This document shows, in pieces, positions 1 to 64,000 of a stretch of DNA of 64,000 nucleotides. The position numbers were made by a program, and so were the translations under genes. The DNA is from Trueperaceae bacterium. Its GTDB lineage: Bacteria > Deinococcota > Deinococci > Deinococcales > Trueperaceae. Location of the stretch: positions 1,536,001 through 1,600,000 of the forward strand of contig OZ243913.1 in NCBI GenBank assembly GCA_965213705.1, in the 5' to 3' direction. Each line of letters opens with the position of its first letter. Positions within the stretch are counted from its first letter, which is position 1. The notes under the pieces were generated by a model. The model saw nothing but the letters and a program-made list of their open reading frames with translations. It was not told where the DNA came from and ran no database searches.

Positions 1-59
1 GCAGACCAGCGCTCATAGGCGAGCGGCTCGAGCTTGTTCAAACGCTGTTTAAGACTCAT
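1..59 (-). CDS. Partial small hypothetical protein (MSLKQRLNKLEPLAYERWS...), runs off the left edge
   Basis: ATG at 59 overlaps the end of ORF 49-291; N-terminus resembles that ORF's MSLKTRLGQLE. Confidence 0.5.
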   Translation of the reverse strand, partial: MSLKQRLNKLEPLAYERWS

Positions 60-291
60 CCCGCAACCACCAATGCGCCTCCCAACCCTTACCGACACGC
101 CGCTCCAAAACGCCCGGCAAGTTGCTGAACAGCGAGTCCTGTATCTCTCTCACCGTCGCCGGGGTCATGCTCTGGCTTATCTCCTCTAAAAACGCTTGTA
201 ACTCGTGCTGCAAAGCGTGCGCCGTCAGACGGTTTACAAGCTGTGCTGCTACCTCGACCTCGAGCTGTCCTAAACGTGTCTTGAGGCTCAC
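49..291 (-). CDS. Hypothetical element protein
   Basis: 80 aa ORF with 4-nt overlap to the upstream gene. Confidence 0.6.
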   Translation of the reverse strand: MSLKTRLGQLEVEVAAQLVNRLTAHALQHELQAFLEEISQSMTPATVREIQDSLFSNLPGVLERRVGKGWEAHWWLRDES

Positions 292-593
292 GCCGCTACG
301 TCCCTAATCACGTTGCTGTGTGCCTGCTCGAGAGCTTCTACCCGCGCTTCCAACTCGCCTACTTCCAACGCTTTCAAGTAGGTGCTGGCTGACTGACTCA
401 GGGCGTGGGTGAGCTTGCACAGTTCGGTTGTATCCGTCTCGTCGGCCTCGACCACGCCTGCGAGGTGCGTCTCGAGTTTGGTAATGGCGCTCCACAGCAC
501 TTGGCTGAGTTGTTTGACGGTGCCGGGCTTGGGGCGGTTGATTCGTTTTTTGCCACGCCGGGCTTTACTCGCGTCGGGGTTCGGGTTTGCCAC
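288..593 (-). CDS. Small helical protein, possibly terminase small subunit-like
   Basis: Basic N-terminus (ARRGKKRINRPKPG) and C-terminal coiled-coil ELEARVEALE; function inferred from context only. Confidence 0.5.
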   Translation of the reverse strand: MANPNPDASKARRGKKRINRPKPGTVKQLSQVLWSAITKLETHLAGVVEADETDTTELCKLTHALSQSASTYLKALEVGELEARVEALEQAHSNVIRDVAA

Positions 594-900
594 TGTCCCC
601 CCCCTCTCTAAAAGCTAACAGGTCGTTTAGTCTCATGACGATGAGCGGTTCCTTTCTGTCTGCCTTCAGGATAAGCCCGTCTCGGTGCTCGAGCCAGTCG
701 TAAAGCGTTTTGAAGTCTTTACGGGCCTTGACCTCGAGACACAACTCTCGACCCTTCAGTGTGACGCACACGTCGCCGGGGTAGCCCGTGACGTTGCCTG
801 AGAGGGGGACGCGCTTGGCCGTTAGTCCCGCTTCGACAAGGCGTTTTACCACCTCACGCTCGGCGCGGTCGCCTTTGCGTTTGGGGCGTTTGCCGCTCAC
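565..900 (-). CDS. Hjc-type Holliday junction resolvase / PD-(D/E)xK nuclease
   Basis: KRKGDRAEREV...RVPLSG...PGD...LEVK motif pattern. Confidence 0.8.
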   Translation of the reverse strand: MSGKRPKRKGDRAEREVVKRLVEAGLTAKRVPLSGNVTGYPGDVCVTLKGRELCLEVKARKDFKTLYDWLEHRDGLILKADRKEPLIVMRLNDLLAFREGGDSGKPEPRRE

Positions 901-1313
901 GCTTTGGCTTTCGTTCTCAGGTAAGCGACTGCCGCCTCGAGCCGCTCGTAAATGTCCGCTGGGTCGTCTCGGAACAGTTCGGTAAGTCGCTTGTTAATTC
1001 GTTCGGGCAACTCGCCCATCTCAAACAACAGCAACAGGCCGCGCACCTCGTCCGACAGGTTTACAGGCGGCTCGAGTACCTTGTAGAGTTCCCAGCGACC
1101 GCGTGAGCGGACGAAGGTCACTGACTCGCCACGGTCGTAAGCGGCTGCAATGTCAGGGGGCATGGGCGGCTCGGCTTGCGTTGTCAGGTCGGCACGTACC
1201 GACTTTTCAATACGGTCAGGGTGTTGAGTTGCCGTCACTTGTAAACGGTTCACAGATAGCAAAGGTTTCTCTTGGGGCGGCTCGGTTTTTCTCAACAATT
1301 TGAGGTAACTCAT
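897..1313 (-). CDS. Hypothetical element protein
   Basis: 138 aa ORF translationally coupled to the nuclease gene. Confidence 0.65.
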   Translation of the reverse strand: MSYLKLLRKTEPPQEKPLLSVNRLQVTATQHPDRIEKSVRADLTTQAEPPMPPDIAAAYDRGESVTFVRSRGRWELYKVLEPPVNLSDEVRGLLLLFEMGELPERINKRLTELFRDDPADIYERLEAAVAYLRTKAKA

Positions 1314-1320
1314 AACACTT

Positions 1321-1391
1321 GCGAAACAAGCGAATAAAGCGAAAGAAGGGTAAGGGTGCCTATCTTCGTTCGCTTCTTTCGCTTAATTCGC
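1321..1391. repeat. Inverted iteron array: 3 x GCGAANNAA on + and 3 x on -; candidate replication origin
   Basis: gcgaaacaa/gcgaataaa/gcgaaagaa at 1321-1347; reverse complement of 1365-1391 reads gcgaattaa/gcgaaagaa/gcgaacgaa. Confidence 0.7.
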
Positions 1392-3671
1392 ACCTCCCAA
1401 CAGCCAGCGCTCGGAAGTCCTACCCTCGGTCGGCTCGAGCACCCTGTGGGCGAGACCGAGAGACTCGAGTAACTCGAGCGCGGTTTGAATAGCCTCGGCA
1501 TTTTTGTGGCGTCCGAACAAGTTGCTGAGGTCGGTACGGGTCAGCCCCTTTTCAGCCTTTTTGAGGGCGTCAAGAATCGTGTCGGCGGTCGGGTCGCCCA
1601 ACCCTGCCCCGAAGATGTACGCGGCGCTCCGTTCGGAGTATTCCCACAGTGCGAGGGCGGCGTGCAAGTGCTCGGGTTCGATGGTCGCGCTGTGGTCGAG
1701 TAGGGCGTAGGTGAGGGCAAGCCGGAGCACCTGCGCCTCGGAACGGGCCAACAGCGAACCTAAAAGGCCGGGTTTGGCTTCCGAGAGTGCAGGGTAAACC
1801 GCCACCCACTCGTGACGGGTTGCCTCACCCCAAGAGACGCGCTTAATCTGCTGGGCAAGCTGTAAAGCGGTAGCGGTGTGGTTTGCCAGGTCGCGTAAAG
1901 CCTCTTGGCTCAAGTTGCCGCCGAAGGGTAAGTGCTTGCTGCGTCTGACGGCGAGCCAGATAAAGCGGTTGCCAAAGCCGTTGGCGCTCTCGGTCGCGGT
2001 GAGGTAGTTCAGCAGTTCGGCGCGGGTGATGTGGCCGACGATGCTGATGTGCGCTCCGGTCGCCACAGCGGGGCTCGCTTTGGTGAGGGTACGCAGGTCG
2101 CCGCTGTCCCAAGCGCTACGCAGCACCGGACTCAGCGTGTTGCCGTCGCGTCCCAACACTCTCAGGACGCGAGCAAACTCACCCTCGACCACCATGAGCC
2201 GCTTGTCCGCTTCGCCGTGGTCGGTGATGACTTCTTGATAGCGTGTAACCTCGCCCTTTTTCTTCACGGGTTCTTTTTTCACGATGGGGTCGCGTACCGC
2301 CCAGATGAGCCCTTCACCGCTACTCATGCCGTCGACGATGCGGGCGGCCCACTCAGGGGCGGCATCTTTGAAAACTGCTTTGACGTAGCTCCAGGACGTG
2401 CCTTTTCGGGCTTTGGAGCTTTCACCCACAAGGTTGGCGAACAAGCGAGCGCTGTGCTTCCCGCCCTCGATGGCGACGTAAGGACCGACGCCCACGGCGT
2501 TGCCGAAAGAGGCCAGGTAATTTATCAAGAGGGCTACCGGGTCGGCCTCGCTGTGTGGCTCGAGGGTTCTCACGACTCTGCCGGCCAGCCCGTGATAAGC
2601 GGCCTCGTCTAGCGGTGAGGGAAAATTCAAGGTTTGGGTGGGTTGCGAATGATGCGAAGTATCGGCACGAGTATTTGAGGTTGCTTGGGCATCGTTAAAG
2701 GCAGCGCCGCGCTCTTTCAGGCCGACGCCTGACAAGTCCCTTGGCTCTTGCTCGCCACTGCTTAGCCCGCTGGCGATGGTTTTACGCGCCTCGGTTTGGT
2801 CCAGGCCACAGGTGAGGGCGGCGTCAAGTAGCACGCCCTCGACCATCGGCTTATTTAGAGCGCCCGCCCCGACAAGCTGACCGAGTGAAAAGGCGGCTTT
2901 GTTGAGGGTGTCGTTACGCCCGCCCTCCGAAGAGGCTGCTACCCGCTGCGCCTCACCGTGCAAAGCAGCCAGGGCGTACTTACTTTGATGGTCGCTGACC
3001 GTGAGCACGGGGCTAGGGGCGGGGGGTTTGGGAAGCTCGAGCTTCAGGCCGAACGCTTCTATAAACTCGGCCCGTGTGTGAAGCGTGCCGTTTGCCTCTT
3101 CCAACAGGCTCATGACCGGCTCGCCTTTGGTGTGGTAAAAGCCGGGCACCCTCAGCACCCGTGACAGGTTCTTACTCTCGGGACCGGCCCCGAAGCGGTC
3201 TATCAGTTGGACTTGAAACACTTTGAACTCGGCTAGAGGTAGGTCAGCGACTAACCAGTAAGCGTGTAGTTTGTGGGGAAGCGAAGAGCGCACGATGAGC
3301 GAGGGCTTCAGGGGTGCGCTCAGCAGTTCTCGCAAGTTGCCGCCGGGCGTCGCCTCGTCTTTGTCTATTTCTACAGACAGCGCCCTTATGCCGGTGATGT
3401 CCTGGTCTCGAGTTCCTTTGCCTCTCAAGGTGCGGGGCTCGACGTTGGGGTCGGCTCGGTTGATGACGGCGAACACGCCGTAACCTTCACGGTTGGACTG
3501 AACACAACTCGCAAAGTCCGCCTCTGTTTCGGGGTAGCCCCAAACGTGTCTCGTCTTGCCGGTGTGAGGGTGAATGTCTCTGAACTCGGTTGGTTCGTTT
3601 CCGAACAGTGTCCGGCAAAAGGTCAAGGCCATAGCGGTGTCGGGGACAAGCTCGAGGGTGGGGGCACTCAC
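1383..3671 (-). CDS. RepB-type primase fused to a DUF3987 (YfjI-like) P-loop domain and C-terminal wHTH
   Basis: VEID, HAYW and SRVLRVPGFYHTK primase motifs; EGGRNDTL helical domain; GESSKARKGT Walker-A-like; SSGEGL; NGFGNRF. Confidence 0.8.
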   Translation of the reverse strand: MSAPTLELVPDTAMALTFCRTLFGNEPTEFRDIHPHTGKTRHVWGYPETEADFASCVQSNREGYGVFAVINRADPNVEPRTLRGKGTRDQDITGIRALSVEIDKDEATPGGNLRELLSAPLKPSLIVRSSLPHKLHAYWLVADLPLAEFKVFQVQLIDRFGAGPESKNLSRVLRVPGFYHTKGEPVMSLLEEANGTLHTRAEFIEAFGLKLELPKPPAPSPVLTVSDHQSKYALAALHGEAQRVAASSEGGRNDTLNKAAFSLGQLVGAGALNKPMVEGVLLDAALTCGLDQTEARKTIASGLSSGEQEPRDLSGVGLKERGAAFNDAQATSNTRADTSHHSQPTQTLNFPSPLDEAAYHGLAGRVVRTLEPHSEADPVALLINYLASFGNAVGVGPYVAIEGGKHSARLFANLVGESSKARKGTSWSYVKAVFKDAAPEWAARIVDGMSSGEGLIWAVRDPIVKKEPVKKKGEVTRYQEVITDHGEADKRLMVVEGEFARVLRVLGRDGNTLSPVLRSAWDSGDLRTLTKASPAVATGAHISIVGHITRAELLNYLTATESANGFGNRFIWLAVRRSKHLPFGGNLSQEALRDLANHTATALQLAQQIKRVSWGEATRHEWVAVYPALSEAKPGLLGSLLARSEAQVLRLALTYALLDHSATIEPEHLHAALALWEYSERSAAYIFGAGLGDPTADTILDALKKAEKGLTRTDLSNLFGRHKNAEAIQTALELLESLGLAHRVLEPTEGRTSERWLLGGAN

Positions 3672-3868
3672 GCGCGGTCCCCCAGAGTGAGTGGGTACGG
3701 CTCGAGGGTCAGGGGTCGGCTTAGGACTCGCCAGCAGCGGGCGCAGTAGTAGCAGGTCTCGTCAACGGTCGGGCAGCAGTGGGGGCTCGAGGGGCAGTGT
3801 GGTAAAATGCCTCCAGCACTCTCGCAGGTATTGTTTGTTCGAGCCCGCTCTGCTAAGCGGGCTTTCAT
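3668..3868 (-). CDS. Small Cys-rich protein
   Basis: 66 aa, HC..HCC..CYYCARC; coupled to both neighbours. Confidence 0.5.
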   Translation of the reverse strand: MKARLAERARTNNTCESAGGILPHCPSSPHCCPTVDETCYYCARCWRVLSRPLTLEPYPLTLGDRA

Positions 3869-4059
3869 TATGCGGCCTCCGTTTCGTCGTACCCCTCGAG
3901 CCAGCGGTCCAGTGCTGCACGCCGGATGAGCACGCGCGCCCCGGCGCGGCGGTGGGGGATGGTGGGGAGCATTTTGCGTAGCGTCATTCGGGAGAGCCCT
4001 GCATAGCGCGCGGCTTGTGCGGTGTTCATAACTTCGGGTTCATTTTGCTTTGCTTTCAT
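3868..4059 (-). CDS. Excisionase-like HTH (HTH_17) DNA-binding protein
   Basis: MNTAQAARYAGLSRMTL...IPHRRAGARVLIRRAALDRWL; AGGAGG RBS upstream. Confidence 0.85.
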   Translation of the reverse strand: MKAKQNEPEVMNTAQAARYAGLSRMTLRKMLPTIPHRRAGARVLIRRAALDRWLEGYDETEAA

Positions 4060-4121
4060 GTTTAGCCTCCTACAACTAGAGTTAGAGCGCTCTGTATGTA
4101 GGATGCCTTATACTGCCTTTT

Positions 4122-5210
4122 ATGAACAGAGAGAAATCTATCGGAAAATCTATAAGTTTTTTCTGGGCACCAAAGCCTTATCCTTTTCAATGGGCAGAGT
4201 CACCCGATGAGGTACCACCCTGGGACGCTTCACGGGGCTTCCCTGCGGATGTCGGAGCAGATGTTAAAAGGCGACCGGAGCCAGCCAACCCCTATGAAGT
4301 TAGTTCGTTGCGACCCTTTTTGCGCGACCATGTCGACTATGTTGACCGTGTAGAAACTTGGGAGCCTACACCTGCACCAACAAAGGGATACCCGCGCTTA
4401 ATTAGAAAATCGGTAAAAATGATGCCTCTTCCTTTGTACTACCGTCATGAAGATGACATAGTAGGTGCATTGGCTCCGCTTGCAAAATATATACAGGCGT
4501 GGCGCGAAGACAAACCAGTAAAAGTCTTAAGAAATAAAATTTTAGAACTTGCTGAACGGTATGGGCCTCCAAATGAGGCCAAGGAAAACACGCTCGAGGT
4601 TTGGCTCGAGTTAATTACCTTTGTGGACGTACATTTGAGTGCATTGCGTGATTTCAAGCTGTATGGATATGAAGGGATGTTGACTGAACTTGCATATAGG
4701 TGTGACGAACTAGAAAAGTTGAAAATCGTTGATGAGGATGCCACGCGCCGCGCTTTTGAGCTTGCAGAGAAGAAATACGACCCGTCAAAACCTCCGTTTA
4801 ATACGCCTTTGCCTGTCATGATTCAAGATTTAGGCTCAATCCAACATTCAAAATGGTGGTACACAAGAAGGCTGCTTTGGGTTTATGAACGGCTTGCCAA
4901 AGGAAATCACAGTCCTCAATCATATAGAACAGAGGTGGCAGACGACTTATTCAATTCGTTCAGTTTATTGATGAAACAAAACGATTGGGACTACTTAATA
5001 GAGTTTGCGCCGTGGGGAACTATTCTTCATTGTCCCATAAAGCCTTGGGTTGCTTTCAAACTATCCGAGTTGTGGCGACACGAGGCACCTGTGGAAGCTT
5101 GTCCTGTTTGCGGTATGCTTTTCGCACGCACTCACGGCAATCAAAAGTATTGCAGAGGGGGGACGTGTGCCGGAAAAGCCTATGAGCTAAAACGTCCTAA
5201 GCGGAGTTGA
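4122..5210 (+). CDS. AT-rich hypothetical protein with C-terminal CGNR-like Zn finger
   Basis: CPVCGMLF...QKYCRGGTC; leaderless TATACT 7 nt before ATG; divergent from the excisionase. Confidence 0.7.
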   Translation: MNREKSIGKSISFFWAPKPYPFQWAESPDEVPPWDASRGFPADVGADVKRRPEPANPYEVSSLRPFLRDHVDYVDRVETWEPTPAPTKGYPRLIRKSVKMMPLPLYYRHEDDIVGALAPLAKYIQAWREDKPVKVLRNKILELAERYGPPNEAKENTLEVWLELITFVDVHLSALRDFKLYGYEGMLTELAYRCDELEKLKIVDEDATRRAFELAEKKYDPSKPPFNTPLPVMIQDLGSIQHSKWWYTRRLLWVYERLAKGNHSPQSYRTEVADDLFNSFSLLMKQNDWDYLIEFAPWGTILHCPIKPWVAFKLSELWRHEAPVEACPVCGMLFARTHGNQKYCRGGTCAGKAYELKRPKRS

Positions 5211-5228
5211 AAGATTGCCTCTAAGCTC

Positions 5229-5284
5229 AAGGTGCTTGCACCTTAACTGCACCTACAAGCTCTGTTATCCGCTGATTTACACCT
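5229..5284. repeat. Candidate integrase arm-type sites (TGCACCT repeats)
   Basis: AAGGTGC-TT-GCACCTT palindrome at 5229-5244; TGCACCT at 5237 and 5248; TACACCT at 5278; all just inside the att site. Confidence 0.45.
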
Positions 5285-5371
5285 TTAGTTCTATATAGCC
5301 AGAGTGGAGTTTATACTGTCCTGTACGTTATACCTGCATTTCCCTGTATAGCCTTGTTTTGCTTAAAAATG

Positions 5372-5419
5372 ACACTGACACTGTGGGGGTCGGCAGTTCA
5401 ATCCTGCCCGCGCCTACCA
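5372..5419 (+). tRNA. 3' half of tRNA-Val(GAC), an att-site duplication rather than an intact tRNA
   Basis: Anticodon loop CTGACAC (GAC at 5377-5379), T-arm GGCAG-TTCAATC-CTGCC, acceptor strand CGCGCCT-A-CCA; no D-arm or 5' acceptor strand upstream. Confidence 0.85.
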
Positions 5420-5637
5420 AAAAGCTGTGCGAACGGCAAACCAAAAACTCTGCCAAAAGCGAAGTTTTTTTCGTTGTCGTAACTTCTTTTACGGAAAATT
5501 TTTACGGGGAAATTGACCGCGGCGCGTACTACCTGCGAAAGGCGCTGCGGTCGTCAGCTCAAAGTCTGAGCCGTTCTTAAGCGTGCAATGCGGGTGCAGC
5601 ACTTATATTTGCGGCTCGAGCTTTGCTACTTTGCGTT

Positions 5638-6579
5638 ATGCCGACCCTTCTCCTCGCCGTCGACGAACAAAGGTTGCCCGAAGGAAGTGTAAGAAGCGTC
5701 AGAAAGCTCGCCCCCGACTACGACGTCCTCGTCAGCCGGGACGCTCAGGAAATTGAAGAGCGCGCGGCCGACATTGAAGTGGCGGCGGGTAGTTTTCCCA
5801 GGGCCTTGCTCGCAAACATGCCGCAGCTCAGGTGGTTCCAACAGTGGGGCGCCGGTGCTGACTGGTTGCGCGACCATCCCCAGCTGCGCGCCAAAGACTT
5901 CGTCCTCACCAACGCTTCGGGCGTTCACCCGGTTCAGATAGGCGAACACGTCTTCGCGCTGCTGCTCGCGTTTGCCCGGCAGTTGCCCAAAGCGCTCGAG
6001 GCGCAGCGGCAAAGAAAGTGGCTCGAGCTGGGCAACCATGACGTGTTCGAGCTTCAGGACAAAATGCTGCTTTTGGTCGGTGTTGGGGCTATCGGGGAGC
6101 GCACAGCGCGGCTGGCCCAGGCTTTCGGGATGCGGGTCGTCGGGCTGCGCCGCCACCCGGCGAGAAACGTGCCGGGCGTCGACCGAATGGTCGGCCTAGA
6201 CGGTTTGCACGCCGAGTTGCCCGGTGCCGACGCCGTCGTCCTCACCGTGCCCCTGACCCGTGAGACCCGGCACCTTCTCGGCGCACGCGAACTCGCCCTG
6301 ATGAAAGACAGCGCCTGCCTCGTCAACATCGGCCGGGGCGGCACGGTTGACGAGGCGGCGCTCGTGAAAGCCCTCGAGGCGGGTAAGTTTGCCGGGGTCG
6401 GTTTAGACGTGTTCGAGCACGAACCCTTGCCTGACGACTCGCCCCTGTGGACTTTTGAGCGCGTCGTCGTCACCGCGCACTACGACGCGCGCGCTTTCGG
6501 TATCTTCGTGGACAACCTGGGGCGCTACCTAAAAGGTGAGGAGCTGACCAACGTGGTGGACAAGGACCTCGGCTACTGA
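5638..6579 (+). CDS. D-2-hydroxyacid dehydrogenase family protein
   Basis: GVGAIG NAD motif, VNIGRG, LDVFEHEPLP, TAH; leaderless TACTTT 5 nt before ATG 5638. Confidence 0.9.
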   Translation: MPTLLLAVDEQRLPEGSVRSVRKLAPDYDVLVSRDAQEIEERAADIEVAAGSFPRALLANMPQLRWFQQWGAGADWLRDHPQLRAKDFVLTNASGVHPVQIGEHVFALLLAFARQLPKALEAQRQRKWLELGNHDVFELQDKMLLLVGVGAIGERTARLAQAFGMRVVGLRRHPARNVPGVDRMVGLDGLHAELPGADAVVLTVPLTRETRHLLGARELALMKDSACLVNIGRGGTVDEAALVKALEAGKFAGVGLDVFEHEPLPDDSPLWTFERVVVTAHYDARAFGIFVDNLGRYLKGEELTNVVDKDLGY

Positions 6580-6632
6580 CAACACACCGAGTTTGCCCCG
6601 CACTTTTGTCGGGTTGGGGTCCGCCGCAAACA

Positions 6633-6666
6633 GGGCAGCCGAACCCCCCAGGGGGTTCGGCTGTCT
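6633..6666. terminator. GC-rich hairpin
   Basis: GGCAGCCGAACCCC / GGGGTTCGGCTGTC inverted repeat downstream of the dehydrogenase. Confidence 0.55.
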
Positions 6667-6861
6667 GAGGTGAGCAGGGAAGGCGTAAGGGTCAGTTGCT
6701 CAGTAAAAACAGTCTAGCAGCCGAACTGTCACAAAATTCTGACACGCCCCTCGGGGCTGCGGGCAGCCCAAGCTTGAAAAAGGTTTAATAAAGACTGTCC
6801 TGAGCTTTGAGTTTCAAAAAGGAGTTTCCATGTTCGACCTCAGTCAGAAATCGACCCGCCG

Positions 6862-7845
6862 ATGAAGGTGCTGTTCGTCGGCGGCACCGGCGTCATCAGT
6901 TCGGCTTGTTCCCAGCTGGCTGTGAAACGCGGCACCGACCTCTACTTGCTCAACCGGGGTAACAGTTCACGACCCCCGCCGGAGGGCGCGCACATTCTCC
7001 ACGGCGACATTCGCGACGAAGCGTCCACGCGCGCGGCGTTGGGCGAGCACCACTTTGACGCGGTGGTGAACTGGGTCGCTTTTACACCCGAACACGTCGA
7101 GACCGATTTGCGCCTGTTCAGGGGTAAAACGCAGCAGTACGTTTTTATCAGTTCGGCCTCGGCCTACCAGACGCCGCCGCTGAGCTTGCCCGTTACGGAG
7201 TCCACGCCGCTCGCCAACCCGTTTTGGGCGTACTCGAGAAACAAAATCGCCTGCGAAGAACGTTTGGTGCAGGCCTACCGCGAAGAGGGGTTTCCCGCCA
7301 CCATCGTCCGGCCCTCGCACACCTACGACCGAACGTCGTTGCCGGTGGGAGGTTACACGGTCGTCGACCGTATGAGGCGAGGCAAAAAGGTCGTCGTTCA
7401 CGGTGACGGCACCTCCGTGTGGGTCCTGACCCACCACCGCGACTTCGCCAAAGGTTTCGTGGGCTTGCTGGGCAACCCGCACGCGGTCGGGGACGCTTTT
7501 CACATCACCTCGGACGAACTGCTGACCTGGAACCAAATTTTTGAGACGGTGGCGCGGGCGGCCGGTACGACCGCCGACATCGTCCACGTTCCGTCCGACC
7601 TCATCGCTGCTCACGACCCCGATTGGGGCGCGGGGCTGTTGGGCGACAAGGCGCACAGCATGGTCTTCGACAACACCAAAATTAAGCGGCTCGTGCCCGA
7701 CTACGTCGCCACTGTTCCGTTTGCGCGTGGAGCTGAGGAAATCATGGCCTGGTTCGACGCCGACCCGGCCCGGCAAAAAGTCGACGACGAGCGCGACCGC
7801 TTGATGGACGAAATCATTGCCGCTCAAGTGTCGGCGCTGCCTTGA
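6862..7845 (+). CDS. NAD-dependent epimerase/dehydratase (extended SDR)
   Basis: GGTGVIS, FISSASAY, YSRNK motif. Confidence 0.9.
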   Translation: MKVLFVGGTGVISSACSQLAVKRGTDLYLLNRGNSSRPPPEGAHILHGDIRDEASTRAALGEHHFDAVVNWVAFTPEHVETDLRLFRGKTQQYVFISSASAYQTPPLSLPVTESTPLANPFWAYSRNKIACEERLVQAYREEGFPATIVRPSHTYDRTSLPVGGYTVVDRMRRGKKVVVHGDGTSVWVLTHHRDFAKGFVGLLGNPHAVGDAFHITSDELLTWNQIFETVARAAGTTADIVHVPSDLIAAHDPDWGAGLLGDKAHSMVFDNTKIKRLVPDYVATVPFARGAEEIMAWFDADPARQKVDDERDRLMDEIIAAQVSALP

Positions 7846-8137
7846 TGAAAAGTTATCTTGATGCGAGGCTACCCCGATAAAAAAGTTGAGCCGTTCGGCG
7901 TATCTCGAGGTCGAACTCGGGTCTGCACAACCTCTCACTGGGTATCCGGCGGTAAGTAGGACTTTTCAACCTTGAAACGAAAGCCGTGAGACGGTCCGTT
8001 TCAAACCTCGCCCTGCGGACCGCCGCTGACGGCCAAAGGTGCGTTTGGGAACGACTCGGTTTGTAGCTTCGGAAACTTTCTGCGTGATTGCTGCCTAAAT
8101 CCCCGGTTCAAAAACCTACTGCTCAGAAACCCACCAC

Positions 8138-8410
8138 TTAGAAGCCCACCGCGGCCTCGAGCGAGTCGGGGAGCAGCCAGGCCGCTTTCTGCAGGGCGGC
8201 GCTCTGCGCTTCGGAAAGCGTTTCTCTCGCGCCGCGAAACTCGACGCCGTCCTCTTTGTGCCGACCTTCGAACAGCCACACGAAAGGGTGCTCGTCCGAA
8301 CCGAGTTCGTCGTCTTCGCCCGGAATGGGTGTGGCGGGGTCGAGCCAGGCGCTCAAAACGAACTCGCCGTAGTCCAAAAGGTGCTGCCCTCCGTCGTATC
8401 GCCAGGTCAT
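8138..8410 (-). CDS. Small acidic hypothetical protein, candidate LexA-regulated
   Basis: 90 aa ORF with leaderless promoter TTGCTT-17-TATTAT-7-ATG. Confidence 0.7.
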   Translation of the reverse strand: MTWRYDGGQHLLDYGEFVLSAWLDPATPIPGEDDELGSDEHPFVWLFEGRHKEDGVEFRGARETLSEAQSAALQKAAWLLPDSLEAAVGF

Positions 8411-8428
8411 ACCTTAGATAATAAGGTA
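8410..8428. promoter_or_regulatory. Palindromic operator copy 1: TACCTTA-GATAA-TAAGGTA
   Basis: Perfect 7-5-7 palindrome covering the -10 and start codon of 8138-8410. Confidence 0.8.
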
Positions 8429-8834
8429 AGCCGTCTCAAAAAGCAAGCCCCGTGTGAATTTTTTGGGGTTGTGGCTTGTGTGGCAGCGGTACCGCGATTT
8501 TAGAAATGACTTTCAAGAGCTTCAACTGTAGGGATTGGGACCGGCTCGAGCCCGGCGGGGGACGCCCGCTTGACGGTGCGACGGTAGCGCGGCCGTGACC
8601 CTGGACTTAAGCCTAGTCGTGAGCCAGCGGGTGTTTCAGCAGGCCAAAAACCTGCTCGCCGAAGTCGCAGGGTCGTCCGGCCCGCCCGCTTCGTAATCCT
8701 GCGGCGCTTGCCGGGTTTGGGCATTGCTGCTTACTGCGCTCGAGTTTCGGTCCTGTTTCGACCGCTGTTTTGACCGCTGTTCCGACCACTGTGTCAACCA
8801 CGTCTCGACTGGGGTATGCGGTTAAACTGAAGAC

Positions 8835-9914
8835 GTGAAGAGTCAAGCTGAGGAAAAACGAGTTGCGCAAAACCTAGTTGCGCAGGGCGAAGCGGCGGAG
8901 CAGCGGACTGCCGAGAACCTGGCACCTGCACCCGTCATCGTCGTCACAGGCGCGACCGGCAACGTTGGCGAGTGGGTGGTGCGCGGCCTGTTAAAGCGCG
9001 GTGCGCGCGTCCGCGTTGCGGTGCGCGACCCCGAGGGGGCCGAAGCGTTGTTCGGCCCCAGGGCTGACTACGTGCGGCTCGAATTCGGCGAAGAAGGAAC
9101 TTACGAACAAGCGTTCGCGGGCGCTCAGGCTTTGTTCCTGATTCGCCCGCCGCAGATTGCGGACGTCGCGCGGAAAATTATTCCGGCGCTAAAAGCGGCC
9201 AAGCTGGCCGGGGTCGAGCGTGTGGTTTTTCTGTCGCTGCAGGGTGCCGAGCGCAACAAGGTGGTGCCGCACCGCCGCGTCGAGGACCACCTCAAAGCGC
9301 ACGGGCCGGCCTGGACTTTTCTGCGGCCCAGTTTTTTTATGCAAAACTTGTCCACCACGCACCGCCGCGACATTGCGGTGCATGACGAGATTTTCGTACC
9401 CGCCGGTGCCGGCCGCACCAGCTTTATCGACGTGCGGGACGTGGCCGCCGTCGCCGTCACCGCGCTCACCGAGCCGGGTCACACCTTTGAAGCCTACGAG
9501 TTGACCGGCGAGGCGTTTGACTACACCCGAGCCGCGCGCATTTTGAGCGCGGTGCTGAACCGACCCATCGCTTACGCCAACCCGTCACCGTGGCGCTTTT
9601 GGCGGCGGATGCGCGGTTACGGTTACCCGGCCGGTTACGTCGGGGTGATGCTCGCGCTCTACACCGCCTGCCGGTTCGGTCTGGCCGCACGCGTCACGCC
9701 CGAAGCCGCACGCTTGCTCGGTCGTGCGCCCCTCTCTTTCGAGCAGTTTGCCCGCGACTACGCCGACTGCTGGCAGAAACCGGCCGCCGTTCCGAGCACG
9801 GGTGAGCCGGAACCTGCTGAGCGGAAGTTTACTGAGTCAGAACCTACTGAGTCAGAACCTACTGAGCCGGCGCACGGCAAGACGGCGTCGGCACCAAAAC
9901 CGGAGGCAACATGA
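8835..9914 (+). CDS. NmrA-like NAD(P)H-binding SDR
   Basis: VTGATGNVG, LRPSFFMQN; leaderless TAAACT 6 nt before GTG; TESEP tandem repeats in the tail. Confidence 0.85.
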   Translation: MKSQAEEKRVAQNLVAQGEAAEQRTAENLAPAPVIVVTGATGNVGEWVVRGLLKRGARVRVAVRDPEGAEALFGPRADYVRLEFGEEGTYEQAFAGAQALFLIRPPQIADVARKIIPALKAAKLAGVERVVFLSLQGAERNKVVPHRRVEDHLKAHGPAWTFLRPSFFMQNLSTTHRRDIAVHDEIFVPAGAGRTSFIDVRDVAAVAVTALTEPGHTFEAYELTGEAFDYTRAARILSAVLNRPIAYANPSPWRFWRRMRGYGYPAGYVGVMLALYTACRFGLAARVTPEAARLLGRAPLSFEQFARDYADCWQKPAAVPSTGEPEPAERKFTESEPTESEPTEPAHGKTASAPKPEAT

Positions 9915-10381
9915 GCTTTATCGGTAACCTCGTCGGCGCCGTGCTGCGTCCCCTGCTCGAGCGCCAAGCCAAAAACCGTTCGTTGGAAGAGTTGGCGGCA
10001 GCCCTCGAGCGCTCTGGGACGGAGGTTAAAAAACGCCTGGAAGCTGCGCCCGACACGCCACGCAACCGGGAGGTCGCCAACCACATCGTCGGGATAGAGC
10101 GCTGGGGTCAGCGCCGTCTCCGGACGGCACTCGGCGAACCGCTCACGTCCGACCCTTACCACGGCTACCGCCTGCCCGAGGACGCCTCTTTGGACGACCT
10201 GAAAAACGCCTACGCCAAAACGAGGTGGGCGACCCTCGAGCTGATAAGCGAGTTGAAAACGCAGCGGGTCGACGCCGCGCGCAAAGTTCGCCACAACGAT
10301 TTGGGCGAGCTGAGCGTCAGGGGTTGGCTCGCCTACCTCGACGGGCACGCGAAGCGCGAAAGCACCCGGCTGAAAGCGTGA
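9911..10381 (+). CDS. DinB-superfamily four-helix protein
   Basis: EVANHIVGIE...HNDLGELSVRGWLAYLDGHA pattern; ATGA overlap. Confidence 0.65.
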   Translation: MSFIGNLVGAVLRPLLERQAKNRSLEELAAALERSGTEVKKRLEAAPDTPRNREVANHIVGIERWGQRRLRTALGEPLTSDPYHGYRLPEDASLDDLKNAYAKTRWATLELISELKTQRVDAARKVRHNDLGELSVRGWLAYLDGHAKRESTRLKA

Positions 10382-10438
10382 CGTTCCCGGCTATTTGCTC
10401 GAGCTGACGGGTTAGGCCGCACCCTTTTCCAAAAGGCT

Positions 10439-10491
10439 CCGCCGCAGACTCGAACCGCCGCAGACCCAGACCGCCGCAGACTCGGACCGCC
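10439..10491. repeat. 16-bp tandem repeat, about 3.3 copies (CCGCCGCAGACYCRRA)
   Basis: Read directly in the intergenic sequence. Confidence 0.8.
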
Positions 10492-10645
10492 TGTCTTTTT
10501 GGCCCGCACCGGTTGGCGGAGCCGGCTCACGTCGCTGAAAAGGCACTCGGCTTCGGCCGGTCTTAAACCGTGCATGACGAACGCCCTCAGCTTGAGCGCT
10601 CTTTCGGGAGACCGGCTGCAAGTTCGGCTCTGCTAGACTGAACCC

Positions 10646-10885
10646 GTGGGCGGTTGGATAGGCAAGGACTTAGACTTAGGCAGCTATTTTTTCTCGGTGC
10701 AAGACCCGACTGTGTGGACCTGGCTCGCCCTGGTAAACAGTGTGCTCGGGCCTTTTTTCGCCCTGCCCGTGCTGTGGAACCCCAAGCTCGGCGCGTTGCG
10801 CAAGCTCGGCTGGATAGGTCTCGGTTTTGCGTTGCCGCCGGTCGCCATGCTCGGCTACTGGCTGTGGGCGCGGCGCTCGAGCTGA
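10646..10885 (+). CDS. Small membrane protein
   Basis: Two hydrophobic segments; leaderless TAGACT 6 nt before GTG. Confidence 0.6.
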   Translation: MGGWIGKDLDLGSYFFSVQDPTVWTWLALVNSVLGPFFALPVLWNPKLGALRKLGWIGLGFALPPVAMLGYWLWARRSS

Positions 10886-10926
10886 TGCCCCGGCCGGACC
10901 CCGGTCGGCGGGCGAAAGAGGCGGGT

Positions 10927-11865
10927 TCAGGTATGCGGGTTCGCGGCGTAGGGTTCTCGGGCCTGGCGTAACGCCTCGACCTGTTCTTGCGTAACGGGTT
11001 CCGAGCCCAAACGCCCAAACGTCTCCGGCCCGCCGTGTTCGTCCGAGCCGCCGGTGACGGGCAACCCGAACAGTTTGGCGAGGAGTGCGAAGTGCCGCCG
11101 CTGCTGTCGGTTCAACCGGTAGTGAAAGACCTCTATACCGTCCAGCCCCATCTCGACGAGTTCGGCCAGGCCGCGCTCGTTCAAAAGTTCCAAGTCGGTC
11201 GCGCGCCGCACGATGGACGGGTGCGCGAGCACCGCGACGCCGCCCAAACTGTGGACAAAACGGATGGTCTCGGCCATGCCCGGCGCGGCGTGCTCGCTTG
11301 TCCAGGCCGTTTCCGCCATAGCGGTGTCGAGCACCTTTGCGGCCTGGGCGGAACTCCCCACCAGACCCTGGCGGGTCAGGGAGTCGCGCAGGGCCAAAAA
11401 GCCGGGGAAGTCCGCGTGGGTCGCCAGCACGTCGTCCAAGTGGAGTTTGTACCCCAACGTCTGCAGAGTCTGGCACACGACCTCCGCCCGCGCGGTAAGA
11501 CGTGCGCGGGTGTTCGTCTCGTGCTCCAACAGCAGTTCGTGGTAAGGGTCGATAAAGTAAGCCAGAATGTCGATGTCCGGCCCGCCGCCGTGCCCGACGT
11601 AGCCCGGCCAGGCCGCGGTCAGTTCGGTGGCGGGGATGAGTTCCAAGTCCAGTTCACGCGCCAGGCTCGCGCCTTCGCGGCTCGCTCGAGCCGTTTCGTG
11701 GTCGGTAATCGCCACGGTCTGCAGCCCTTTTCGCTTGGCCCCAGTGAGGAGTTCCAAAGGCGACGAACGCCCGTCGGAGTAAAAAGTGTGCGTGTGCAGG
11801 TCGACCGGATGACGTTCGGTGTCCGACGGTTGGGGTTTTGAGGACGAAGCTCTGCGTTTGAACAT
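10927..11865 (-). CDS. PHP-domain phosphoesterase
   Basis: DLHTHTFYSDG, AITDH, LAHP, GGSDEHG. Confidence 0.9.
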   Translation of the reverse strand: MFKRRASSSKPQPSDTERHPVDLHTHTFYSDGRSSPLELLTGAKRKGLQTVAITDHETARASREGASLARELDLELIPATELTAAWPGYVGHGGGPDIDILAYFIDPYHELLLEHETNTRARLTARAEVVCQTLQTLGYKLHLDDVLATHADFPGFLALRDSLTRQGLVGSSAQAAKVLDTAMAETAWTSEHAAPGMAETIRFVHSLGGVAVLAHPSIVRRATDLELLNERGLAELVEMGLDGIEVFHYRLNRQQRRHFALLAKLFGLPVTGGSDEHGGPETFGRLGSEPVTQEQVEALRQAREPYAANPHT

Positions 11866-11951
11866 CGGGCTCGAGCATACTTTACGGCTTGGACCCTGAC
11901 CGTGTTCTGGGCGGGTTCGTGTTGAGCGGGTTCAATCTGTTAGCATCGCGC

Positions 11952-12770
11952 ATGACTATAGGACTCGTTTTAAGCGGCGGCGGCAGTCGCTGTCTCGCGC
12001 ACATCGGGGTACTCAAGGCTTTGGAAGAGCGCGGCGTCGGCTTGGACGCCATCTCGGCCTGTTCGACGGGCGCGTTCGTGGCCGCGCTCGCCGCGGCCGG
12101 ACACGGTTCGGCCGCCATCCAGGACATCCTGAGCGCTAACCTGTTCAGCGTGATAAGTCTCAGCAAAGACAGCGGTCTGGCCGACCAGGACGCCATCGCG
12201 GCGCTGCTCCAGGAACACCTGCCCGCGCGCTTCGAAGACTTGAAGCTGCCGCTGGCGGTCGTCGCCGCCGACATTCAAAACGGCGAGTCGCTCGTCCTCA
12301 GGAAAGGCGCACTCGTCCCGGCACTGTGCGCCAGCAACGCTTTTCCGGGGCTGTTCGACGCGGTCGAACTGGGGGGCCGCTTTCTCATCGACGGAGGCAT
12401 CTTGAACAACGTGCCGGTCGACGTCATCAAGGTGTTGACGACCTCGCCCGTGCTCGCCGTCGACGTCAGCCAGCCGAAGACGGAACGGGTGGACTTGGGC
12501 GACAAAAAAGAGGGCTTGCTCCACCGACTCGCCGGCGCCGTGACGCAACAGGTGACCCTGCCGGTCGCCATGCTGCGCAAGTCCTACATCGTCGCGCAGA
12601 GTTTTATCACCGAGGTTCGCTTGACGATGCACCCGCCCGACCTGCTGGTTTGCCCCGACTTGGGCGATTTCGGCATTTTCGACTTCGGCGACATCGACCG
12701 GGCGGTGGCGGTCGGCTACCAGGCCACGCTGGCGGCGCTGGCTCAGGAAGGCTACAAGCTCGAGCGCTAA
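11952..12770 (+). CDS. Patatin-like phospholipase
   Basis: LSGGGSR, ACSTG nucleophile elbow, DGG; leaderless TAGCAT before ATG. Confidence 0.9.
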   Translation: MTIGLVLSGGGSRCLAHIGVLKALEERGVGLDAISACSTGAFVAALAAAGHGSAAIQDILSANLFSVISLSKDSGLADQDAIAALLQEHLPARFEDLKLPLAVVAADIQNGESLVLRKGALVPALCASNAFPGLFDAVELGGRFLIDGGILNNVPVDVIKVLTTSPVLAVDVSQPKTERVDLGDKKEGLLHRLAGAVTQQVTLPVAMLRKSYIVAQSFITEVRLTMHPPDLLVCPDLGDFGIFDFGDIDRAVAVGYQATLAALAQEGYKLER

Positions 12771-12964
12771 GTATCTCCGTGGTAAATTTGCTCCTGCAAA
12801 TTCACCCGAGTGGAGCGAGTACGGATAGACCGACTGAGCATTCTGCAAAGTCACCCTAGATTAGCTTAAAGCTCACCAGACCTCTTTTACAAATCCAGTT
12901 GCAACGCTGGTTGCCAGTCTTGTTGCTCAGTTGACACGGGTTGAGGGCGGTTTACTCGGCTTCG

Positions 12965-13504
12965 TTACCGCCGCGTTTTCTCAGCGGCGTCGGGGACGAA
13001 GCCTCGCGATTCACCCCTGGCGATGGAAAGTGTCTGCCAGTCGGCACCCTTAAGGTGTTTCGCCAGCAGCACGATTTGGCCGACGTGTTGGGCGTAGTGG
13101 GCGGTCTGCCGCGACAGCGCCTCGAGCACGGTGTGTTTTTGCCCGCGAATCCTCACGGTTTGCAACAGGTGTTCCGGCGTGAGTTCGTGCAGGGTTGTAA
13201 ACAGCGCCGCCCAACCCGCTTCCCAAACCTGCATCAGCTCGGCGGGTCCAAGGTCGTCGACGAACTCTTCGTCGCGCTGCCGGTCGGGTTTCTCGCCGTC
13301 ACTCGTCAAAAAGTCGCGCCAGCGTGAACGCATGTTGCCCGACAAGTGCTTGACGATGACGGCGACGGAATTGCCTTCCGGGTCGAGTTGCCGGTGAAAG
13401 TCCGCGGGCTCGAGCTGCGCCAGTGCTTTTTCGGCTAAACGTTTTTGGCCGCGAAAAGTCGCCGCGGCCGTCTCCAAATAGTGCTGTTCCAACGACTGAG
13501 GCAT
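12965..13504 (-). CDS. DUF1572 / DinB-family protein
   Basis: NSVAVIVKHLSGNMRSRW.DFLTSDGEKP.R.RD.EF; HYAQHVGQI. Confidence 0.85.
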   Translation of the reverse strand: MPQSLEQHYLETAAATFRGQKRLAEKALAQLEPADFHRQLDPEGNSVAVIVKHLSGNMRSRWRDFLTSDGEKPDRQRDEEFVDDLGPAELMQVWEAGWAALFTTLHELTPEHLLQTVRIRGQKHTVLEALSRQTAHYAQHVGQIVLLAKHLKGADWQTLSIARGESRGFVPDAAEKTRR

Positions 13505-13572
13505 AGACAAAAGTGTACACGAACATGTTGGCGCGGCGACCCTTTGCTAAAAACTTGGCCTGAGTCTTGGGT

Positions 13573-14217
13573 TCAGGCCGCTTCTCTGAACAGCTCGTCC
13601 ACGACCGCGCCGCGCAAAAGCGCGTCGTAAACGCCCGCTATGTACACGTCCGTCAGGTCGACTTCGATAGGGGCGTACGCGCGGTTGTGCGGTCTGAGCG
13701 AAGCGGTGCCGTCGGGGTGCAAGTCCAGGTATTTCAAGGTGGTTTCGTCTTCGTGTCTTACCGCGCAGATGTCGCCGTTTCGGTAGGGCGCTTTTTTCAG
13801 GATGACGACGTCCCCGTCTTGGATGGGCTCGCTCATTGAGTCGCCTTTGACCCGCAGGGCGAAGCGGTCTTCGCGGCCCGGCACGTTTAAGAAGCCTTCT
13901 AAGTGCTCGACCGCCTCGTGCAGACCGCCGGCGGCGATGCTGCCCAGCAGCGGGACGCCCTGCTGCAGGGTGCCGTCGTCGCCAAGGGTCAGGTTGCCGT
14001 ACTCAAACAGCCGGATGATGGGCGGTTTGCCCCGGCCTTGCGTTTGAAACGTCAGGTAGCCTTTGGTGTCAAGGGCTTCCAAGTGCTGCTTCAGCGACAC
14101 GTAGTGCATGCCCACCGCTTTGGCGACGTCGTTTAGGTTCGGTTGCCCGCCGCGCTCTCGCCACTGCTTTTTGAGCAGCGTCAACACGCGCTGCTGTGGT
14201 TGGGTCAGTTCAATCAC
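13573..14217 (-). CDS. lexA: LexA-family repressor (wHTH plus S24 autopeptidase)
   Basis: LTQPQQRVL N-terminal wHTH; VPLLGSIAAG cleavage site; GDSM Ser; TLK Lys; GTG start at 14217 after AAAGGGG. Confidence 0.85.
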   Translation of the reverse strand: MIELTQPQQRVLTLLKKQWRERGGQPNLNDVAKAVGMHYVSLKQHLEALDTKGYLTFQTQGRGKPPIIRLFEYGNLTLGDDGTLQQGVPLLGSIAAGGLHEAVEHLEGFLNVPGREDRFALRVKGDSMSEPIQDGDVVILKKAPYRNGDICAVRHEDETTLKYLDLHPDGTASLRPHNRAYAPIEVDLTDVYIAGVYDALLRGAVVDELFREAA

Positions 14218-14241
14218 AGATTCATCCCCTTTGTCAAGAGA

Positions 14242-14260
14242 CACCTTAGATAATAAGGTA
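14242..14260. promoter_or_regulatory. Palindromic operator copy 2: CACCTTA-GATAA-TAAGGTA, between lexA and SRAP
   Basis: 18 nt identical to copy 1; overlaps + strand TTGTCA-17-TAAGGT promoter; lies just downstream of - strand TTGACT-18-TACTCT promoter. Confidence 0.8.
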
Positions 14261-14337
14261 TTGTTACAGAGTAAGACGAACCCCGTGCGCAAGTCAAGCG
14301 CAAGACTTTACAAGTGGGAGTTTACCGGGAGGTTTTT

Positions 14338-14988
14338 ATGTGCGGTCGCTACGCGGCGAAGTGGGAGCCGGCCGAGTTTCAAAACGTGTTCGGCGTTCAG
14401 CCACCCTTGTTCGAGAGCTACAACGTAGCGCCGACGCAGTACGCGCCCGTCGTGTTGCGTCGAGGCGAGCGGGAAGTGGTGTTCGCCCGCTGGGGGCTCG
14501 TTCCTCGTTGGGTCGACAAACCGCTCGACTTTAGGGCGAACCTGTGCAACGCTCGAGCCGAAACCCTGCCAGAAAAAGCAAGTTTCAAGCGCCCGTTCAA
14601 GTCTCAGCGCTGCTTGGTCCCGGCCTCGGGCTTTTACGAGTGGCGGAAAGTCGGGGCAGCCAAGCAACCCTTCTACATCCGTTTGGAAGGCGCTGCGCCT
14701 CTGGCCTTTGCAGGTCTTTACGACCACTGGCAAAAAGACGACCAGAGCTTTTACTCTTACACCGTCATCACGACCTCACCCAACGCGTTTATGCAAAACA
14801 TTCACGACAGGATGCCGGTCGTCTTGGCGCCCGAGCACTTCGGGACCTGGCTGGGCGAGGACGGCGACCCAGGGGACTTGGAGGCCCTGCTCAGACCTTA
14901 CGAGGGTAACCTGGAGGCTTACGAAGTCGACAAAAGGGTCGGCAAAGTCAGGGAAAACGACGAACACCTGCTCGAGCCTGTAATCTAA
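14338..14988 (+). CDS. SOS response-associated peptidase (SRAP / YedK / HMCES, abasic-site protection)
   Basis: N-terminal MCGRY, YNVAPTQ, NARAET, GFYEW, IHDRMP; GGAGG RBS. Confidence 0.95.
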   Translation: MCGRYAAKWEPAEFQNVFGVQPPLFESYNVAPTQYAPVVLRRGEREVVFARWGLVPRWVDKPLDFRANLCNARAETLPEKASFKRPFKSQRCLVPASGFYEWRKVGAAKQPFYIRLEGAAPLAFAGLYDHWQKDDQSFYSYTVITTSPNAFMQNIHDRMPVVLAPEHFGTWLGEDGDPGDLEALLRPYEGNLEAYEVDKRVGKVRENDEHLLEPVI

Positions 14989-15062
14989 AGAAGCGCTCGC
15001 GCCGCCCGTCTAGAACACGCGCGGCGACGGCGGGCTAAACTGGTCTCAAAGGGGGGTGGCGA

Positions 15063-16067
15063 ATGGTTTCGACCACACACAGGACAAGTCAACAGGGGTT
15101 TGGCCGGGCGGCCTCGGGTGAAGTAGCCGAGGGCGTCGTTCGGGTTCCCACCGTTTTTGTAAACGCGTACCTGGTCGACGCGCCCGGCGGAGCCTGGGTG
15201 CTGGTGGACACGGGCCTGCCCGGTTTCGCTTGGCGCGTGCGTCAGGCCGCGGCCGCGCGTTACGGGGCGGGGTCGCGGCCGGCGGCCATTCTCCTTACCC
15301 ACGGCCATTTCGACCACGCGGGCTCGGCTTTGGAGCTGGCTAAAAGCTGGGACGTACCCGTTTACGCCCACAAGCTCGAGCTGCCTTACCTGACCGGGCG
15401 CTCCGACTACCCGCCGCAAGACCCCACGGTCGGCGGCGCTATCGCGCAGATGTCGCGGGTTTTTCCGCACCACGGTTACGACTTCGGGCGCTACGTGCGC
15501 GCGCTGCCGGAGGACGGCCGCGTACCCGCCCTGCCGAAGTGGCGCTGGCTGCACACGCCGGGCCACACACCCGGTCACGTTTCGCTGTGGCGCGCTGCGG
15601 ACCGCACGCTGCTGGCGGGCGACGCGTTTGCAACCATGAACTTAGACTCGTGGGTGTCGCAAGTAACGCACGAGCGCGAGCTGAGCCGCCCGCCGGCCCC
15701 CTTCACCCCCGACTGGGCCGCGGCGCGGCGGTCGGTCGAGGTGCTCGCGGCCCTGGTGCCTGCACGCGTCGCCGCCGGGCACGGCCGGTCGTTGGCCGGG
15801 CCGGCGTTGGCGGCGCGGTTGAAGGGTTTTGCCGCCCGCTTCGTGCCCCCGCCGCACGGTCGCTACGTGGGCCGTCCGGCGCGTGCCGACGCGAGCGGCA
15901 CGGTCGCGCTGCCCCCGCCGGTCGCCGACCCCGTGCTCGGCAAAGCTGCCGCGGTCGTGGGTGGTTTGGGGTTGGTGGGGTTGGCCGTGGGGGTGTACGC
16001 CCTGTCGCGCCGTAGCGACGGCGTTTCAAAGGATACCTCTGCAAACTTCAGCGGGTCGAGCTTGTGA
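15063..16067 (+). CDS. MBL-fold metallo-hydrolase
   Basis: LTHGHFDHAG, TPGHTPGH, GDA, GHG. Confidence 0.9.
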   Translation: MVSTTHRTSQQGFGRAASGEVAEGVVRVPTVFVNAYLVDAPGGAWVLVDTGLPGFAWRVRQAAAARYGAGSRPAAILLTHGHFDHAGSALELAKSWDVPVYAHKLELPYLTGRSDYPPQDPTVGGAIAQMSRVFPHHGYDFGRYVRALPEDGRVPALPKWRWLHTPGHTPGHVSLWRAADRTLLAGDAFATMNLDSWVSQVTHERELSRPPAPFTPDWAAARRSVEVLAALVPARVAAGHGRSLAGPALAARLKGFAARFVPPPHGRYVGRPARADASGTVALPPPVADPVLGKAAAVVGGLGLVGLAVGVYALSRRSDGVSKDTSANFSGSSL

Positions 16068-16359
16068 GGCGGCCTGTTGCGCTCAGCGCAGAAGAATTCT
16101 TTCGTGACCGGCTGCGCAAGTTCGGCACGACACGAGCCGACGTTTGTTTCTAAGGTCGAGCGGGTGAACGTGCCCACGCGCCTCTCGAGACCGTGCGGAT
16201 TCCGGCGGTCGGGGTGCTCGAGCCGCGTGAGGCACGCTAAAACGTGCTCCAGTGCGCAGAGTGTAGCAGTCGTTCCGGCCTACATTGGCTGTTGGGTACG
16301 TGGAGTAGGTTACACTCGGAAGGTTCGGTAACCTACAACTAGCAACGAAAGGGGAGACT

Positions 16360-16872
16360 GTGGACCAGGAGACTCGGCAAACGCCACCCTTCAGCGAGGT
16401 GAACGCTCAAGGCGGCAGCAAGGTGTCGGCGCAGGGGGCAACGAACAAAGTCGCAGCCGACGCGCGGCACACGGCGGAAGAAGTGTTCGGCGAGGCCAAA
16501 GCGCAACTCAAAGACGTCGGCGCAACCTTACAAGAACAAGCGCTCGGCGTGTTCGAACGGCACCGCGGCGACGTCGCCGGACAAATCGACGACCTCACGC
16601 AAACGTTGCGCCGCAGCGGCGAGGAACTGCGCCAGCAAAAGCTTGGCAACATCGCGCACTACGCCGACAGCGCGGCCGACGCGGTCGGCGACGTGACGAC
16701 TTACTTGCGCGAGCGCGACGGCGCGGCCATGCTTCACGACCTGGAGCGGGCCGCCAAACAGCAACCTCTCCTTTTGTACGGAGGCCTGTTCGCCCTGGGG
16801 GCAGCGGGCGTGTGGTTTTTCAAGAACTCTAGTCAACTAGAGGCTACAGTTCCCCGGGAGGTTGTACCATGA
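16360..16872 (+). CDS. Helical protein with C-terminal membrane anchor (ElaB/YqjD-like)
   Basis: Amphipathic helices ending QPLLLYGGLFALGAAGVWFFK; operon with the next two genes. Confidence 0.7.
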   Translation: MDQETRQTPPFSEVNAQGGSKVSAQGATNKVAADARHTAEEVFGEAKAQLKDVGATLQEQALGVFERHRGDVAGQIDDLTQTLRRSGEELRQQKLGNIAHYADSAADAVGDVTTYLRERDGAAMLHDLERAAKQQPLLLYGGLFALGAAGVWFFKNSSQLEATVPREVVP

Positions 16873-17252
16873 CCGATGACAAACGTTCTTTAGGTGACAT
16901 CGTCGGCGACGTGACGAGCGAGTTCGGCACGCTCGTCCGTGAGGAAATAGCCCTCGCCAAGGCCGAAGTCCAGCAAACGCTTTCCCAAGCGGTCGGCGAC
17001 GTCGTCGCCATCGTTCTGGGTGGGTTCGTCGCTTACACAGGCTTGTTGGTGCTCATTGCGGCGGCCGTCCTGGGTCTGGCGACGGTGGTTGCGCCGTGGT
17101 TGTCCGCGCTCCTCATCGGCATCGTCTTGGCACTTGTCGGCGCGATTCTGCTGCGCCGCGGCATCAAAGACCTCGGCAACCTGTCAGGCGCACCCAGAAC
17201 GGCGGAAACCCTCAAAAGAGACGCCGCGATGGTGAAAGAGAAACTGCCGTGA
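16869..17252 (+). CDS. YqjE-like 'phage holin family' membrane protein
   Basis: RSLGDIV...LVREEIALAKAE, two TM segments, PRTAETLKRD. Confidence 0.85.
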   Translation: MTDDKRSLGDIVGDVTSEFGTLVREEIALAKAEVQQTLSQAVGDVVAIVLGGFVAYTGLLVLIAAAVLGLATVVAPWLSALLIGIVLALVGAILLRRGIKDLGNLSGAPRTAETLKRDAAMVKEKLP

Positions 17253-18181
17253 GCGACAACCGCAGTCCCGCAGAAATTCAGCGCGACATCGAAAAAACGC
17301 GCGACCGACTTGCCGAAGACTTGGACGAACTGAGCTACCGGGTCAGCCCGGAAGGCCTGCGCAACCGGGCCGAAACAGGCCTCGAGGACCTGAAAGAAAC
17401 CGCCCTCGGCACGACCCAAGACGCGTTGCGCGGGCTGACCGACCGCGCCGAGGCGGCGAGCGAGTCGTTCAGCGCCCGGCTCAGCGCCCGCCCCTTGCCC
17501 TTGAGCGTGCTGGGGGCGGTTTTCGGCGTCGGGTGGCTGCTTGTAAACGCGGCCAAGCAGGGCAGCCGCGCGCGGCGCGCCGCCCCGGTGCTCCCGCCGA
17601 CCTCGCCCGGGGGTACGGGTCGCCTTGTCGACGCCGCGGGCGAGGTCGTCTACGAACCCGAACAAAAGCCGGACTGGCTCACCGCTGGCGACCACGGCAA
17701 GCCCGCCACCCAAACGCTGCTGATAAGCGCGGTCGCCCTGGCGAGCGGGGCCGCCGTCGGCGCGCTGTTGCCGGACCAGGAAACCCTCAAACAACAGGTT
17801 TCCGAACCGCGCTCGCAGCCTTCGGGACGGCCCGAACGCGTCCCGGTCATGCCCGGAACTGTCGCCGCCCCAGCTGCCAAACCTGCGCCTCTCGAGAGCG
17901 AGCCTGCCGACCCCTCAAACCCTGTGCCGGAAAACGAGGCGTTCCGGGCTCACTACGAAACGGCGTTTGCGCCGTCCGGCCGGGACTACAGCTATTTCGA
18001 GCCCGCTTACGTTTACGGTAGCGGTTTGCCGAGCGCGCCCATGCACCGGAGCCGCAGTTGGGCCGAGGCCGAGGCCGACGCGCGGCGCGACTGGGAGCGC
18101 AGTCACTCGGAGCCCTGGGACGACGTCCGCGACGCCGTTCGGCAGGGCTGGGAGCGCGGCCTGGAAAACAGACAAACGTAA
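17249..18181 (+). CDS. DUF3618-domain protein
   Basis: RSPAEIQRDIEKTRDRLAEDLDELSYRVSP; GTGA overlap. Confidence 0.8.
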   Translation: MSDNRSPAEIQRDIEKTRDRLAEDLDELSYRVSPEGLRNRAETGLEDLKETALGTTQDALRGLTDRAEAASESFSARLSARPLPLSVLGAVFGVGWLLVNAAKQGSRARRAAPVLPPTSPGGTGRLVDAAGEVVYEPEQKPDWLTAGDHGKPATQTLLISAVALASGAAVGALLPDQETLKQQVSEPRSQPSGRPERVPVMPGTVAAPAAKPAPLESEPADPSNPVPENEAFRAHYETAFAPSGRDYSYFEPAYVYGSGLPSAPMHRSRSWAEAEADARRDWERSHSEPWDDVRDAVRQGWERGLENRQT

Positions 18182-18206
18182 GCCTCAGCGGTTAAAAACT
18201 GTGTCC

Positions 18207-18247
18207 AACTTCTTACGGCCGCCCACGCGAGGCGGCCGTAAGAAGTT
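18207..18247 (+). terminator. Hairpin terminator
   Basis: AACTTCTTACGGCCGCC / GGCGGCCGTAAGAAGTT inverted repeat. Confidence 0.7.
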
Positions 18248-18305
18248 TGTTACGAACGAGGTCGACGCGACTTTCTACCCGCAGCGCAGGGTTAAACTGG
18301 AAGGA

Positions 18306-19202
18306 ATGAAACCGGCTGTAAAGGTGGGCGTGGCTTTGGGCGGCGGGGCGGCGCGGGCGCTGGCGCATATCGGGGCGCTCAAAGCGTTGGAGGCGCGCGG
18401 GCTCGCGCCGTCGGTGGTGGCGGGGACGAGTTCGGGGGCCATCATCGCGGCGCTCTACGCGCTCGGCTTGCCCGCCGCCGAGCTGGAGCACCGGGCGCGC
18501 ACCCAAAACTTAAACGAGTATTGGATTCAAGCCTGCGACTTCGGCCTGCACCGGGCCAGCCTGATTCACGGACGCAGGTTTGAAAACTTTTTGGAGCGCA
18601 AGTATTTTTACGGCGTGACTTTCGAAGACTTGGCCCTGCCTTTGGCAGTAGCTTGTACGAGCGTGGACAGCGGCGAGCTTGTGGTGGTGCGCAGCGGCCC
18701 GGTGGCGCGGGCCGTGGTGGCGAGTTGCGCGCTGCCGGGTCTGTTCGCCGCGGTCAGGGTCGGCGACGAGTGGCTGGTCGACGGTGGCCTCGTCGCCACC
18801 GTGCCCTTTGCCGCACTCGGTTCCTACGACCTCGATTTGACCGTCGGCGTTCATACCGGCGTCGACACGCAGCGGAGCGGTTTTGTCCGAGCGGTGCAGC
18901 GTTGGCACACGTCGGCCTGGGGACAGGGGGTTCAGCGACGCCTGCTTGGGGTTCGCGGCCGCGGGGTGTGGTCGGGTTTCGCGCGGGGCGTGGCGCGGCT
19001 GCAAGCTTCTTACACGCAAGGGGTCGCCGCGCCGGACGGGGCTTTGCTGGTGCGCGCCGACCCGCCCCTGAGTTGGTTCGACCTGCACAAGTCGCCGCAG
19101 GCCGTAACGGCGGGCGAGCGCGCTACCTTGGCAGCCCTGGACGCGCACCCTTTGGGAGTGCTCGGCGCACACCCCGAACTGCCGGCGGGCGAGCGCGCAT
19201 GA
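18306..19202 (+). CDS. Patatin-like phospholipase
   Basis: LGGGAAR, GTSSG, DGG; TAAACT 7 nt before ATG. Confidence 0.9.
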   Translation: MKPAVKVGVALGGGAARALAHIGALKALEARGLAPSVVAGTSSGAIIAALYALGLPAAELEHRARTQNLNEYWIQACDFGLHRASLIHGRRFENFLERKYFYGVTFEDLALPLAVACTSVDSGELVVVRSGPVARAVVASCALPGLFAAVRVGDEWLVDGGLVATVPFAALGSYDLDLTVGVHTGVDTQRSGFVRAVQRWHTSAWGQGVQRRLLGVRGRGVWSGFARGVARLQASYTQGVAAPDGALLVRADPPLSWFDLHKSPQAVTAGERATLAALDAHPLGVLGAHPELPAGERA

Positions 19203-20401
19203 CCTTGTTCGTGTTGACCTTGGACTCGAGCTGGGGCAGGGCTTTGGAAGCGTTGCGGCAGGCTTTGGCCCAAAAAGAGCGCGAGCCGGTGCTGGCGGCT
19301 TACGGGGCGTTGGTGCGCGCGCTTGTCCTGCGCGGCGCGCCCGACTTGGCGACCGCTTTAGTCGAAGACTTGCTGTGGACCGAGTCGCCCCTGAGCCGGG
19401 TGCTGCAGTCCGGGGAAGTGCCGAGCGGCCTGAAAGCGGCCGTGCAGCAAGACTTGGACACCCTGGTCACCCAAACCGGCCACGACTGGCAGGCCGAGGC
19501 GAGCCGCGCGGTGGGCCGCCCGCTGCCGCCGCTCAAGGCGCTGGCGCCGGAGAGCGCGAGCGCACAGGTTGCCGAACTCGTTCTCGCGCTTTCCTCGAAC
19601 GACGCGGGCTGGCTGTTAGGGCGCCTGACGGACATCTACCGTCAACAAGGCGCGGGGCTGCTGGCGCGGTTTGAAGCGTTCCGCTGGACGCCTGCGGGTC
19701 TGGTCGGCGTCGAGCATCCGGTCGTAACGAACATGAACCGCTTGGTCGCGCTCGAGCGCCAACTCGTGCAGTTGCACCAGAACACGCTCGCTTTTTTGAG
19801 CGGCAAACCCGCTCAGCACACGCTTCTTTACGGCCCCCGCGGCAGCGGCAAGTCGACCGCGGTGCGCGGACTGCTCAAACACTACGCCGCCGCAGGCTTG
19901 CGGCTGGTCGAACTCGCTCCGGCCGACCTGACCGCGCTGCCCGACGTGGTCGAACAGCTTAGGCCCCGGCCCCACCACTACCTCGTCTTCGTCGACGACC
20001 TCAGTTTCGAGGCGGGCGACAACGGCTATCAGCCCCTAAAAACGCTGCTCGAGGGTTCGCTCACCGCGCGGCCGGCCAACGTTTTGCTCGTCGCCACCAG
20101 CAACCGCCGTCACCTCGTCAGGGAGGGCTTCAAAGACCGGCCCGACCCGCTCGACGACGACGTTCACGCCTGGGACACCGTTAATGAGCGCCTGGCGCTG
20201 GCCGACCGCTTCGGCCTCACCATCACCTTCCCGAGCGCGACGCAGGCGCGCTTTTTGGAAGTCGTGCGCGGGCTCGCCGAGCAAGAGAAGGTCGTCGTCG
20301 AGAACTTGGACGAGCGCGCGATTCGCTTCGCGGAGTGGGGCAACGGTTACTCGGGCCGCACCGCGCAGCAATTTTTGGACGCGCTCAAGGCTGAGGTTTA
20401 A
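19199..20401 (+). CDS. DUF815 AAA+ ATPase
   Basis: GPRGSGKS, VFVDDLSF, ATSNRRHLV, LADRFG, SGRTAQQF. Confidence 0.9.
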   Translation: MTLFVLTLDSSWGRALEALRQALAQKEREPVLAAYGALVRALVLRGAPDLATALVEDLLWTESPLSRVLQSGEVPSGLKAAVQQDLDTLVTQTGHDWQAEASRAVGRPLPPLKALAPESASAQVAELVLALSSNDAGWLLGRLTDIYRQQGAGLLARFEAFRWTPAGLVGVEHPVVTNMNRLVALERQLVQLHQNTLAFLSGKPAQHTLLYGPRGSGKSTAVRGLLKHYAAAGLRLVELAPADLTALPDVVEQLRPRPHHYLVFVDDLSFEAGDNGYQPLKTLLEGSLTARPANVLLVATSNRRHLVREGFKDRPDPLDDDVHAWDTVNERLALADRFGLTITFPSATQARFLEVVRGLAEQEKVVVENLDERAIRFAEWGNGYSGRTAQQFLDALKAEV

Positions 20402-21160
20402 CCCGGCCGGGTTTGAAGTCCTCGAGCATCCGGTCCTGAAAAGGCATTCCGCTGTTCCGAACGCTCTCGACATAAGTTTCAGCGTCGTAAGGAACGCGCC
20501 GGAAGGTGAGGTTGGGCTCGCCGTTTACAACGTCCAGCAAAGCGTATTCGGCGACTGGACGGTTAAAGGCCCGCCCCTCCGCCGTGATGACAAAAGAAAG
20601 GCCGACGCTGCCGGGGTTCATAAGCCGCGCGCCGTGGTAACGCCGCACGAACTGCTCGTGCGTGTGCGCGCCGACGTAGAGGTCGGCGCTCTCGCCCGCA
20701 AAATACCCGTCCAGCACCTCGTCGGGCGTGGTGGCGCGGACGGGGTCGTCGTAGCTTTTGGGCGAGCCGTGGTAGGCGAGGAGGTCCAGACCCGCCCACT
20801 TCAGCCGCACTACGTCCTGAAAAGTGCGGACATAGGCGAGGTCGGTTTCGTCCAGTTGCGCCGCGCTCCAGGCTTCGACCGCCAGGAAAAAGTCCGTGTT
20901 TTCGTCGGGCGCGGGCACGTCCCGCGTTACGCCACAAACCCTAACGTGCGCGGCCGCAACAAATACGCGTCGGTGTTGCCCATGACGACTTTCGGCCCGA
21001 GTTCACGCACGCGGCGCAGCGTTTCTCGCGGCTGCGGCCCGAAATTCGCCGCGTCGCCGAGGCAGAGGATGTCCTCCACGTCAAAGATGCCCATATCGTC
21101 CAGGACGGCCTCGAGCGCGGTCAAGTTGCCGTGAATGTCCGCGAGCAGGGCGAGCGCCAC
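20385..21160 (-). pseudogene. Metallophosphoesterase (YfcE-like) split by a stop and frameshift near 20920-20940
   Basis: DIHGN, GD and GNTD in ORF 20927-21160; HGSP, AHTH and NPGSVG in out-of-frame ORF 20385-20918. Confidence 0.75.
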
Positions 21161-21163
21161 GGC

Positions 21164-23140
21164 TCAGTCCCTGGTAGCCGTGTCGAACGGTTGTCGAAAC
21201 CCCGGCTGCAGCCGGGCGACGCCCGCGGCGAGCGCGTACATCTCGCCGCGAGTCAACACCGGGCCAGGGTTGAACGAGGCGGGCACCATTCCGGCGGCCT
21301 TGAGCGCGTCCCAACCGGTGCCCGGGCAGCGCCCGAGCTGACAGGCCGCGTCCTGGGTGATGGCGAGGGCTAGAACGGGGGAGAGGGGCGCTGCGGTGTC
21401 GGCGAGCGCGTCGGGGTAGCGCGCGACGAGGTCCGGGCCGAACGAGTCGCTGCTCAAAAAGCGCTGGCCCACGTTGCTGAGGAGGTAGACGTAGCTCAGC
21501 GCCGTCACCGGCTGTTCGAGACCGGGGTCGTTGGTGTAGCCGCCGACCGCCAAACCCCGGCTCAACAGCAGCCGGTAATCGCGGTAGTACGGGTTGCCGA
21601 CCGGGCCGACCGCGGCCCGCGCACGCTCTCTCGGCAGGTAAGCGCCCCGCGCGCCGAGGCGGGCGCGGACGGTTTGAACCGTGCCGGGTTGGCTGACGAC
21701 CTCACGCGGCTGCAGGCCGCGCTCCGCCCCGAGCGCCGCCGCCACGCCGACCGCCTCGCCGAGCGCCATGCCGAAGGGAACGACGCGCGCGCTCGAGGCT
21801 GCAATCGGGTCGTAGCCCGCCGCCTTGCCGACCACCCACAGACCGTCTACGCGGTCCGGCACGTTCACGCACAGCTTTACACCGTAGATGTCCGGCGTGC
21901 CGAACACAAAACCGCTGTCGTAAGGTGTCAGGGTTTGCACGTCGAGCGGGTAGCCGCCCGCGGCGACGTCTTCGTTCGACACTCGGTTGTCCAAAACGTC
22001 GTCGGCGCTCAATATACAAGCAGCGTCTAGGTGACGCGTTTCGCGCAGGTACAGGCGCGGCGCGACCCCGCCGAAACGGGCGTCTGCAAAGCCGGGCAAA
22101 GCTTGTTTGAGGTAGTTGACGACGCGCGGCGCTTCGCGTTGGGCTCGAGCATGTCCCTCGGCAATACTCGTGGGGTCGAACGGGTCGACACCGTAGATGA
22201 GCAGCGCGTTGACCAGAACCGAACCGTCTTCCTGGCGGCCCAAGTTCAGGCCGCGCAGCCGCAGCCCCGGCTCGGTCGGCGGGTAAGCTGCCGGGTAACC
22301 GCCGAAGCTGCCCCAAGCGACGAAATCGTCCACACTGGCGTACTGTTTGCCGCGCGCCCTGACGCCGCGTTCCAACGCGCCCCAGTCGATACCGTCGATT
22401 TTGAAGACGAGCGTGTCGGCCATGCGCGCGTTCACACCTAGAGAGTTGAACCCCACGCTGTAGCCTGCGCCCGCCGCCGCTGCAAAACTCATGTCGGCGG
22501 TCGCGTCGACGATTTGCGGCGCGCGGACGGTGCCGCCCGCCGCGCCGTCCCCGCCGGCAACCCGCACGCCGGTAACCTGCACGCTTGTGACCTGTACGCC
22601 GGCAACCTGCACGCCTTCGCTCCTGACCGGGCTCAAGCCGGGCGCGCCGGTTCGCACCGTCACGCCCGCGTCGGCCAACATGCGCACGAACACCGCTTCG
22701 GCGCGCACCACGTCGAACGAGTGGCTCCGTCCGACCGCGCGCCACCAGCGCTCGAACAAGCCCTGTTGATAAGAAAAAGGTTGCGTGCGCAGGTCGAGCG
22801 AGTTCATCGCGCCGAGCACGAACAAACCGCCCACGGTCTCGTCCTCGGTAATCAGGAGCGTGTCGGCCCCGCTCTCGGCCGCGGCGACCGCCGCCATGAC
22901 GCCCTCGGGCTCGCTGCCGACCACGACCACGTCGTAGTTCAGGTCGTAAGTGAAGGCGTAGTCGGGGTTGTCACTGGGGTTGGTGTCGAGGTTGGCGTCG
23001 AGGTTGTGAACCGGGTCTCGAGCGGCGTCTTTCGGCGTGACCAGCGTCGTTTGCGCCCAGGCCGCACCGACGCCGCACAGGACCAGCGCACAGACGACGC
23101 CCAGCCCGAAATGAGAAAAACAGTACCGTAGACCTGGCAT
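21164..23140 (-). CDS. Secreted FAD-dependent oxidoreductase
   Basis: Signal peptide; YDVVVVG..EGVMAAVAAA; VDATAD; LYLRETR; YPLD. Confidence 0.8.
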   Translation of the reverse strand: MPGLRYCFSHFGLGVVCALVLCGVGAAWAQTTLVTPKDAARDPVHNLDANLDTNPSDNPDYAFTYDLNYDVVVVGSEPEGVMAAVAAAESGADTLLITEDETVGGLFVLGAMNSLDLRTQPFSYQQGLFERWWRAVGRSHSFDVVRAEAVFVRMLADAGVTVRTGAPGLSPVRSEGVQVAGVQVTSVQVTGVRVAGGDGAAGGTVRAPQIVDATADMSFAAAAGAGYSVGFNSLGVNARMADTLVFKIDGIDWGALERGVRARGKQYASVDDFVAWGSFGGYPAAYPPTEPGLRLRGLNLGRQEDGSVLVNALLIYGVDPFDPTSIAEGHARAQREAPRVVNYLKQALPGFADARFGGVAPRLYLRETRHLDAACILSADDVLDNRVSNEDVAAGGYPLDVQTLTPYDSGFVFGTPDIYGVKLCVNVPDRVDGLWVVGKAAGYDPIAASSARVVPFGMALGEAVGVAAALGAERGLQPREVVSQPGTVQTVRARLGARGAYLPRERARAAVGPVGNPYYRDYRLLLSRGLAVGGYTNDPGLEQPVTALSYVYLLSNVGQRFLSSDSFGPDLVARYPDALADTAAPLSPVLALAITQDAACQLGRCPGTGWDALKAAGMVPASFNPGPVLTRGEMYALAAGVARLQPGFRQPFDTATRD

Positions 23141-23311
23141 GGGTCTGGATTGTAGCAGGCCGGTTCCGACCCGCTCGTAAGCTTTCGCTCAGTCGCCGTG
23201 AGGTTTTTCCGATTCACTCACGCAAAACGGCAGCGGTCGCCGTGGATTTGCGGTGCTCGAGCTTCGCACGGGCGCTGGGACGGGTTGCTCAGTGCCGGCG
23301 CTTGGATTTTT

Positions 23312-24112
23312 TCAACCGCGGCCGACAAAGGGCATCTTCGTCGCCATCACGGTCATCGTGGCGACGTTGGCGCCGAGCGGCAGGTTCGCCATGTAAAGGA
23401 CCGCTCGCCCGACCTCGGCAACGTCCATGAGCGGCTCGGTCTGTACGCTGCCGTCGGCTTGGGTGGCGCCGTGCGCGGCTTTGCGGCCTATCTCGGTCGC
23501 CGCGTTGCCGACGTCGATTTGCCCGCAGGCGATGTCGAAGGCGCGCCCGTCGAGGGCGGTCGACTTAGTGAGCCCGGTCAGGGCGTGTTTCGTCGCGGTG
23601 TAGGCAACCGAGCGGGGCCGCGGGGTGTGAGCCGACACCGAGCCGTTGTTGACGATGCGGCCGCCCCGGGGCTGTTGCCGCCGCATCGTCCGGAAAGCTT
23701 CGCGGGTACAAAGAAACGCGCCGGTCAGGTTGACGGCGACGACCGCGTTCCAGGCCTCGAGCCCCAACTTGTCGATGTCGACGGCGGGCGCGCCGACGCC
23801 CGCGTTGTTGAAAAGCAAGTCGACGCGGCCGTACCGTTCTACCGTGGTCGCGAACAGGTGCTGCACGCTTGCCTCGTCGGTGACGTCGGCGGGAACCGCG
23901 TCCAAGACGCCTGCTAGGTCGGCGCCGGTGGCGACAACCGTTTGCAGCGTTTCCAGGTGTCGCCCGGCCAGCACGACGGTCCAGCCGTCACCGGCCAGCG
24001 CCTGCGCGGCCGCCGCTCCGATGCCGCTACCGCCGCCGGTGACAACGGCGATTCGCTGCTTTGGGGTTGGCACGGTGGGCGTGGCTGAAGGGGGGCGCGG
24101 GGGGGTCGGCAC
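23312..24112 (-). CDS. Short-chain dehydrogenase/reductase
   Basis: [17 protein letters not shown]. Confidence 0.9.
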
Positions 24113-24244
24113 AAAAACTCCTTGGGTTGCTAGAGGTGACCCATCTATTTAAAAAAGGTCGGTGCAAAAAGTGGGTGCGGGAAAAGGTGAGTGCTGAAAA
24201 GTCAGGTATCGAGCAGAAGTCCGGGTTTGGTAAGCCTCCACGGG

Positions 24245-25402
24245 TCAAACTCCCAAGTCTTTCAAAACCGTGTCGGCGACGACCTGCGCCGCCGCCGGTT
24301 TGCCCAAGGCGCGCGCCGCCGCGGCCATCTGCTCGCGCAGCGCAGGCGTTTCGAAAAAGCGCCTCACCTTGTAGTCGAACACGCTCAACGGCTCGATGCG
24401 CAGGGCCGCGCCGTGCTCGAGCAAGTAACTCGTGTTGGCTTCTTCTTGCAGCGGGTAGGGTTGCACCACCGCGAAGGGCAAGCCTGCGGCGAGCGCTTCG
24501 CTCGAGGTCAAGCCGCCGGGTTTGCCGACCAACAGGTCGGCGGCGCTCATGTAGCGCGGCACCTCGCTCGTAAAGCCGACCAGTTCGAAAGTGACGAGCC
24601 CGTCCGCCTCGCCGACCGCTTGCGTGGCAACGTCCAACAGTTCCGGGCTGCGGCCGCAGACGACGACCGCCGTGAGCGGCCAGCGCAGCGCCGTGAGTTC
24701 TTTAAGAAGCGTGCGCAGGGGCCGTTCGTCGAGGCCGCCCGCCATCAGCAGCAAAATATCTCGCTCGGGCGGGTAGTGCAGCGCTTGCCGGGCCGCTGGT
24801 TTGGGCTCGAGACTGGAAAACCGCAGGTCGATGGGGATGCCGCTCACGGTGACGTGCTCGGGCGGCACGCCGCAGGCGCGCAGGTGTACGGCGACTTCTT
24901 CCGAGGCGACGAAGTAGCGCGCCACTTGAGGCTGCAGCCAAAAGCTGTGTGCAAAAAAGTCGGTGATGACGACCGCTTGCGAGATGGGTTCGCGGTTGCT
25001 GCGGCGCAGCACGTCGGGAGAGAGTCGCGAACTCAACACTTCCGGCGCTGAAAAATGTGTGTGGACGACGACATTGGGCCGGTAACGGTTTATCAAACGC
25101 GGCAGCTGTAGCGAGATGAGCCGCGCCAGCCGCGCCCGCAACTTTTCCTGCTGCGTTTTTTGCTCGCTCGGCGTCCGGTCGAGGCGTTTGCCCAGCCAGT
25201 CGACAAATTCGGGCGCGCTGCGCACCAGGTCGAAGTAGGCTTGGCGGTACAGGCGGCGGAACGGCAGGGTGGTGTAGTCGAGCAGGTCGACGTGGGTCAC
25301 CTCGGCAGTCCGTTCGGCAAACGCCGCCTGGAGCGCCCGCGCCGCCGCCACGTGTCCCCCACCGATAGACGCCGAAATTATCAGCACGCGCTTGCCGCTC
25401 AC
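24245..25402 (-). CDS. MGDG synthase / UgtP-family glycosyltransferase
   Basis: SIGGGH, VITDF, GIP, KPGGLTSSE, QEEAN. Confidence 0.9.
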   Translation of the reverse strand: MSGKRVLIISASIGGGHVAAARALQAAFAERTAEVTHVDLLDYTTLPFRRLYRQAYFDLVRSAPEFVDWLGKRLDRTPSEQKTQQEKLRARLARLISLQLPRLINRYRPNVVVHTHFSAPEVLSSRLSPDVLRRSNREPISQAVVITDFFAHSFWLQPQVARYFVASEEVAVHLRACGVPPEHVTVSGIPIDLRFSSLEPKPAARQALHYPPERDILLLMAGGLDERPLRTLLKELTALRWPLTAVVVCGRSPELLDVATQAVGEADGLVTFELVGFTSEVPRYMSAADLLVGKPGGLTSSEALAAGLPFAVVQPYPLQEEANTSYLLEHGAALRIEPLSVFDYKVRRFFETPALREQMAAAARALGKPAAAQVVADTVLKDLGV

Positions 25403-25631
25403 AAGACGAGTTTAGCAAGTCGCTGGGGGGTGAGGGTCAGTCGCCGCGGTGACGCTCGGTACCTGTTCTTAATAGACCGGTGTCTTTTGTCTAAAAAGTA
25501 GGTGGGCCGGGTCGACAGCCTTCAGCCTTCCCCTTTTAAAAAAACAGCGCCTTAACCCGACCCTCACCGCAGGGCGGGCTCACGGTGTTAGCATAAATTC
25601 GTTGGCCCAGCTTCGTGACCAAGGAGACCCT

Positions 25632-26753
25632 ATGCGTTCGACTGAAAAATTGCTGCCCGGAAAATTGCTGCCCGGAAAGTTGCTGCCTACGGCGCTGCTC
25701 GCCCTGAGCCTGCTGGGCTGTCTGCCCGAGGCCGACACGACCCCCGAACTCCACGACGTTGCCGTGTACAGCAACGCGACCGATTTGCAAGGTGCCTACG
25801 GTTACCTCTACGGCTCACCGACGACCCTGCGGGTCGGCGCGCAGACGCTGAACTTAACCGACGGCGTCTCGGCGGACCCCCTGGCGGTGCCGTCGGCGTT
25901 GCTGGTCGACGGGCAACCCTACTTGAAAACAGCCCTCGTCACCCTTGCCGCGCCGCCCACGAGGGTGCAGCGCATTCCCCTGACGAGCGACGTCGAACTG
26001 CAGGTCGGCGGCGGCAACGACGCCAAGGAGGTCGTTTACTTCGACGGCTCCAAGTGGTTTACGCTCGCCAGCGAGCCGCGCCCCAGCCAAGGCACGCGCG
26101 TCGTGCCCAAAGAACGCTTCGGCGGTTTGGAAGGTCTGGGCGAGCTGACCCAGGAAGAGGCCGGCACCCTGGAGCGCGTCCTCCGTGAGCGCGCGCCCGT
26201 CGCCGTGACGCTGCTGCCCGAGTCGCGGGTGCCGCCACGGCAAATCGCGGGTTTGCCCAACTACCGCCGCACCGCCCTGTACGTGCAGCAAACCGTTCCC
26301 ACCGACCCGAGCGCCTACACCCCGCCCGTGCGCGAACTTCTTTGGGACACGCTTGCGTCGGGCAGCCAAGCGGTAGGCGCCGAGACGCCCAGCTTTCAAC
26401 TTATCACCAGTCAGGCCGACCTGGTCTCGGCTTGGACCCGCGCTTACGGCACCCGCCTGACCCTGCCGCCCCTGCCCGACGTCAACTTTCCCCAAGAAAC
26501 GGTCCTGGCCGTGTTCTCGGACACCAAACCGACCGGCGGTTACGCTCTGGAAGTCCAGGACGTCACGCTGGACGACAACGACCTCTACATCGACTTGAAC
26601 GAAACGGAGCCTGCACCCGGCACCATCACCACGCAAGCGCTTACCACGCCTTGGATACTGGTACGGGTGCTGCGCGGCGACGTCAACGCGGCCTGGTTTC
26701 GGGAGCCGGGGGGTGGGCGGATTATCGGGGTGGCGCGGCGAGGGGAAAAGTAG
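25632..26753 (+). CDS. Lipoprotein with PrcB-like C-terminal domain
   Basis: Lipobox LLGC; KPTGGY...TQALTTPW; AAGGAG RBS; KLLPG x3 repeat in the signal peptide. Confidence 0.8.
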   Translation: MRSTEKLLPGKLLPGKLLPTALLALSLLGCLPEADTTPELHDVAVYSNATDLQGAYGYLYGSPTTLRVGAQTLNLTDGVSADPLAVPSALLVDGQPYLKTALVTLAAPPTRVQRIPLTSDVELQVGGGNDAKEVVYFDGSKWFTLASEPRPSQGTRVVPKERFGGLEGLGELTQEEAGTLERVLRERAPVAVTLLPESRVPPRQIAGLPNYRRTALYVQQTVPTDPSAYTPPVRELLWDTLASGSQAVGAETPSFQLITSQADLVSAWTRAYGTRLTLPPLPDVNFPQETVLAVFSDTKPTGGYALEVQDVTLDDNDLYIDLNETEPAPGTITTQALTTPWILVRVLRGDVNAAWFREPGGGRIIGVARRGEK

Positions 26754-26996
26754 AGTATAAGGGAAGCGGCAGGATTAAAAGCTCGAGCCAAGCCCCAAGC
26801 ATTTTTGCGCTTTCAGCAGACGTGGCTTTGCCGGACGGACTGAAACGATTGGCTTCCGCGTCACCGTAAACTATAAAAACCGCCTCTGCACCGGCCACTA
26901 CGGGTTTGCGAAGTAAAAGGCGAGAGGTTGTGCAGCAGCTAAAGCTCGTAGGTTGAGTTTGGCTGCTGTAACATTTTTACCTGACGCCTTTTTGGG

Positions 26997-27785
26997 TCAT
27001 AACTCGCCCCGTGACGCCTCAGCCCTGACCAACCGCACGAACCTCACCAAGCGCGGAAAGCGGTGCCAGCGCTTGCGGTCCAGACCCACGCGGTAAGCCC
27101 ACTCCAAACCGGCGCGGCGCGTCCACTCGGGCGTTCGCTGCACCGTACCCGCCAACACGTCGAGCGTGCCGCCGACACCTATCATGAGCGGAACCTGGAG
27201 GGTGTGCAGGTGTTCGTGTAAGAACAGTTCTTGCCCCTCGCCCAGTCCGGCGAGCAGCAAGTTTGCGCGGCTGTCACGCACTTTTTTGAGAACTGCGGGC
27301 GTTTCGGCGGGGCGCTCAAAGTAGCCGTGCTGGACGCCGGCGACGCGGGTGCCGTAGCGCTCTCGAGCAGCAGCAGCGGCTCGTTCGGCCACGCCCGGTT
27401 TGGACCCCAAAAAGAAAACGTTCAATTCGCTGCCACCCAGCTCGAGCACGCGACTTACCAATTCGACCCCCGGCACGCGCCCCGGCAACGCCACCCCGGA
27501 GCGTCTGGCGGCCCAAACCACGCCGACGCCGTCGGCGACGGTGAAGGCGGCCGACAAAAGCGCCCCTTTCAACGCCGGATTAGCTTCGGCCTGGACGATG
27601 ATTTCGGGGTTCAAGGTCACGAGCAGTTTGGGTTCGGGGTTGCGCGCCGCCGTCAAGCACCACTCGGCGGCCTTGTCAAGCGTACACACAGCCAGCCTGT
27701 AACCGAGAACGTCGGCGCGCGCCGGCTCAGTATTATGATTCAAATCAGTATTCTGAGTCGAAGGTGTAAAGGGTTCCGTGGTCAT
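26997..27785 (-). CDS. WecB/TagA/CpsF glycosyltransferase
   Basis: TLNPE, ADG.GV, QE, GVGGTLD, LEWAYR. Confidence 0.9.
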   Translation of the reverse strand: MTTEPFTPSTQNTDLNHNTEPARADVLGYRLAVCTLDKAAEWCLTAARNPEPKLLVTLNPEIIVQAEANPALKGALLSAAFTVADGVGVVWAARRSGVALPGRVPGVELVSRVLELGGSELNVFFLGSKPGVAERAAAAARERYGTRVAGVQHGYFERPAETPAVLKKVRDSRANLLLAGLGEGQELFLHEHLHTLQVPLMIGVGGTLDVLAGTVQRTPEWTRRAGLEWAYRVGLDRKRWHRFPRLVRFVRLVRAEASRGEL

Positions 27786-28470
27786 GGGTTCGGGTTTCTG
27801 TTAGGACGGGCACGTGCTCGGTTTGCGAGACGAGGCTCGCTACCGCCAGGTCGTCGAGCAAGTTCAAGGTGCGCAGGTACTGACCCGACGACGAGCGCCA
27901 AAAAGCCTCCAACGGGTCTGGAAAAGCGCGGACCAAGTTTACTGCCAAGCGCGCCGCACCGCCCAGGTCTACGTCCGGGTTTCGGTGCTGTAACCGTGCG
28001 GCCAAAAAACCGGCGGCGAGGGTGTCGTCTAAGTCCTCACGGCCCCACAAACCGCTGCAGACTAAGTAGACCCGCCGTTGCGCCAGGGCCAAAGCCCGCT
28101 CGACGGCGGCGTCCGCGTTGTAAAGGGAGCCCAAAAGCAGGTGCTCGGCGCCGTCCAGCAAGGGCAAGGTGGTCGGCGCGTTTTCGGAAACCAGGACCGC
28201 TTCGGCTCCCGCCATGTCGACGCGGCGCAGTTCGGCGGGCGAGTTGCCGTAGTTGAAACCTTCGGGCGGCAAGCCTTTGCGCTCGCCTAAAAGCAGCCAC
28301 TTTCGCTCCTGGGCGAGGGTGCGGGCGAGTTTGGTTTTGGTTGCCAGGTGCAAACGCAATAAGCCGTTCTCAAACAAAAGCGGCGCGACCGTACAGGTGC
28401 GCAGCACGTCGATAAGGACGACGACGTCGTCGTAAGGCGGGGAAGGAAGCAGGTCGACACGAATGTGCAT
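27745..28470 (-). CDS. 2-phosphosulfolactate phosphatase (ComB family)
   Basis: IDVLRT, GERKG, GFNYGNSP, EDLDDTLAAG. Confidence 0.85.
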   Translation of the reverse strand: MHIRVDLLPSPPYDDVVVLIDVLRTCTVAPLLFENGLLRLHLATKTKLARTLAQERKWLLLGERKGLPPEGFNYGNSPAELRRVDMAGAEAVLVSENAPTTLPLLDGAEHLLLGSLYNADAAVERALALAQRRVYLVCSGLWGREDLDDTLAAGFLAARLQHRNPDVDLGGAARLAVNLVRAFPDPLEAFWRSSSGQYLRTLNLLDDLAVASLVSQTEHVPVLTETRTHDHGTLYTFDSEY

Positions 28471-28647
28471 AAAGGTTCCGTCGGGTTCGAGGGGCTTGGT
28501 GGCTTACGGGCTCGAGCCACGCCCGGAAGTCTAACACGGTGCGTTGCCGGGCGGTGTGTCCGTACCGGTTACCGCACTGCTCGTGCGGACGGCGGGTATA
28601 GGGTTCTGGAAAACGGTGCGGGCACTGCGCGCACGGTAACCTGACCC

Positions 28648-30213
28648 GTGCCGGGTTCCCCCCCAAAACCGAACTTTGCCGCGAGCTACGCCGCCGGAGC
28701 GCTGAACGAGTTTTACGCGCTGTCTCCGGGCGACATGAGGACCGCCCTCGACCTGCCCAGACCTGTCGACCGCGACCCGCTAGCGGCGGCGCTGAAAAGT
28801 CACGCCACGCGGCTCGGCGCGCCCCAGCCCGTTTACGCCCAGATAGAACGGCTGCGCCACCCGGACAGCCGCGCGGTCGTGACCGGCCAGCAGGCCGGGC
28901 TGCTGCTCGGCCCCAGTTACACCCTGTCCAAAGCGGTCACGGCGTTGCGTCTGGCAAAAACTCTCTCGACCGAAGCCAAACCCGTCGTGCCGATTTTTTG
29001 GGTCGCCAGCCAAGACCACGACACCGCGGAGGTCGACCGCGCTTACCTGCTCGACCTGAACGAAGACCTGCACAAGCTCTCGCTGCCCTTGCCGCGGGGT
29101 GTGGCTTCCGGCCGCATCGAGTTCAAAGACGCTTGGCTCGAGACGCTCCTCGCCGACTTGGGACCCCTCGCCTCGAAACCACCGCATTTTACCGAAGTTA
29201 CCGCGTTGCTGCGCGAGGCGGCAGCGGTCTCGAACAGCTTTGCCGACTTTTTCGCTGCGCTCTTGTACAAGCTGCTAGGCGCGTACGGGCTCATCGTCCT
29301 CGACCCGCTCGAGCCCGAGCTGGCAACCCTGTTCAAGCCGCTCTTGAGGGCGGAACTCGAGCAGCCGACCGCCTCGGCAACGGCCGTGAACGAGGCCGGG
29401 GAAAGAATTGCAGCCCACGGCTTCAGCCCGCAACTCGGGCGCGGGGCGGGCGCAACTAACCTGTTTTTAGAAAGCGAAACCGCTCAGCGGCAACTCCTTC
29501 GTTTCGACGGCGAAACCTTTGCGACCGACGCGGGCGAGTACGTTCAGCAAGAGGTCCTCAGGATTTTGGAACAAGACCCAAGCCGCCTCACGCCTGCGGC
29601 GGGTTTGCGGCCCGTGACCCAAGACTTTGCGCTGCCGACCGCCGTCACGGTCGTCGGGCCGGGCGAGTTGCGCTACTTTGCCCAACTGGGGGGCGTCTAC
29701 GACCTTCACCGCGTCGCCATGCCGCTCGTGTGGCCGCGCGCGACCGTCACCGTTTTGGAGCCCCCGGTCGCGCGCATCCTGGACAAGTTCGGTCTGGACG
29801 CGTTGGACCTCACCCAAAACTTTGCCGCCCTCAAAAACAGGACGCTGCTCAGGCTGCACGGTCACGCCGAAGGTTTCGAAGGTACGCTGGCGACGCTCGA
29901 GACCTCGCTCGAGGCCTTGCTCGAGCACCTGCGCGCCGTCGACCCGACCTTACGAGGCACGCTTGACAAAAGCGAAGAGAGGTTGCGCACCACGCTGGAC
30001 GTGCTGCAGACCAAAACCGCTCGAGCCCTGGCGCGCGAGGACAGCACCTACACACGGCAGTTCGACCGCCTGGAAAAACACCTGCTCCCGCTCGGCCAAC
30101 CCCAGGAGCGCGTCGTCAGCCCCTTCAGCTTTTTCTTAAAATTCGGCGTCAAACCCGTTTTGGACGCGTTCTTAGCCGTCCCGCCCGAGGGCGACCACAT
30201 CGTCACCCTTTGA
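28648..30213 (+). CDS. bshC: Bacillithiol biosynthesis cysteine-adding enzyme
   Basis: VTGQQAGL.GP.Y..K, FWVASQDHD, GPGE..Y, PQER. Confidence 0.9.
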   Translation: MPGSPPKPNFAASYAAGALNEFYALSPGDMRTALDLPRPVDRDPLAAALKSHATRLGAPQPVYAQIERLRHPDSRAVVTGQQAGLLLGPSYTLSKAVTALRLAKTLSTEAKPVVPIFWVASQDHDTAEVDRAYLLDLNEDLHKLSLPLPRGVASGRIEFKDAWLETLLADLGPLASKPPHFTEVTALLREAAAVSNSFADFFAALLYKLLGAYGLIVLDPLEPELATLFKPLLRAELEQPTASATAVNEAGERIAAHGFSPQLGRGAGATNLFLESETAQRQLLRFDGETFATDAGEYVQQEVLRILEQDPSRLTPAAGLRPVTQDFALPTAVTVVGPGELRYFAQLGGVYDLHRVAMPLVWPRATVTVLEPPVARILDKFGLDALDLTQNFAALKNRTLLRLHGHAEGFEGTLATLETSLEALLEHLRAVDPTLRGTLDKSEERLRTTLDVLQTKTARALAREDSTYTRQFDRLEKHLLPLGQPQERVVSPFSFFLKFGVKPVLDAFLAVPPEGDHIVTL

Positions 30214-30830
30214 CTGTGGCTCCGAGCTACCTGCTCCACGACCTCGAGGACGCTTTAGAGAAGACCGAAGACTGCATCCTGTGCTTTTTGGAACGCCGTC
30301 AGGTGGCGCGTTACTTGGGGGGCGTCGCCGCCGACGGCGTCAACAACGTCCCCTTGCGGCAAAAACTGGCCGCGCGCGGCGGCTACTGCGCCCCGCACAG
30401 CGCCGAGTTCGCGGCAATGGCGAGCCCGCTGTCGGCGGCGATTTTGCTTGCCGCTTTCGTGACCGAGCGCCTGGAGCGCGCGGCTCAGGGCAAGCGCCCC
30501 GTACCTCTGCGTTGCGAAGCTTGCGAGGTCGGCGCAAAAACGCGGCAGAGCTACGTCAAGAGCGTCGCTAAAAACGGCAAGTCGCCGGAGGTTCAAAAAA
30601 TTCTTTTAGACGGCAACTTGTGTTTGAACCACCTCGAGCTCCTCTGCCGCCACTTGCCCGCCGGTGTTCGTGACGCGCTCGTCGCCCAAAACGACAAGTT
30701 GTTAAAAAACCTGGCCGAACTCGTCCGCAAACACGACTACAGGTTTCAGGCCGAAACCATCACGGAGGCTGAGAAAGGGAGCGTCAAAGACGCCTTGAGG
30801 TTGTTGGGCTCGAGGGAAGAAAACGAGTAA
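30210..30830 (+). CDS. Zn-binding hypothetical protein (DUF6062-like)
   Basis: CILC, GYC..H, CEAC, LC..H, RKHDYRF. Confidence 0.75.
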   Translation: MTVAPSYLLHDLEDALEKTEDCILCFLERRQVARYLGGVAADGVNNVPLRQKLAARGGYCAPHSAEFAAMASPLSAAILLAAFVTERLERAAQGKRPVPLRCEACEVGAKTRQSYVKSVAKNGKSPEVQKILLDGNLCLNHLELLCRHLPAGVRDALVAQNDKLLKNLAELVRKHDYRFQAETITEAEKGSVKDALRLLGSREENE

Positions 30831-30982
30831 ACCCTACAACTCACACGTGCAGCGGTGCCGAGAACGGTTGAAACGACTCTGCACTACCGCCAAAAGACAG
30901 CCGACCCACAAGGCTGCCTTTCCTCAAAAAGGAGGAAGAATCAAAAGCCGTTCAGCAAAGTTGGACGGAAAGGCTAGCGTAA

Positions 30983-31011
30983 GCCCCTCGTTCGGAATTC
31001 GAACAAGGGGC
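30983..31011. terminator. Hairpin between convergent genes
   Basis: GCCCCTCGTTCG / CGAACAAGGGGC. Confidence 0.55.
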
Positions 31012-31059
31012 CGGGTCCGGCATTCGTTTTTAGAAGCTGCCTCGAGGGTCGTGCTGGCG

Positions 31060-31398
31060 CTAAGCGTCGTCCCGGTCGTTGATACGCGCGGGTGGCGAGG
31101 TCGCCTCGACGGCGGTGAAGGTCTCGAGAATCTTATACGTGTGCTTGGCGTCTTTGGGCACGAGCCAGGAGTCGCCGCTCTCGAGCAGTACCATCTGGCC
31201 TTCTAGGTGCAACTCGGCGCGGCCGCTGACGACGTAGCCGACGGTTTCGTACTCGCGGCTCATCTCGGGCTTGGGCTCGCTGGCTTCTTCTTTCCACAGC
31301 CGCATGGCGAGACTCTTGCCCGAAACGAGGTAGGTCTGGCCCATCTCGCCCTTGGGCGAGTGGTCGGCGTTGACTTTTTTGATGGTCGTGTCGCTCAT
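31060..31398 (-). CDS. Cupin-domain protein
   Basis: YETVGYVVSG..., GDSWLVPKDAKHTY; GGAGG RBS before ATG 31398. Confidence 0.85.
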   Translation of the reverse strand: MSDTTIKKVNADHSPKGEMGQTYLVSGKSLAMRLWKEEASEPKPEMSREYETVGYVVSGRAELHLEGQMVLLESGDSWLVPKDAKHTYKILETFTAVEATSPPARINDRDDA

Positions 31399-31495
31399 CT
31401 TTGCCTCCTGCGGCAAGTGTTGCACGGCCCACAAAGCCGCACTGTGAGACACGCGCAAATAGCCGCTTCGCGCACGTTCGTGTGACGAGCGGGCG

Positions 31496-32719
31496 TTACT
31501 CGAGCGTGACGGACTCCAAGTCTTGCCGCCGCTCCCGGTCTTTGGCACGCTGCGCGGGCGTTTTGAGCAAGTCGGCTAAGCGCTCGTTGACCGTGTCGTA
31601 GTAGCGAAACACCAGGCTGCCCAAAATCACCATCGTCAACACGTAGAGCGAGGTCATGCCGATAATCGCCTCGCGCGTGCTTTCCGGCAGCGCGCTCACC
31701 CCGGCGGCGAGCCCGGCGATGACGAGCGAGAACTCGCCCCGCGGCAACAGCATCAGTCCGTGCCCGACACTGGCCCTTGGGCTCAAACCGCTCAGCCGAC
31801 CCGAGGTGAAGCCGGTCAGCATGTTCGTCACCACGGTGGCGACGACGAGGAGCAGCGCGGCCGGCAGTTGGGTCAGCGCGCTCAAAATATCGACGTGCAA
31901 GCCGAAGTCCAGAAAAAATGCCGCGGCGGCCACGTCGTACCAGGGGTGGAGCGTGGCTTCCAACCTGTCCTTAAAGCGCGACTCCGCCAGGAGCATCCCC
32001 AGCAAAAACGCCGCCACCGCCTCGGGAAAACCGAGCGACTTCGCCGTGGTCGAAAACACCACGACCAGCGCCAAGGTGAGCAGCACGAGCGTTTCGCCCT
32101 CGCGGTCGAGGAGTCGCTCCAAATAAGGTTTTGCAAACCGCAGCAGCAAACCGTACACCGCCAAAAAGAGCGCCACGCCTAAAAAACTGGCCGCGCCGCC
32201 CCCCGCCGTGACGATGCCCAACCCGCCCAGAATCACCACCATCGCCAGGTCTTCGTAAACGAGCACGCCTAAAGTGCGCTCGGCCTCGGGATAGGCGATG
32301 AGGTCGCGCTCGGTCAGCAGTCTGGCGATGACGCCCGAACTCGAGATGTAGACAATCCCGCCTAAAAACAGCGCCGCCAGCACGCCGAAACCGAGCAGCA
32401 GGCCGATAACGAAGCCCACGACGAAGTTCGCTAAGTCGATGGTTCCCGCCACGGTGATGGCCCGCCGCCCCTCGACGAAGCGCGCCACCGAAAACTCCAG
32501 GCCCATGTAAAAGAGCAGTAAAATAATGCCGAGTTCGCCGAACAGGTCGGTCACGCGGGTGACTTCAAACAGCGTGACGACGCCGTACGGCCCGAACAGC
32601 AGCCCCAGCAAGATGTAGCCGACGATGCTGCTGAGGCCAACTTTGCCGCTGAGCCAGCCCGCCGCGTACAGCCCCAAGGCGATTAAGCCGAACTCCCACA
32701 GGGGCGAGAGGTCCAACAC
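31496..32719 (-). CDS. CPA2 cation:proton antiporter (KhtU-like)
   Basis: LLFYMGLEFS, ISSSGV, LVYEDL, PRGEFSLVIA. Confidence 0.9.
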   Translation of the reverse strand: MLDLSPLWEFGLIALGLYAAGWLSGKVGLSSIVGYILLGLLFGPYGVVTLFEVTRVTDLFGELGIILLLFYMGLEFSVARFVEGRRAITVAGTIDLANFVVGFVIGLLLGFGVLAALFLGGIVYISSSGVIARLLTERDLIAYPEAERTLGVLVYEDLAMVVILGGLGIVTAGGGAASFLGVALFLAVYGLLLRFAKPYLERLLDREGETLVLLTLALVVVFSTTAKSLGFPEAVAAFLLGMLLAESRFKDRLEATLHPWYDVAAAAFFLDFGLHVDILSALTQLPAALLLVVATVVTNMLTGFTSGRLSGLSPRASVGHGLMLLPRGEFSLVIAGLAAGVSALPESTREAIIGMTSLYVLTMVILGSLVFRYYDTVNERLADLLKTPAQRAKDRERRQDLESVTLE

Positions 32720-33223
32720 CTAACCGTTTCCGAGGAGGAGCGCCTGCGCCGCCTGGCACTGGTCGTGCGAACCGATGAGCAGCACCGTGTCGCCCGCCTT
32801 AAAGACCGTCTGCGGGTCGGGGTTGGGCAGGGCTTCCTCGCCCCGCATAATCGCGACGACCGACGCGCCCGTGCGGGTGCGGAGCGGCACCTGGGTGAGG
32901 GTTTGGCCGATGATGGGCGCGCTATTCCCAAGTTCGACCCACTCTATCTCGAGGGCGCCCAGCGCCAGCTCGAGCTTGCCCAAGTCGGGCGCGGCGACGA
33001 ACGCTTGACCCAACAGGTTGGCGAGCTGTTGGGCCTCGTCCTCGTCCAGCTTGACCACGTCGCTCGGGCGGTCGTCTTTGTCCAAAAAGTGGTACACCTG
33101 CCGTTCGCCGTCCGGTTTGACGATAATCGCTAAGTTGCCGCCGTCGCGCAACGGCAGCACGTACTTTTTGCCGACGCCCGGCAGGGTGACCTCGCGGAGT
33201 TCAATGGGGGTGAGCGCTTTCAT
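32720..33223 (-). CDS. KhtT-like TrkA-C regulatory subunit
   Basis: LPGVGKKY, RTGASVVAIMRG...PNP.P. Confidence 0.9.
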   Translation of the reverse strand: MKALTPIELREVTLPGVGKKYVLPLRDGGNLAIIVKPDGERQVYHFLDKDDRPSDVVKLDEDEAQQLANLLGQAFVAAPDLGKLELALGALEIEWVELGNSAPIIGQTLTQVPLRTRTGASVVAIMRGEEALPNPDPQTVFKAGDTVLLIGSHDQCQAAQALLLGNG

Positions 33224-33274
33224 GCGTCCCAGTCTAGCCTGCAGGCGACGCTCTCGGCAAATGGGAACCGGGCG

Positions 33275-33778
33275 TCACACCCGAACGCGCCGGTACACGG
33301 CCGCCGGGAGCAGCGTTTGCAGCGTCATCTCGCCCGGAGCCAAACCGCCCGCCAGCGTTGCCCAGGCCGCCTTTCTGACTTGCAACGGCACGCTCGTCGT
33401 CCCCGTCAGCAGGTAAGACGCCAGCTCGCTCAGGTAGGGTTCGTGCCCGACGAGGGCGACGGTCTCGTCGGCGGGCTTCATCCCTTCGCTGATGTCGATG
33501 AGGAGTTGGGCGTAATCGCCGCCGGTCAGCGTGTCCAGGTACTGCACGCGGCGGCCTTTTGCGAGCCGCCCCGCCAAGCGTTCAGCGGTTTGGGCCGCGC
33601 GGGTGTAGGGGCTCGAGAACAGCCGGTCAAAGGTAACGTCCAGGGTTTTCAAGACTCGAGCCAAGGTTTTCGCCTGCTTGCGTCCTTTGTCGTCGAGGGG
33701 CCGCTGGCTGTCGTCCAGATATTGCGGCGAGCGCTCCCCGGCGCTGGCGTGGCGAATCAGGTAAAGGGTGTGACTCAT
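33275..33778 (-). CDS. sixA: Phosphohistidine phosphatase
   Basis: LIRHA, RPL, SSPYTRAAQTA, VGHEP. Confidence 0.85.
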   Translation of the reverse strand: MSHTLYLIRHASAGERSPQYLDDSQRPLDDKGRKQAKTLARVLKTLDVTFDRLFSSPYTRAAQTAERLAGRLAKGRRVQYLDTLTGGDYAQLLIDISEGMKPADETVALVGHEPYLSELASYLLTGTTSVPLQVRKAAWATLAGGLAPGEMTLQTLLPAAVYRRVRV

Positions 33779-33787
33779 CTGGGACAG

Positions 33788-34420
33788 TCAACCGTCTTGA
33801 AAGCTCGCGCCGAGACTCAGCAGCGCTTCGGCCCTGGTCAACTTGTCACCCGCGTTCGGGGTGAGGCGCACGACCGTGTCGACTATTTCGGCTATTTTTT
33901 GCAACTCGTCGGCGCTCGTGTCGCCCAGCGCCTCTATCTCGGCCTCGCTGAAGTGAACGCTCTGCGCGCCGCCGGGATACTCGGCGCTCACCGCGTCGAA
34001 AGAAAGCGTGGCGAGGTTTTTGCCCCCCCTTGCAACCCGGTAGTTCGTCCGCACGGTGGTGAGGTCGACTTGGCTGCGCAGGGCGGCCGGGTCGACCAGC
34101 GTCGACACAGGTCTGAACACGGCGCTGGGCCAGTCCTCCCCGTTAAAAGGCACCTCTATCTCGTCGCGCTCGTGGAGCGCACCCGAGACGCTGCCGGGCC
34201 GTTTCAGGGTCGCTAGGGTTCGGCCGCTTACCTTGCGTTTGCGCAACGCTAGGCCGTAGCCGTTCAGGGTCCGGGCCGCGTCGTCATAGTAGCGGTCGCG
34301 CTGCTCGACGGTTTCTGCGTCACTCAGGTTGTAGCCCGCTGCCGCGAACACCGGGGCCAGTTCTTCAGGGCTCGGAAAGGCCTCGAGCAGGGAAAACTTG
34401 AGTTCGCGCTCGAGGGGCAT
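33788..34420 (-). CDS. CYTH-domain protein
   Basis: ERELKF, DRYYD, LRKR, EIE motifs. Confidence 0.85.
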   Translation of the reverse strand: MPLERELKFSLLEAFPSPEELAPVFAAAGYNLSDAETVEQRDRYYDDAARTLNGYGLALRKRKVSGRTLATLKRPGSVSGALHERDEIEVPFNGEDWPSAVFRPVSTLVDPAALRSQVDLTTVRTNYRVARGGKNLATLSFDAVSAEYPGGAQSVHFSEAEIEALGDTSADELQKIAEIVDTVVRLTPNAGDKLTRAEALLSLGASFQDG

Positions 34421-34457
34421 AAGGAAAGTTTACAGGTTTTGGGTGGATTGGGTCTCA

Positions 34458-34907
34458 TCACTCGGCAACCGAGTCAAAAGTCCCCACAGCTCTCAGATAA
34501 GTGACGCGCCGACCAACATACAACCATTCTTCGTGATAATAGAACATGATGGAATTGTCTGCGTTGTGAACAACCATTGCGTCATCTCTACTTGGCATAA
34601 ATATATTTATCCAGTTTGCTAAAAAATTGTCGGCATCTAAAACACAAACCTCATGAGGGCTATAGACAATTTGCACCGTTCCTTTGTTACTCAGTCGCTG
34701 TCTAAGCCACGCTAGCGCAACAGCTTCACTTGCAATACTATGTTGCTCGATGTTGTAAGTCGTTTCTTCATTCAAGCCGATACCTGCTTTACTGGAATAT
34801 TTCAGAGCGTAACCATAAGCATTTTGAGCACGTTTTTTGTCAAGCCAACGCGCTTCTAAACCCAACTCTTCATACTCTTTAGGTCGGAAGGATTTCATGT
34901 TGCTCAA
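34458..34907 (-). CDS. AT-rich orphan protein
   Basis: 149 aa ORF with AT-rich codons inside GC-rich context; start uncertain. Confidence 0.65.
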   Translation of the reverse strand: MSNMKSFRPKEYEELGLEARWLDKKRAQNAYGYALKYSSKAGIGLNEETTYNIEQHSIASEAVALAWLRQRLSNKGTVQIVYSPHEVCVLDADNFLANWINIFMPSRDDAMVVHNADNSIMFYYHEEWLYVGRRVTYLRAVGTFDSVAE

Positions 34908-34962
34908 GCATAGATTATCCTACACATTGCGCTATAACATCCTCGCCAAAACCGCTCGAGTC

Positions 34963-36210
34963 TCACGGCTCGAGCGGTTTTGGAATCCGCCGCGCCACCT
35001 GCCCGACGGTCAACCCTTGGACTAAAATGGCGAAAACCACCACGCCGTAAGTCATCGCTAAGATGAGGTGGCGTTCCTCACCCGGCGGCAGCGACAGCGC
35101 CAAGGCTATCGAGATGCCGCCGCGCAAACCGCCCCACACCATCATCCGCACCGTGTAGGGCAAAAAGTTGCGCCGCAAGCGCAATAGGTTGATGGGCACG
35201 CCCACGCTCACCAAACGGCTCAGCAGCACGAGGGGGATGACGAGGAGCGCCGCGTAGAATTCTATGGGCAAGAACTCGACGATGAGCATTTCCAGTCCGA
35301 TGAGGACGAACAGCACCGCGTTGAAAATCTCGTCGGTCATCTCCCAAAAGGTGTCCAGGTGTTCGCGGGTGCGCTCGCTCATGGCGAACAGCCGCCCGCG
35401 GTTGCCGATGAAAAGCCCCGCCACCACCATCGCCAGCGGCCCCGAGGTGTGCAGCGCCAGCGCCAGCGCGTACCCGCCCGTGACGAGCGCCAGCGTGATG
35501 AGCACTTCGACGCTGTAGTTGTCGACGTTTTTTAAGAGGTAATAAGCAATCAAACCGATGACGAAACCGTAAGCGACGCCGCCCAAGGCTTCGGTGGCAA
35601 AGAGCAGCGCCACGCCCTCGAAGCCCGCCTCGCCCCCGCCGTGCCCGGCCCCGACCAGGCTCAAAATCACGCTGAACACCACCACGCCGACCCCGTCGTT
35701 GAACAGCGACTCGCCCGTGATAAGGGTCTCTATGTCTTTCGGCACGCCCACGCTCCGCAGGATGCTCAAGACCGCAATCGGGTCGGTCGGCGAAATGAGC
35801 GCGCCGAACAGCAGCGCGTAAATAAAGGGCAGCTCCAGCCCCAGCAAGCCCGCCAAGCCGTAAGCGAGCCCGCCGACGATAAAGGTCGAGGTAAGCACGC
35901 CCAGGGTCGCCAAAATCAGCACCGGCCACTTTTGTTTGGCTAAGTCTTCTAAGTTCACCGTCAGCGAGCCGGCGAACAGCAAAAAACTGAGCATTCCTTC
36001 CAACACGAGCGCGTTGAAGTCCAAACCGGTCAAAAACCCTTCGGCCCAGTTCCTCACCTCCGGGCTGGCAAACCCCAGAAACAGCAGCGACAACACGATG
36101 GCGATTAAAGTCACGCCGATGGGCGTGGGCAGTTTGATGTAGCGCTCGTTGATGTAACCGAACACCGCGGTAAGGGTGAGGAGGATGGCTAAGACTTCGA
36201 AACCGTTCAT
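34963..36210 (-). CDS. CPA1 Na+/H+ antiporter (NhaP family)
   Basis: [24 protein letters not shown]. Confidence 0.9.
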
Positions 36211-36377
36211 GGAGTCAGTTTAACGAAGTTGGCGCGACGGGGCTCCGGGGGGCAAAAAGTTCAGGCGTTTTCTCAATGTCCTCAGGCCCTTGCACCCTTT
36301 TCAAGACGCCGGCGACACCGCTCGAGAAGCCGGTTGAAAGGCCCTGTTTTATGCGTCTCTGACGTGCTTTCTCGTGC

Positions 36378-36406
36378 TTGACAAACCCGGTGATAAGGCC
36401 TATACT
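36378..36406 (+). promoter_or_regulatory. Near-consensus sigma-A promoter TTGACA-17-TATACT
   Basis: TTGACA at 36378-36383, TATACT at 36401-36406. Confidence 0.85.
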
Positions 36407-36411
36407 GAACA

Positions 36412-36430
36412 TACCTTAGTTTTTAAGGTA
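36412..36430. promoter_or_regulatory. Palindromic operator copy 3: TACCTTA-GTTTT-TAAGGTA
   Basis: Perfect palindrome (extends to ATACCTTA..TAAGGTAT) on the predicted +1 of the promoter above. Confidence 0.85.
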
Positions 36431-36478
36431 TAACCGTGAAAAGAGCAGTTCAATCTCCGAGGAGGATGTACCGAACCC

Positions 36479-36970
36479 ATGACCATGACGCTTTCCACAC
36501 CTTTGCTAGAGGCCGCCACACGACCCATCCTCAGCCGGGGCCGGACACGCCGGTCCGTTTTGCAGGCGCACACGCGCGTTGGAGCTACCTTGGACGCTCA
36601 CCCCGGCAACCATCCCGCTCGAGTGTTTCGGGACCTGACCAGCAGTTTTCAGCAAGACGCCGCCGGCGAGCGCGTCGACGTGTTGGCCGCCGAACTCGCG
36701 TCCTGTGTGGCCGCCGCGCGCGGCTCGCTGTGCTTGGGGCTGGTTCACAAAGAAACCGTGCCCAAACTGTACGGCCTCGTCTTTTTGCTCGACGGCTACG
36801 GCCTGGTGCTGCGCCAGCGCTACCGCGAGCAAGGCGACGGCGTGTTCGTGTTTTTAGACCGTAAGGGCGACGCCGCGAGCGAGTTCGCGGGCAGCGTCGT
36901 TGTTGAGCGCGTTGTTGAGCGCGGCGTGCCTGAGCGCTTTGCCGACGTGGCGCTGCCGTGGGCGGCGTAG
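36479..36970 (+). CDS. Hypothetical protein, first gene of the operator-controlled operon
   Basis: 163 aa ORF; GAGGAGG upstream. Confidence 0.7.
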   Translation: MTMTLSTPLLEAATRPILSRGRTRRSVLQAHTRVGATLDAHPGNHPARVFRDLTSSFQQDAAGERVDVLAAELASCVAAARGSLCLGLVHKETVPKLYGLVFLLDGYGLVLRQRYREQGDGVFVFLDRKGDAASEFAGSVVVERVVERGVPERFADVALPWAA

Positions 36971-36982
36971 GGGAGGTTGACG

Positions 36983-37780
36983 ATGGTTAACACCGAAACT
37001 CAGGTCGACTGGCCCGCGTTGCTGAACGCCCTCGCCGAGCCTTTTCCGCAAGAAGCCGTGTCGTGGCGCGCGGGCGCGTTGTCGCGCGACAAAAAGCGCG
37101 CGCAAGCCTTGCCCTACGCCGAGCCGCGCGTCTACGAAGACCGCTTGAACACGGTCTGCCCCGGCGACTGGAGCGTGCGGTTCGTGCCCTGGGGCGAGAA
37201 CCGCATCATCTGCGAACTCACCGTCCACGGCGTCACCCGCAGCTCGACCGGCGAAGAGAACGACGGCGGTTTCGCGCCCGGCACCGCCGCCGAGGCGCAA
37301 GCCTTCAAGCGCGCCTGCAGCAAGTTCGGGTTGGGCCGCTACCTGTACGACATCGGCATCGACTGGATTGACTACGACGAAGACAAACGTCGTCTCGTCA
37401 AGACGCCGAACCTGCCGGATAGGTTTTTGCCCGCGAAAAAGGTTGCGGTCAAGACTGGGACGGAAGCTAGAGCCGAGACCAGGATGAGCGCCAAACCCGC
37501 GCCGACACCCCTGCCCAAGCCTGTCCAAACCCTGCCGGCCAAACCGCTCGAGACCCCCCAAGCCCCGCTTCTCACCCCCGACCGGGCCGAGGCGATGGCG
37601 AAAGAGTTGGAAAAACTCGGTTTCGCCCGCGGTGTAGCGGGTGCGGCCAAGCCTAACGAACAGCTCAAACTCGCTACCTCGGTGCTGGGCCATCCGGTGC
37701 GCGCGTTCACCCAACTCACCGAGGCCGAAGCCTTGGAAGTCTGGGCCTCGGCCAAGCGCCTCAGCAAAAGCGTCGCGTGA
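36983..37780 (+). CDS. Rad52/Rad22-family single-strand annealing protein (DdrA/Sak-like)
   Basis: LAEPFP...RVYEDRLNTVCPGDW...LTVHGVTR...AFKRACSKFGLGRYLY; GGAGG 6 nt before ATG 36983. Confidence 0.85.
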   Translation: MVNTETQVDWPALLNALAEPFPQEAVSWRAGALSRDKKRAQALPYAEPRVYEDRLNTVCPGDWSVRFVPWGENRIICELTVHGVTRSSTGEENDGGFAPGTAAEAQAFKRACSKFGLGRYLYDIGIDWIDYDEDKRRLVKTPNLPDRFLPAKKVAVKTGTEARAETRMSAKPAPTPLPKPVQTLPAKPLETPQAPLLTPDRAEAMAKELEKLGFARGVAGAAKPNEQLKLATSVLGHPVRAFTQLTEAEALEVWASAKRLSKSVA

Positions 37781-37938
37781 AGCCCGCGCCCGCCGGGGCG
37801 GTGTACGTGTGCCAGGGCTGCAAGCGGCGCGCGGAGGTGTGCGTTCCCGCCAAGGTTACCTGCAGCCGTTGCGGTCGCCCCATGAAGGTGGAAGATGAAA
37901 ACGGACATTCCCGCGCTCAAGGCGAACCGCGACTTTAG
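37777..37938 (+). CDS. 53-aa Zn-ribbon protein (below the ORF-track cutoff)
   Basis: MKPAPAGAVYVCQGCKRRAEVCVPAKVTCSRCGRPMKVEDENGHSRAQGEPRL; GTGA overlap with the Rad52 gene stop. Confidence 0.65.
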   Translation: MKPAPAGAVYVCQGCKRRAEVCVPAKVTCSRCGRPMKVEDENGHSRAQGEPRL

Positions 37939-38845
37939 AACAATAGTTGCGACAACGCACCCTATCGGCAGGGACGGCAAGATTTGCTGTCCCTTCCACG
38001 ACGACGCACACCCGAGCTGCCACATCTACCCCGACGGCTACAAGTGTTTCGCCTGCGGCGCGCACGGCGACCACCTGACTTGGTTGGAAGAGGTGCAAGG
38101 GCTGTCGGTCGCGGCGGCCATCGCTTGTTTGGCGGGCGGTGGCGGCTCGCTGCCGCGCCGCCCGCCCCCACGCCGCGCCAAGGCGACAGTGAATTACAGC
38201 CCGATAAGCGCGGCTGCTTACAGCAGTTACGCTCACCGGTTGCGGGTCACGAACCGTTTGCCAAAAGCCCTCGAGCACCGCGGCCTCAACTTAGAGCAGG
38301 CCCTTCAACTCGGCGTCGCCGCGCTCGGTGACGACGCGCTGCTGCCCATCGCCGGGCCGTCGGGCGACATCTTGGCGCTCAAACGTCGTTTTTACGCCTC
38401 CCAGGACGGCTTGCGCTACGCCTACACGACCGCCGGCCACGGCAGCCCGGCCTGGTGCTCGCCCAACTTTCTGAGTTGCGAGCACGTGCTGGTGGTCGAG
38501 GGCGAACTCAACGGAATCGTGAGCTATTCGGTCCTCAAGGAGGTGGGAGCCGAGGTAGCGGTGATGGGTGTGGCGGGCGTGTACGGCGGTTTGCACGAGG
38601 CGGCGCTGCGCGGCAAACAGGTTTACGTGTGGGCCGACCGGGACGGACCCGGCACGCGCGCCAGAAAACGCTGGCAGTCCAAAGCGCGGCGCGCGGGCTG
38701 CGCGGTCGCCAAGGCGCTTCCCTCGACAAGCGCCGACGCCTGCGAGTTGGCCGGGCAAGAAGGGCGGCTCTACTTGGCCTCGTGGTTGTTGGAGGCGATG
38801 AACAAGCGCCTCAAAACCCGCACCCCACAAAAGGAGTTGGCATGA
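37895..38845 (+). CDS. DnaG-like primase: CHC2 Zn finger plus TOPRIM
   Basis: CPFHDDAHPSC...YKCFAC; VVEGE; WADRDGPG DxD. Confidence 0.8.
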   Translation: MKTDIPALKANRDFRTIVATTHPIGRDGKICCPFHDDAHPSCHIYPDGYKCFACGAHGDHLTWLEEVQGLSVAAAIACLAGGGGSLPRRPPPRRAKATVNYSPISAAAYSSYAHRLRVTNRLPKALEHRGLNLEQALQLGVAALGDDALLPIAGPSGDILALKRRFYASQDGLRYAYTTAGHGSPAWCSPNFLSCEHVLVVEGELNGIVSYSVLKEVGAEVAVMGVAGVYGGLHEAALRGKQVYVWADRDGPGTRARKRWQSKARRAGCAVAKALPSTSADACELAGQEGRLYLASWLLEAMNKRLKTRTPQKELA

Positions 38846-39090
38846 TTGGCGTAACGACAAGCGAATGTCCGCGTTGCCAGGGCGAAGGTGTCTTGCTGTT
38901 TGCGGGGCGTCCCGGCGCGTTCTCGAGCTTAGAAGACGGTTTTGTACCCTCGGAAGCCTTTCGCGCCTGCCCCGACTGCTCGGGCGAAGGCGAGTTGGAG
39001 GTCTGCGCGGAGTGCCTGCAACCGTTGACCATCCAGCGCGGGCGCGAAGTCTGCGGCTGCGCCGAGCTTGCTTGGTTGGACGCGGCCTGA
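38842..39090 (+). CDS. Small DnaJ-type Zn-finger protein
   Basis: CPRCQGEG and CPDCSGEG plus CAEC and CGC; AAGGAG RBS; ATGA overlap. Confidence 0.75.
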   Translation: MIGVTTSECPRCQGEGVLLFAGRPGAFSSLEDGFVPSEAFRACPDCSGEGELEVCAECLQPLTIQRGREVCGCAELAWLDAA

Positions 39091-39255
39091 CGTTCAGACT
39101 GATACCTTTTCCGTTTAATTATGAGGTATAAGGTCGCTCGAGCCGGCGCTGTCAAACAAAGGGTTGCAACCACTCATTAGCTGAGAGAAGTGTGTGAAAG
39201 GCGAGACCTCAGGCGAGTTGCGGAGATTCTCAGGCCTCGAGCCGGCCCCTACCGG

Positions 39256-39999
39256 TCAAGCGGCCTCGGCAGGCAGCAGCTTTCCGGCGCCCACACCTGT
39301 CAGGTAGGCCAAAAACGACGGCAGGATCGGCAACACGCAGGGCGACAAAAACGACAGCAAACCGGCCACAAGGGCGAGCCCGAAACCGGGCCGACTCCCG
39401 GCGAGGCTGTTTTCAAGACTGCCCAAACTCGCCAAGTACGGCGACAAGGCGGCGACCGAGTCGGTCAGCAGCAGTACGCCCACCAAGACGAGCAACACGC
39501 CGCCCGCTTTTTCAATCGTTCCGGTGTACCGGTTCAGTTTGCGCACGCTCGGCAGCGCTTGCGCGGCTATCAAAAACGGCAGCGCGAAGCCGAGCGAGTA
39601 AGCGCCCAGCAGCAAGCCGCCCTGCAGGGCTGAACCGCTCGTGCCTGCCACGAGCAAAATTCCACCCAAAATCGGCCCGACGCAGGGCGTCCAGCCCGCC
39701 CCAAAAGCTATGCCGACCAGCAGCGAGCCCGCATACCCCGACGGCTTGGTGCTGAAACGCGCCCGTAAATCGCGCTGTAAAAACGCCAGCGGAACCAGGC
39801 CCAACATCAACAAACCGAAAAAAATCAGCGCGACGCCCGCGCCGATGCGCAGCGCGTCGCCAAACCTAAACAGCAGGTCGCTCACCAAACCGGCGCTGAA
39901 GCCGAGGGCCACAAACACCGTACTCAAGCCCATGACAAACATCAGGCTGTGCAAGCCGATGTGAAGGCGCACGGGCAGGGCGGCTCGAGACGTACTCAC
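39256..39999 (-). CDS. ccdA: CcdA/DsbD-family thiol-disulfide transporter, circularly permuted
   Basis: GWTPCVGPIL mid-protein; GLLSFLSPCVLP at the C-terminus. Confidence 0.85.
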   Translation of the reverse strand: MSTSRAALPVRLHIGLHSLMFVMGLSTVFVALGFSAGLVSDLLFRFGDALRIGAGVALIFFGLLMLGLVPLAFLQRDLRARFSTKPSGYAGSLLVGIAFGAGWTPCVGPILGGILLVAGTSGSALQGGLLLGAYSLGFALPFLIAAQALPSVRKLNRYTGTIEKAGGVLLVLVGVLLLTDSVAALSPYLASLGSLENSLAGSRPGFGLALVAGLLSFLSPCVLPILPSFLAYLTGVGAGKLLPAEAA

Positions 40000-40003
40000 G
40001 GTT

Positions 40004-40552
40004 TCACGGCTTCCAAGTCACGCCGATACTCGCCAGCAAACCGGGCGCTTCGGACGGCAGTAACAGGCCCACCTTGACGCCGCGAACGATTCCCTCAGCG
40101 TCGATGAAAAACGTCGTCGGCATCCCGCGCACGCGGTAGTTGCGGAGGGTCTTGTCGGTGGTCTCGAGCGCCGTGTCCTGCGCCTTGAACGCCTCCCGCT
40201 GCTCTTTCGTCGGGTCGAGGACAGTGGGCAAGGTAATCTCTAAACCCTGCAAAAAGGAAAGGGCCTCGGCCGGGTTTTCACCGTTGTTGACGAGGAGGAC
40301 GGCGAGGTTTTCTCCGGCTGCGTTGACTTCGCTGTAGAGCCGCTGGAAAAAGGGCAATTCTTCGACACAAGGCGCGCACCAGCTGGCCCACACGTTGAGG
40401 ATGAGCGGCTGGCCCCGGAAGTCCTCCAAACTGACGCTTTCACCCTGACCGTCGACGAGGTTGAACGCGGGCGCTTCGCTGCCCACGCCCTGCGCCGTCA
40501 CGGGCGTGGGCAGCGTCAAGAGAACGCCGAGGCAGAATATGAGCAGTTTCAT
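40004..40552 (-). CDS. TlpA/ResA-type thioredoxin
   Basis: Signal peptide, NVWASWCAPC, GMPTTFFID. Confidence 0.9.
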   Translation of the reverse strand: MKLLIFCLGVLLTLPTPVTAQGVGSEAPAFNLVDGQGESVSLEDFRGQPLILNVWASWCAPCVEELPFFQRLYSEVNAAGENLAVLLVNNGENPAEALSFLQGLEITLPTVLDPTKEQREAFKAQDTALETTDKTLRNYRVRGMPTTFFIDAEGIVRGVKVGLLLPSEAPGLLASIGVTWKP

Positions 40553-40605
40553 ACCTCGGAGGATAGCGAAAGCCCCCTCGGGTCGCCGTATCGAAGTTGA
40601 CCGGG

Positions 40606-41445
40606 CTAGCGGAGTTGCTCGAGCACGTCCGCGCCCAACTCACGCCCGAGCGCGACAGCCTCGGCCGCTTCGCCGACGACCTCGGCCTGGACCGAGAGCG
40701 CCCTGCTGTTGTCGGCCACCGCGCCGAACAGGGTCAGTTCGCCGTCGCTCGTGACCGTGGCGAGCGTGCCGACCGCGTACCGGTCGTGGCCCTCGAACAC
40801 GGCGGCGAAGCTGCGCTCGGCTACAGCGCGGTCAAAGCTCGGGCGGTGTTGGAGGCTGTAGGCGAGTTCGTAAGCCATGTCGTCGCTTTCTTGAACGACC
40901 AAGCCGGTACTGCCCTGGCCGGGCGCGGGCGGAAACAGGTCGGGCTCGAGCAGCGCGTCCGCCGCCGCGCGCCGCCCGAGTTCGCTCAGGTGCGCGCCGG
41001 GCACGAGCAGCGCGTGGACGCGCCCGGCAGCGAGTTCGGCCAGTTGCGCGTCCAAGTTACCGGTGAGGACTTGGGGCTGCAAGTCGGCCCTGGCCGCGCA
41101 CACGAAAGAATAGTCGCGTTCGCCCTGAACCCCCACGGCGGCGTTCGGCGGCAGCTCGGCGAGCGCGGCTTGGCCTTTGGTGAGCAGCGCAGTCCTGGGC
41201 TCGAGCCGCTTCGTCACCGCGACCAGCGCCACGCCTTCGGGCAGAACGAGCGGCAGGGTTGCTAGGTCGAACAGCGCGACACCGACCTGACCCCTGGAGA
41301 GAGCGCTCAGGAGTTCGGCGTCGCTTAAAAAGGTGCGTTGGTTAAACTGAACGTCGGGCCATTCTGTCGTGAGGTCGGCGAGGACGGTGCGCGTTTGGGC
41401 TACGGCCACAGCGCTGCCCCGACCCCCTAAAACGATTCTTGCCAT
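40606..41445 (-). CDS. Degenerate hydroxymethylbilane synthase (HemC)-like protein
   Basis: RGS..A..Q, R.EPR, GN, PAPGQG and AERS retained; catalytic motifs missing. Confidence 0.75.
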   Translation of the reverse strand: MARIVLGGRGSAVAVAQTRTVLADLTTEWPDVQFNQRTFLSDAELLSALSRGQVGVALFDLATLPLVLPEGVALVAVTKRLEPRTALLTKGQAALAELPPNAAVGVQGERDYSFVCAARADLQPQVLTGNLDAQLAELAAGRVHALLVPGAHLSELGRRAAADALLEPDLFPPAPGQGSTGLVVQESDDMAYELAYSLQHRPSFDRAVAERSFAAVFEGHDRYAVGTLATVTSDGELTLFGAVADNSRALSVQAEVVGEAAEAVALGRELGADVLEQLR

Positions 41446-41482
41446 ACCTAAAGTTTACCCTCCCTCAAAATTTTGCCTTGTG

Positions 41483-42652
41483 TCACTTGCTCGCGGCCGC
41501 TCGCAACGCCGCGCCGCGGTCGGTCGCCTCCCACGGAAAACCCTCACGCCCGAAGTGTCCGTAGGAGCTGGTCGCCTTGTAGATGGGTCTACGCAAGTCG
41601 AGCTGTTCGATAATCGCCGCGGGCCGCGCGTCGAAAACCTCGTGAACGAGTTTGCTCAACGTCTCATCGCCAACTTGCGACGTGCCGAAACTGTCGACGT
41701 ACATCCCGACCGGCCGTGCTACCCCGATGGCGTAGGCGAGCTGCACCTGACAGCGCTCGGCCAGCCCCGCCGCGACGACGTTTTTAGCGATGTAGCGGGC
41801 GTAGTACGCGCCGCTCCGGTCGACCTTGGTCGGGTCCTTGCCGCTGAACGCGCCGCCGCCGTGGGGCGCTGCGCCGCCGTAGGTGTCGACGATGATTTTG
41901 CGCCCGGTGAGCCCGGCGTCGCCCTGCGGCCCGCCGATGACGAAGCGGCCGGTCGGGTTGACGTAGAACTTGGTCGCTTCGCTCAGGTAGTGTTCGGGGA
42001 TAACCGCGCACACGACTTCGCGGATGAGGTCGTCGCGCAAGCGCTCTTGGTCGACCTCCGGGTGGTGCTGCGCCGACAGCACGACGGCGCTGACGCCGGT
42101 CGGGGTCGCGCCGTCGTAAGAAACGGTCACTTGCGCTTTGCCGTCGGGGCGCAGGTACTCGAGCACCCCGGTTTTACGCACCTCCGCCAAACGCTGCGTT
42201 ATCTTGTGTGCCAGCGTGATGGGCAGCGGCATCAGTTCGGGCGTCTCCCGCGTCGCGTAGCCGAACATCAGCCCTTGGTCGCCCGCGCCGGTGCGGTCGT
42301 AGCGGTCGCCCGAGGCAGCCTCGAGCGCGCTACTCACCCCCTGCGCGATGTCGGGCGACTGCTCGTTGATGGCGACCAGCACCGCGCTGTGGTCGGCGTC
42401 GAAGCCGTAGTCGCTGTTCGTATAGCCGACCTCGCGCACCGTCTCGCGCACCAGCGCTTGAACGTCCACGTACCCCGTCGTGGTGATTTCACCGGTGACG
42501 AGCGCCAAACCGGTGCAAAGCAGCGTTTCCGCCGCCACCCGCGCCTGCGGGTCGAGCGCCAAAAGTGCGTCCAACACGCTGTCGCTGATGCGGTCGGCAA
42601 GCTTGTCCGGGTGGCCTTCGGTGACCGATTCGGCCGAGATGAGCTTAAACAT
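41483..42652 (-). CDS. metK: S-adenosylmethionine synthetase
   Basis: [25 protein letters not shown]. Confidence 0.97.
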
Positions 42653-42803
42653 GATGGCCTCCAGGCCGTGAGAGATGATGACTACAGCTCACAGGACGAG
42701 CGTTGGCCCGAACTGGCCGTCGGTTATTGTGGCACATCGGCTTTGCCAACGTCTCAGTACCATAAACTAATCCTCGAGGTCAGAACTTCAAGAGGTCGTT
42801 GAA

Positions 42804-43352
42804 ATGGGTCTGCTGGTCGCTTTGAGTTTTACAGCCGAAGACAGTGCAGCCAAAGCTGTTTTGTCAGAACTCTCGAGTTTGGCCGAACCGTACGAGTACA
42901 AGTTGTATTTGGGAATTCCACCCAAAGAGCAACACATGTGGGACATGACCGACGGACTCCAACAGCTTGCCGACCTCAGAGGCTGGAATACAATCATCTT
43001 GGTCTATACCTATAACGACCAGGGTTTACCCTTCGCTCGGAATATCAACGAGGAATTTAACGAGTTTCGTTTGGGCAGGGGAGGACCGCCTGTTTTCTTG
43101 AACTTTTTAGAAGAGGCGAACCAAATCTTGGCTGACCGGTTGAAAAGCTATACAGTCTCTTTCTCCGACGAGTGGCCGAAAGACACGGATATTAGGCTCT
43201 ACGAAGGTTCCCTCACCGAACTTCTGACGCTTTTAAAAGGACCGGGCGGTTGGATGATTGAGGTTTTCAACCCTGCCCAACAGATATACCGCATAAAGGA
43301 TGAGTGGCCGTTGGTTTTCACTGTTCACGCAACACCTCAAGATTCGCCCTGA
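42804..43352 (+). CDS. Lower-GC orphan protein
   Basis: 182 aa ORF; GAGG upstream. Confidence 0.65.
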   Translation: MGLLVALSFTAEDSAAKAVLSELSSLAEPYEYKLYLGIPPKEQHMWDMTDGLQQLADLRGWNTIILVYTYNDQGLPFARNINEEFNEFRLGRGGPPVFLNFLEEANQILADRLKSYTVSFSDEWPKDTDIRLYEGSLTELLTLLKGPGGWMIEVFNPAQQIYRIKDEWPLVFTVHATPQDSP

Positions 43353-43357
43353 CGTTT

Positions 43358-43873
43358 TCAATCCAGTAAAACTTCCCCCTCGCTCAAGTCGTCGAACCGG
43401 TCGGCCAGGTCGAGCAATCCCTGGCTCGCCGTCGCCCGAAAGGCCAGCACTTCTACCCGGCAACCCCGCGCTTGGGCCAAGTCGAGCAGCGGCACGAAGT
43501 CACCGTCGCCGCTCGCTAGAACGACGACCTCGAGCCCATCCCAACTCCGCACGATGTCGGCGGCGATGCCCATGTCCCAGTCGCCGTCGATGACCAGCTC
43601 GCCGCTGTCCGAGCGGCGCTCGACACTTTTCTTGCGGCGCACCCGGTAACCCAGGCTTGACAATTTGGTTATAAACCCGAACGCGGCCGACTCGCCCTCA
43701 CGCTCGACCACGTAGGCGGTCGCGCTCGCGAGGCGGCGGCCCCGCAGCGCGACGTGCAAGAGTTTTTCGTAGTCCACCCGGCTCCCGAACTCTTGCCGGG
43801 CGGCGTAATAGAGGTTTTGCGTGTCGACGAACAGCCCGACGCGCTGCTCCGGCCACTCGCCCGGATTGGTCAC
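43358..43873 (-). CDS. NYN-domain (LabA/DUF88) protein
   Basis: FVDTQN, DWDMGIAAD, SGDGDF. Confidence 0.9.
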   Translation of the reverse strand: MTNPGEWPEQRVGLFVDTQNLYYAARQEFGSRVDYEKLLHVALRGRRLASATAYVVEREGESAAFGFITKLSSLGYRVRRKKSVERRSDSGELVIDGDWDMGIAADIVRSWDGLEVVVLASGDGDFVPLLDLAQARGCRVEVLAFRATASQGLLDLADRFDDLSEGEVLLD

Positions 43874-44394
43874 GCCTCTCCCAAAAACTTCGCCATGATG
43901 AGGTTGTCCTCAAAACCCTGCTCGAGCCGAATCTGCGCCCGCTCGCGGCCTTCCAAGACGAAACCGTGCTGCTGGTAAAGGTTCACGGCCGCCCCGTTGT
44001 TGGCCCGCACGTTGAGCGAGATTTTCTCGACGCCGACGCGCAGCGCCCAGCGCTCGGCCTCGGCGAGCAGGGCTCCGGCGACGCCCTGACGGCGGCTCGC
44101 CGCTGCCACCGCGAGCGTCAAAACGGCGACGTGCTGCATCTTGGCCGCGGCGAGCCGGTTGAGTTCCAACCAGGCCGCAACCTCGCCCGCCGCCCCAGCC
44201 GCGACAAGATAATGGGACATTTTGGGCTCGAGCGACCTCACCCGCCGCGCTATGGACTCGGCGCTTGGCGGCCCGTTACCGACGAACCAGCGCTCCTCGT
44301 CGTAAATGGCTTTTTGCAAAACGGCCAGCGCCGCCGCGTCTTCCGAAGTGGCGTTGCGAACCCTGAACCGCGTGCGATTCGGCGCTAGAGACAT
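43870..44394 (-). CDS. GNAT acetyltransferase
   Basis: V....RRQGVA; N..AVNLYQQHGF. Confidence 0.9.
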   Translation of the reverse strand: MSLAPNRTRFRVRNATSEDAAALAVLQKAIYDEERWFVGNGPPSAESIARRVRSLEPKMSHYLVAAGAAGEVAAWLELNRLAAAKMQHVAVLTLAVAAASRRQGVAGALLAEAERWALRVGVEKISLNVRANNGAAVNLYQQHGFVLEGRERAQIRLEQGFEDNLIMAKFLGEA

Positions 44395-44551
44395 GGTCCC
44401 AAGTATAAAGCGCCGTGCTTTCCAAAATCGCGTCGACCTTTCAATCCTACAAACGAGGTTGCCGCGCTCGTCAGCTAGACCTAGGGCTTTTTGACCCTGT
44501 TGGCGGCAACTCCAAAACGAGGCACAGCGAGTAAGTTAGCCCCTATCTTGC

Positions 44552-44592
44552 GCTCCCTTTTTAGGGGAGCTGGCGCGAAGCGACTGAGGGGT
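44552..44592. repeat. REP-like palindromic element
   Basis: GCTCCCTTTTTAGGGGAGC hairpin followed by TGGCGCGAAGCGACTGAGGGGT; single copy in the window. Confidence 0.4.
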
Positions 44593-44603
44593 CCGCCCGA
44601 ACC

Positions 44604-46520
44604 CTACCCAACCAACATGTCCCGGCTTCTCAGGTAAGTCACGATTTTCTCGACACACTCCTCGACGCTGTCGCGCTCGGTGTGGAGCGTGATTTCGGGT
44701 TGGCGGGGCGGTTCGTAGGGCGAGTCGATGCCGGTGAAGTTTTTGATGTCGCCGCGCCTAGCTTTAGCGTAGCTGCCCTTGGGGTCGCGCGCTTCGCAGA
44801 CTTCGAGCGGCGTGTCGACGAAAATCTCCACGAACTCGTCTTCGGCGACGAGCCCGCGCACCATTTGGCGGTCGCTCCGAAAGGGCGAAATGAAAGCGGT
44901 CAGGACGATTAAACCGGCGTCGACGAACAGCTTGGCCGTTTCGCCGATGCGGCGGATGTTCTCTTCGCGGTCGGCGTCGGTGAACCCTAAGTCTTTGTTC
45001 AAGCCGTGGCGCACGTTGTCGCCGTCGAGGAGGTAAGAGTGGTGACCGAGTTGGAACAACCTGGCCTCGAGCGCGTTCGAAATCGTCGACTTGCCCGAGC
45101 CGCTAAGTCCCGTAAACCACAGCACGCACGGTTTTTGGCTTTTCTGGTTGGCGCGCGCCTCTTTACTGATTCGGTGCTCGTGCCAAAACACGTTGGTGGA
45201 CTTGTCCGGCATCGTCGTCGCCGAGCCCCTGTGAATTATCCCCGCCCCGACGGTGCCGTTGCTGACGCGGTCGATGAGGATGAAGTTGCCGGTCGATTTC
45301 GAGACGTCGTAGGGGTCGAAGGCGACCTCCTCGGTCAAGGCGAAGCGGCACGAGCCGATTTCGTTGAGTTTGAGCTGCTCTGCCTCGCACTGCTCCAGGG
45401 TGTTGACGTCGGTGCGGTAGTGGACGCGTTCGACGCTGCCCCGCACCGTTTTCGCCCCGAGTTTGACGAGGTATTGCTTGCCCGGCAAGAGCGGCGCGGC
45501 AGCCATCCACACCACCGCCGCGTCGAAGCTCGTGCCCAAGCTCGGCGCGCTGTCGGGGTGAACAAGCATGTCGCCGCGGCCGATGTCGAGTTCGTCCGCC
45601 AGGGTGAGGGTGACGGCTTGGCCCTCGGACGCTTCCCCGAGGTCCCCGTCGTAAGTGACGATAGAGGCAACCTGGCTCGTCTTGCGCGACGGGTACGCCA
45701 TCACCTTGTCGCCCACGGCGACGCGGCCCGCGGCGACGGTGCCGCAGTAGCCGCGAAAGTCGAGGTGCGGGCGGTTGACGTACTGGACGGGGTAGCGAAA
45801 TTCTTGAAAGGCGTCGCGTTTCAGGGGGACGTGCTCGAGCGTCCCCAGCAAACTCTCGCCTTTAAACCAAGGCGTATCGGCGCTCAGCTCCACGACGTTG
45901 TCGCCTTGAAGCGCCGACACGGGAACGAAGCGGAGGTCGGTAAACTCCAGCTCGTTTGCAAACGCTCGGTAGTCGGCCTCTATCTCGTCGAAAACGTCTT
46001 TGTCGAAGCCGACCAAGTCCATCTTGTTGACCGTGACGACGGCGTGTTTGATGCCCAAGAGCGAGACGATGTAGCTGTGGCGCTTTGTCTGCGTCTGTAC
46101 ACCTTTGCGCGCGTCGACCAAAATCACCGCCAAGTCGGCCGTCGACGCGCCGGTCGCCATGTTGCGGGTGTACTGCTCGTGGCCCGGCGTGTCGGCGATG
46201 ATGAATTTACGCGCCTCGGTCGAAAAGTAGCGGTAGGCCACGTCGATGGTGATGCCCTGCTCGCGCTCGGACTGCAAACCGTCGACGAGCAGCGCTAAGT
46301 CGACCTCATCCCCCGTCGTGCCGAACTTCTGGCTGTCGGCGGCAATGGCCTTGAACTGGTCCTCGTAAATCATCTTCGAGTCGTGGAGCAGGCGGCCGAT
46401 GAGCGTGCTCTTGCCGTCGTCGACGCTGCCGCAGGTGATAAAGCGCAAGAGTTCTTTGCGCTCGTGCTGCTGCAAGTAGCTTTGAATGTCGCTGGAAATC
46501 GTCTGAGACTGGTGGGACAT
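44604..46520 (-). CDS. cysNC: Bifunctional sulfate adenylyltransferase subunit 1 / APS kinase
   Basis: [37 protein letters not shown]. Confidence 0.95.
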
Positions 46521-47419
46521 TAAAAATACCCTTGCCGTTTCTTTTCTTCCATCGACCCGGCCTGGTCGAAGTCGATGACGCGGCCCTGGCGCTCCGAACT
46601 TTTGGCGAGGAGCATTTCTTGGATGATTTCAGGCAGCGTGGTCGCGTGTGAGTCCACCGCCCCGCTCAAGGGGTAGCAGCCGAGCGTGCGAAAGCGCACC
46701 CACTCGAGCCTCGGGCTCTCGCCTTCTTTGAGCGGCATCCGCTCGTCGTCGACCATGATTTTCACGCCGTCCCGCTCGACGACGGGGCGCGCGGCAGCGA
46801 AGTAAAGCGGCACAATCGGAATGTCTTCCAAGTAAACGTACTGCCACACGTCGAGTTCGGTCCAGTTCGACAGCGGGAACACGCGGATGCTCTCGCCCTT
46901 GTTCACGCGGCCGTTGTAGAGGTTCCACAGTTCCGGGCGCTGGTTTTTGGGGTCCCAGCGGTGAGCGGCGTCGCGGAACGAATACACACGCTCTTTGGCT
47001 CGAGACTTTTCCTCGTCGCGCCGCGCCCCGCCGAAGGCGGCGTCGAACCCGTATTTGTTCAGCGCCTGCTTCAGGGCCTCGGTTTTCATGATTTCGGTGT
47101 GAACTTTGCTGCCGTGGCTGAACGGGTTAACGCCTTGCGCCACGCCCTCTTCGTTGATGTGGACAATTAAGTCCAGTCCGAGGCGCGCGGCGGTCTCGTC
47201 TCTGAACGCAATCATCTCTTTGAACTTCCAGGTCGTGTCGACGTGCAAGAACCGAAAGGGCGGTTTGGCCGGGTAGAACGCTTTCAGCGCCAGGTGCAGC
47301 ATCACCGAAGAATCCTTGCCGATGGAGTAAAGCATGACCGGGTTTTCGAACTCGGCGGCGACCTCGCGGATGATGTGAATGCTCTCGGCCTCGAGCTGTT
47401 GCAAGTGGGTGGACTTCAT
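46520..47419 (-). CDS. cysD: Sulfate adenylyltransferase subunit 2
   Basis: [29 protein letters not shown]. Confidence 0.95.
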
Positions 47420-48195
47420 TGACGACCTTTCGGCGCGTGCTCGAGAAAGCGCGTGGTGGGCTCGGCGCTGACGAGAAAGTGCGGGTTGAGGAGCGACGCT
47501 TTGGTGTTGTAGCGCAGCGGCGCGCCGGTCTCGAGATTGTAGACCATCCCGCCCGCCGCCTCGACGATGCACTGCGCCGCCGCCGTGTCCCATTCGGAGG
47601 TGGGGCCGAAACGCGGGTACAGGTGGGCTTGGCCCGCGGCGACGAGGCAGAACTTTAGCGAACTGCCCATCGTCACGGTCTCAACCTCGCCGAGTTGGAT
47701 TATGAACGTCTCGAAATCCTCGCTGCCGTGCGAGCGGCTGCCTGCCACCGTCCAAACGCCGCCCTCCGCGGGAAAACTTAGGGGCTCGAGCCGCCGTTCG
47801 CCGTCGTCCTGCCAAGCGCCCTCGTCCTTTACGCCCCAGTAGAGCGTGCCCAACACGGGCGCGTACACCACGCCTAAAACCGGCACGTGGTCCTCGATAA
47901 GTGCGATGTTGACGGTAAACTCCCCGTTGCGCTTGACGAACTCCTTGGTGCCGTCGAGCGGGTCGACGAGCCAGTAGCGCCGCCAAGAACGCCGCGTTTC
48001 CCAGGGCAGCGCCGCCGACTCTTCGGACAACACGGGGGTGTCCGGCGTGAGCGCTGTCAAAGCCTCGGTAATCAGCGCGTGCGACGCCAAGTCGGCCTCG
48101 GTCAGCGGGCTCTCGTCCGCTTTTTCGTAAACGCTGAAGTCTTGCGCGTAAACCTTCATGATGGCGTCACCGGCGCGGCGGGCAATGGTAAGCAC
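47416..48195 (-). CDS. cysQ: 3'(2'),5'-bisphosphate nucleotidase (start may be ATA at 48216)
   Basis: [25 protein letters not shown]. Confidence 0.9.
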
Positions 48196-48464
48196 GGGCT
48201 TTACCAGGTGATTTATGACCGTCTCCGAACGTTAAAAGGCGCGTTGCCGCAGCGTCGTAGCGGTCCTGCCGAAAAAAGCTGAGGTTCAATCATCCAAGGC
48301 TCACTTCTCGTCGTTGATAACTGAGGCGTAACGGGTCCCGGCTTGCTGTGACAAACTCAAATCACCTATGACTCCAAAGTTTACTCGAGTCCGGCAAAAA
48401 TGGCTGTGAGCCGCCCACTGCAGGGACGCTGCCCGATGTTTCTACAAGTCACAAGCTACGAGCC

Positions 48465-48686
48465 CTACTCCGCAACCTTCCGCAGCGAAAAACTCACCCG
48501 GATGTCGTCGCTGTTTTCCTCGGGATAATTCTGGTCCATCGCGGCGACCCGGTAGCGCGCTCCTTGCCACTCGACGACGCCGTCTTTGGCTAAGAAAGCT
48601 TTTTCGAACGTTTCATACTGCGCCTCGCTGAGTTCGTCGCCTTGTACTTCTAAATGCTCGTTTTGAGTAAGATCATCTTGAATCAT
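48465..48686 (-). CDS. Small acidic hypothetical protein
   Basis: Leaderless TAAACT 6 nt before ATG 48686. Confidence 0.6.
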   Translation of the reverse strand: MIQDDLTQNEHLEVQGDELSEAQYETFEKAFLAKDGVVEWQGARYRVAAMDQNYPEENSDDIRVSFSLRKVAE

Positions 48687-48774
48687 GCTCACAGTTTAGC
48701 CTTAAAAGTTTGCCGACAACATTTGGATAGACCTTGAGGCCCCCCGCATCTAAACTATAAGTCGGAGTGAAAGC

Positions 48775-49842
48775 ATGACAGCAACCGACTCAACCTCAAA
48801 GACCGAGCAAAACTACTGGCGAGCGGTGACGGCTCGAGATACCACCCACGACGGCAGCTTCGTTTACGCGGTGAAAACAACCGGCATCTACTGCCGCCCC
48901 TCGTGCGCGTCCCGCAAACCCAAGCGGGAAAACGTCACCTTTTTCAGACTGCCCGAACTGGCCGAGCGAGCGGGCTACCGGGCCTGTAAGCGTTGCCGCC
49001 CTACCGACAAACTCGACCCGCAGCTCGAGACCATGCAAGCGCTGTGCCGCTACATCGAAGCGAACAAAGAGCGTTCCCTCACGCTTGTCGAACTCGGGCA
49101 ACAGGTCGGCCTTAGCGCCTCGCACCTGCAGCGCACTTTCAAAAAGACGGTCGGTGTGACGCCGCAGGCCTACCTCGAGGCTTGCCGCCTGAACGCGGTC
49201 AAAGCCGCCCTGCACCAAGGCGACGACATCAGCGGGGCTACCTTTGAAGCGGGTTACGGCTCCTCGAGCGGTCTTTACGGTAAGGCGGACGCCGCCCTCG
49301 GCATGACGCCTAAAACGTACCAACGCAAGGGTGAGCAGGTTGCGATTTATTACGCCGTCACGGATTGTTCTTTGGGGAAACTGCTCGTCGCCGCGACCGA
49401 GAGGGGGATTTGCGCGGTGCGTTTGGGGGATGAGGAAGAGGGGCTCGAGCAAGAACTTTTCGAGGAGTTTGCCAAGGCGGACGTTCGGCGTGACGAGGTG
49501 GCGCTTGCAGATTGGCTTACCGCCGTCTTAGCACACCTGAAAGGCCAAGCCCCGCACCTGGACTTGCCCCTTGACGTGCGTGCGACCGCCTTCCAAAAGC
49601 GCGTGTGGCAGGCGTTGCAAGAAATTCCTTACGGCGAAACGCGCTCTTATGGGCAAGTGGCTGAGGCTATCGGGCAACCGTCGGCAGTGCGGGCAGTGGC
49701 GGGGGCTTGCGCTGCAAACCCGACCGCGCTCGTCGTACCCTGCCACCGGGTCGTGCGGAGTGACGGGAATTTGAGCGGCTACCGCTGGGGCGTGGAGCGA
49801 AAACAAAAGTTGTTAGAGCAAGAGCAAAGTGCCGCCTCGTGA
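48775..49842 (+). CDS. ada: Bifunctional regulator / O6-methylguanine-DNA methyltransferase
   Basis: TTGIYCRPSC, RACKRC, AraC HTH, PCHRV. Confidence 0.95.
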   Translation: MTATDSTSKTEQNYWRAVTARDTTHDGSFVYAVKTTGIYCRPSCASRKPKRENVTFFRLPELAERAGYRACKRCRPTDKLDPQLETMQALCRYIEANKERSLTLVELGQQVGLSASHLQRTFKKTVGVTPQAYLEACRLNAVKAALHQGDDISGATFEAGYGSSSGLYGKADAALGMTPKTYQRKGEQVAIYYAVTDCSLGKLLVAATERGICAVRLGDEEEGLEQELFEEFAKADVRRDEVALADWLTAVLAHLKGQAPHLDLPLDVRATAFQKRVWQALQEIPYGETRSYGQVAEAIGQPSAVRAVAGACAANPTALVVPCHRVVRSDGNLSGYRWGVERKQKLLEQEQSAAS

Positions 49843-49923
49843 CCGTCAGAGGGAAGCGGCTCGTGACTTAACCCCGTCTCGGCGCTGACGCTGTTCCCTT
49901 CGACCCAAGCGTAAGCTCGCCCG

Positions 49924-50850
49924 GTGACTTCCGTTTCCGCTTCGCCCGCTAATCGCCTCGGCGTCGGTCTGGCGCTGCTGGCGCTCTACCTCGTGTGGGG
50001 CTCGACGTATCTTGCCAATACCCTCGCCCTCGAGACCCTTTCGCCCTTTCCGCTGCTGGCTTTTCGCTTTTTGATGGCGGGCGGCTTGCTGTACGGCTTC
50101 TTACGACTGCGCGGCGTGCCGCAGCCGAGCCGCGCCGAGTGGCGGGGTGCAGGACTTACGGGAATCCTGCTCCTCAACTTAGGCCTCGGCATGGTGGTTT
50201 ACGCGCAGCAGTGGGTGGCCTCGAGCTTGGCCGCCGTCATCGTCGCGACCATGCCCCTGTGGCTCGCCCTGTTCGCGCGGCTGTTCGGGGCGCGTACGAG
50301 TTTGGCCGAAGTGTTCGGGATGCTGCTCGGTTTGGTCGGCGTCGCGCTGCTGAACGGGGAGCAGGACTTGCGTGCTCACCCTGGCGCGTTGTTGGTCTTC
50401 GTCGGGCCGGTTGCCTGGGCGTTCGGGTCGGCGTACAGCCGCAAGCTCACGCAGCCCAAGGGTTTGATGGCGAGCGCGGTGCAGATGCTCGCCGCGGGCG
50501 CGGTGTTCGTGCCGCTGGCTTTGCTTCAGGGTGAGCTTTTGCCCAAAACACCGTCTGCTACTTCGCTGTTGGCCCTCGTTTACCTGATTTTTTTCGGCTC
50601 CATCGTCGCTTACAGCGCCTACCTGTACTTGCTCGAGCAGCGCGTGAGTCCGGCCCTGGCGACGAGCTACGCTTACGTCAACCCGGTCGTCGCCGTTTTG
50701 CTGGGCGTGGGTTTGGCGGGGGAGACGGTTAGCGCGAACGGTTACCTGGGCATGGGCGTCATCCTGGCGGGCGTGGTGCTGGTAGTGACTTTAAGGGCGT
50801 GGCAAGGCAAAAAAAGAGGGACCGCAGCGAGCGGCCCCAGCGGCGTCTAA
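49924..50850 (+). CDS. EamA/DMT transporter (YedA-like)
   Basis: YLVWGSTY, SYAYVNPVVAV. Confidence 0.9.
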   Translation: MTSVSASPANRLGVGLALLALYLVWGSTYLANTLALETLSPFPLLAFRFLMAGGLLYGFLRLRGVPQPSRAEWRGAGLTGILLLNLGLGMVVYAQQWVASSLAAVIVATMPLWLALFARLFGARTSLAEVFGMLLGLVGVALLNGEQDLRAHPGALLVFVGPVAWAFGSAYSRKLTQPKGLMASAVQMLAAGAVFVPLALLQGELLPKTPSATSLLALVYLIFFGSIVAYSAYLYLLEQRVSPALATSYAYVNPVVAVLLGVGLAGETVSANGYLGMGVILAGVVLVVTLRAWQGKKRGTAASGPSGV

Positions 50851-50854
50851 CGGT

Positions 50855-51310
50855 TTATTCCGTTTCGGCTGTCACAACCGGGCCGGTCATACCTGCGTGG
50901 ACGGTGCAGCGGTACACAACCAAAGCCGCCGCCAGTTCCGGCGTGACGGTAAAAGTGATGCCGTCGTCCGTCGCCTCAAACATGACGGCTTCGTCCTCCT
51001 CGAAGGTGCCGGGCGAGCCGCCTTGGGTCAACAACCGGGCGTCGTCTTCGCCCCGAAACTCGAAGGGATGAACCTCGCTGTTCACGTTGCTCAGGTCGAA
51101 GTGATAGCGCGTTCCGACCGTGAGGGTGAGGGTCGGGTTGTCGGCCTCGACTGCAACTTCGGCGTCGGCGGCGGTCACTTTCCAGGCGCTCGCGCCGACA
51201 TTTTGCAGGGTGACGTTCACGATTTCGTCGCTCGTTTCGGTTTGGGCGCAGGCCGAGGTGAGCGTGACCAAGACGACGAGTAAAATGGGCAGGACTTTTT
51301 TGATGTTCAT
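50855..51310 (-). CDS. Exported cupredoxin-like (blue copper) protein
   Basis: Signal/lipobox; HPF...YRCTVHAGMTG type-1 Cu ligands. Confidence 0.75.
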   Translation of the reverse strand: MNIKKVLPILLVVLVTLTSACAQTETSDEIVNVTLQNVGASAWKVTAADAEVAVEADNPTLTLTVGTRYHFDLSNVNSEVHPFEFRGEDDARLLTQGGSPGTFEEDEAVMFEATDDGITFTVTPELAAALVVYRCTVHAGMTGPVVTAETE

Positions 51311-51453
51311 GAGGGTCTCCTTGCTCTACCCATACACGCTTGAGCCGAATATGGATGAACTTGAGAAAATCAAAGGTGAAAAATGTGATGCCGCTTCTAT
51401 CAAATAACCTGACTTACATAGTTTTCGTCCGAACCTGTTAAGCTGCTTTCCAC

Positions 51454-52056
51454 ATGAACGATTCTCTACTTCAAACACGAATGCACGGCACGACCATCGT
51501 CGCCGTTCACCGCGACGGTGTCAGCGCCATCGCGGGTGACGGGCAAGTTACTTTAGGCGACACCATCGTTAAAAAGGGCGCGGTCAAGGTGCGCGAACTC
51601 GGCGACGGCAAGGTGCTGGCCGGTTTCGCGGGCGCGACGGCGGACGCGTTTACGCTGCTGGAAAAGTTCGAACAGTACCTCTCGAGCTACAAGGGCAACC
51701 TGCTCCGGTCCGCCGTCGAAACGGTCAAAGAGTGGCGCACCGACAAGATGCTCCGCAACCTTGAAGCGATGATGATTGTGGTCGACAGCGAGCGCGTCCT
51801 CATGCTGTCGGGCGTGGGCGACGTGGTCGCACCCGACAACGCCGTCGCCGCGACGGGCTCGGGCGGGCCGTACGCGCAGGCGGCGGCCTTGGCGCTGCTC
51901 GAGAACACGGACTTCAGCGCCGAAGAAATCGTGCGCAAGGCAATTCAAATTGCCGCCGAAATCGACATTTACACGAGCGGCAACGCGACCGTGTTGACGG
52001 TCGGCGGGGAAGACTTAGACGAAGAAGACTCAACTAAAGAAGAGGTCGAAGCGTGA
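51454..52056 (+). CDS. hslV: ATP-dependent protease peptidase subunit
   Basis: HG|TTIV, GDGQVT, GFAG..ADA, GSGG. Confidence 0.95.
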
Positions 52057-53405
52057 CGGACATTGCAGAGAACACCACCGCTAACAACGCTGGGAACAGT
52101 GCGGAAGCCATCGTCCGCGCCGCCGAGGGCCTGACGCCGCTGCAAATCGTTGAAGAACTCGACAAGCACATCATCGGCCAGCACAAAGCCAAACGGAGCG
52201 TCGCCGTAGCACTCCGCAACCACTACCGCCGCCGCCAACTCCCCGAGGCGCTGCAACTCGAGATAACGCCCAAAAACATCATCATGATAGGCCCGACCGG
52301 GGTCGGCAAGACCGAAATCGCCCGTCGCCTGGCGCGGCTGGCGCGCTCGCCCTTCATCAAAATCGAGGCGACGAAGTTCACCGAGGTCGGCTACGTCGGG
52401 CGCGACGTGGACTCCATCGTCCGCGACCTTGCGCAGGCCGCTTACGTGATGGTCGAGGACGAGAAAAAAGAGGCCGTCAAAGAGCGCGCCGAGCGCAACG
52501 CCGAGGAGCGACTTCTCGACGTGCTGCTGCCCGGCGGCACCACCGAAGGCCGCGACAAGATGCGCGAACTGCTCAAGTCGGGCAAGATGGAAGAGCGCCC
52601 TGTCGAAATCGAGGTCAAGGACGAGCGCCCGAACGCCGGCGTGATGATTCCGGGCATGGAAGAGATGGGCATGAACCTCCAGGACATGCTCTCGAACGTC
52701 ATGCCCAAACGCCGCGTGAAGCGCAAAACGACCGTCAAAGAAGCGCGCAAAGCCCTCCAGGGCGAAGAAGCCGAAAAACTCATCGACTTCGACGAGGTCG
52801 CGCGCGAGGCCGTGTACCGGGCCGAGAACCAGGGCATCGTCTTTATCGACGAAATCGACAAAATCGCCAGCGAGGAGAATTCTCGAGGCGGCGACGTGTC
52901 CGGCGAGGGCGTGCAGCGCGACCTGCTGCCGGTCGTCGAGGGCACGCAGGTCAACACCCGCTACGGCCAGGTCAAGACCGACCACGTGCTGTTCATCGCC
53001 GCGGGCGCGTTCAGTGTCGCCAAACCGTCCGACCTCATCCCCGAACTTCAGGGCCGCTTTCCGATTCGGGTCGAGTTGGAAGAACTCACCGCTTCGGATT
53101 TTCAGCGAATTCTTACCCAAACGCAAAACTCGCTCACCATGCAGTACACCGAGCTCTTAAAAGTTGACGGCACCCACGTCTCCTTCGACGAGTCGGGCAT
53201 CGTCGCGATTGCCGACTACGCCGAGCGCGTCAACCAAGAGGTCGAGGACATCGGCGCGCGGCGGCTCTACACGATTCTCGAGACCATCCTCGAAGACGTG
53301 AGTTTCGGTACGGGTTTGGGCGTGGTCAAGATAGACAAAGCTTACGTGGAGAAAAAGCTCGAGGACATCGTCGAGGACGAGGACTTGAGCCGGTACGTGC
53401 TGTAG
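52053..53405 (+). CDS. hslU: ATP-dependent protease ATPase subunit
   Basis: [25 protein letters not shown]. Confidence 0.97.
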
Positions 53406-53424
53406 GAGGGCGAAACCTACACTT

Positions 53425-53510
53425 GTCTTCCTGAACGTAGCACAGCGAAGTGAAAGAATCTCGTTTTTACCGCACCGTCGAGAGATTCTTTCGCTATCGC
53501 TCAGAATGAC
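53425..53510. repeat. 86-bp palindromic REP/REPIN-like element, copy A
   Basis: GTCTTCCTGAACG...AAAGAATCTC / GAGATTCTTT...CGCTCAGAATGAC. Confidence 0.75.
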
Positions 53511-53590
53511 GTGGAGCGTAATCTATCGAACCCCATTTGAGTCAGGCCAACCCTGAGTTTTTGTAGGGATGAGTGTGCTACAATCTCGCT

Positions 53591-53872
53591 GTGGTCAAAC
53601 GGATTTGCTTACCGCTGATTCTTGCTATCTGCGCAACTTTGCTGGTTAGTTGTGACGTGGATTCTTGGAACCGAAACGAAAACCTAGAAGTTCAGACGCC
53701 TTACCTCATGTATCCACTACCCTACGCCACAGAAGATGGACTCGCGCACCCCTACGCAGCCTGTCCGATAGATACCACGACCGAAGTTGTAACGGCTGAT
53801 TCCAGAACTGTCCAACAGTCTGAATCCAGCGAACTGAGCGAAACCTGCAAGGCGAAACCCGTAAACAGGTAG
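53591..53872 (+). CDS. Small lipoprotein
   Basis: LLVSC lipobox; leaderless TACAAT 6 nt before GTG 53591. Confidence 0.55.
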   Translation: MVKRICLPLILAICATLLVSCDVDSWNRNENLEVQTPYLMYPLPYATEDGLAHPYAACPIDTTTEVVTADSRTVQQSESSELSETCKAKPVNR

Positions 53873-53913
53873 TTTGTAGAGAAAGTTTAGCTTTTTGTAT
53901 AGAGTTACACGTT

Positions 53914-55449
53914 TTAGTGTTCTGTTCCCTCCCAGTGCTGTCTCGCCTTTTCAAACGTCTGCGCGCCCACCTTTCTTCCCAATTCTCGCCCGCGCAGGTC
54001 GCCGTCTTGAAAGTGAATCCCGCCGTAGCGCCGCGACATCCCGGCCTCGGCGGCGGCGGTGCTGAAGGTGGGCCACTGCAGGATGACGGGGGTTTGGGGA
54101 CCGCGTTCAAACCGCAGACTTCCCGCTGGGGCAACGTATTGTCCTAAAAGTTTGCCCGTTTCCGACACGCTCACGCCGTCGTAAAACACATCACTGCCGG
54201 TAAAAAGTTTCAACACCTCGGCCCCCGCCGCGCTAAAGGCGCTGTGCCCCGAGACGTACTCGGGAAAGGCGGGCGTCATGGTGGCGGGTGCTTGGTAAGG
54301 TCGCCAGTCGGCAGCGTCGATGAGCGCCTTACCTTTGTTGGGGCCGCTCCAAGCGTTGAGCTTTTCCCCTTTGTACAAATAGTGAATCGCGCTGACGGGC
54401 CGCACGTAGTCGTAAAAGCGCTTGGCGTCCCAAACCGCTATCCCGGCGTCGAACAGGGCGGCGTTCAGCGTGAAGTAGAGTCTCACGTCGTCGTCCAGGG
54501 TGTGGTGGTCGCGCAGGGAAACGCCGTGGGCGAGCAGGTTCCAGTGGCCGGGCGGGGTTTCAGAGCGGGGGCCATCGGCCCAGTACTCGGCCATGACTTT
54601 TTGCGCGTCGGTGAGCGCGGCGCTGAGTTCTAACACTTCGGCGGTTTGCTCCCGGAAAGCTGCGTCGTTCGTCGTCACCCGGCCGAGCGCGTCGGTGTAG
54701 GGCTTTGATGAACCGAGCTGTGGCGGCGGCGGCGGGCGGAACTGGTCGCCGGACGCCAGCGCGAACCCCTCCACCGCGCCCCACTGCGGGGTCATGAAAC
54801 GCTGATCTTGATAGCTCGTCAGGTCGGTTTCGTCAACAACCGGCCACCCGTCCGCGTCAAGGCGGAGGCCGGTCGGCAGGCGTAGCGGCGTCCAGCGGTT
54901 GGGGTCGTCGCCCGCGTTGTAGTGGTACAGCTTGGGGTAAATAGTTGAAGTCGTGTCCAAAAAGCCGTCCGCGGCGTTGGCCCCGTCGACGGTGCGAAGT
55001 TCCAAGAGGTCTCGAGCCACCCTGTAACCCACGGCCGTCGGTGTATCGACGCCGCTCAAGTAGGGCGCGTAGCCGAGGTCGCTCAGCAGCGCGCTGAACG
55101 CTTTAGATGCAGTTTCGTACTCGGGGAAGAGGGCTAGAAGCGTCGTAAAGGCGGCTTGGCTCAAGGCCTCGGTTTTGTTCGCCTCGGTGTGTTCGGCGGC
55201 AGGGCGTTTGAGCGTGGGGTCGGCGGTGACCGGAGTTGCAGCGTCGTCGTAGAGACTCCAGGCGTCGAACATGGCTTGGTGAAGGATGAAGAGGGAACGT
55301 GTTACCACCGTCACCTTGTGCGACTTCGCGCGCACCGCGTTAAGCGCCGCCTCGTTCCACCTCACGACCACGCTCGGTTGCGTCTGAGCGACGCCGACAC
55401 CTGCAAAACAAAAAAGGCATAGAAGTAAGGCTCGAGTCCAGCGCTTCAT
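53914..55449 (-). CDS. Secreted vanadium-dependent haloperoxidase (PAP2 superfamily)
   Basis: WDAK.FY..VRP, PAFPEYVSGHS, SRRYGGIHF. Confidence 0.85.
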   Translation of the reverse strand: MKRWTRALLLCLFCFAGVGVAQTQPSVVVRWNEAALNAVRAKSHKVTVVTRSLFILHQAMFDAWSLYDDAATPVTADPTLKRPAAEHTEANKTEALSQAAFTTLLALFPEYETASKAFSALLSDLGYAPYLSGVDTPTAVGYRVARDLLELRTVDGANAADGFLDTTSTIYPKLYHYNAGDDPNRWTPLRLPTGLRLDADGWPVVDETDLTSYQDQRFMTPQWGAVEGFALASGDQFRPPPPPQLGSSKPYTDALGRVTTNDAAFREQTAEVLELSAALTDAQKVMAEYWADGPRSETPPGHWNLLAHGVSLRDHHTLDDDVRLYFTLNAALFDAGIAVWDAKRFYDYVRPVSAIHYLYKGEKLNAWSGPNKGKALIDAADWRPYQAPATMTPAFPEYVSGHSAFSAAGAEVLKLFTGSDVFYDGVSVSETGKLLGQYVAPAGSLRFERGPQTPVILQWPTFSTAAAEAGMSRRYGGIHFQDGDLRGRELGRKVGAQTFEKARQHWEGTEH

Positions 55450-55476
55450 GCGTTCAAAGTATAAAACCTTCTCGAC

Positions 55477-57888
55477 TCAAGCGGCTTCATCAATCACTTT
55501 GACTTCGTAATCCTGGCCCTCCCACTTCTCCTCGTCCAGCCAGTAAAAGGTGAAGCGAACTGAACCTTGTTGGTCTTCGGCTAGGTCCAAGTCCACGTAC
55601 TCGAGGCCCACGGCAGTTTCTTCCGAGCGGGTATCCTCCACGTCCTCCCAGTCGTTCAGGCTCCAGCGCAGCCGGAACGCTTTTGGACACTGGACGCGCA
55701 GGCGGTAGCCGCGTTTGACGGTCGTGGGTTGGCGGTTGGGTTTCCAAATTTCTGTGTTTTGGCACTCATGCTTTTCCACATAGCGTTCATACACCTCGGC
55801 AATGCGGTCGAACACCGCGCCGTCGGCGGCCGAGCGGAGCAGCCTGAGGTATTCGGCGTGCGCCCACATGAGCGGCATCGCGGAGCCGGTCGGCTCGCCC
55901 AAAAACAAGAACTGCTCGGGCCGGTCGGCCTCGTCCCAGACTTGCTCGGGCAATAGTCGGCCGTCGTTGGCGAACCTCTCAAAAGCCTCGATAAACGGTT
56001 TCACGTCCCGCCCAGCCGCGAGTTCGTAGTGGCCGCGCTCGCCGCCGAGTAAGGGCCAGGCGCGGCCCTCGCCCCAACCCTCGTAAGGGCCGCCGTCGGG
56101 GCGCTGGCCGTAGCCGTCGTGGTTGTAGCGGTGCCAGGCGTCGCCCTGGGGGGCCTCGAGCTTGAGAACCTTGTCGATGACTCTGAGCGAGTTTTCCATC
56201 AGTTCGCTCCCCGCCGCCCGCACGCCGTAGCGCACGAGTTCCAAAAAGCCCGCATCGACGATGTCCTTAGCCGGAAACGCGACTTGTGTGCCCGGCGGGC
56301 GGTTGGCGATGTTGACGACGCCTTCGTTCGGGTTTTCGTTTGGGTGCGGACTCCCCGGCTCGGCCGGGGTGATGCGGATGTAGTGTTCGGCGATGTCCGG
56401 GTGCAGCGTGCCGGCATTCGTCACCGTCCAGGCTTCGACGTGGCAGTTTAAAAAGTCGGCGTAGGTTTGGAAGAAACTGGCGGTCTTGGCGTCGCCGCGG
56501 TCACGGGCGAAGTGCGCGGCGCAGGTCAAGGCGGCGATGTTGACGGCGAGGGTCGAAGGGGAGTAACCGCTGTTTTCCTCCCAACGCTCTTGCGGCGTGG
56601 CCGGGCCGTGGCGGACGAGGTAGGCCGCCGCTTTCAAGACCATCGGGTAGGGGTCGAAGTTTTGCAGCGCGTCCAGCGTGTGCAGCCGCCAGGCGAGCAG
56701 GATTGGAAAGGCGACCTCGTCGAGCTGTACGCCCGTCCAATACGGGTCGCCGTCGACCCAAAAGTTCTGGTGAAAACCGCCGTCTTTAAGCTGCGCCACG
56801 GCGATGTAGATAAGGGCGCGCAGCGGCGTGCTCGTGTTGCCAATCGCCAAGAGCCCCATCACGCTCTGCACCAGGTCTCGAGTCCACACGAGGTGGTAGC
56901 CGCCCTCGCCCGCCTCGTCGCCCTTCGCCTGGCCCCAGGGAATGCTGAGCGAGGCGACCATCGCGCCGGGGTAGGTTTTGTCCTCGTGGGCGAGCAGCAG
57001 GCTGTAGGAGCGGTGGTAGAGGGTGCCGTCGTCGCCGGCCACGGCCTCCAGCTCGGGCAGGTGGGCGCAACTGCGCTCCCACTGCCGGACGAAGTCGTCT
57101 TTGTGGTCTTCGAAGGGCAAACTCAGCGACTGAAGCAGCGTCGTCACGACGTTGTGCAGGGTGTGGCCGAAGGAAAGGGCCAGGGTAAAGCTGTCGCCCC
57201 CGCTCAGGTCGATTTCGCCGGTCAACGCGATGTTGCCGTCCTGCACGCAGTCGAAGGAAAAGTCCAGCGCAAAGTTTTCGCTCAGGTCCTGCCAGCCGTC
57301 GTTCTCGCCCACGTAGCCGCAAGAGCAAGCCTTGAAAGGCAGCGAGGCGGCCAGCGCCAAGAAAATATCGTCCTTGTAGGCGACGAACATCTTCCGACCG
57401 GCCTCGACGACCACCTGCGCGCTGTTGCCCTGACCGCCCACGTCTAAGTGCGGTGCGCAGAGGACGAAGAGTTGTAGCTTGCCCCGCAAAGCCTTTTCAA
57501 CCTCGAAACGGGTGTGGATGAGCAGGGTGGGCTCGTGCGGGTCGCTGATAATATCTTTGACGATTTTGTAGCGGCCCTCGGGGTCGCTCGTGGTAATGCG
57601 GAAGCCGAGGGCGTGCTCGTCCAGGATTTCGGTCTGCGCGTTCATGTTGCGGCGTTCGTCGTGGAAGAACGTTTCACCGTCGGTCACCAGAAACTGCAGG
57701 TCGCGCAGTTGCGGCCGGTCGATGGTGGGGTAGTAAACCTCGTTGACGAGTCCGCGGGACAGCGTAGCCCAAATCGTGCTCGAGGTCGAGTAAGCTGTCA
57801 CCACCCCGTCTTTCGCGCCGCGCGTCCACTTCGGCGTGGTGCCGGGGCCGCCGGGGGCGGGGTTGTGGCAGGAACCTAGTCCGTCCAT
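55477..57888 (-). CDS. Glucoamylase / glucan 1,4-alpha-glucosidase (GH15)
   Basis: ASLSIPWG, YHLVW.RD, QLDE, QERWEE, LPEQVW, WAHAEY; GAGG before ATG 57888. Confidence 0.9.
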   Translation of the reverse strand: MDGLGSCHNPAPGGPGTTPKWTRGAKDGVVTAYSTSSTIWATLSRGLVNEVYYPTIDRPQLRDLQFLVTDGETFFHDERRNMNAQTEILDEHALGFRITTSDPEGRYKIVKDIISDPHEPTLLIHTRFEVEKALRGKLQLFVLCAPHLDVGGQGNSAQVVVEAGRKMFVAYKDDIFLALAASLPFKACSCGYVGENDGWQDLSENFALDFSFDCVQDGNIALTGEIDLSGGDSFTLALSFGHTLHNVVTTLLQSLSLPFEDHKDDFVRQWERSCAHLPELEAVAGDDGTLYHRSYSLLLAHEDKTYPGAMVASLSIPWGQAKGDEAGEGGYHLVWTRDLVQSVMGLLAIGNTSTPLRALIYIAVAQLKDGGFHQNFWVDGDPYWTGVQLDEVAFPILLAWRLHTLDALQNFDPYPMVLKAAAYLVRHGPATPQERWEENSGYSPSTLAVNIAALTCAAHFARDRGDAKTASFFQTYADFLNCHVEAWTVTNAGTLHPDIAEHYIRITPAEPGSPHPNENPNEGVVNIANRPPGTQVAFPAKDIVDAGFLELVRYGVRAAGSELMENSLRVIDKVLKLEAPQGDAWHRYNHDGYGQRPDGGPYEGWGEGRAWPLLGGERGHYELAAGRDVKPFIEAFERFANDGRLLPEQVWDEADRPEQFLFLGEPTGSAMPLMWAHAEYLRLLRSAADGAVFDRIAEVYERYVEKHECQNTEIWKPNRQPTTVKRGYRLRVQCPKAFRLRWSLNDWEDVEDTRSEETAVGLEYVDLDLAEDQQGSVRFTFYWLDEEKWEGQDYEVKVIDEAA

Positions 57889-58076
57889 GTTGTCCTCTCT
57901 TGACGTTGCGATAAAGTTTGAAGAGGTGCGTGCCTCGTCTTCTTGCCCCATTAAACCCTTGCCGTCAAGCGGTTGACAGTCGGGTGAAGCAAGGTTAGGA
58001 AAAAGTACCGAGGCCCGAGTAGAAAGTACCGAGTTGCAGAGGGAAGTTTGAAAGTTCTCGAGCCTTAGACAAACTC

Positions 58077-58162
58077 GTCGTTCTGAACGCAGCGCAGCGA
58101 AGTGAAAGAATCTCGCTTTCACCGTACCGCCGGGAAATTCTTTCGCTACCGCTCAGGATGAC
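58077..58162. repeat. 86-bp palindromic REP/REPIN-like element, copy B
   Basis: Same length as and highly similar to 53425-53510. Confidence 0.75.
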
Positions 58163-58202
58163 GGGAGTGGGTGCTCGAGCGCGTCCGCTGTCCCCCACCC
58201 TC

Positions 58203-59141
58203 CTACTTCGTGACTGAAGGAGCCGGCAACCGCTTCGCCCGCACCTCTTCGCTGATTTCGGCCACAATCAACGCGCCGACCAAAAACATCAGCAGCGCGA
58301 AGTACAGCCACAGCAAAATCGCCAGCAGGCTCGTCACCACCCCGTAGATGAGGTTGAACTGCTCGGGGTTGAAGGTGCGCTCGAAAACGGTGCGCATGAC
58401 GATGATGCTCGTCGTGCTGAACAGTGCGCCGACCGCCGCGCCCAGCCAACTGCTGCTGCGCCGTGGCAGGTAGCGAAAACAGACCGTAAACACGGTCGTC
58501 GCCACCGCAAAACGAATCACCTCCGTCCACCAGCCCTGCCCCCAGGTGATGCGCAAAGTCGGCACGTTTAAGTTGAACTCGTGAAGTTGCGCGGTGACGA
58601 GCGCGGAAAACTGGTTGATGGAGGTGCTGAGCAGCCCGCCGATAAGTTCGATGCCGATGACGAGCGCCACGGTTGCCACCAGCAGCACCGCCACCACGCG
58701 CTTGCGCCAGTAGCCGCGCATTTTGGGGACGTCGAAAATCACTTCCAGGGCGAGCTGGAGCGAGGTGAAAAAGTTGCTGCTGGCCCAGATGAGGACCAGC
58801 ACCGACACGACGCTGCGAAACAGCGCCCCCTGGCTCATCTGCGCCAATATAGCGTCGAAACTTTGGTTGATGAGGTTGACGCCGTTGTCCTGCAGGGGCA
58901 TAAGTTGCGCGACTAAGTCGGTCACCGCGAGGCGATACTGCTCGAGTAAGTCGGGGCGGTTGCGCAAAAAAAGCCTGAACCAGCCCGCCAGCAAGAGCAG
59001 CAGCGGCCCGATGGAGAAAGCCGCGTAGTAGGCGAGCGCCGCCGCGAGCAGGGGCAGCCGTGAGACGTTGAAACGCTTGTACAGCCGCAGCAGAAACGAT
59101 ACCGGCAGCGTCTCCGAAAACGTCTTGAGGTGGGCGCGCAT
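58203..59141 (-). CDS. YihY/BrkB-family membrane protein
   Basis: LAAALAYYAAFSIGP, IYGVVTSL..LLWLY; leaderless TACACT. Confidence 0.85.
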   Translation of the reverse strand: MRAHLKTFSETLPVSFLLRLYKRFNVSRLPLLAAALAYYAAFSIGPLLLLLAGWFRLFLRNRPDLLEQYRLAVTDLVAQLMPLQDNGVNLINQSFDAILAQMSQGALFRSVVSVLVLIWASSNFFTSLQLALEVIFDVPKMRGYWRKRVVAVLLVATVALVIGIELIGGLLSTSINQFSALVTAQLHEFNLNVPTLRITWGQGWWTEVIRFAVATTVFTVCFRYLPRRSSSWLGAAVGALFSTTSIIVMRTVFERTFNPEQFNLIYGVVTSLLAILLWLYFALLMFLVGALIVAEISEEVRAKRLPAPSVTK

Positions 59142-59173
59142 GGCTACAGTGTAAGCCGAACCGGGGCGCGTCT

Positions 59174-59731
59174 TTAGGCAGTAGGTGTGTTTTCGCGCCG
59201 CCGGTCCAGGTAAATTGCCACCAGCACGCCCGCCAGCGCAACCAGCGCGTGCAACCCCAGCCAGGTCGGGGCGGGTTCCCAGGGCAGGGTGACTTTGAAC
59301 AGGTCTTGGCGGGACAGCGTGTAGGCGATGACCTGTGGCAGCGCCACGAGGAGGGGGGACACGAGCAGCGCCGGGTAGCGCCAGGCGTACTCCAAACCCA
59401 ACGCTCCCAACAACGTCGAGGTTAAGACGATGGGCAACATGACGAGCCAGTTCGCGTCCCCCGACAGCAAGCCGACCGGCGGCGCGAGGAGCGCGGTCAG
59501 GTACACAAACCCCATCCCGGCGACGCTGAAACTCAGGTACATGACGAGCAAAATGCCCGCGCTGCGGTAGAGAAGCGGCAGCGGCGACACCGCCAGCGCC
59601 GCCGCCGTCAAAAACAGAAAAAAGCCGATGATGTAGCTTTGCGGCGCGGGCAGGGTGCGCATCGCCACCGCGCTCACCCGGCCTCGAGCGGTGCAGCCGC
59701 AAGCGTCTTGAGGCACAACAGGGTCATACAC
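59174..59731 (-). CDS. Integral membrane hypothetical protein
   Basis: Multiple hydrophobic segments; start uncertain. Confidence 0.7.
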   Translation of the reverse strand: MYDPVVPQDACGCTARGRVSAVAMRTLPAPQSYIIGFFLFLTAAALAVSPLPLLYRSAGILLVMYLSFSVAGMGFVYLTALLAPPVGLLSGDANWLVMLPIVLTSTLLGALGLEYAWRYPALLVSPLLVALPQVIAYTLSRQDLFKVTLPWEPAPTWLGLHALVALAGVLVAIYLDRRRENTPTA

Positions 59732-59767
59732 ATGAACAGCATCCTACCCTCACGGAGGGGGGCGGCG

Positions 59768-62632
59768 TCAAGCGACGTCCCGCACTTCCAGACGCTTGGT
59801 GATTTCGGGAATCCTGCGCAAAAACGAACCCGTCGAGGAGGTCGGGTGGGCGGCCAGGTTTTCCGGCGTGCCTTCCGCGACGACGGTCCCGCCGCGCACG
59901 CCGCCGTCCGGGCCTAAGTCGACAACCCAGTCGGCGGTCTTAATCACGTCCATGTTGTGTTCAATCACGACGAGCGTGTTACCCGCGTCGACCAGTCGGT
60001 GCAGCACGCCCAAAAGTTTGCGGGTGTCCTCGAAGTGCAGGCCGGTGGTGGGCTCGTCCAGGATGTAGAGCGTCTTGCCGGTCGAACGCTTGCCGAGTTC
60101 CGACGCGAGCTTGACGCGCTGCGCCTCGCCGCCGGACAGCGTCGGGCTCGACTGGCCGATCTTGATGTAACCGAGGCCCACGTCCTGCATGAGTTGCAGT
60201 TTGCGCGCGACGTTGGGGATGTTCTCGAAAAAGTCTAAGCCCTCGTCGACCGTCATGTCGAGCACGTCGGCAATCGAGCGCCCACGAATTTTGACCTCCA
60301 AAGTTTCCCGGTTGTACCGTTTGCCCTTACAGACCTCGCAAGGAACGTAAATGTCGGGCAGAAAGTACATCTCGACCTTGACCGTGCCGTCGCCCTTGCA
60401 GGCTTCGCAGCGGCCCCCCTTGACGTTGAACGAGAAGCGGCCCGCCTTGTAGCCGCGCTTGCGCGACTCGGGCGCGCGGGTGAACAGGTCGCGGATTTCG
60501 GTGAAGATGCCCGTGTAGGTCGCCGGGTTGCTGCGCGGCGTGCGCCCGATGGGACTCTGGTCGATTTCGATGACCTTGTCGATGTTCTCGGTCCCGTCGA
60601 TGCGGCTGTGTGTGCCGGGCGTTTCCTTGGCACGGTAGAGGTCTTTGGCTAAGGACGCGTGCAGTATGCGGTGGACGAGCGTCGACTTGCCCGAGCCCGA
60701 GGCCCCGGTGACGCAAGTCAGGGTGCCCAGCGGCAGCTCCACGGTGACGTTTTTTAAGTTGTGTTCCCGCGCCCCGACGATTTTGAGGCGCTTGCCGTTG
60801 CCGTCGCGGCGCTCTTCGGGCACGTCGATCTTTTTGTCGCCGCGCAGGTAGGCGGCGGTGAGCGAGTTCGGGTCTTTGAGCAACTCTTTCGGAGCTGCCG
60901 CCGCCACGACGCTGCCACCGTGAACGCCCGCGCCCGGCCCCAGGTCGACGATGTAGTCCGCGGCGCGCATCGTCTCCTCGTCGTGCTCGACCACGATAAG
61001 CGTGTTGCCCAAGTCGCGCAAGCTCAGGAGGGTTTTGAGCAAGCGCGTATTGTCGCGCGGGTGCAGCCCGATACTGGGCTCGTCGAGCACGTAGAGGACA
61101 CCGGTGAGTCCCGAACCCACCTGCGTCGCCAGACGGATGCGCTGCGCCTCGCCGCCGGAGAGCGTGTTGGCGCTGCGGTCGAGGGTGAGGTAGTCCAGTC
61201 CGACGTTTTCTAAAAACCCCAGGCGCGCATTGACCTCCCTGGTAATCGGCGTGGCGATGCTGTTGCCGGGTTCGGGGAGGTCGAGACTGCTGAAAAAGTC
61301 TCGAGCCTCGAGCACCGTCAGTCCCGACACCTGCGCGATGTTGCGGTCGGCGACCGTGACGGCTAGGACCTCGGGCTTGTAGCGCGTGCCGCCGCACGCG
61401 GGGCAGGGTTGCAGGCCCATGAAAGCTTCCAACTTTTCCCGCGCGAACTCGGTGTTCGCTTCGGCCAGGCGGCGCTCTAAGTTGGGAATCACCCCCTCGA
61501 AGTCGGCCTTGAAGCGCATCGTTTCCTTGCCGTCACGGGTGTAGACGACCTCGATGGGTTTGTCGGAGCCGTAGAGGATGACTTGTTTCGCCGGTTCGGG
61601 CAAGTCTTGCCACGGCGTCGACAGCTCGAAACCGAAGTGCTCGGCTACCGCGCGCAAGCGGTCCCAGTAAAAAATCTTGTTGCCGTCGCTGCGCCCGCCC
61701 GTCCAGGGCGCTATCGCGCCGCGGCTGATGGAGAGCGTCTCGTCGGGAATGACGAGGGCGGGGTCGAACTCTTGTTTGAAACCCAGGCCCGTGCAACTCG
61801 GGCAGGCACCGTAGGGGCTGTTGAAGGAGAAACTTCTGGGCTCGAGTTCCTCCAACGCCGTGCCGTGCTCCGGGCAAGCGAAGCGCTCGCTGAACAGTTC
61901 GTCGACGTTTTTTTCGGGCACGAACACACGCATCAGGCCTTCGCCCTTTTGCAGGGAGAGTTCCACAGACTCGGCCATGCGGGCGCGGTCTCCCTCGTCG
62001 ACTTTGATGCGGTCGACGACCACGTCGATGTCGTGTTTTTCGAAGCGTTCCAAGTTGCTCGCCAGGGCTTCCTCGAGCGTCATCACGACGCCGTCGACCC
62101 GCACGCGCGCGAAGCCCTCTTTTTTGAGGTCGGCGAAAAGTTTTTTGTACTCGCCCTTGCGCCCGCGCACCACCGGGGCCAAGAGCAGCGCTTTTTCATG
62201 GTTAAAGCGCGCCACCATCTTGTCGACAATTTCGCTCGCCGACTGCTTTTCAACGCGCCGTCCGCACACCGGACAGTGGGGGATGCCGGCGCGAGCGAAG
62301 AGCAGCCGCAAGTAGTCGTGAATCTCGGTCACGGTGCCGACCGTCGAGCGCGGGTTGTGCGAGGTCGTTTTCTGGTCGATGCTGATGGCCGGGCTCAGGC
62401 CTTCGATGGCGTCGACGTCGGGCTTGTCCATCAGTCCTAAAAATTGCCGCGCGTAGGCCGACAGGCTTTCGACGTAGCGGCGCTGGCCCTCGGCGTAAAT
62501 CGTGTCGAAAGCGAGCGTCGACTTGCCCGAGCCGGACACGCCGGTAAAGACGATAAAGGCGTTTCTGGGGAGTTCAATACTGACGTCTTTGAGGTTGTGT
62601 TCGCGTGCGCCGCGAACCACTAGGTTTTGCAA
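59768..62632 (-). CDS. uvrA: Excinuclease ABC subunit A
   Basis: GAREHNLK, GVSGSGKS, two LSGGEAQR signatures, Zn fingers. Confidence 0.97.
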   Translation of the reverse strand: MQNLVVRGAREHNLKDVSIELPRNAFIVFTGVSGSGKSTLAFDTIYAEGQRRYVESLSAYARQFLGLMDKPDVDAIEGLSPAISIDQKTTSHNPRSTVGTVTEIHDYLRLLFARAGIPHCPVCGRRVEKQSASEIVDKMVARFNHEKALLLAPVVRGRKGEYKKLFADLKKEGFARVRVDGVVMTLEEALASNLERFEKHDIDVVVDRIKVDEGDRARMAESVELSLQKGEGLMRVFVPEKNVDELFSERFACPEHGTALEELEPRSFSFNSPYGACPSCTGLGFKQEFDPALVIPDETLSISRGAIAPWTGGRSDGNKIFYWDRLRAVAEHFGFELSTPWQDLPEPAKQVILYGSDKPIEVVYTRDGKETMRFKADFEGVIPNLERRLAEANTEFAREKLEAFMGLQPCPACGGTRYKPEVLAVTVADRNIAQVSGLTVLEARDFFSSLDLPEPGNSIATPITREVNARLGFLENVGLDYLTLDRSANTLSGGEAQRIRLATQVGSGLTGVLYVLDEPSIGLHPRDNTRLLKTLLSLRDLGNTLIVVEHDEETMRAADYIVDLGPGAGVHGGSVVAAAAPKELLKDPNSLTAAYLRGDKKIDVPEERRDGNGKRLKIVGAREHNLKNVTVELPLGTLTCVTGASGSGKSTLVHRILHASLAKDLYRAKETPGTHSRIDGTENIDKVIEIDQSPIGRTPRSNPATYTGIFTEIRDLFTRAPESRKRGYKAGRFSFNVKGGRCEACKGDGTVKVEMYFLPDIYVPCEVCKGKRYNRETLEVKIRGRSIADVLDMTVDEGLDFFENIPNVARKLQLMQDVGLGYIKIGQSSPTLSGGEAQRVKLASELGKRSTGKTLYILDEPTTGLHFEDTRKLLGVLHRLVDAGNTLVVIEHNMDVIKTADWVVDLGPDGGVRGGTVVAEGTPENLAAHPTSSTGSFLRRIPEITKRLEVRDVA

Positions 62633-62927
62633 GAGCGTTGGCCCCCTTCGCAGGTCCAGGGTCGACGTTGAAGACAGCCTGTCAAACGACTGCGGCCGGC
62701 TGTCCCGTTCAAAACAGTAGAGTATAGCAGAGGCTTCGGGGATAAGCTTGTAACGAGCAAAGAAGTACCGAGTGAAAAGTACAGGATAAAAAGTACCGAG
62801 TCGAAGGCGTTTTGACTCGCCACTAGGTACTGGGCACCGTCCTCCACTTTGAACTCGTTGCTAGGTACTCGGTACTTTCTACCCTCGGCCGACAAACGCG
62901 AAACCGTCCGGTCCGCCACGCACTCGG

Positions 62928-63344
62928 CTAAGCGTTCTCCTCGAGCCTTACCACCGTTTCGCCCGCCAGTACCCGGTCGACGGTCTCGAAAAGGGCGTCC
63001 GCGTCGCCTTTTTGCACGTAGCCTTTCGCGCCGGCGCGCAACGCGGTCGTGACGTAGCTCGCCTCGGCGTGGCTCGTCACCATGATGCACTTGAGGTGAG
63101 GCCAACGCGCCTGCAACTCCGCCACAAACGCGACGCCGCTCATGCCGGGCAAGGAAATGTTGACAAACACCAGTTCCGGCTCTAGGGCGTGGTCGCCCTC
63201 GGCGCGGCTCAGCCACGCCAAGCCCGCCTCGGCCGAGGCGACTTCGCCGACCAGCGCGAGGTCGCTCCTGGACTGGACGAGTTCGCTCAGCAACTCGCGC
63301 AACAGCGGATGGTCTTCGACAATCAAAACTCTCGTTTCTTTCAT
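62928..63344 (-). CDS. Stand-alone NarL-type receiver domain with Asp-to-Asn at the phosphoacceptor
   Basis: VEDH, LVFVNISLPGMSG, T, GYVQK; no HTH output domain. Confidence 0.8.
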   Translation of the reverse strand: MKETRVLIVEDHPLLRELLSELVQSRSDLALVGEVASAEAGLAWLSRAEGDHALEPELVFVNISLPGMSGVAFVAELQARWPHLKCIMVTSHAEASYVTTALRAGAKGYVQKGDADALFETVDRVLAGETVVRLEENA

Positions 63345-63422
63345 AAATTTCCCCGTTACGTTTTCCTGGTGTAACCCGTACTTGTTGTAACCCGCACCTG
63401 TTGCGACGCACACCTGGGAATT

Positions 63423-64000
63423 TCAGTCTAGGGAACGAAGCGGTAGCCTGACTGTGGCGCGCGTTCCGTTGCCCGGGACCGAGGTGACGTCAAGCGTGCC
63501 GCCGTACAGTTCCAGGCGCTGCCGCACGCTCGCCAGGCCGAAGCCGCCGCTGTTGCCCTTCAAGTCGCCGTCGAAGCCGTCACCTTTGTCGGTGATGACG
63601 ATTCGCAACTCGTCGCCCCCTGGTCCGGTGGGTGAGGCTTGAACCGTCTCGAGTTCGACCTCGGCCGTTTGTACGCCTGCGTGTTTGACGACGTTGAACA
63701 GCAGTTCGCGCGCGATTTGAAAGAGCAGCAGCTTGACCGGCTCGCTCAGCTCGGGTTCTCCAGTCGGCAGCTTCAGGTGAATATCCAAGCCGTAGCGGTT
63801 CGCCATGTGCTCTTTTAGCCAGTGCAAACCTGCCACGAGCCCCTGTTGCAGCGCGGGCGGGCTGATTTCGACGCTCAGGTTGCGCGCCAAGGAAATCGCG
63901 TCTTTGAGAATGTCGAGGGCGGGCGCCAAGTCGGGTGCGCCTCGCTCAACCTTGCGCAGAGCAATTTGCAGCGCGAACAGTTGCTGTTGCAACTCGTCGT
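63423..64000 (-). CDS. HisKA_3-type sensor histidine kinase, partial at the window edge
   Basis: DELQQQL, ELLFNVVKHA, DKGDGF, GFGL, GNGT. Confidence 0.9.
   Translation of the reverse strand, partial: DELQQQLFALQIALRKVERGAPDLAPALDILKDAISLARNLSVEISPPALQQGLVAGLHWLKEHMANRYGLDIHLKLPTGEPELSEPVKLLLFQIARELLFNVVKHAGVQTAEVELETVQASPTGPGGDELRIVITDKGDGFDGDLKGNSGGFGLASVRQRLELYGGTLDVTSVPGNGTRATVRLPLRSLD

Follow-up and report, generated by a model that had tools for sequence, protein, structure and literature searches.

The window analysed here, 64,000 nucleotides of a Trueperaceae genome (G000; the other genomes compared carry G0xx numbers), contains three copies of a 19-bp palindrome, TACCTTA-N5-TAAGGTA (core CCT-N9-AGG), one of them next to lexA. 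Which regulator reads this box, and which genes does it control? Truepera radiovictrix, a cultured member of the family, is highly resistant to radiation. In the Deinococcus literature, the hallmark of repair-gene induction is the SOS-independent IrrE/DdrO switch (PMC8072749).

The palindrome is enriched in G000 and largely confined to Trueperaceae

The three copies named in a preliminary description of the window were all recovered, at 8410-8428 and 36412-36430 without mismatch and at 14242-14260 with one. They are the sole matches in the window at up to three mismatches; shuffled windows gave a mean of 0.41 matches, and three were reached in 1 of 100. Across the whole genome we found ten sites (5 exact and 5 with one mismatch), and the same search with 11 other spacer lengths yielded no exact and no one-mismatch site at any of them. 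A matrix scan of G000 supported this enrichment, with 16 sites above 18 bits, ten of which had trained the matrix, versus 0-2 sites with ten column-permuted matrices; four of the 16 score only 18.8-20 bits. The exact box occurs in 42 of 61 Trueperaceae genomes and, in the rest of the order, in 1 of 139 genomes; a reversed-pattern control gave no match in 40 of 41 genomes. Rfam and ARAGORN detected no RNA match in the window, thus no RNA family explains the palindromes.

Genes and promoters at the three sites

Box 1 (8410-8428) abuts the ATG of a gene encoding a 90-amino-acid protein (8138-8410, minus strand), a geometry also seen in G001 and G021. On the minus strand the box ends with the A of that ATG, so that this copy, contrary to the earlier description, is not strictly intergenic. 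The layout likely reflects a leaderless transcript, with the 90-aa gene as the likely target of box 1. The protein, whose function is not assigned, has three homologues (56-88% identity) and no match in Pfam or NCBIfam; a 35% homologue in G021 lies directly behind a box.

Box 2 (14242-14260) is located between divergent genes encoding a LexA of 214 amino acids (13573-14217, minus strand; GTG start inferred) and an SRAP protein of the SOS-response-associated peptidase family (14338-14988, plus strand; PF02586, E 9e-71). Relative to a weak candidate promoter for lexA it spans roughly +1 to +20, and it covers a candidate -10 element of SRAP. The divergent SRAP/lexA layout recurs in G062, G002 and G070. 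A DUF1572/DinB-superfamily gene identified by Pfam (12965-13510, minus strand), 62 bp behind lexA, is possibly co-transcribed with it, judging from the spacing.

Box 3 (36412-36430) lies over the predicted +1 of a sigma-70-type promoter, TTGACA-17-TATACT (36378-36406, plus strand; 11/12 match), spanning -1 to +18. The earlier view that every copy sits on a promoter is firm for this site only: at sites 1 and 2 the scanner detected no overlapping promoter, and a looser script gave 8/12 candidates that overlap or abut both. Downstream of box 3 is orf163 (36479-36970, plus strand), encoding a conserved 163-amino-acid protein of unassigned function with no Pfam, NCBIfam or Atlas match. It directly precedes ddrA and is present in 15 of the 27 family ddrA loci examined. 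The DdrA-like protein (36977-37780, plus strand) belongs to the Rad52 family of annealing proteins (PF04098, above cut-off) and shares 41% identity across residues 18-152 with family f2 genes that have an RDRM in front; a PDB search with it gave no match. Next come a primase-like protein with a CHC2 zinc finger and a Toprim-like region (37895-38845, plus strand; Pfam and NCBIfam), a gene also found behind ddrA in G001 and G021, and an 82-amino-acid Cys-rich, zinc-ribbon-like protein (38842-39090, plus strand; Pfam matches below cut-off). The latter is encoded downstream of ddrA in 13 of 15 orf163-ddrA loci and is likely the last gene of the operon. Pfam confirmed the LexA, SRAP, Rad52/DdrA-like and CHC2-Toprim genes, Toprim below its cut-off. 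The primase-like gene of the proposed regulon is the one at 37895-38845 and not that of the integrated element (1383-3671).

Two LexA proteins of G000 share helix and box

The window LexA carries a PF01726 winged helix-turn-helix (37.3 bits, cut-off 23.7) and a PF00717 S24 peptidase domain (74.3 bits, cut-off 23.3), with the recognition helix HYVSLKQHL at residues 38-46, an A96-G97 scissile bond and an S127/K162 dyad. It matches TIGR00498 over its full length (E 6e-31) with a score of 107.6 against a cut-off of 110.95. The lexA behind box 2 is a paralogue, 47% identical to the family-wide lexA. This core lexA (G000 1953439-1954062) has the same helix and the same box as the window copy, its product aligns to a solved LexA (PDB 3jso) and scores 103.4 with TIGR00498, just under the cut-off, and it is the likelier master regulator of the two. 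The closest relatives of the window LexA head imuY-dnaE2 cassettes, and the paralogue belongs to a mutagenesis-cassette lineage. Probably it once headed an SRAP/lexA-imuY-dnaE2 cassette and remained after the polymerase genes had been lost; none of the error-prone polymerase genes imuY, imuB-C and dnaE2 was found in G000.

This LexA clade is present in 44 of 44 family genomes and includes the LexA of T. radiovictrix; the Ala-Gly/Ser/Lys set is intact in 105 of 108 LexA proteins. A third LexA of G000 (4020103), which passes TIGR00498, was rejected as binder: its helix differs and no site above 12 bits lies nearby. Its type has only weak matches (30-37%) in 3 of 61 genomes. There is no box near a CI-like S24 protein at G000 3200997.

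The box changes with the recognition helix

As far as sequence can tell, the box upstream of lexA changes when the recognition helix of LexA changes. Among 66 lexA genes encoding a Y[VM][ST]L helix, the main box scores above 10 bits upstream of 62 (above 15 bits in 55), and four score 10 bits or less. The 20 genes of the Tyr-Pro type (Y[PS]TL) never have it; 19 carry a 21-bp palindrome, ACCCT-N9-AGGGT, instead. All three YTTL genes (Tyr-Thr type) have TACCCNA-N5-TNGGGTA upstream. In centre-aligned half-sites, position -5 is T in 98% for Val/Met and C in 6/6 for Thr, and position -8 is A in 75% for Val/Met and C in 100% for Pro/Ser. These counts are not independent, because kin share both helix and box; on a quick, midpoint-rooted LexA phylogeny, the covariation signal comes down to about four separate helix changes. 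A LexA in G086, with helix TLPGLRDHL and an exact box upstream, is a counter-example to a simple helix code. The box of family f4 lies at lexA and shows no enrichment elsewhere in five genomes; most f4 relatives have CCT-N10-AGG.

In G023 the YTTL LexA is the sole S24 protein. Variant boxes lie at its lexA and at a DUF6504 gene, and the main-type box is absent at up to one mismatch. The variant pattern has 8 matches versus 1 in the control, with an SOS-like neighbour only at those two genes; no dnaE2 follows the DUF6504 gene, and the one recovered recA, of the cinA-linked type, has neither box. In G004 and G054, which encode both LexA types, orthologues of uvrA2 and of a GemA-like gene carry the variant box and recA keeps the main box; this evidence comes from orthologous positions only, the variant pattern not being enriched genome-wide (12 versus 8 in G004, 8 versus 6 in G054).

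The same data bear on whether lexA is merely a target and the reader of the box is the CRP/FNR-family regulator, encoded divergently from core lexA, or a different factor present throughout the family. In G000 the CRP/FNR gene and core lexA have their box region in common, and CRP/FNR-like genes in G024 and G051 have a box 114-142 bp upstream with no lexA match at the loci. An orthologue 78-79% identical is nevertheless present in G023 and G019, neither of which has a main-type box even with one mismatch allowed, and a CRP regulator leaves unexplained that every divergent lexA paralogue comes with an altered palindrome of its own. We consider this reading very unlikely.

Duplicate recA and uvrA copies carry the box

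Of the two recA and two uvrA genes of G000, one each is boxed, as are the two helix-matched lexA genes, the orf163-ddrA operon and about a dozen further genes; lexA and recA have the same operator (sites 1954078, 1550242 and 104088). A boxed recA is present in 28 of 36 genomes, the other 8 having none among the copies recovered, and the box marks 26 of 30 stand-alone recA copies versus 2 of 22 cinA-linked ones. For uvrA2, 8 of 12 copies are boxed, two more weakly, and two have the variant. The housekeeping uvrA in the window (59768-62632, minus strand) is unboxed and served as internal control for the boxed copy at G000 691863-694643; the main uvrA is boxed in 0 of 31 cases. At orf163-ddrA loci a box lies within 1.5 kb in 14 of 15, and lexA is the first gene in 7 of 15. 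Targets in relatives include a photolyase and polymerase-type genes: imuY in G052, lexA-imuY in G021, G062 and G002, and a dnaE2-type gene in G015. Several targets in G000 are not repair genes (a SocA-like gene, a VOC gene and a site before era).

LexA could bind the box in a network that is not damage-induced through RecA, having been redirected to a purpose such as growth-phase or desiccation control. In favour of this, many of the targets are uncharacterised, neither the cinA-recA operon nor the main uvrA belongs to the set, and in D. radiodurans the LexAs undergo cleavage but recA is not under their control (PMC8072749). Conservation of the cleavage residues in those 105 of 108 proteins argues against such repurposing, as do the targets recA, uvrA, ddrA and SRAP, joined in relatives by imuY, dnaE2 and photolyase, and we regard it as improbable to a similarly high degree.

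DdrO, IrrE and the RDRM

With a DdrO query confirmed against PDB, the 61 Trueperaceae genomes gave partial matches only, mostly to the N-terminal helix-turn-helix and at no more than 50% identity, and no full-length DdrO. An IrrE query gave two weak partial matches in the 61, none in G000; the sole PF06114 match in G000 is not IrrE. A strict RDRM pattern was absent within 400 bp of all eight repair and lexA starts searched in G000. The same pattern was found at 2 of 3 ddrA-homologue loci of family f2 but not at the ddrO control locus, which means that weak sites may have escaped it. The idea of a DdrO/IrrE-like pair acting on the box as a divergent form of the RDRM draws on the overlap of its targets with the Deinococcus RDR regulon (ddrA and recA; PMC8533742, Table 2) and on membership of the same order; given these searches, we hold it to be extremely improbable. 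Just as improbable is that these AT-rich palindromes arose by chance or as a by-product of promoters: the half-sites can supply TAnnnT hexamers, but the other spacers gave no match, the reversed control gave none in 40 of 41 genomes, and the box is missing before all 31 main uvrA genes.

A proposed LexA regulon of distinct specificity

The box at recA, at uvrA and at both helix-matched lexA genes, the helix covariation and the failure to find DdrO, IrrE or RDRM together make a LexA regulon of distinct specificity, as the preliminary description had suggested, the best reading. With a probability of roughly 0.9, we propose from these comparisons that the box serves as operator for a LexA clade specific to Trueperaceae, which would keep the boxed genes repressed until DNA damage triggers its RecA-dependent self-cleavage. 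A LexA dimer would use helix 3 to bind both TACCTTA halves and would repress by covering the -10/+1 region; both helix-identical LexAs of G000 would bind. Upon damage, LexA would cleave itself with RecA and the boxed genes would be derepressed. Basal levels would come from the unboxed cinA-linked recA and the main uvrA, with the boxed copies induced.

More tentatively, and with the odds somewhat against it, Trueperaceae may have lost IrrE/DdrO while a LexA whose control had been confined to a mutagenesis cassette took over the repair regulon, including ddrA and the duplicated recA and uvrA; one helix-3 residue (Val/Met, Thr or Pro) would set the operator across paralogues, and the hand-over would still be under way in genus g4. 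Were this so, the paralogue series would be a readable recognition code. The LexA paralogues offer matched helix/operator pairs for the route proposed in PMC8565304, in which LexA copies arising by duplication acquire a new specificity and then take a regulon back.

If LexA does read the box, this sister family of Deinococcus would induce repair by the classical SOS route rather than by DdrO/IrrE. A family that includes the cultured T. radiovictrix appears to run ddrA, recA and uvrA from LexA, and therefore the need of IrrE/DdrO for extreme resistance is directly testable. The box also names conserved unannotated candidate damage-response genes, encoding proteins of 90, 126, 156, 163 and 211 amino acids.

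Comparison with known systems

The nearest reported core is that of the Magnetococcus MC-1 LexA box, CCT-N10-AGG, against CCT-N9-AGG here. As in the E. coli LexA/RecA SOS system, a winged helix-turn-helix protein with an S24 domain, Ala-Gly bond and Ser/Lys dyad is combined with a palindromic operator, autoregulation and recA and uvrA targets. Unlike in E. coli, whose box is CTGT-N8-ACAG (PMC8565304), the operator is TACCTTA-N5-TAAGGTA, helix 3 is HYVSLKQHL, only the duplicate recA and uvrA are boxed, and a Deinococcus-type ddrA is targeted. PMC8565304 also gives GGTT-N10-AACC for Geobacter, TTAC-N3-GTAA for Bdellovibrio and GTTC-N7-GTTC for Alphaproteobacteria; our box shares with other LexA boxes the dyad and a low-information spacer, and by inspection matches none of these four motifs in sequence and spacing. 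No description of it was found in the papers searched.

The resemblance to the Deinococcus IrrE/DdrO regulon (PMC8072749, PMC8533742, PMC5552922) lies in a repressor-type palindrome near -10/+1, the targets ddrA and recA, and the shared order. It differs in its motif, in that DdrO and IrrE were not found in the 61 Trueperaceae genomes, and in that the repressor here would cleave itself; the LexAs of family f2 are only about 30-38% identical to the Trueperaceae clade. As in D. deserti, LexA-headed imuY-dnaE2 cassettes and two recA genes occur in Trueperaceae. In D. deserti, LexA controls the imuY-dnaE2 operon and recA is under IrrE/DdrO, whereas the Trueperaceae box extends to recA, uvrA and ddrA.

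The box in the window and in its genome

The preliminary description placed a 19-bp palindrome, TACCTTA-N5-TAAGGTA, at three positions of the window, and all three were borne out: 8410-8428 (box 1) and 36412-36430 (box 3) are exact and 14242-14260 (box 2) carries one mismatch. The window holds no further match at up to three mismatches. In the whole genome (G000, a single contig of 4.25 Mb, 61% GC) we found five exact and five one-mismatch sites, and identical half-sites at 11 other spacer lengths gave none. The spacer of the box is almost wholly A/T. A matrix scan of this and related genomes had also been proposed. The symmetrised matrix built from the ten sites detected 16 sites in G000 above 18 bits, the next score being only 14.7, compared with 0-2 sites for column-permuted matrices, and the box recurs across the Trueperaceae.

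The placement first ascribed to the box, always intergenic and always on a promoter or +1, held in part. Box 3 spans the predicted +1 of a promoter matching 11/12, whereas the promoter scanner called none at boxes 1 and 2. Box 2 sits amid divergent weak promoter candidates, and box 1, with a TATTAT hexamer 7 nt before it, is not strictly intergenic, its end falling on the ATG of a 90-aa gene. In many relatives lexA starts 0-5 nt past the box end, a geometry that would suit a repressor acting on short-leader transcripts. A second promoter-like match, TTGAAG-17-TAAAAT (9/12), lies ~70-100 bp upstream of box 1 (8497-8525, minus strand).

Window positions 1-5421 are the right part of a ~9-kb element integrated at tRNA-Val(GAC), with 51 bp (5371-5421) repeating the tRNA 3' end (G000 1532319-1532369). 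The element encodes a RepB-primase/DUF3987 protein (1383-3671) and a Hjc-like nuclease, is lower in GC (56%) and contains no box.

Boxed genes

In G000 the box precedes the stand-alone recA (103054-104013; box 104088), a second uvrA (691863-694643; box 694719) and core lexA, the family-wide copy (1953439-1954062; box 1954078). Box 2 occupies the shared upstream region of the window lexA/SRAP pair, and the orf163-ddrA-primase-like-zinc-ribbon operon (window 36479-39090) lies downstream of a box. Also boxed are genes for 90-, 126-, 156- (GemA-like), 211-, 92- and 95-aa proteins, an AAA_24 protein and a VOC/glyoxalase protein, as well as a low-GC SocA/Panacea antitoxin-like gene (L006:3080-3604) directly behind its box. 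Other genera also have boxed homologues of the 90-, 126-, 156-, 211-aa, AAA_24 and VOC genes. Sites 4005988 and 2471616 of the 16 are not tied to a particular target; the former (L004:2989), an exact box, has a YbjQ-like gene on one side and era on the other, is kept in the related genome G001, and has a 50-aa ORF beginning just behind. No box was found at the cinA-linked recA (3349175-3350131) or the main uvrA (window 59768-62632) of G000. Where they align, the two recA genes share 97% identity, and the two uvrA genes share 59% in their first 200 aa. Only one copy of each is boxed, the stand-alone recA and the second uvrA, and this division recurs across the family. Further boxed genes in relatives are a photolyase gene, imuY and a 260-aa gene adjoining SRAP (L393, L399, L378 and L388 of genomes G024, G051, G052 and G021).

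Allowing one mismatch, we found the box in 20/24 family genomes and, once each, in 2/16 others. Exact TRCCTTA-N5-TAAGGYA is found in 42/61 Trueperaceae, 0/60 genomes of family f2, which we take to be Deinococcaceae because DdrO, IrrE and their operator RDRM are present, 0/12 of f3, 0/60 of f4 (presumably Thermaceae) and 1/7 of f5. The LexA clade is present in 44/44 and, in a second survey, 58/60 family genomes; one of the two in which it was missed, G019 (9% contaminated, fragmented), also lacks the box. The Truepera radiovictrix protein named LexA is 65% identical to core LexA. Several family-wide tallies (among them those of LexA in 58/60 genomes, of recA, and of DdrO and IrrE) include the unpublished genome G049, on which alone no claim depends.

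Among 52 recA copies from 36 genomes (four without upstream DNA and one at a contig edge dropped, three partial matches outside the count), 26/30 stand-alone copies score above 15 bits vs 2/22 cinA-linked ones, and 28/36 genomes have a boxed copy. Eight of 12 uvrA2 genes exceed 15 bits, two score 13-14 and two carry a variant box, TACCCNA-N5-TNGGGTA; none of 31 main uvrA copies exceeds 8 bits. Of 27 ddrA-like family loci (two of G049 and one duplicate left out), 15 are preceded by orf163, with lexA as first gene in seven, and 14 of these 15 have a box of at least 25 bits within 1.5 kb; the remaining 12 score 11.4 or less. We regard the box as a real, family-wide operator. At E 1e-60 recA was not recovered in 19/61 family genomes, and several matches stop at contig edges; short-read assemblies may be broken by near-identical duplicate recA genes.

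Box type follows the LexA recognition helix

The comparison covered 108 LexA-like proteins of full length whose upstream DNA was extracted as well (two truncated proteins dropped, three loci without alignment, G049 left out); the counts include kin and are not independent. Among 89 family proteins, box type tracks the start of helix 3, the recognition helix. Of 66 with Y[VM][ST]L, 62 have a box above 10 bits and 55 above 15, four lexA genes lacking a good one. The 20 Y[PS]TL proteins, a single clade with many genes adjoining dnaE2-type genes, have none above 10 bits and ACCCT-N9-AGGGT in 19, and all three YTTL proteins have the variant box. Centre-aligned, the halves read T-A-C-C-T-T-A (V/M), T-A-C-C-C-N-A (T) and A-C-C-C-T-N-N (P/S), the CC pair being imposed by the search itself. 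Right-aligned on the conserved HL, in an alignment gapped here, the variable residue meets E. coli LexA Asn41, which we take to be a base-reading residue. G023, whose only LexA is a YTTL protein, has no main-type site; G004 and G054, with both LexA types, carry the variant box at uvrA2 and GemA-like orthologues and keep the main box at recA. A counter-example is a G086 LexA with helix TLPGLRDHL and an exact box upstream. This f5 genome encodes four LexA paralogues with different helices (L229-L232), three with their own clear upstream palindrome. Ten f4 relatives outside the family have TRCYTGY-N6-ACAGGYR at lexA (20 bp in seven, a 19-bp variant in three), not enriched away from lexA in five f4 genomes.

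Judged from these sequences, the box is very likely a LexA operator (probability about 0.9). A LexA regulon with its own specificity, as first suggested, is likewise strongly favoured, since box type follows helix 3 and lexA, recA, uvrA and ddrA are boxed. It is improbable that the CRP/FNR regulator divergent from core lexA, or another family-wide factor, reads the box: the orthologue is 78-79% conserved in G023 and G019, both without the box. The conserved CRP/FNR gene (L007:12496-13176) may itself be a target; in G024 and G051 a box lies 114-142 bp upstream (L382, L396). A diverged RDRM read by a DdrO/IrrE-like pair is hardly credible: checked queries against 61 genomes gave only partial DdrO matches, mostly to the N-terminal HTH, and two weak partial IrrE matches, none in G000, and a strict RDRM pattern had no match within 400 bp of eight repair or lexA starts in G000.

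G000 has a third LexA (L034:1441-2157, G000 4020103), encoded behind a DinB-family gene; it passes TIGR00498 but has a different helix, ISRQNTREHV. Its narrow distribution and its own unboxed gene ruled it out as reader. G000 also encodes a CI-like S24 protein whose N-terminus resembles XRE (L037:1486-2214, G000 3200997).

The window lexA and mutagenesis cassettes

The lexA beside box 2 (13573-14217, minus strand) is intact, as described earlier, with A96-G97, S127 and K162. Its product is 47% identical to core LexA and shares HYVSLKQHL, and the two proteins would share the box as binding site. In a quick tree the window protein clusters with LexAs of G062 and G021 at support 98. Because these relatives stand at the head of imuY-dnaE2 cassettes, in G062 opposite a divergent SRAP gene, and imuY, imuB-C and a second dnaE were looked for in G000 and not found, the window lexA is likely a cassette remnant.

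In G002 and G070 (L120, L121) a perfect box precedes a LexA cut to 79 aa, which retains just its DNA-binding part; SRAP is divergent, a dnaE2-type gene lies downstream and G002 also shows an imuY-like ORF. Such a cassette would depend on core LexA. Related LexAs of f4 (L233-L242) have a palindrome of the TACCTGT-N6-ACAGGTA type, 19-20 bp long, and lead either imuY-dnaE2 cassettes or a small operon whose primase-like gene is 33% identical to window 37895-38845. Three identical-scoring dnaE matches in G041 (contigs C6, C7, C16) are probably an assembly duplication.

Comparison with known systems

The available text of PMC8072749 describes lexA-imuY-imuB-C-dnaE2 cassettes under LexA control, D. 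radiodurans LexAs that do not control recA, and IrrE/DdrO homologues in Meiothermus, Marinithermus, Oceanithermus and others, not Thermus; it leaves Truepera unmentioned. PMC8565304 lists reported LexA boxes and sets out a duplication-divergence idea, and PMC8533742 has an RDRM table. In the literature searched, with few subscription papers, we found no description of a Trueperaceae LexA box; RegPrecise, CollecTF and supplementary tables, outside this scope, may bear on novelty. Tentatively, and at somewhat less than even odds, IrrE/DdrO was lost and a cassette LexA promoted to regulon control. This agrees with cassette-heading f4 LexAs near the tree base and the wide IrrE/DdrO spread in the order, and we hold it at that level because the tree is quick and midpoint-rooted. 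In the Trueperaceae, for which our searches found no DdrO/IrrE, the box very likely defines an SOS-type regulon, which would be a new form of the known LexA/SOS system.

Follow-up and report, generated by a model that had tools for sequence, protein, structure and literature searches.

Results

A promoter with a palindrome precedes five coupled genes

We analysed a 64,000-nt stretch of DNA (the window) from a bacterium of the Trueperaceae, a family of radiation-resistant kin of Deinococcus. A promoter, a palindrome and five genes make up the locus, with a conserved flank beyond them:

36378..36406, + strand: sigma70-type promoter TTGACA-17-TATACT, 11 of 12 consensus bases
36411..36431, no strand: perfect palindrome ATACCTTA-N5-TAAGGTAT (box TACCTTA-N5-TAAGGTA), putative LexA (SOS) box
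36479..36970, + strand: orphan gene, 163 aa; alpha/beta domain of ~110 aa, conserved, starting near 36608; Ala-Ala end
36983..37780, + strand: Rad52/Sak/Erf-type SSAP, 265 aa from ATG; SSAP part in the first ~150 aa, then a variable linker and a conserved C-terminal domain of ~65 aa
37777..37938, + strand: zinc ribbon CxxC-CxxC, 53 aa; in 17 of 19 operons
37895..38845, + strand: CHC2-TOPRIM primase, 316 aa; fold like DnaG/T7, without a helicase-binding domain; in 3 of 19 operons
38842..39090, + strand: zinc finger, 82 aa; two CxxCxGxG plus CxxC plus CxC; Ala-Ala end; in 18 of 19 operons
39256..42652, - strand: conserved flank ccdA, tlpA-like, hemC-like, metK; outside the operon, marks the fixed locus

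The promoter was the sole match in a consensus scan of positions 34500-41000 (shuffled sequence gave a mean of 0.9 matches at the 9/12 threshold). The palindrome starts 5 nt past the -10 hexamer and would thus cover the predicted +1, as the initial annotation had it. The five open reading frames are coupled, again as first described: genes 1 and 2 lie 12 nt apart, with a GGAGG site between them, and the next junctions overlap by 4, 44 and 4 nt. GC and GC3 are host-like, and the flanks are indeed housekeeping genes, a Na+/H+ exchanger on one side and ccdA, tlpA, a hemC-like gene and metK on the other (tlpA and metK are presumed names, given from the sequence). An ATACCT...AGGTAT inverted repeat 3' of the last gene was dropped as a feature because it is not conserved in genomes G001 and G021.

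The operon is held at one locus under purifying selection

We surveyed 128 genomes of the family, 79 of them of high quality, and found 19 carriers plus one unpublished. The operon core (orphan, Rad52-type SSAP and two zinc-finger genes) spans 8 genera and has the same promoter and box in 19/19, the box being preceded each time by TTGACA and a -10 hexamer close to consensus. Carriers occur in all three deep branches of the RpoB tree; the ccdA/tlpA/hemC-like/metK flank is present in 15 of the 19 operons, and lexA stands at the head of 10. The restriction to 19 of 128 genomes means that the operon is dispensable in most lineages. Across 12 genome pairs the frames were intact and dN/dS was 0.04-0.39 wherever its value was defined, the 50-aa gene included; the dS values resembled those of neighbouring genes. 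Thus, the operon is not a decaying remnant.

At the locus we found no integrase, att site or structural genes, in line with the initial annotation, and no helicase partner; no pair of direct repeats lies close around the operon and the window contains no tRNA or tmRNA gene. It is highly improbable that the operon is a recent or decaying prophage or satellite remnant that landed behind a LexA promoter. Four of the five genes do have a mobile origin (see below), presence is patchy, and one truncated and one broken copy exist elsewhere. However, the selection data largely refute such a remnant, the same locus and promoter recur across three deep clades, and an integrase, a tRNA and an att-like repeat are all missing.

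The SSAP is related to phage annealing proteins and distinct from DdrA

By profile, the product of the second gene classifies as a protein with a Rad52-type N-terminal domain. PF04098 scored 25.7 bits against a cut-off of 20.3, a marginal match since a first whole-genome PF04098 search had returned no candidate; PHROG 1097, 'Erf-like ssDNA annealing protein', matched at 3e-20. No relative of solved structure was found by sequence. The long Pro-rich linker reported initially is not conserved; several orthologues have a linker of only about 10 residues. The C-terminal domain, for which Pfam, the PDB and the Atlas gave no reliable match, is equally conserved in primase-less operons and mobile copies and is therefore no docking domain specific to the primase. 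A likeness of this domain to a GemA-like boxed protein was considered and rejected (probability 0.7%).

The SSAP resembles DdrA of Deinococcus radiodurans in its Rad52-type N-terminal domain (36% identity to a Deinococcus-type copy), its chromosomal location and its link to damage. However, the operon SSAPs group together (98/98), and their closest relatives are mobile or solo copies, including prophage and ArdC-element copies; they are set apart from DdrA in a clade of 23 rows (100/100), and the C-terminal domain differs. The operon SSAP also sits with three or four other genes and has the lexA/recA box instead of an RDRM. On this evidence it is not a DdrA orthologue; the source genome has a distinct DdrA-like gene elsewhere, without the box. 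The initial annotation assumed that DdrA anneals DNA, which is at odds with the primary paper: it describes binding and protection of 3' ends only, annealing not having been detected (PMC515370). Because DdrA, the closest relative to have been characterised, did not anneal in vitro, the operon SSAP may only protect ends.

We also compared the operon with the phage Sak/Erf and Sak4 recombinases, as treated in two papers (PMC2896510, PMC5928155). The likeness lies in the PHROG 1097 match, in the occurrence of these three genes together (orphan, zinc finger, SSAP) in a prophage of the Trueperaceae and in a Sak4-like gene under the same box. Unlike the phage systems, the operon consists of fixed host genes under purifying selection, and no exonuclease, SSB or phage repressor was identified with it.

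The orphan and the last zinc finger end in Ala-Ala

The conserved domain of the orphan begins ~43 residues into the open reading frame, the orthologous start Met having been lost in the source genus. Among 201 genomes of the order, the orphan family is confined to the Trueperaceae, and it matches no Pfam, PHROG or NCBIfam family. The Atlas gave no match above 0.79, and fold searches gave no viral match under E 0.06 and a best PDB Z score of 5.7; KH/R3H rows reached Z 4-4.8 over 45-70 residues, which is background level. The last gene had been called a DnaJ-type zinc finger. DnaJ zinc fingers have four CxxCxGxG repeats; this protein has only two and scores 20 bits against the PF00684 cut-off of 32.7, which does not sustain the name.

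Terminal Ala-Ala was found in 19/19 orphans, 18/18 last zinc fingers and 10/19 SSAPs, compared with 62 of 3239 genes genome-wide, and LAA closes each of the two tmRNA tags. The principal signal for ClpXP is a terminal Ala-Ala, according to PMC7652416; judged by sequence, the ends of the orphan and of the last zinc finger are a ClpXP-type degron. Since 63 of 110 members of the wider orphan family also end in Ala-Ala, this end was inherited from mobile ancestors and gives no sign of host tuning.

A primase of integrative-element descent occurs in two lineages

The fourth gene product matched CHC2 at 2e-11 (TOPRIM stayed below its cut-off), and it has the acidic residues E202 and D248-x-D250, so that the initial description of a CHC2-TOPRIM primase with these residues retained holds. 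Foldseek gave 9e-12 to the Aquifex primase and 3e-7 to T7. By its zinc domain, TOPRIM Glu and DxD, and fold, the protein classifies as DnaG-type. It shares the CHC2 domain and TOPRIM fold with DnaG and T7 gp4 but has only 316 aa and no DnaB-binding C-terminal domain; the housekeeping dnaG model (TIGR01391) scored 64 bits against a cut-off of 284, and the source genome's own DnaG has 613 aa. All 23 primase rows compared have the motif EGELN, in which Asn replaces the Asp of the DnaG motif.

The same primase family, with 38-46% identity and the EGELN and DxD motifs, occurs in replicons with AAA_25 or DUF3987, which we take to be P4/PICI-like integrative elements. Related primases adjoin AAA_25 or DUF3987 in 12 of 14 loci of such elements, whereas the operon primase has no adjoining helicase, integrase, excisionase or tRNA site; in the source genome a cognate helicase, AAA_25 or DUF3987, was not found. 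By family and neighbourhood, the operon primase is derived from integrative-element primases, without their helicase.

The initial annotation presented annealing and repriming as the general picture. Since just 3 of 19 operons, in two lineages, carry the primase, 'anneal-and-reprime' can at most be a lineage-limited add-on, and the conservation of the SSAP C-terminal domain does not depend on the primase. One could suppose instead that SSAP and primase are one anneal-and-reprime machine and that an ancestral operon was later trimmed in most lineages. The three primases form one clade (96/89) at the same operon position; in the RpoB tree the genomes that carry them do not group as a clade (AU p 1.2e-4) and dS to genome G021 is ~1.5, saturated as in neighbouring genes, which fits an old presence. 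The primase dN/dS of 0.24-0.28, the retained E and DxD and the missing cognate helicase also speak for this history. Yet we consider it improbable: the primase is absent from 16/19 operons, no trace of it was seen in the 15 gaps of operons lacking it that were examined (best E 0.04), the SSAP C-terminal domain does not differ between operons that have it and those that do not, and the related primases serve integrative elements as replication genes.

The palindrome is most likely the LexA box of the family

Box matches with at most 3 mismatches numbered 3 in the window, against 0.00 expected. The other two copies and their neighbours are:

8409..8429, no strand: box copy 3, 5' of a 90-aa minus-strand ORF without known family
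13573..14238, - strand: second LexA of the source genome; DNA-binding and S24 domains, with the Ala-Gly site plus the Ser and Lys motifs
14241..14261, no strand: box copy 2, between the divergent lexA2 and SRAP genes
14314..14988, + strand: SRAP (SOS response associated peptidase)

The operator of the initial annotation is therefore a real palindrome but not one specific to this operon: the source genome, which has two LexA paralogues, also has the box at uvrA, at both lexA genes and at SRAP, and the family has it at recA. The matrix was built from 11 sites of the source genome, so box scores inside that genome are circular. Across the family, the box lies 5' of lexA in 29/30 loci (reversed-matrix control, 0/30), the usual signature of autoregulation, and 5' of recA in 11/23 full-length loci, with 0/8 for cinA-linked recA copies. 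Box counts exceeded the control in 25/25 family genomes versus only 3/16 from other families. The LexA proteins retain the Ala-Gly site, the Ser/Lys motifs and the DNA-binding domain, as in cleavable-type LexA, and score 103-106 bits with TIGR00498, slightly below the cut-off of 111. One palindrome at lexA, recA and uvrA, with lexA heading a damage-gene operon, matches the arrangement of LexA/SOS regulons, and TACCTTA-N5-TAAGGTA is most likely the Trueperaceae LexA/SOS box. Because the operon shares this palindrome with recA and lexA, it likely serves repair, with LexA as its switch and DNA damage as the inducer, and the damage inducibility first suggested for it is probable.

Deinococcus uses the SOS-independent IrrE/DdrO system. 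In the 128 family genomes we found no full-length IrrE (7 weak domain matches, best 8e-8) and no DdrB, and two RDRM patterns gave 0 matches in the source genome. These searches argue against membership in the IrrE/DdrO (RDR) regulon. We weighed whether a repressor other than LexA binds the palindrome, or whether the primase fires damage-induced local run-off replication, for which gene-transfer-agent systems are the model; both seem very unlikely. A primase at a fixed site could serve as an origin factor, and D. radiodurans recA is not controlled by LexA according to PMC8072749; against this stand the box at nearly every lexA locus, the absence of an IrrE orthologue from the genomes surveyed and the lack of a helicase partner. 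The same paper describes the Deinococcus operon lexA-imuY-imuB-C-dnaE2, a lexA-headed LexA/SOS operon (PMC8072749). The Trueperaceae operon differs from it in its cargo, a phage annealing module rather than a mutagenesis cassette.

A boxed gene for a Sak4-like phage recombinase was found in 15/128 genomes, 14 of the 15 being operon carriers. A p-value for co-occurrence was set aside, since related genomes do not count as independent. Further boxed genes with a phage-like character were a GemA-like gene and a Panacea antitoxin.

A phage-derived operon under probable damage control

A Trueperaceae prophage with portal, head, endolysin and integrase genes carries orphan, zinc finger and SSAP in that order, and orphan, SSAP and the second zinc-finger gene also occur in ArdC-bearing elements, which shows a mobile origin. 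For four of the five operon genes, elements resident in Trueperaceae contain close relatives, often in the same genomes; on the 18 viral contigs that carry SSAP relatives we found none of the orphan, zinc fingers, primase or box. The domestication of mobile-element genes proposed initially is supported by the fixed locus, the purifying selection and the relatives in prophage and ArdC/integrase elements.

Taken together, these results suggest, with a probability of roughly 0.6, that the operon is of phage or mobile origin, became fixed near metK in many Trueperaceae, is repressed by LexA via the palindrome at its start site and upon damage delivers a brief burst of the Rad52-type ssDNA-binding or annealing protein and its small helpers. 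RecA on ssDNA would trigger LexA self-cleavage and free the operon promoter. The SSAP would then coat and protect ssDNA ends and anneal complementary fragments in parallel to RecA, possibly taking the slot that DdrA and DdrB have in Deinococcus. The orphan and the zinc fingers may be accessory factors inherited with the SSAP, and ClpXP would remove the Ala-Ala-tailed proteins once damage ends. The primase would be an accessory in two lineages that may add helicase-independent priming; the system needs none.

The SOS-induced operon might have mobile elements, not the chromosome, as its target, hindering or helping prophages and satellites that wake in SOS, for instance through decoy or dominant-negative SSAP, primase or early-gene products. 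The close relatives in resident elements, the phage-like nature of the other boxed genes and the patchy retention would suit such a target. We nevertheless regard it as unlikely given the vertical long-term retention at one housekeeping locus, often headed by lexA, the flanks, in which no defence-island context was seen, and the preserved acidic motifs of the primase.

If the operon is, as we favour, a LexA-controlled repair operon, a wider and more tentative proposal is that Trueperaceae may reach damage resistance by their own route: a LexA switch of the classical type that has an operator of its own, plus a domesticated phage recombination kit (the Rad52-type operon and the Sak4-like gene), not IrrE/DdrO plus DdrB, to which a captured helicase-free primase would add anneal-and-reprime in two lineages. 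In the literature searched, DNA repair and its regulation in Truepera-family bacteria were not found addressed, and neither the operon nor the box was found described; regulon databases, most subscription journals and supplements were outside the scope of that search. The analysis yields a candidate SOS box with a precise sequence, predicts a regulon and offers a conserved operon as a knock-out target, which makes testable whether phage parts were the material from which Trueperaceae independently built their damage resistance. In this family one gene module can be seen at the same time in mobile donors, in fixed copies and in partial loss, and one genome has a truncated lexA-orphan-zinc ribbon version without the SSAP.

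An operon of five genes behind a promoter and a palindrome

The initial annotation placed a promoter and a palindrome ahead of five coupled genes, and this layout holds:

36378-36406: promoter, TTGACA-17-TATACT, upstream of the five-ORF operon
36411-36431: perfect palindrome (8-5-8), 3' of the promoter and 5' of the five ORFs

The five ORFs after the palindrome overlap or are tightly spaced, and encode in order an orphan protein, a Rad52/Erf-type single-strand annealing protein (SSAP), a zinc ribbon, a CHC2-TOPRIM protein with a predicted fold like DnaG and T7 primase (pLDDT 83), and a second zinc finger. As first described, the operon has host-like GC and no att-like repeats were found around it in the window; the window also contains no tRNA. 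Near-matches to the palindrome numbered 3 in the window versus 0.00 expected.

The palindrome probably marks a LexA-type regulon

We searched the genome for the palindrome (the box, TACCTTA-N5-TAAGGTA) and found 13 sites with at most 3 mismatches in 4.25 Mb, including sites upstream of recA, uvrA, both lexA genes and the gene for the SOS response associated peptidase (SRAP). The palindrome proposed as operator is real but not private to the operon. A matrix built from 11 sites of this genome was then applied to other genomes. Scores of at least 12 occurred upstream of lexA at 29/30 loci (one from the genome itself) versus 0/30 with the reversed matrix, and LexA was matched in 45/46 genomes. 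We took 26 of 30 recA loci and left out 3 truncated ones; 11 of the 23 full-length loci had a box, none of eight cinA-linked copies did, and another four copies lacked one. The box pattern exceeded its own control in 25/25 Trueperaceae genomes versus 3/16 from other families, and the motifs for cleavage and catalysis are retained in Trueperaceae LexA proteins. From these sequences we infer that the box marks a classical SOS regulon with a box of its own.

RDRM, the motif of the Deinococcus IrrE/DdrO regulon, has no match in this genome, and as given in the accessible part of PMC8533742 its sequence differs from the Trueperaceae box. Searches of 128 Trueperaceae genomes (79 high-quality) returned no full-length IrrE and no DdrB. 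Trueperaceae apparently use LexA instead of IrrE/DdrO; the accessible parts of PMC8072749 and PMC5552922 describe D. radiodurans recA as not LexA-controlled. A regulator other than LexA, or run-off replication, seems very unlikely. None of the ingredients is new in kind, since SOS regulons, phage recombinases and domesticated phage genes are all known; the literature searched gave no description of the box, the operon or LexA in place of IrrE/DdrO in Trueperaceae.

The operon is conserved at a fixed locus

Strong matches to the orphan were found in 20/128 Trueperaceae genomes. Operon counts refer to 19 genomes of 8 genera, one unpublished genome (G111) being left out. Their shared order is box, (lexA), orphan, SSAP, Zn ribbon, (primase), Zn finger, with optional genes in parentheses.

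Parts present in 19 operons
Box: 19
Orphan: 19
SSAP: 19
Zn ribbon: 17
Zn finger: 18
lexA at the head: 10
Primase: 3

Synteny extends to the flank of ccdA, tlpA-like, hemC-like and metK genes in 15/19 operons (two of the remaining four are on short contigs), and the promoter layout is identical in 19/19. Each of the three deep branches of an RpoB tree (single gene, quick method, 27 rows, two short rows dropped) includes carriers, suggesting that the operon is old and has been lost many times. In one genome lexA and the Zn ribbon remain together with a diverged orphan, and the SSAP is missing.

The operon might be a remnant. However, dN/dS of the five genes was 0.04-0.39 (Nei-Gojobori, 12 pairs; two values undefined through saturation) and their dS was close to that of lexA, hemC-like and metK, so a decaying remnant was rejected as extremely improbable.

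In G017, a relative's genome (L061:1779-2432), a 217-aa Lys-rich ORF ends with the Zn ribbon, and G046 likewise has a long insert there. The hemC-like gene (window 40606-41445; 134 bits versus a hemC cut-off of 164) is kept beside metK in Trueperaceae and is possibly a diverged paralogue.

The primase is an optional addition

The predicted primase does retain its E and DxD residues (E202, D248-x-D250); its dN/dS is 0.24-0.28, and it is probably functional. It has no DnaB-binding domain, and no cognate helicase was found in this genome. Homologues occur in 16/128 genomes. Outside the operon they adjoin an AAA_25 or DUF3987 gene in 12/14 loci, with an integrase nearby in 7/14, an arrangement also seen in two tRNA-linked elements. 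The three operon primases form one clade (96/89), but a grouping of their hosts is rejected (AU p 1.2e-4), so the primase was captured once, then either repeatedly lost or moved between lineages. No primase remnant was detected in 15 gaps of primase-less operons.

An SSAP and primase working as one anneal-and-reprime machine, as originally proposed, is a quite unlikely reading: both proteins are encoded here, but the primase is present in only 3/19 operons, outside the conserved core, and the SSAP C-terminal domain is kept with or without it.

The operon is related to mobile modules

The 19 operon SSAPs form a single clade (98/98). Its nearest relatives are ArdA- or ArdC-bearing element copies, a prophage copy and one solo gene. 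Outside the clade and these relatives, in a tree with long branches, lie both Deinococcus-type DdrA and the DdrA-like gene that Trueperaceae themselves have. A prophage that encodes portal, head protease, capsid, endolysin and integrase has the gene order orphan, Zn finger, SSAP, and ArdC-linked versions occur in several genomes. The orphan family (131 clusters at 50% identity) is found only in Trueperaceae among 201 genomes of the order. The proposed domestication gains from this tree: the operon clade excludes the mobile copies, which are also the more divergent ones, and domestication from mobile elements would therefore be the simpler reading. That the operon acts on mobile elements during SOS is unlikely, if the least so of the alternatives.

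A mobile-element remnant at L129:12970-19185 (G000:C1:~2202970-2209180, in the genome containing the window) is a partial ArdC-linked version: it has ArdC, a paralogue of the orphan and an integrase that is divided between two reading frames.

Several operon products carry Ala-Ala tails

Terminal Ala-Ala, the key ClpXP signal according to the accessible part of PMC7652416, ends 62/3239 called genes genome-wide. Within the operons it ends the orphan in 19/19, the last Zn finger in 18/18, the SSAP in 10/19, the Zn ribbon in 3/17 and the primase in 0/3. Wider orphan homologues carry it in 63/110, so the tail is ancestral.

Two standard tmRNA genes in this genome have different tags, both ending in LAA; a permuted tmRNA call at C1:2202004 is doubtful.
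G000:C1:2604421-2604788: standard tmRNA gene
G000:C1:4112539-4112901: standard tmRNA gene

Taken together, we favor (probability about 0.6) an SOS-induced operon giving a transient Rad52-type ssDNA-end protein plus short-lived helpers. Damage would activate RecA and lead to LexA cleavage; the operon would then yield a transient Rad52-type protein that guards, and probably anneals, ssDNA ends, while small accessory proteins would be made alongside and degraded. Annealing is the least secure step because DdrA, cited as precedent for it, bound and protected 3' ends with no annealing detected, according to the accessible part of PMC515370.

Other boxed genes and recA copies

At window 13573-14988, a second lexA and SRAP diverge from one shared box; this LexA ends in Ala-Ala. 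Two recA copies of ~95% DNA identity (G000:C1:102982-104022 and C1:~3349160-3350200; L165, L193) comprise one stand-alone with a box and one behind a cinA-like gene without, suggesting one inducible copy and one under separate regulation; gene conversion may have homogenised the two. Two recA matches occur in 17/31 Trueperaceae genomes.

A stand-alone Sak4-like AAA_24 gene is present in 15/128 genomes, 14 of them operon carriers, with box scores of at least 13 in 13/15 and of 11.6 and 9.1 in the other two, against no more than 3.6 in controls. Here it lies at L072:3811-4812 (C1:1943810-1944811) with a box upstream and 66-95% identity to 14 other genomes; downstream is a 731-aa collagen-repeat protein (L072:1440-3635). 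The top-scoring box directly precedes the gene for a 156-aa protein whose N-terminus resembles Mu GemA (L073:4066-4536). A boxed Panacea/SocA-like antitoxin gene (L076:4080-4604) and the 183-aa ORF that follows it are a possible SOS-controlled toxin-antitoxin pair. Boxed small genes without known family are:

Window 8138-8429: 90 aa
L071:18850-19549: 215 aa
L074:4203-4511: 92 aa
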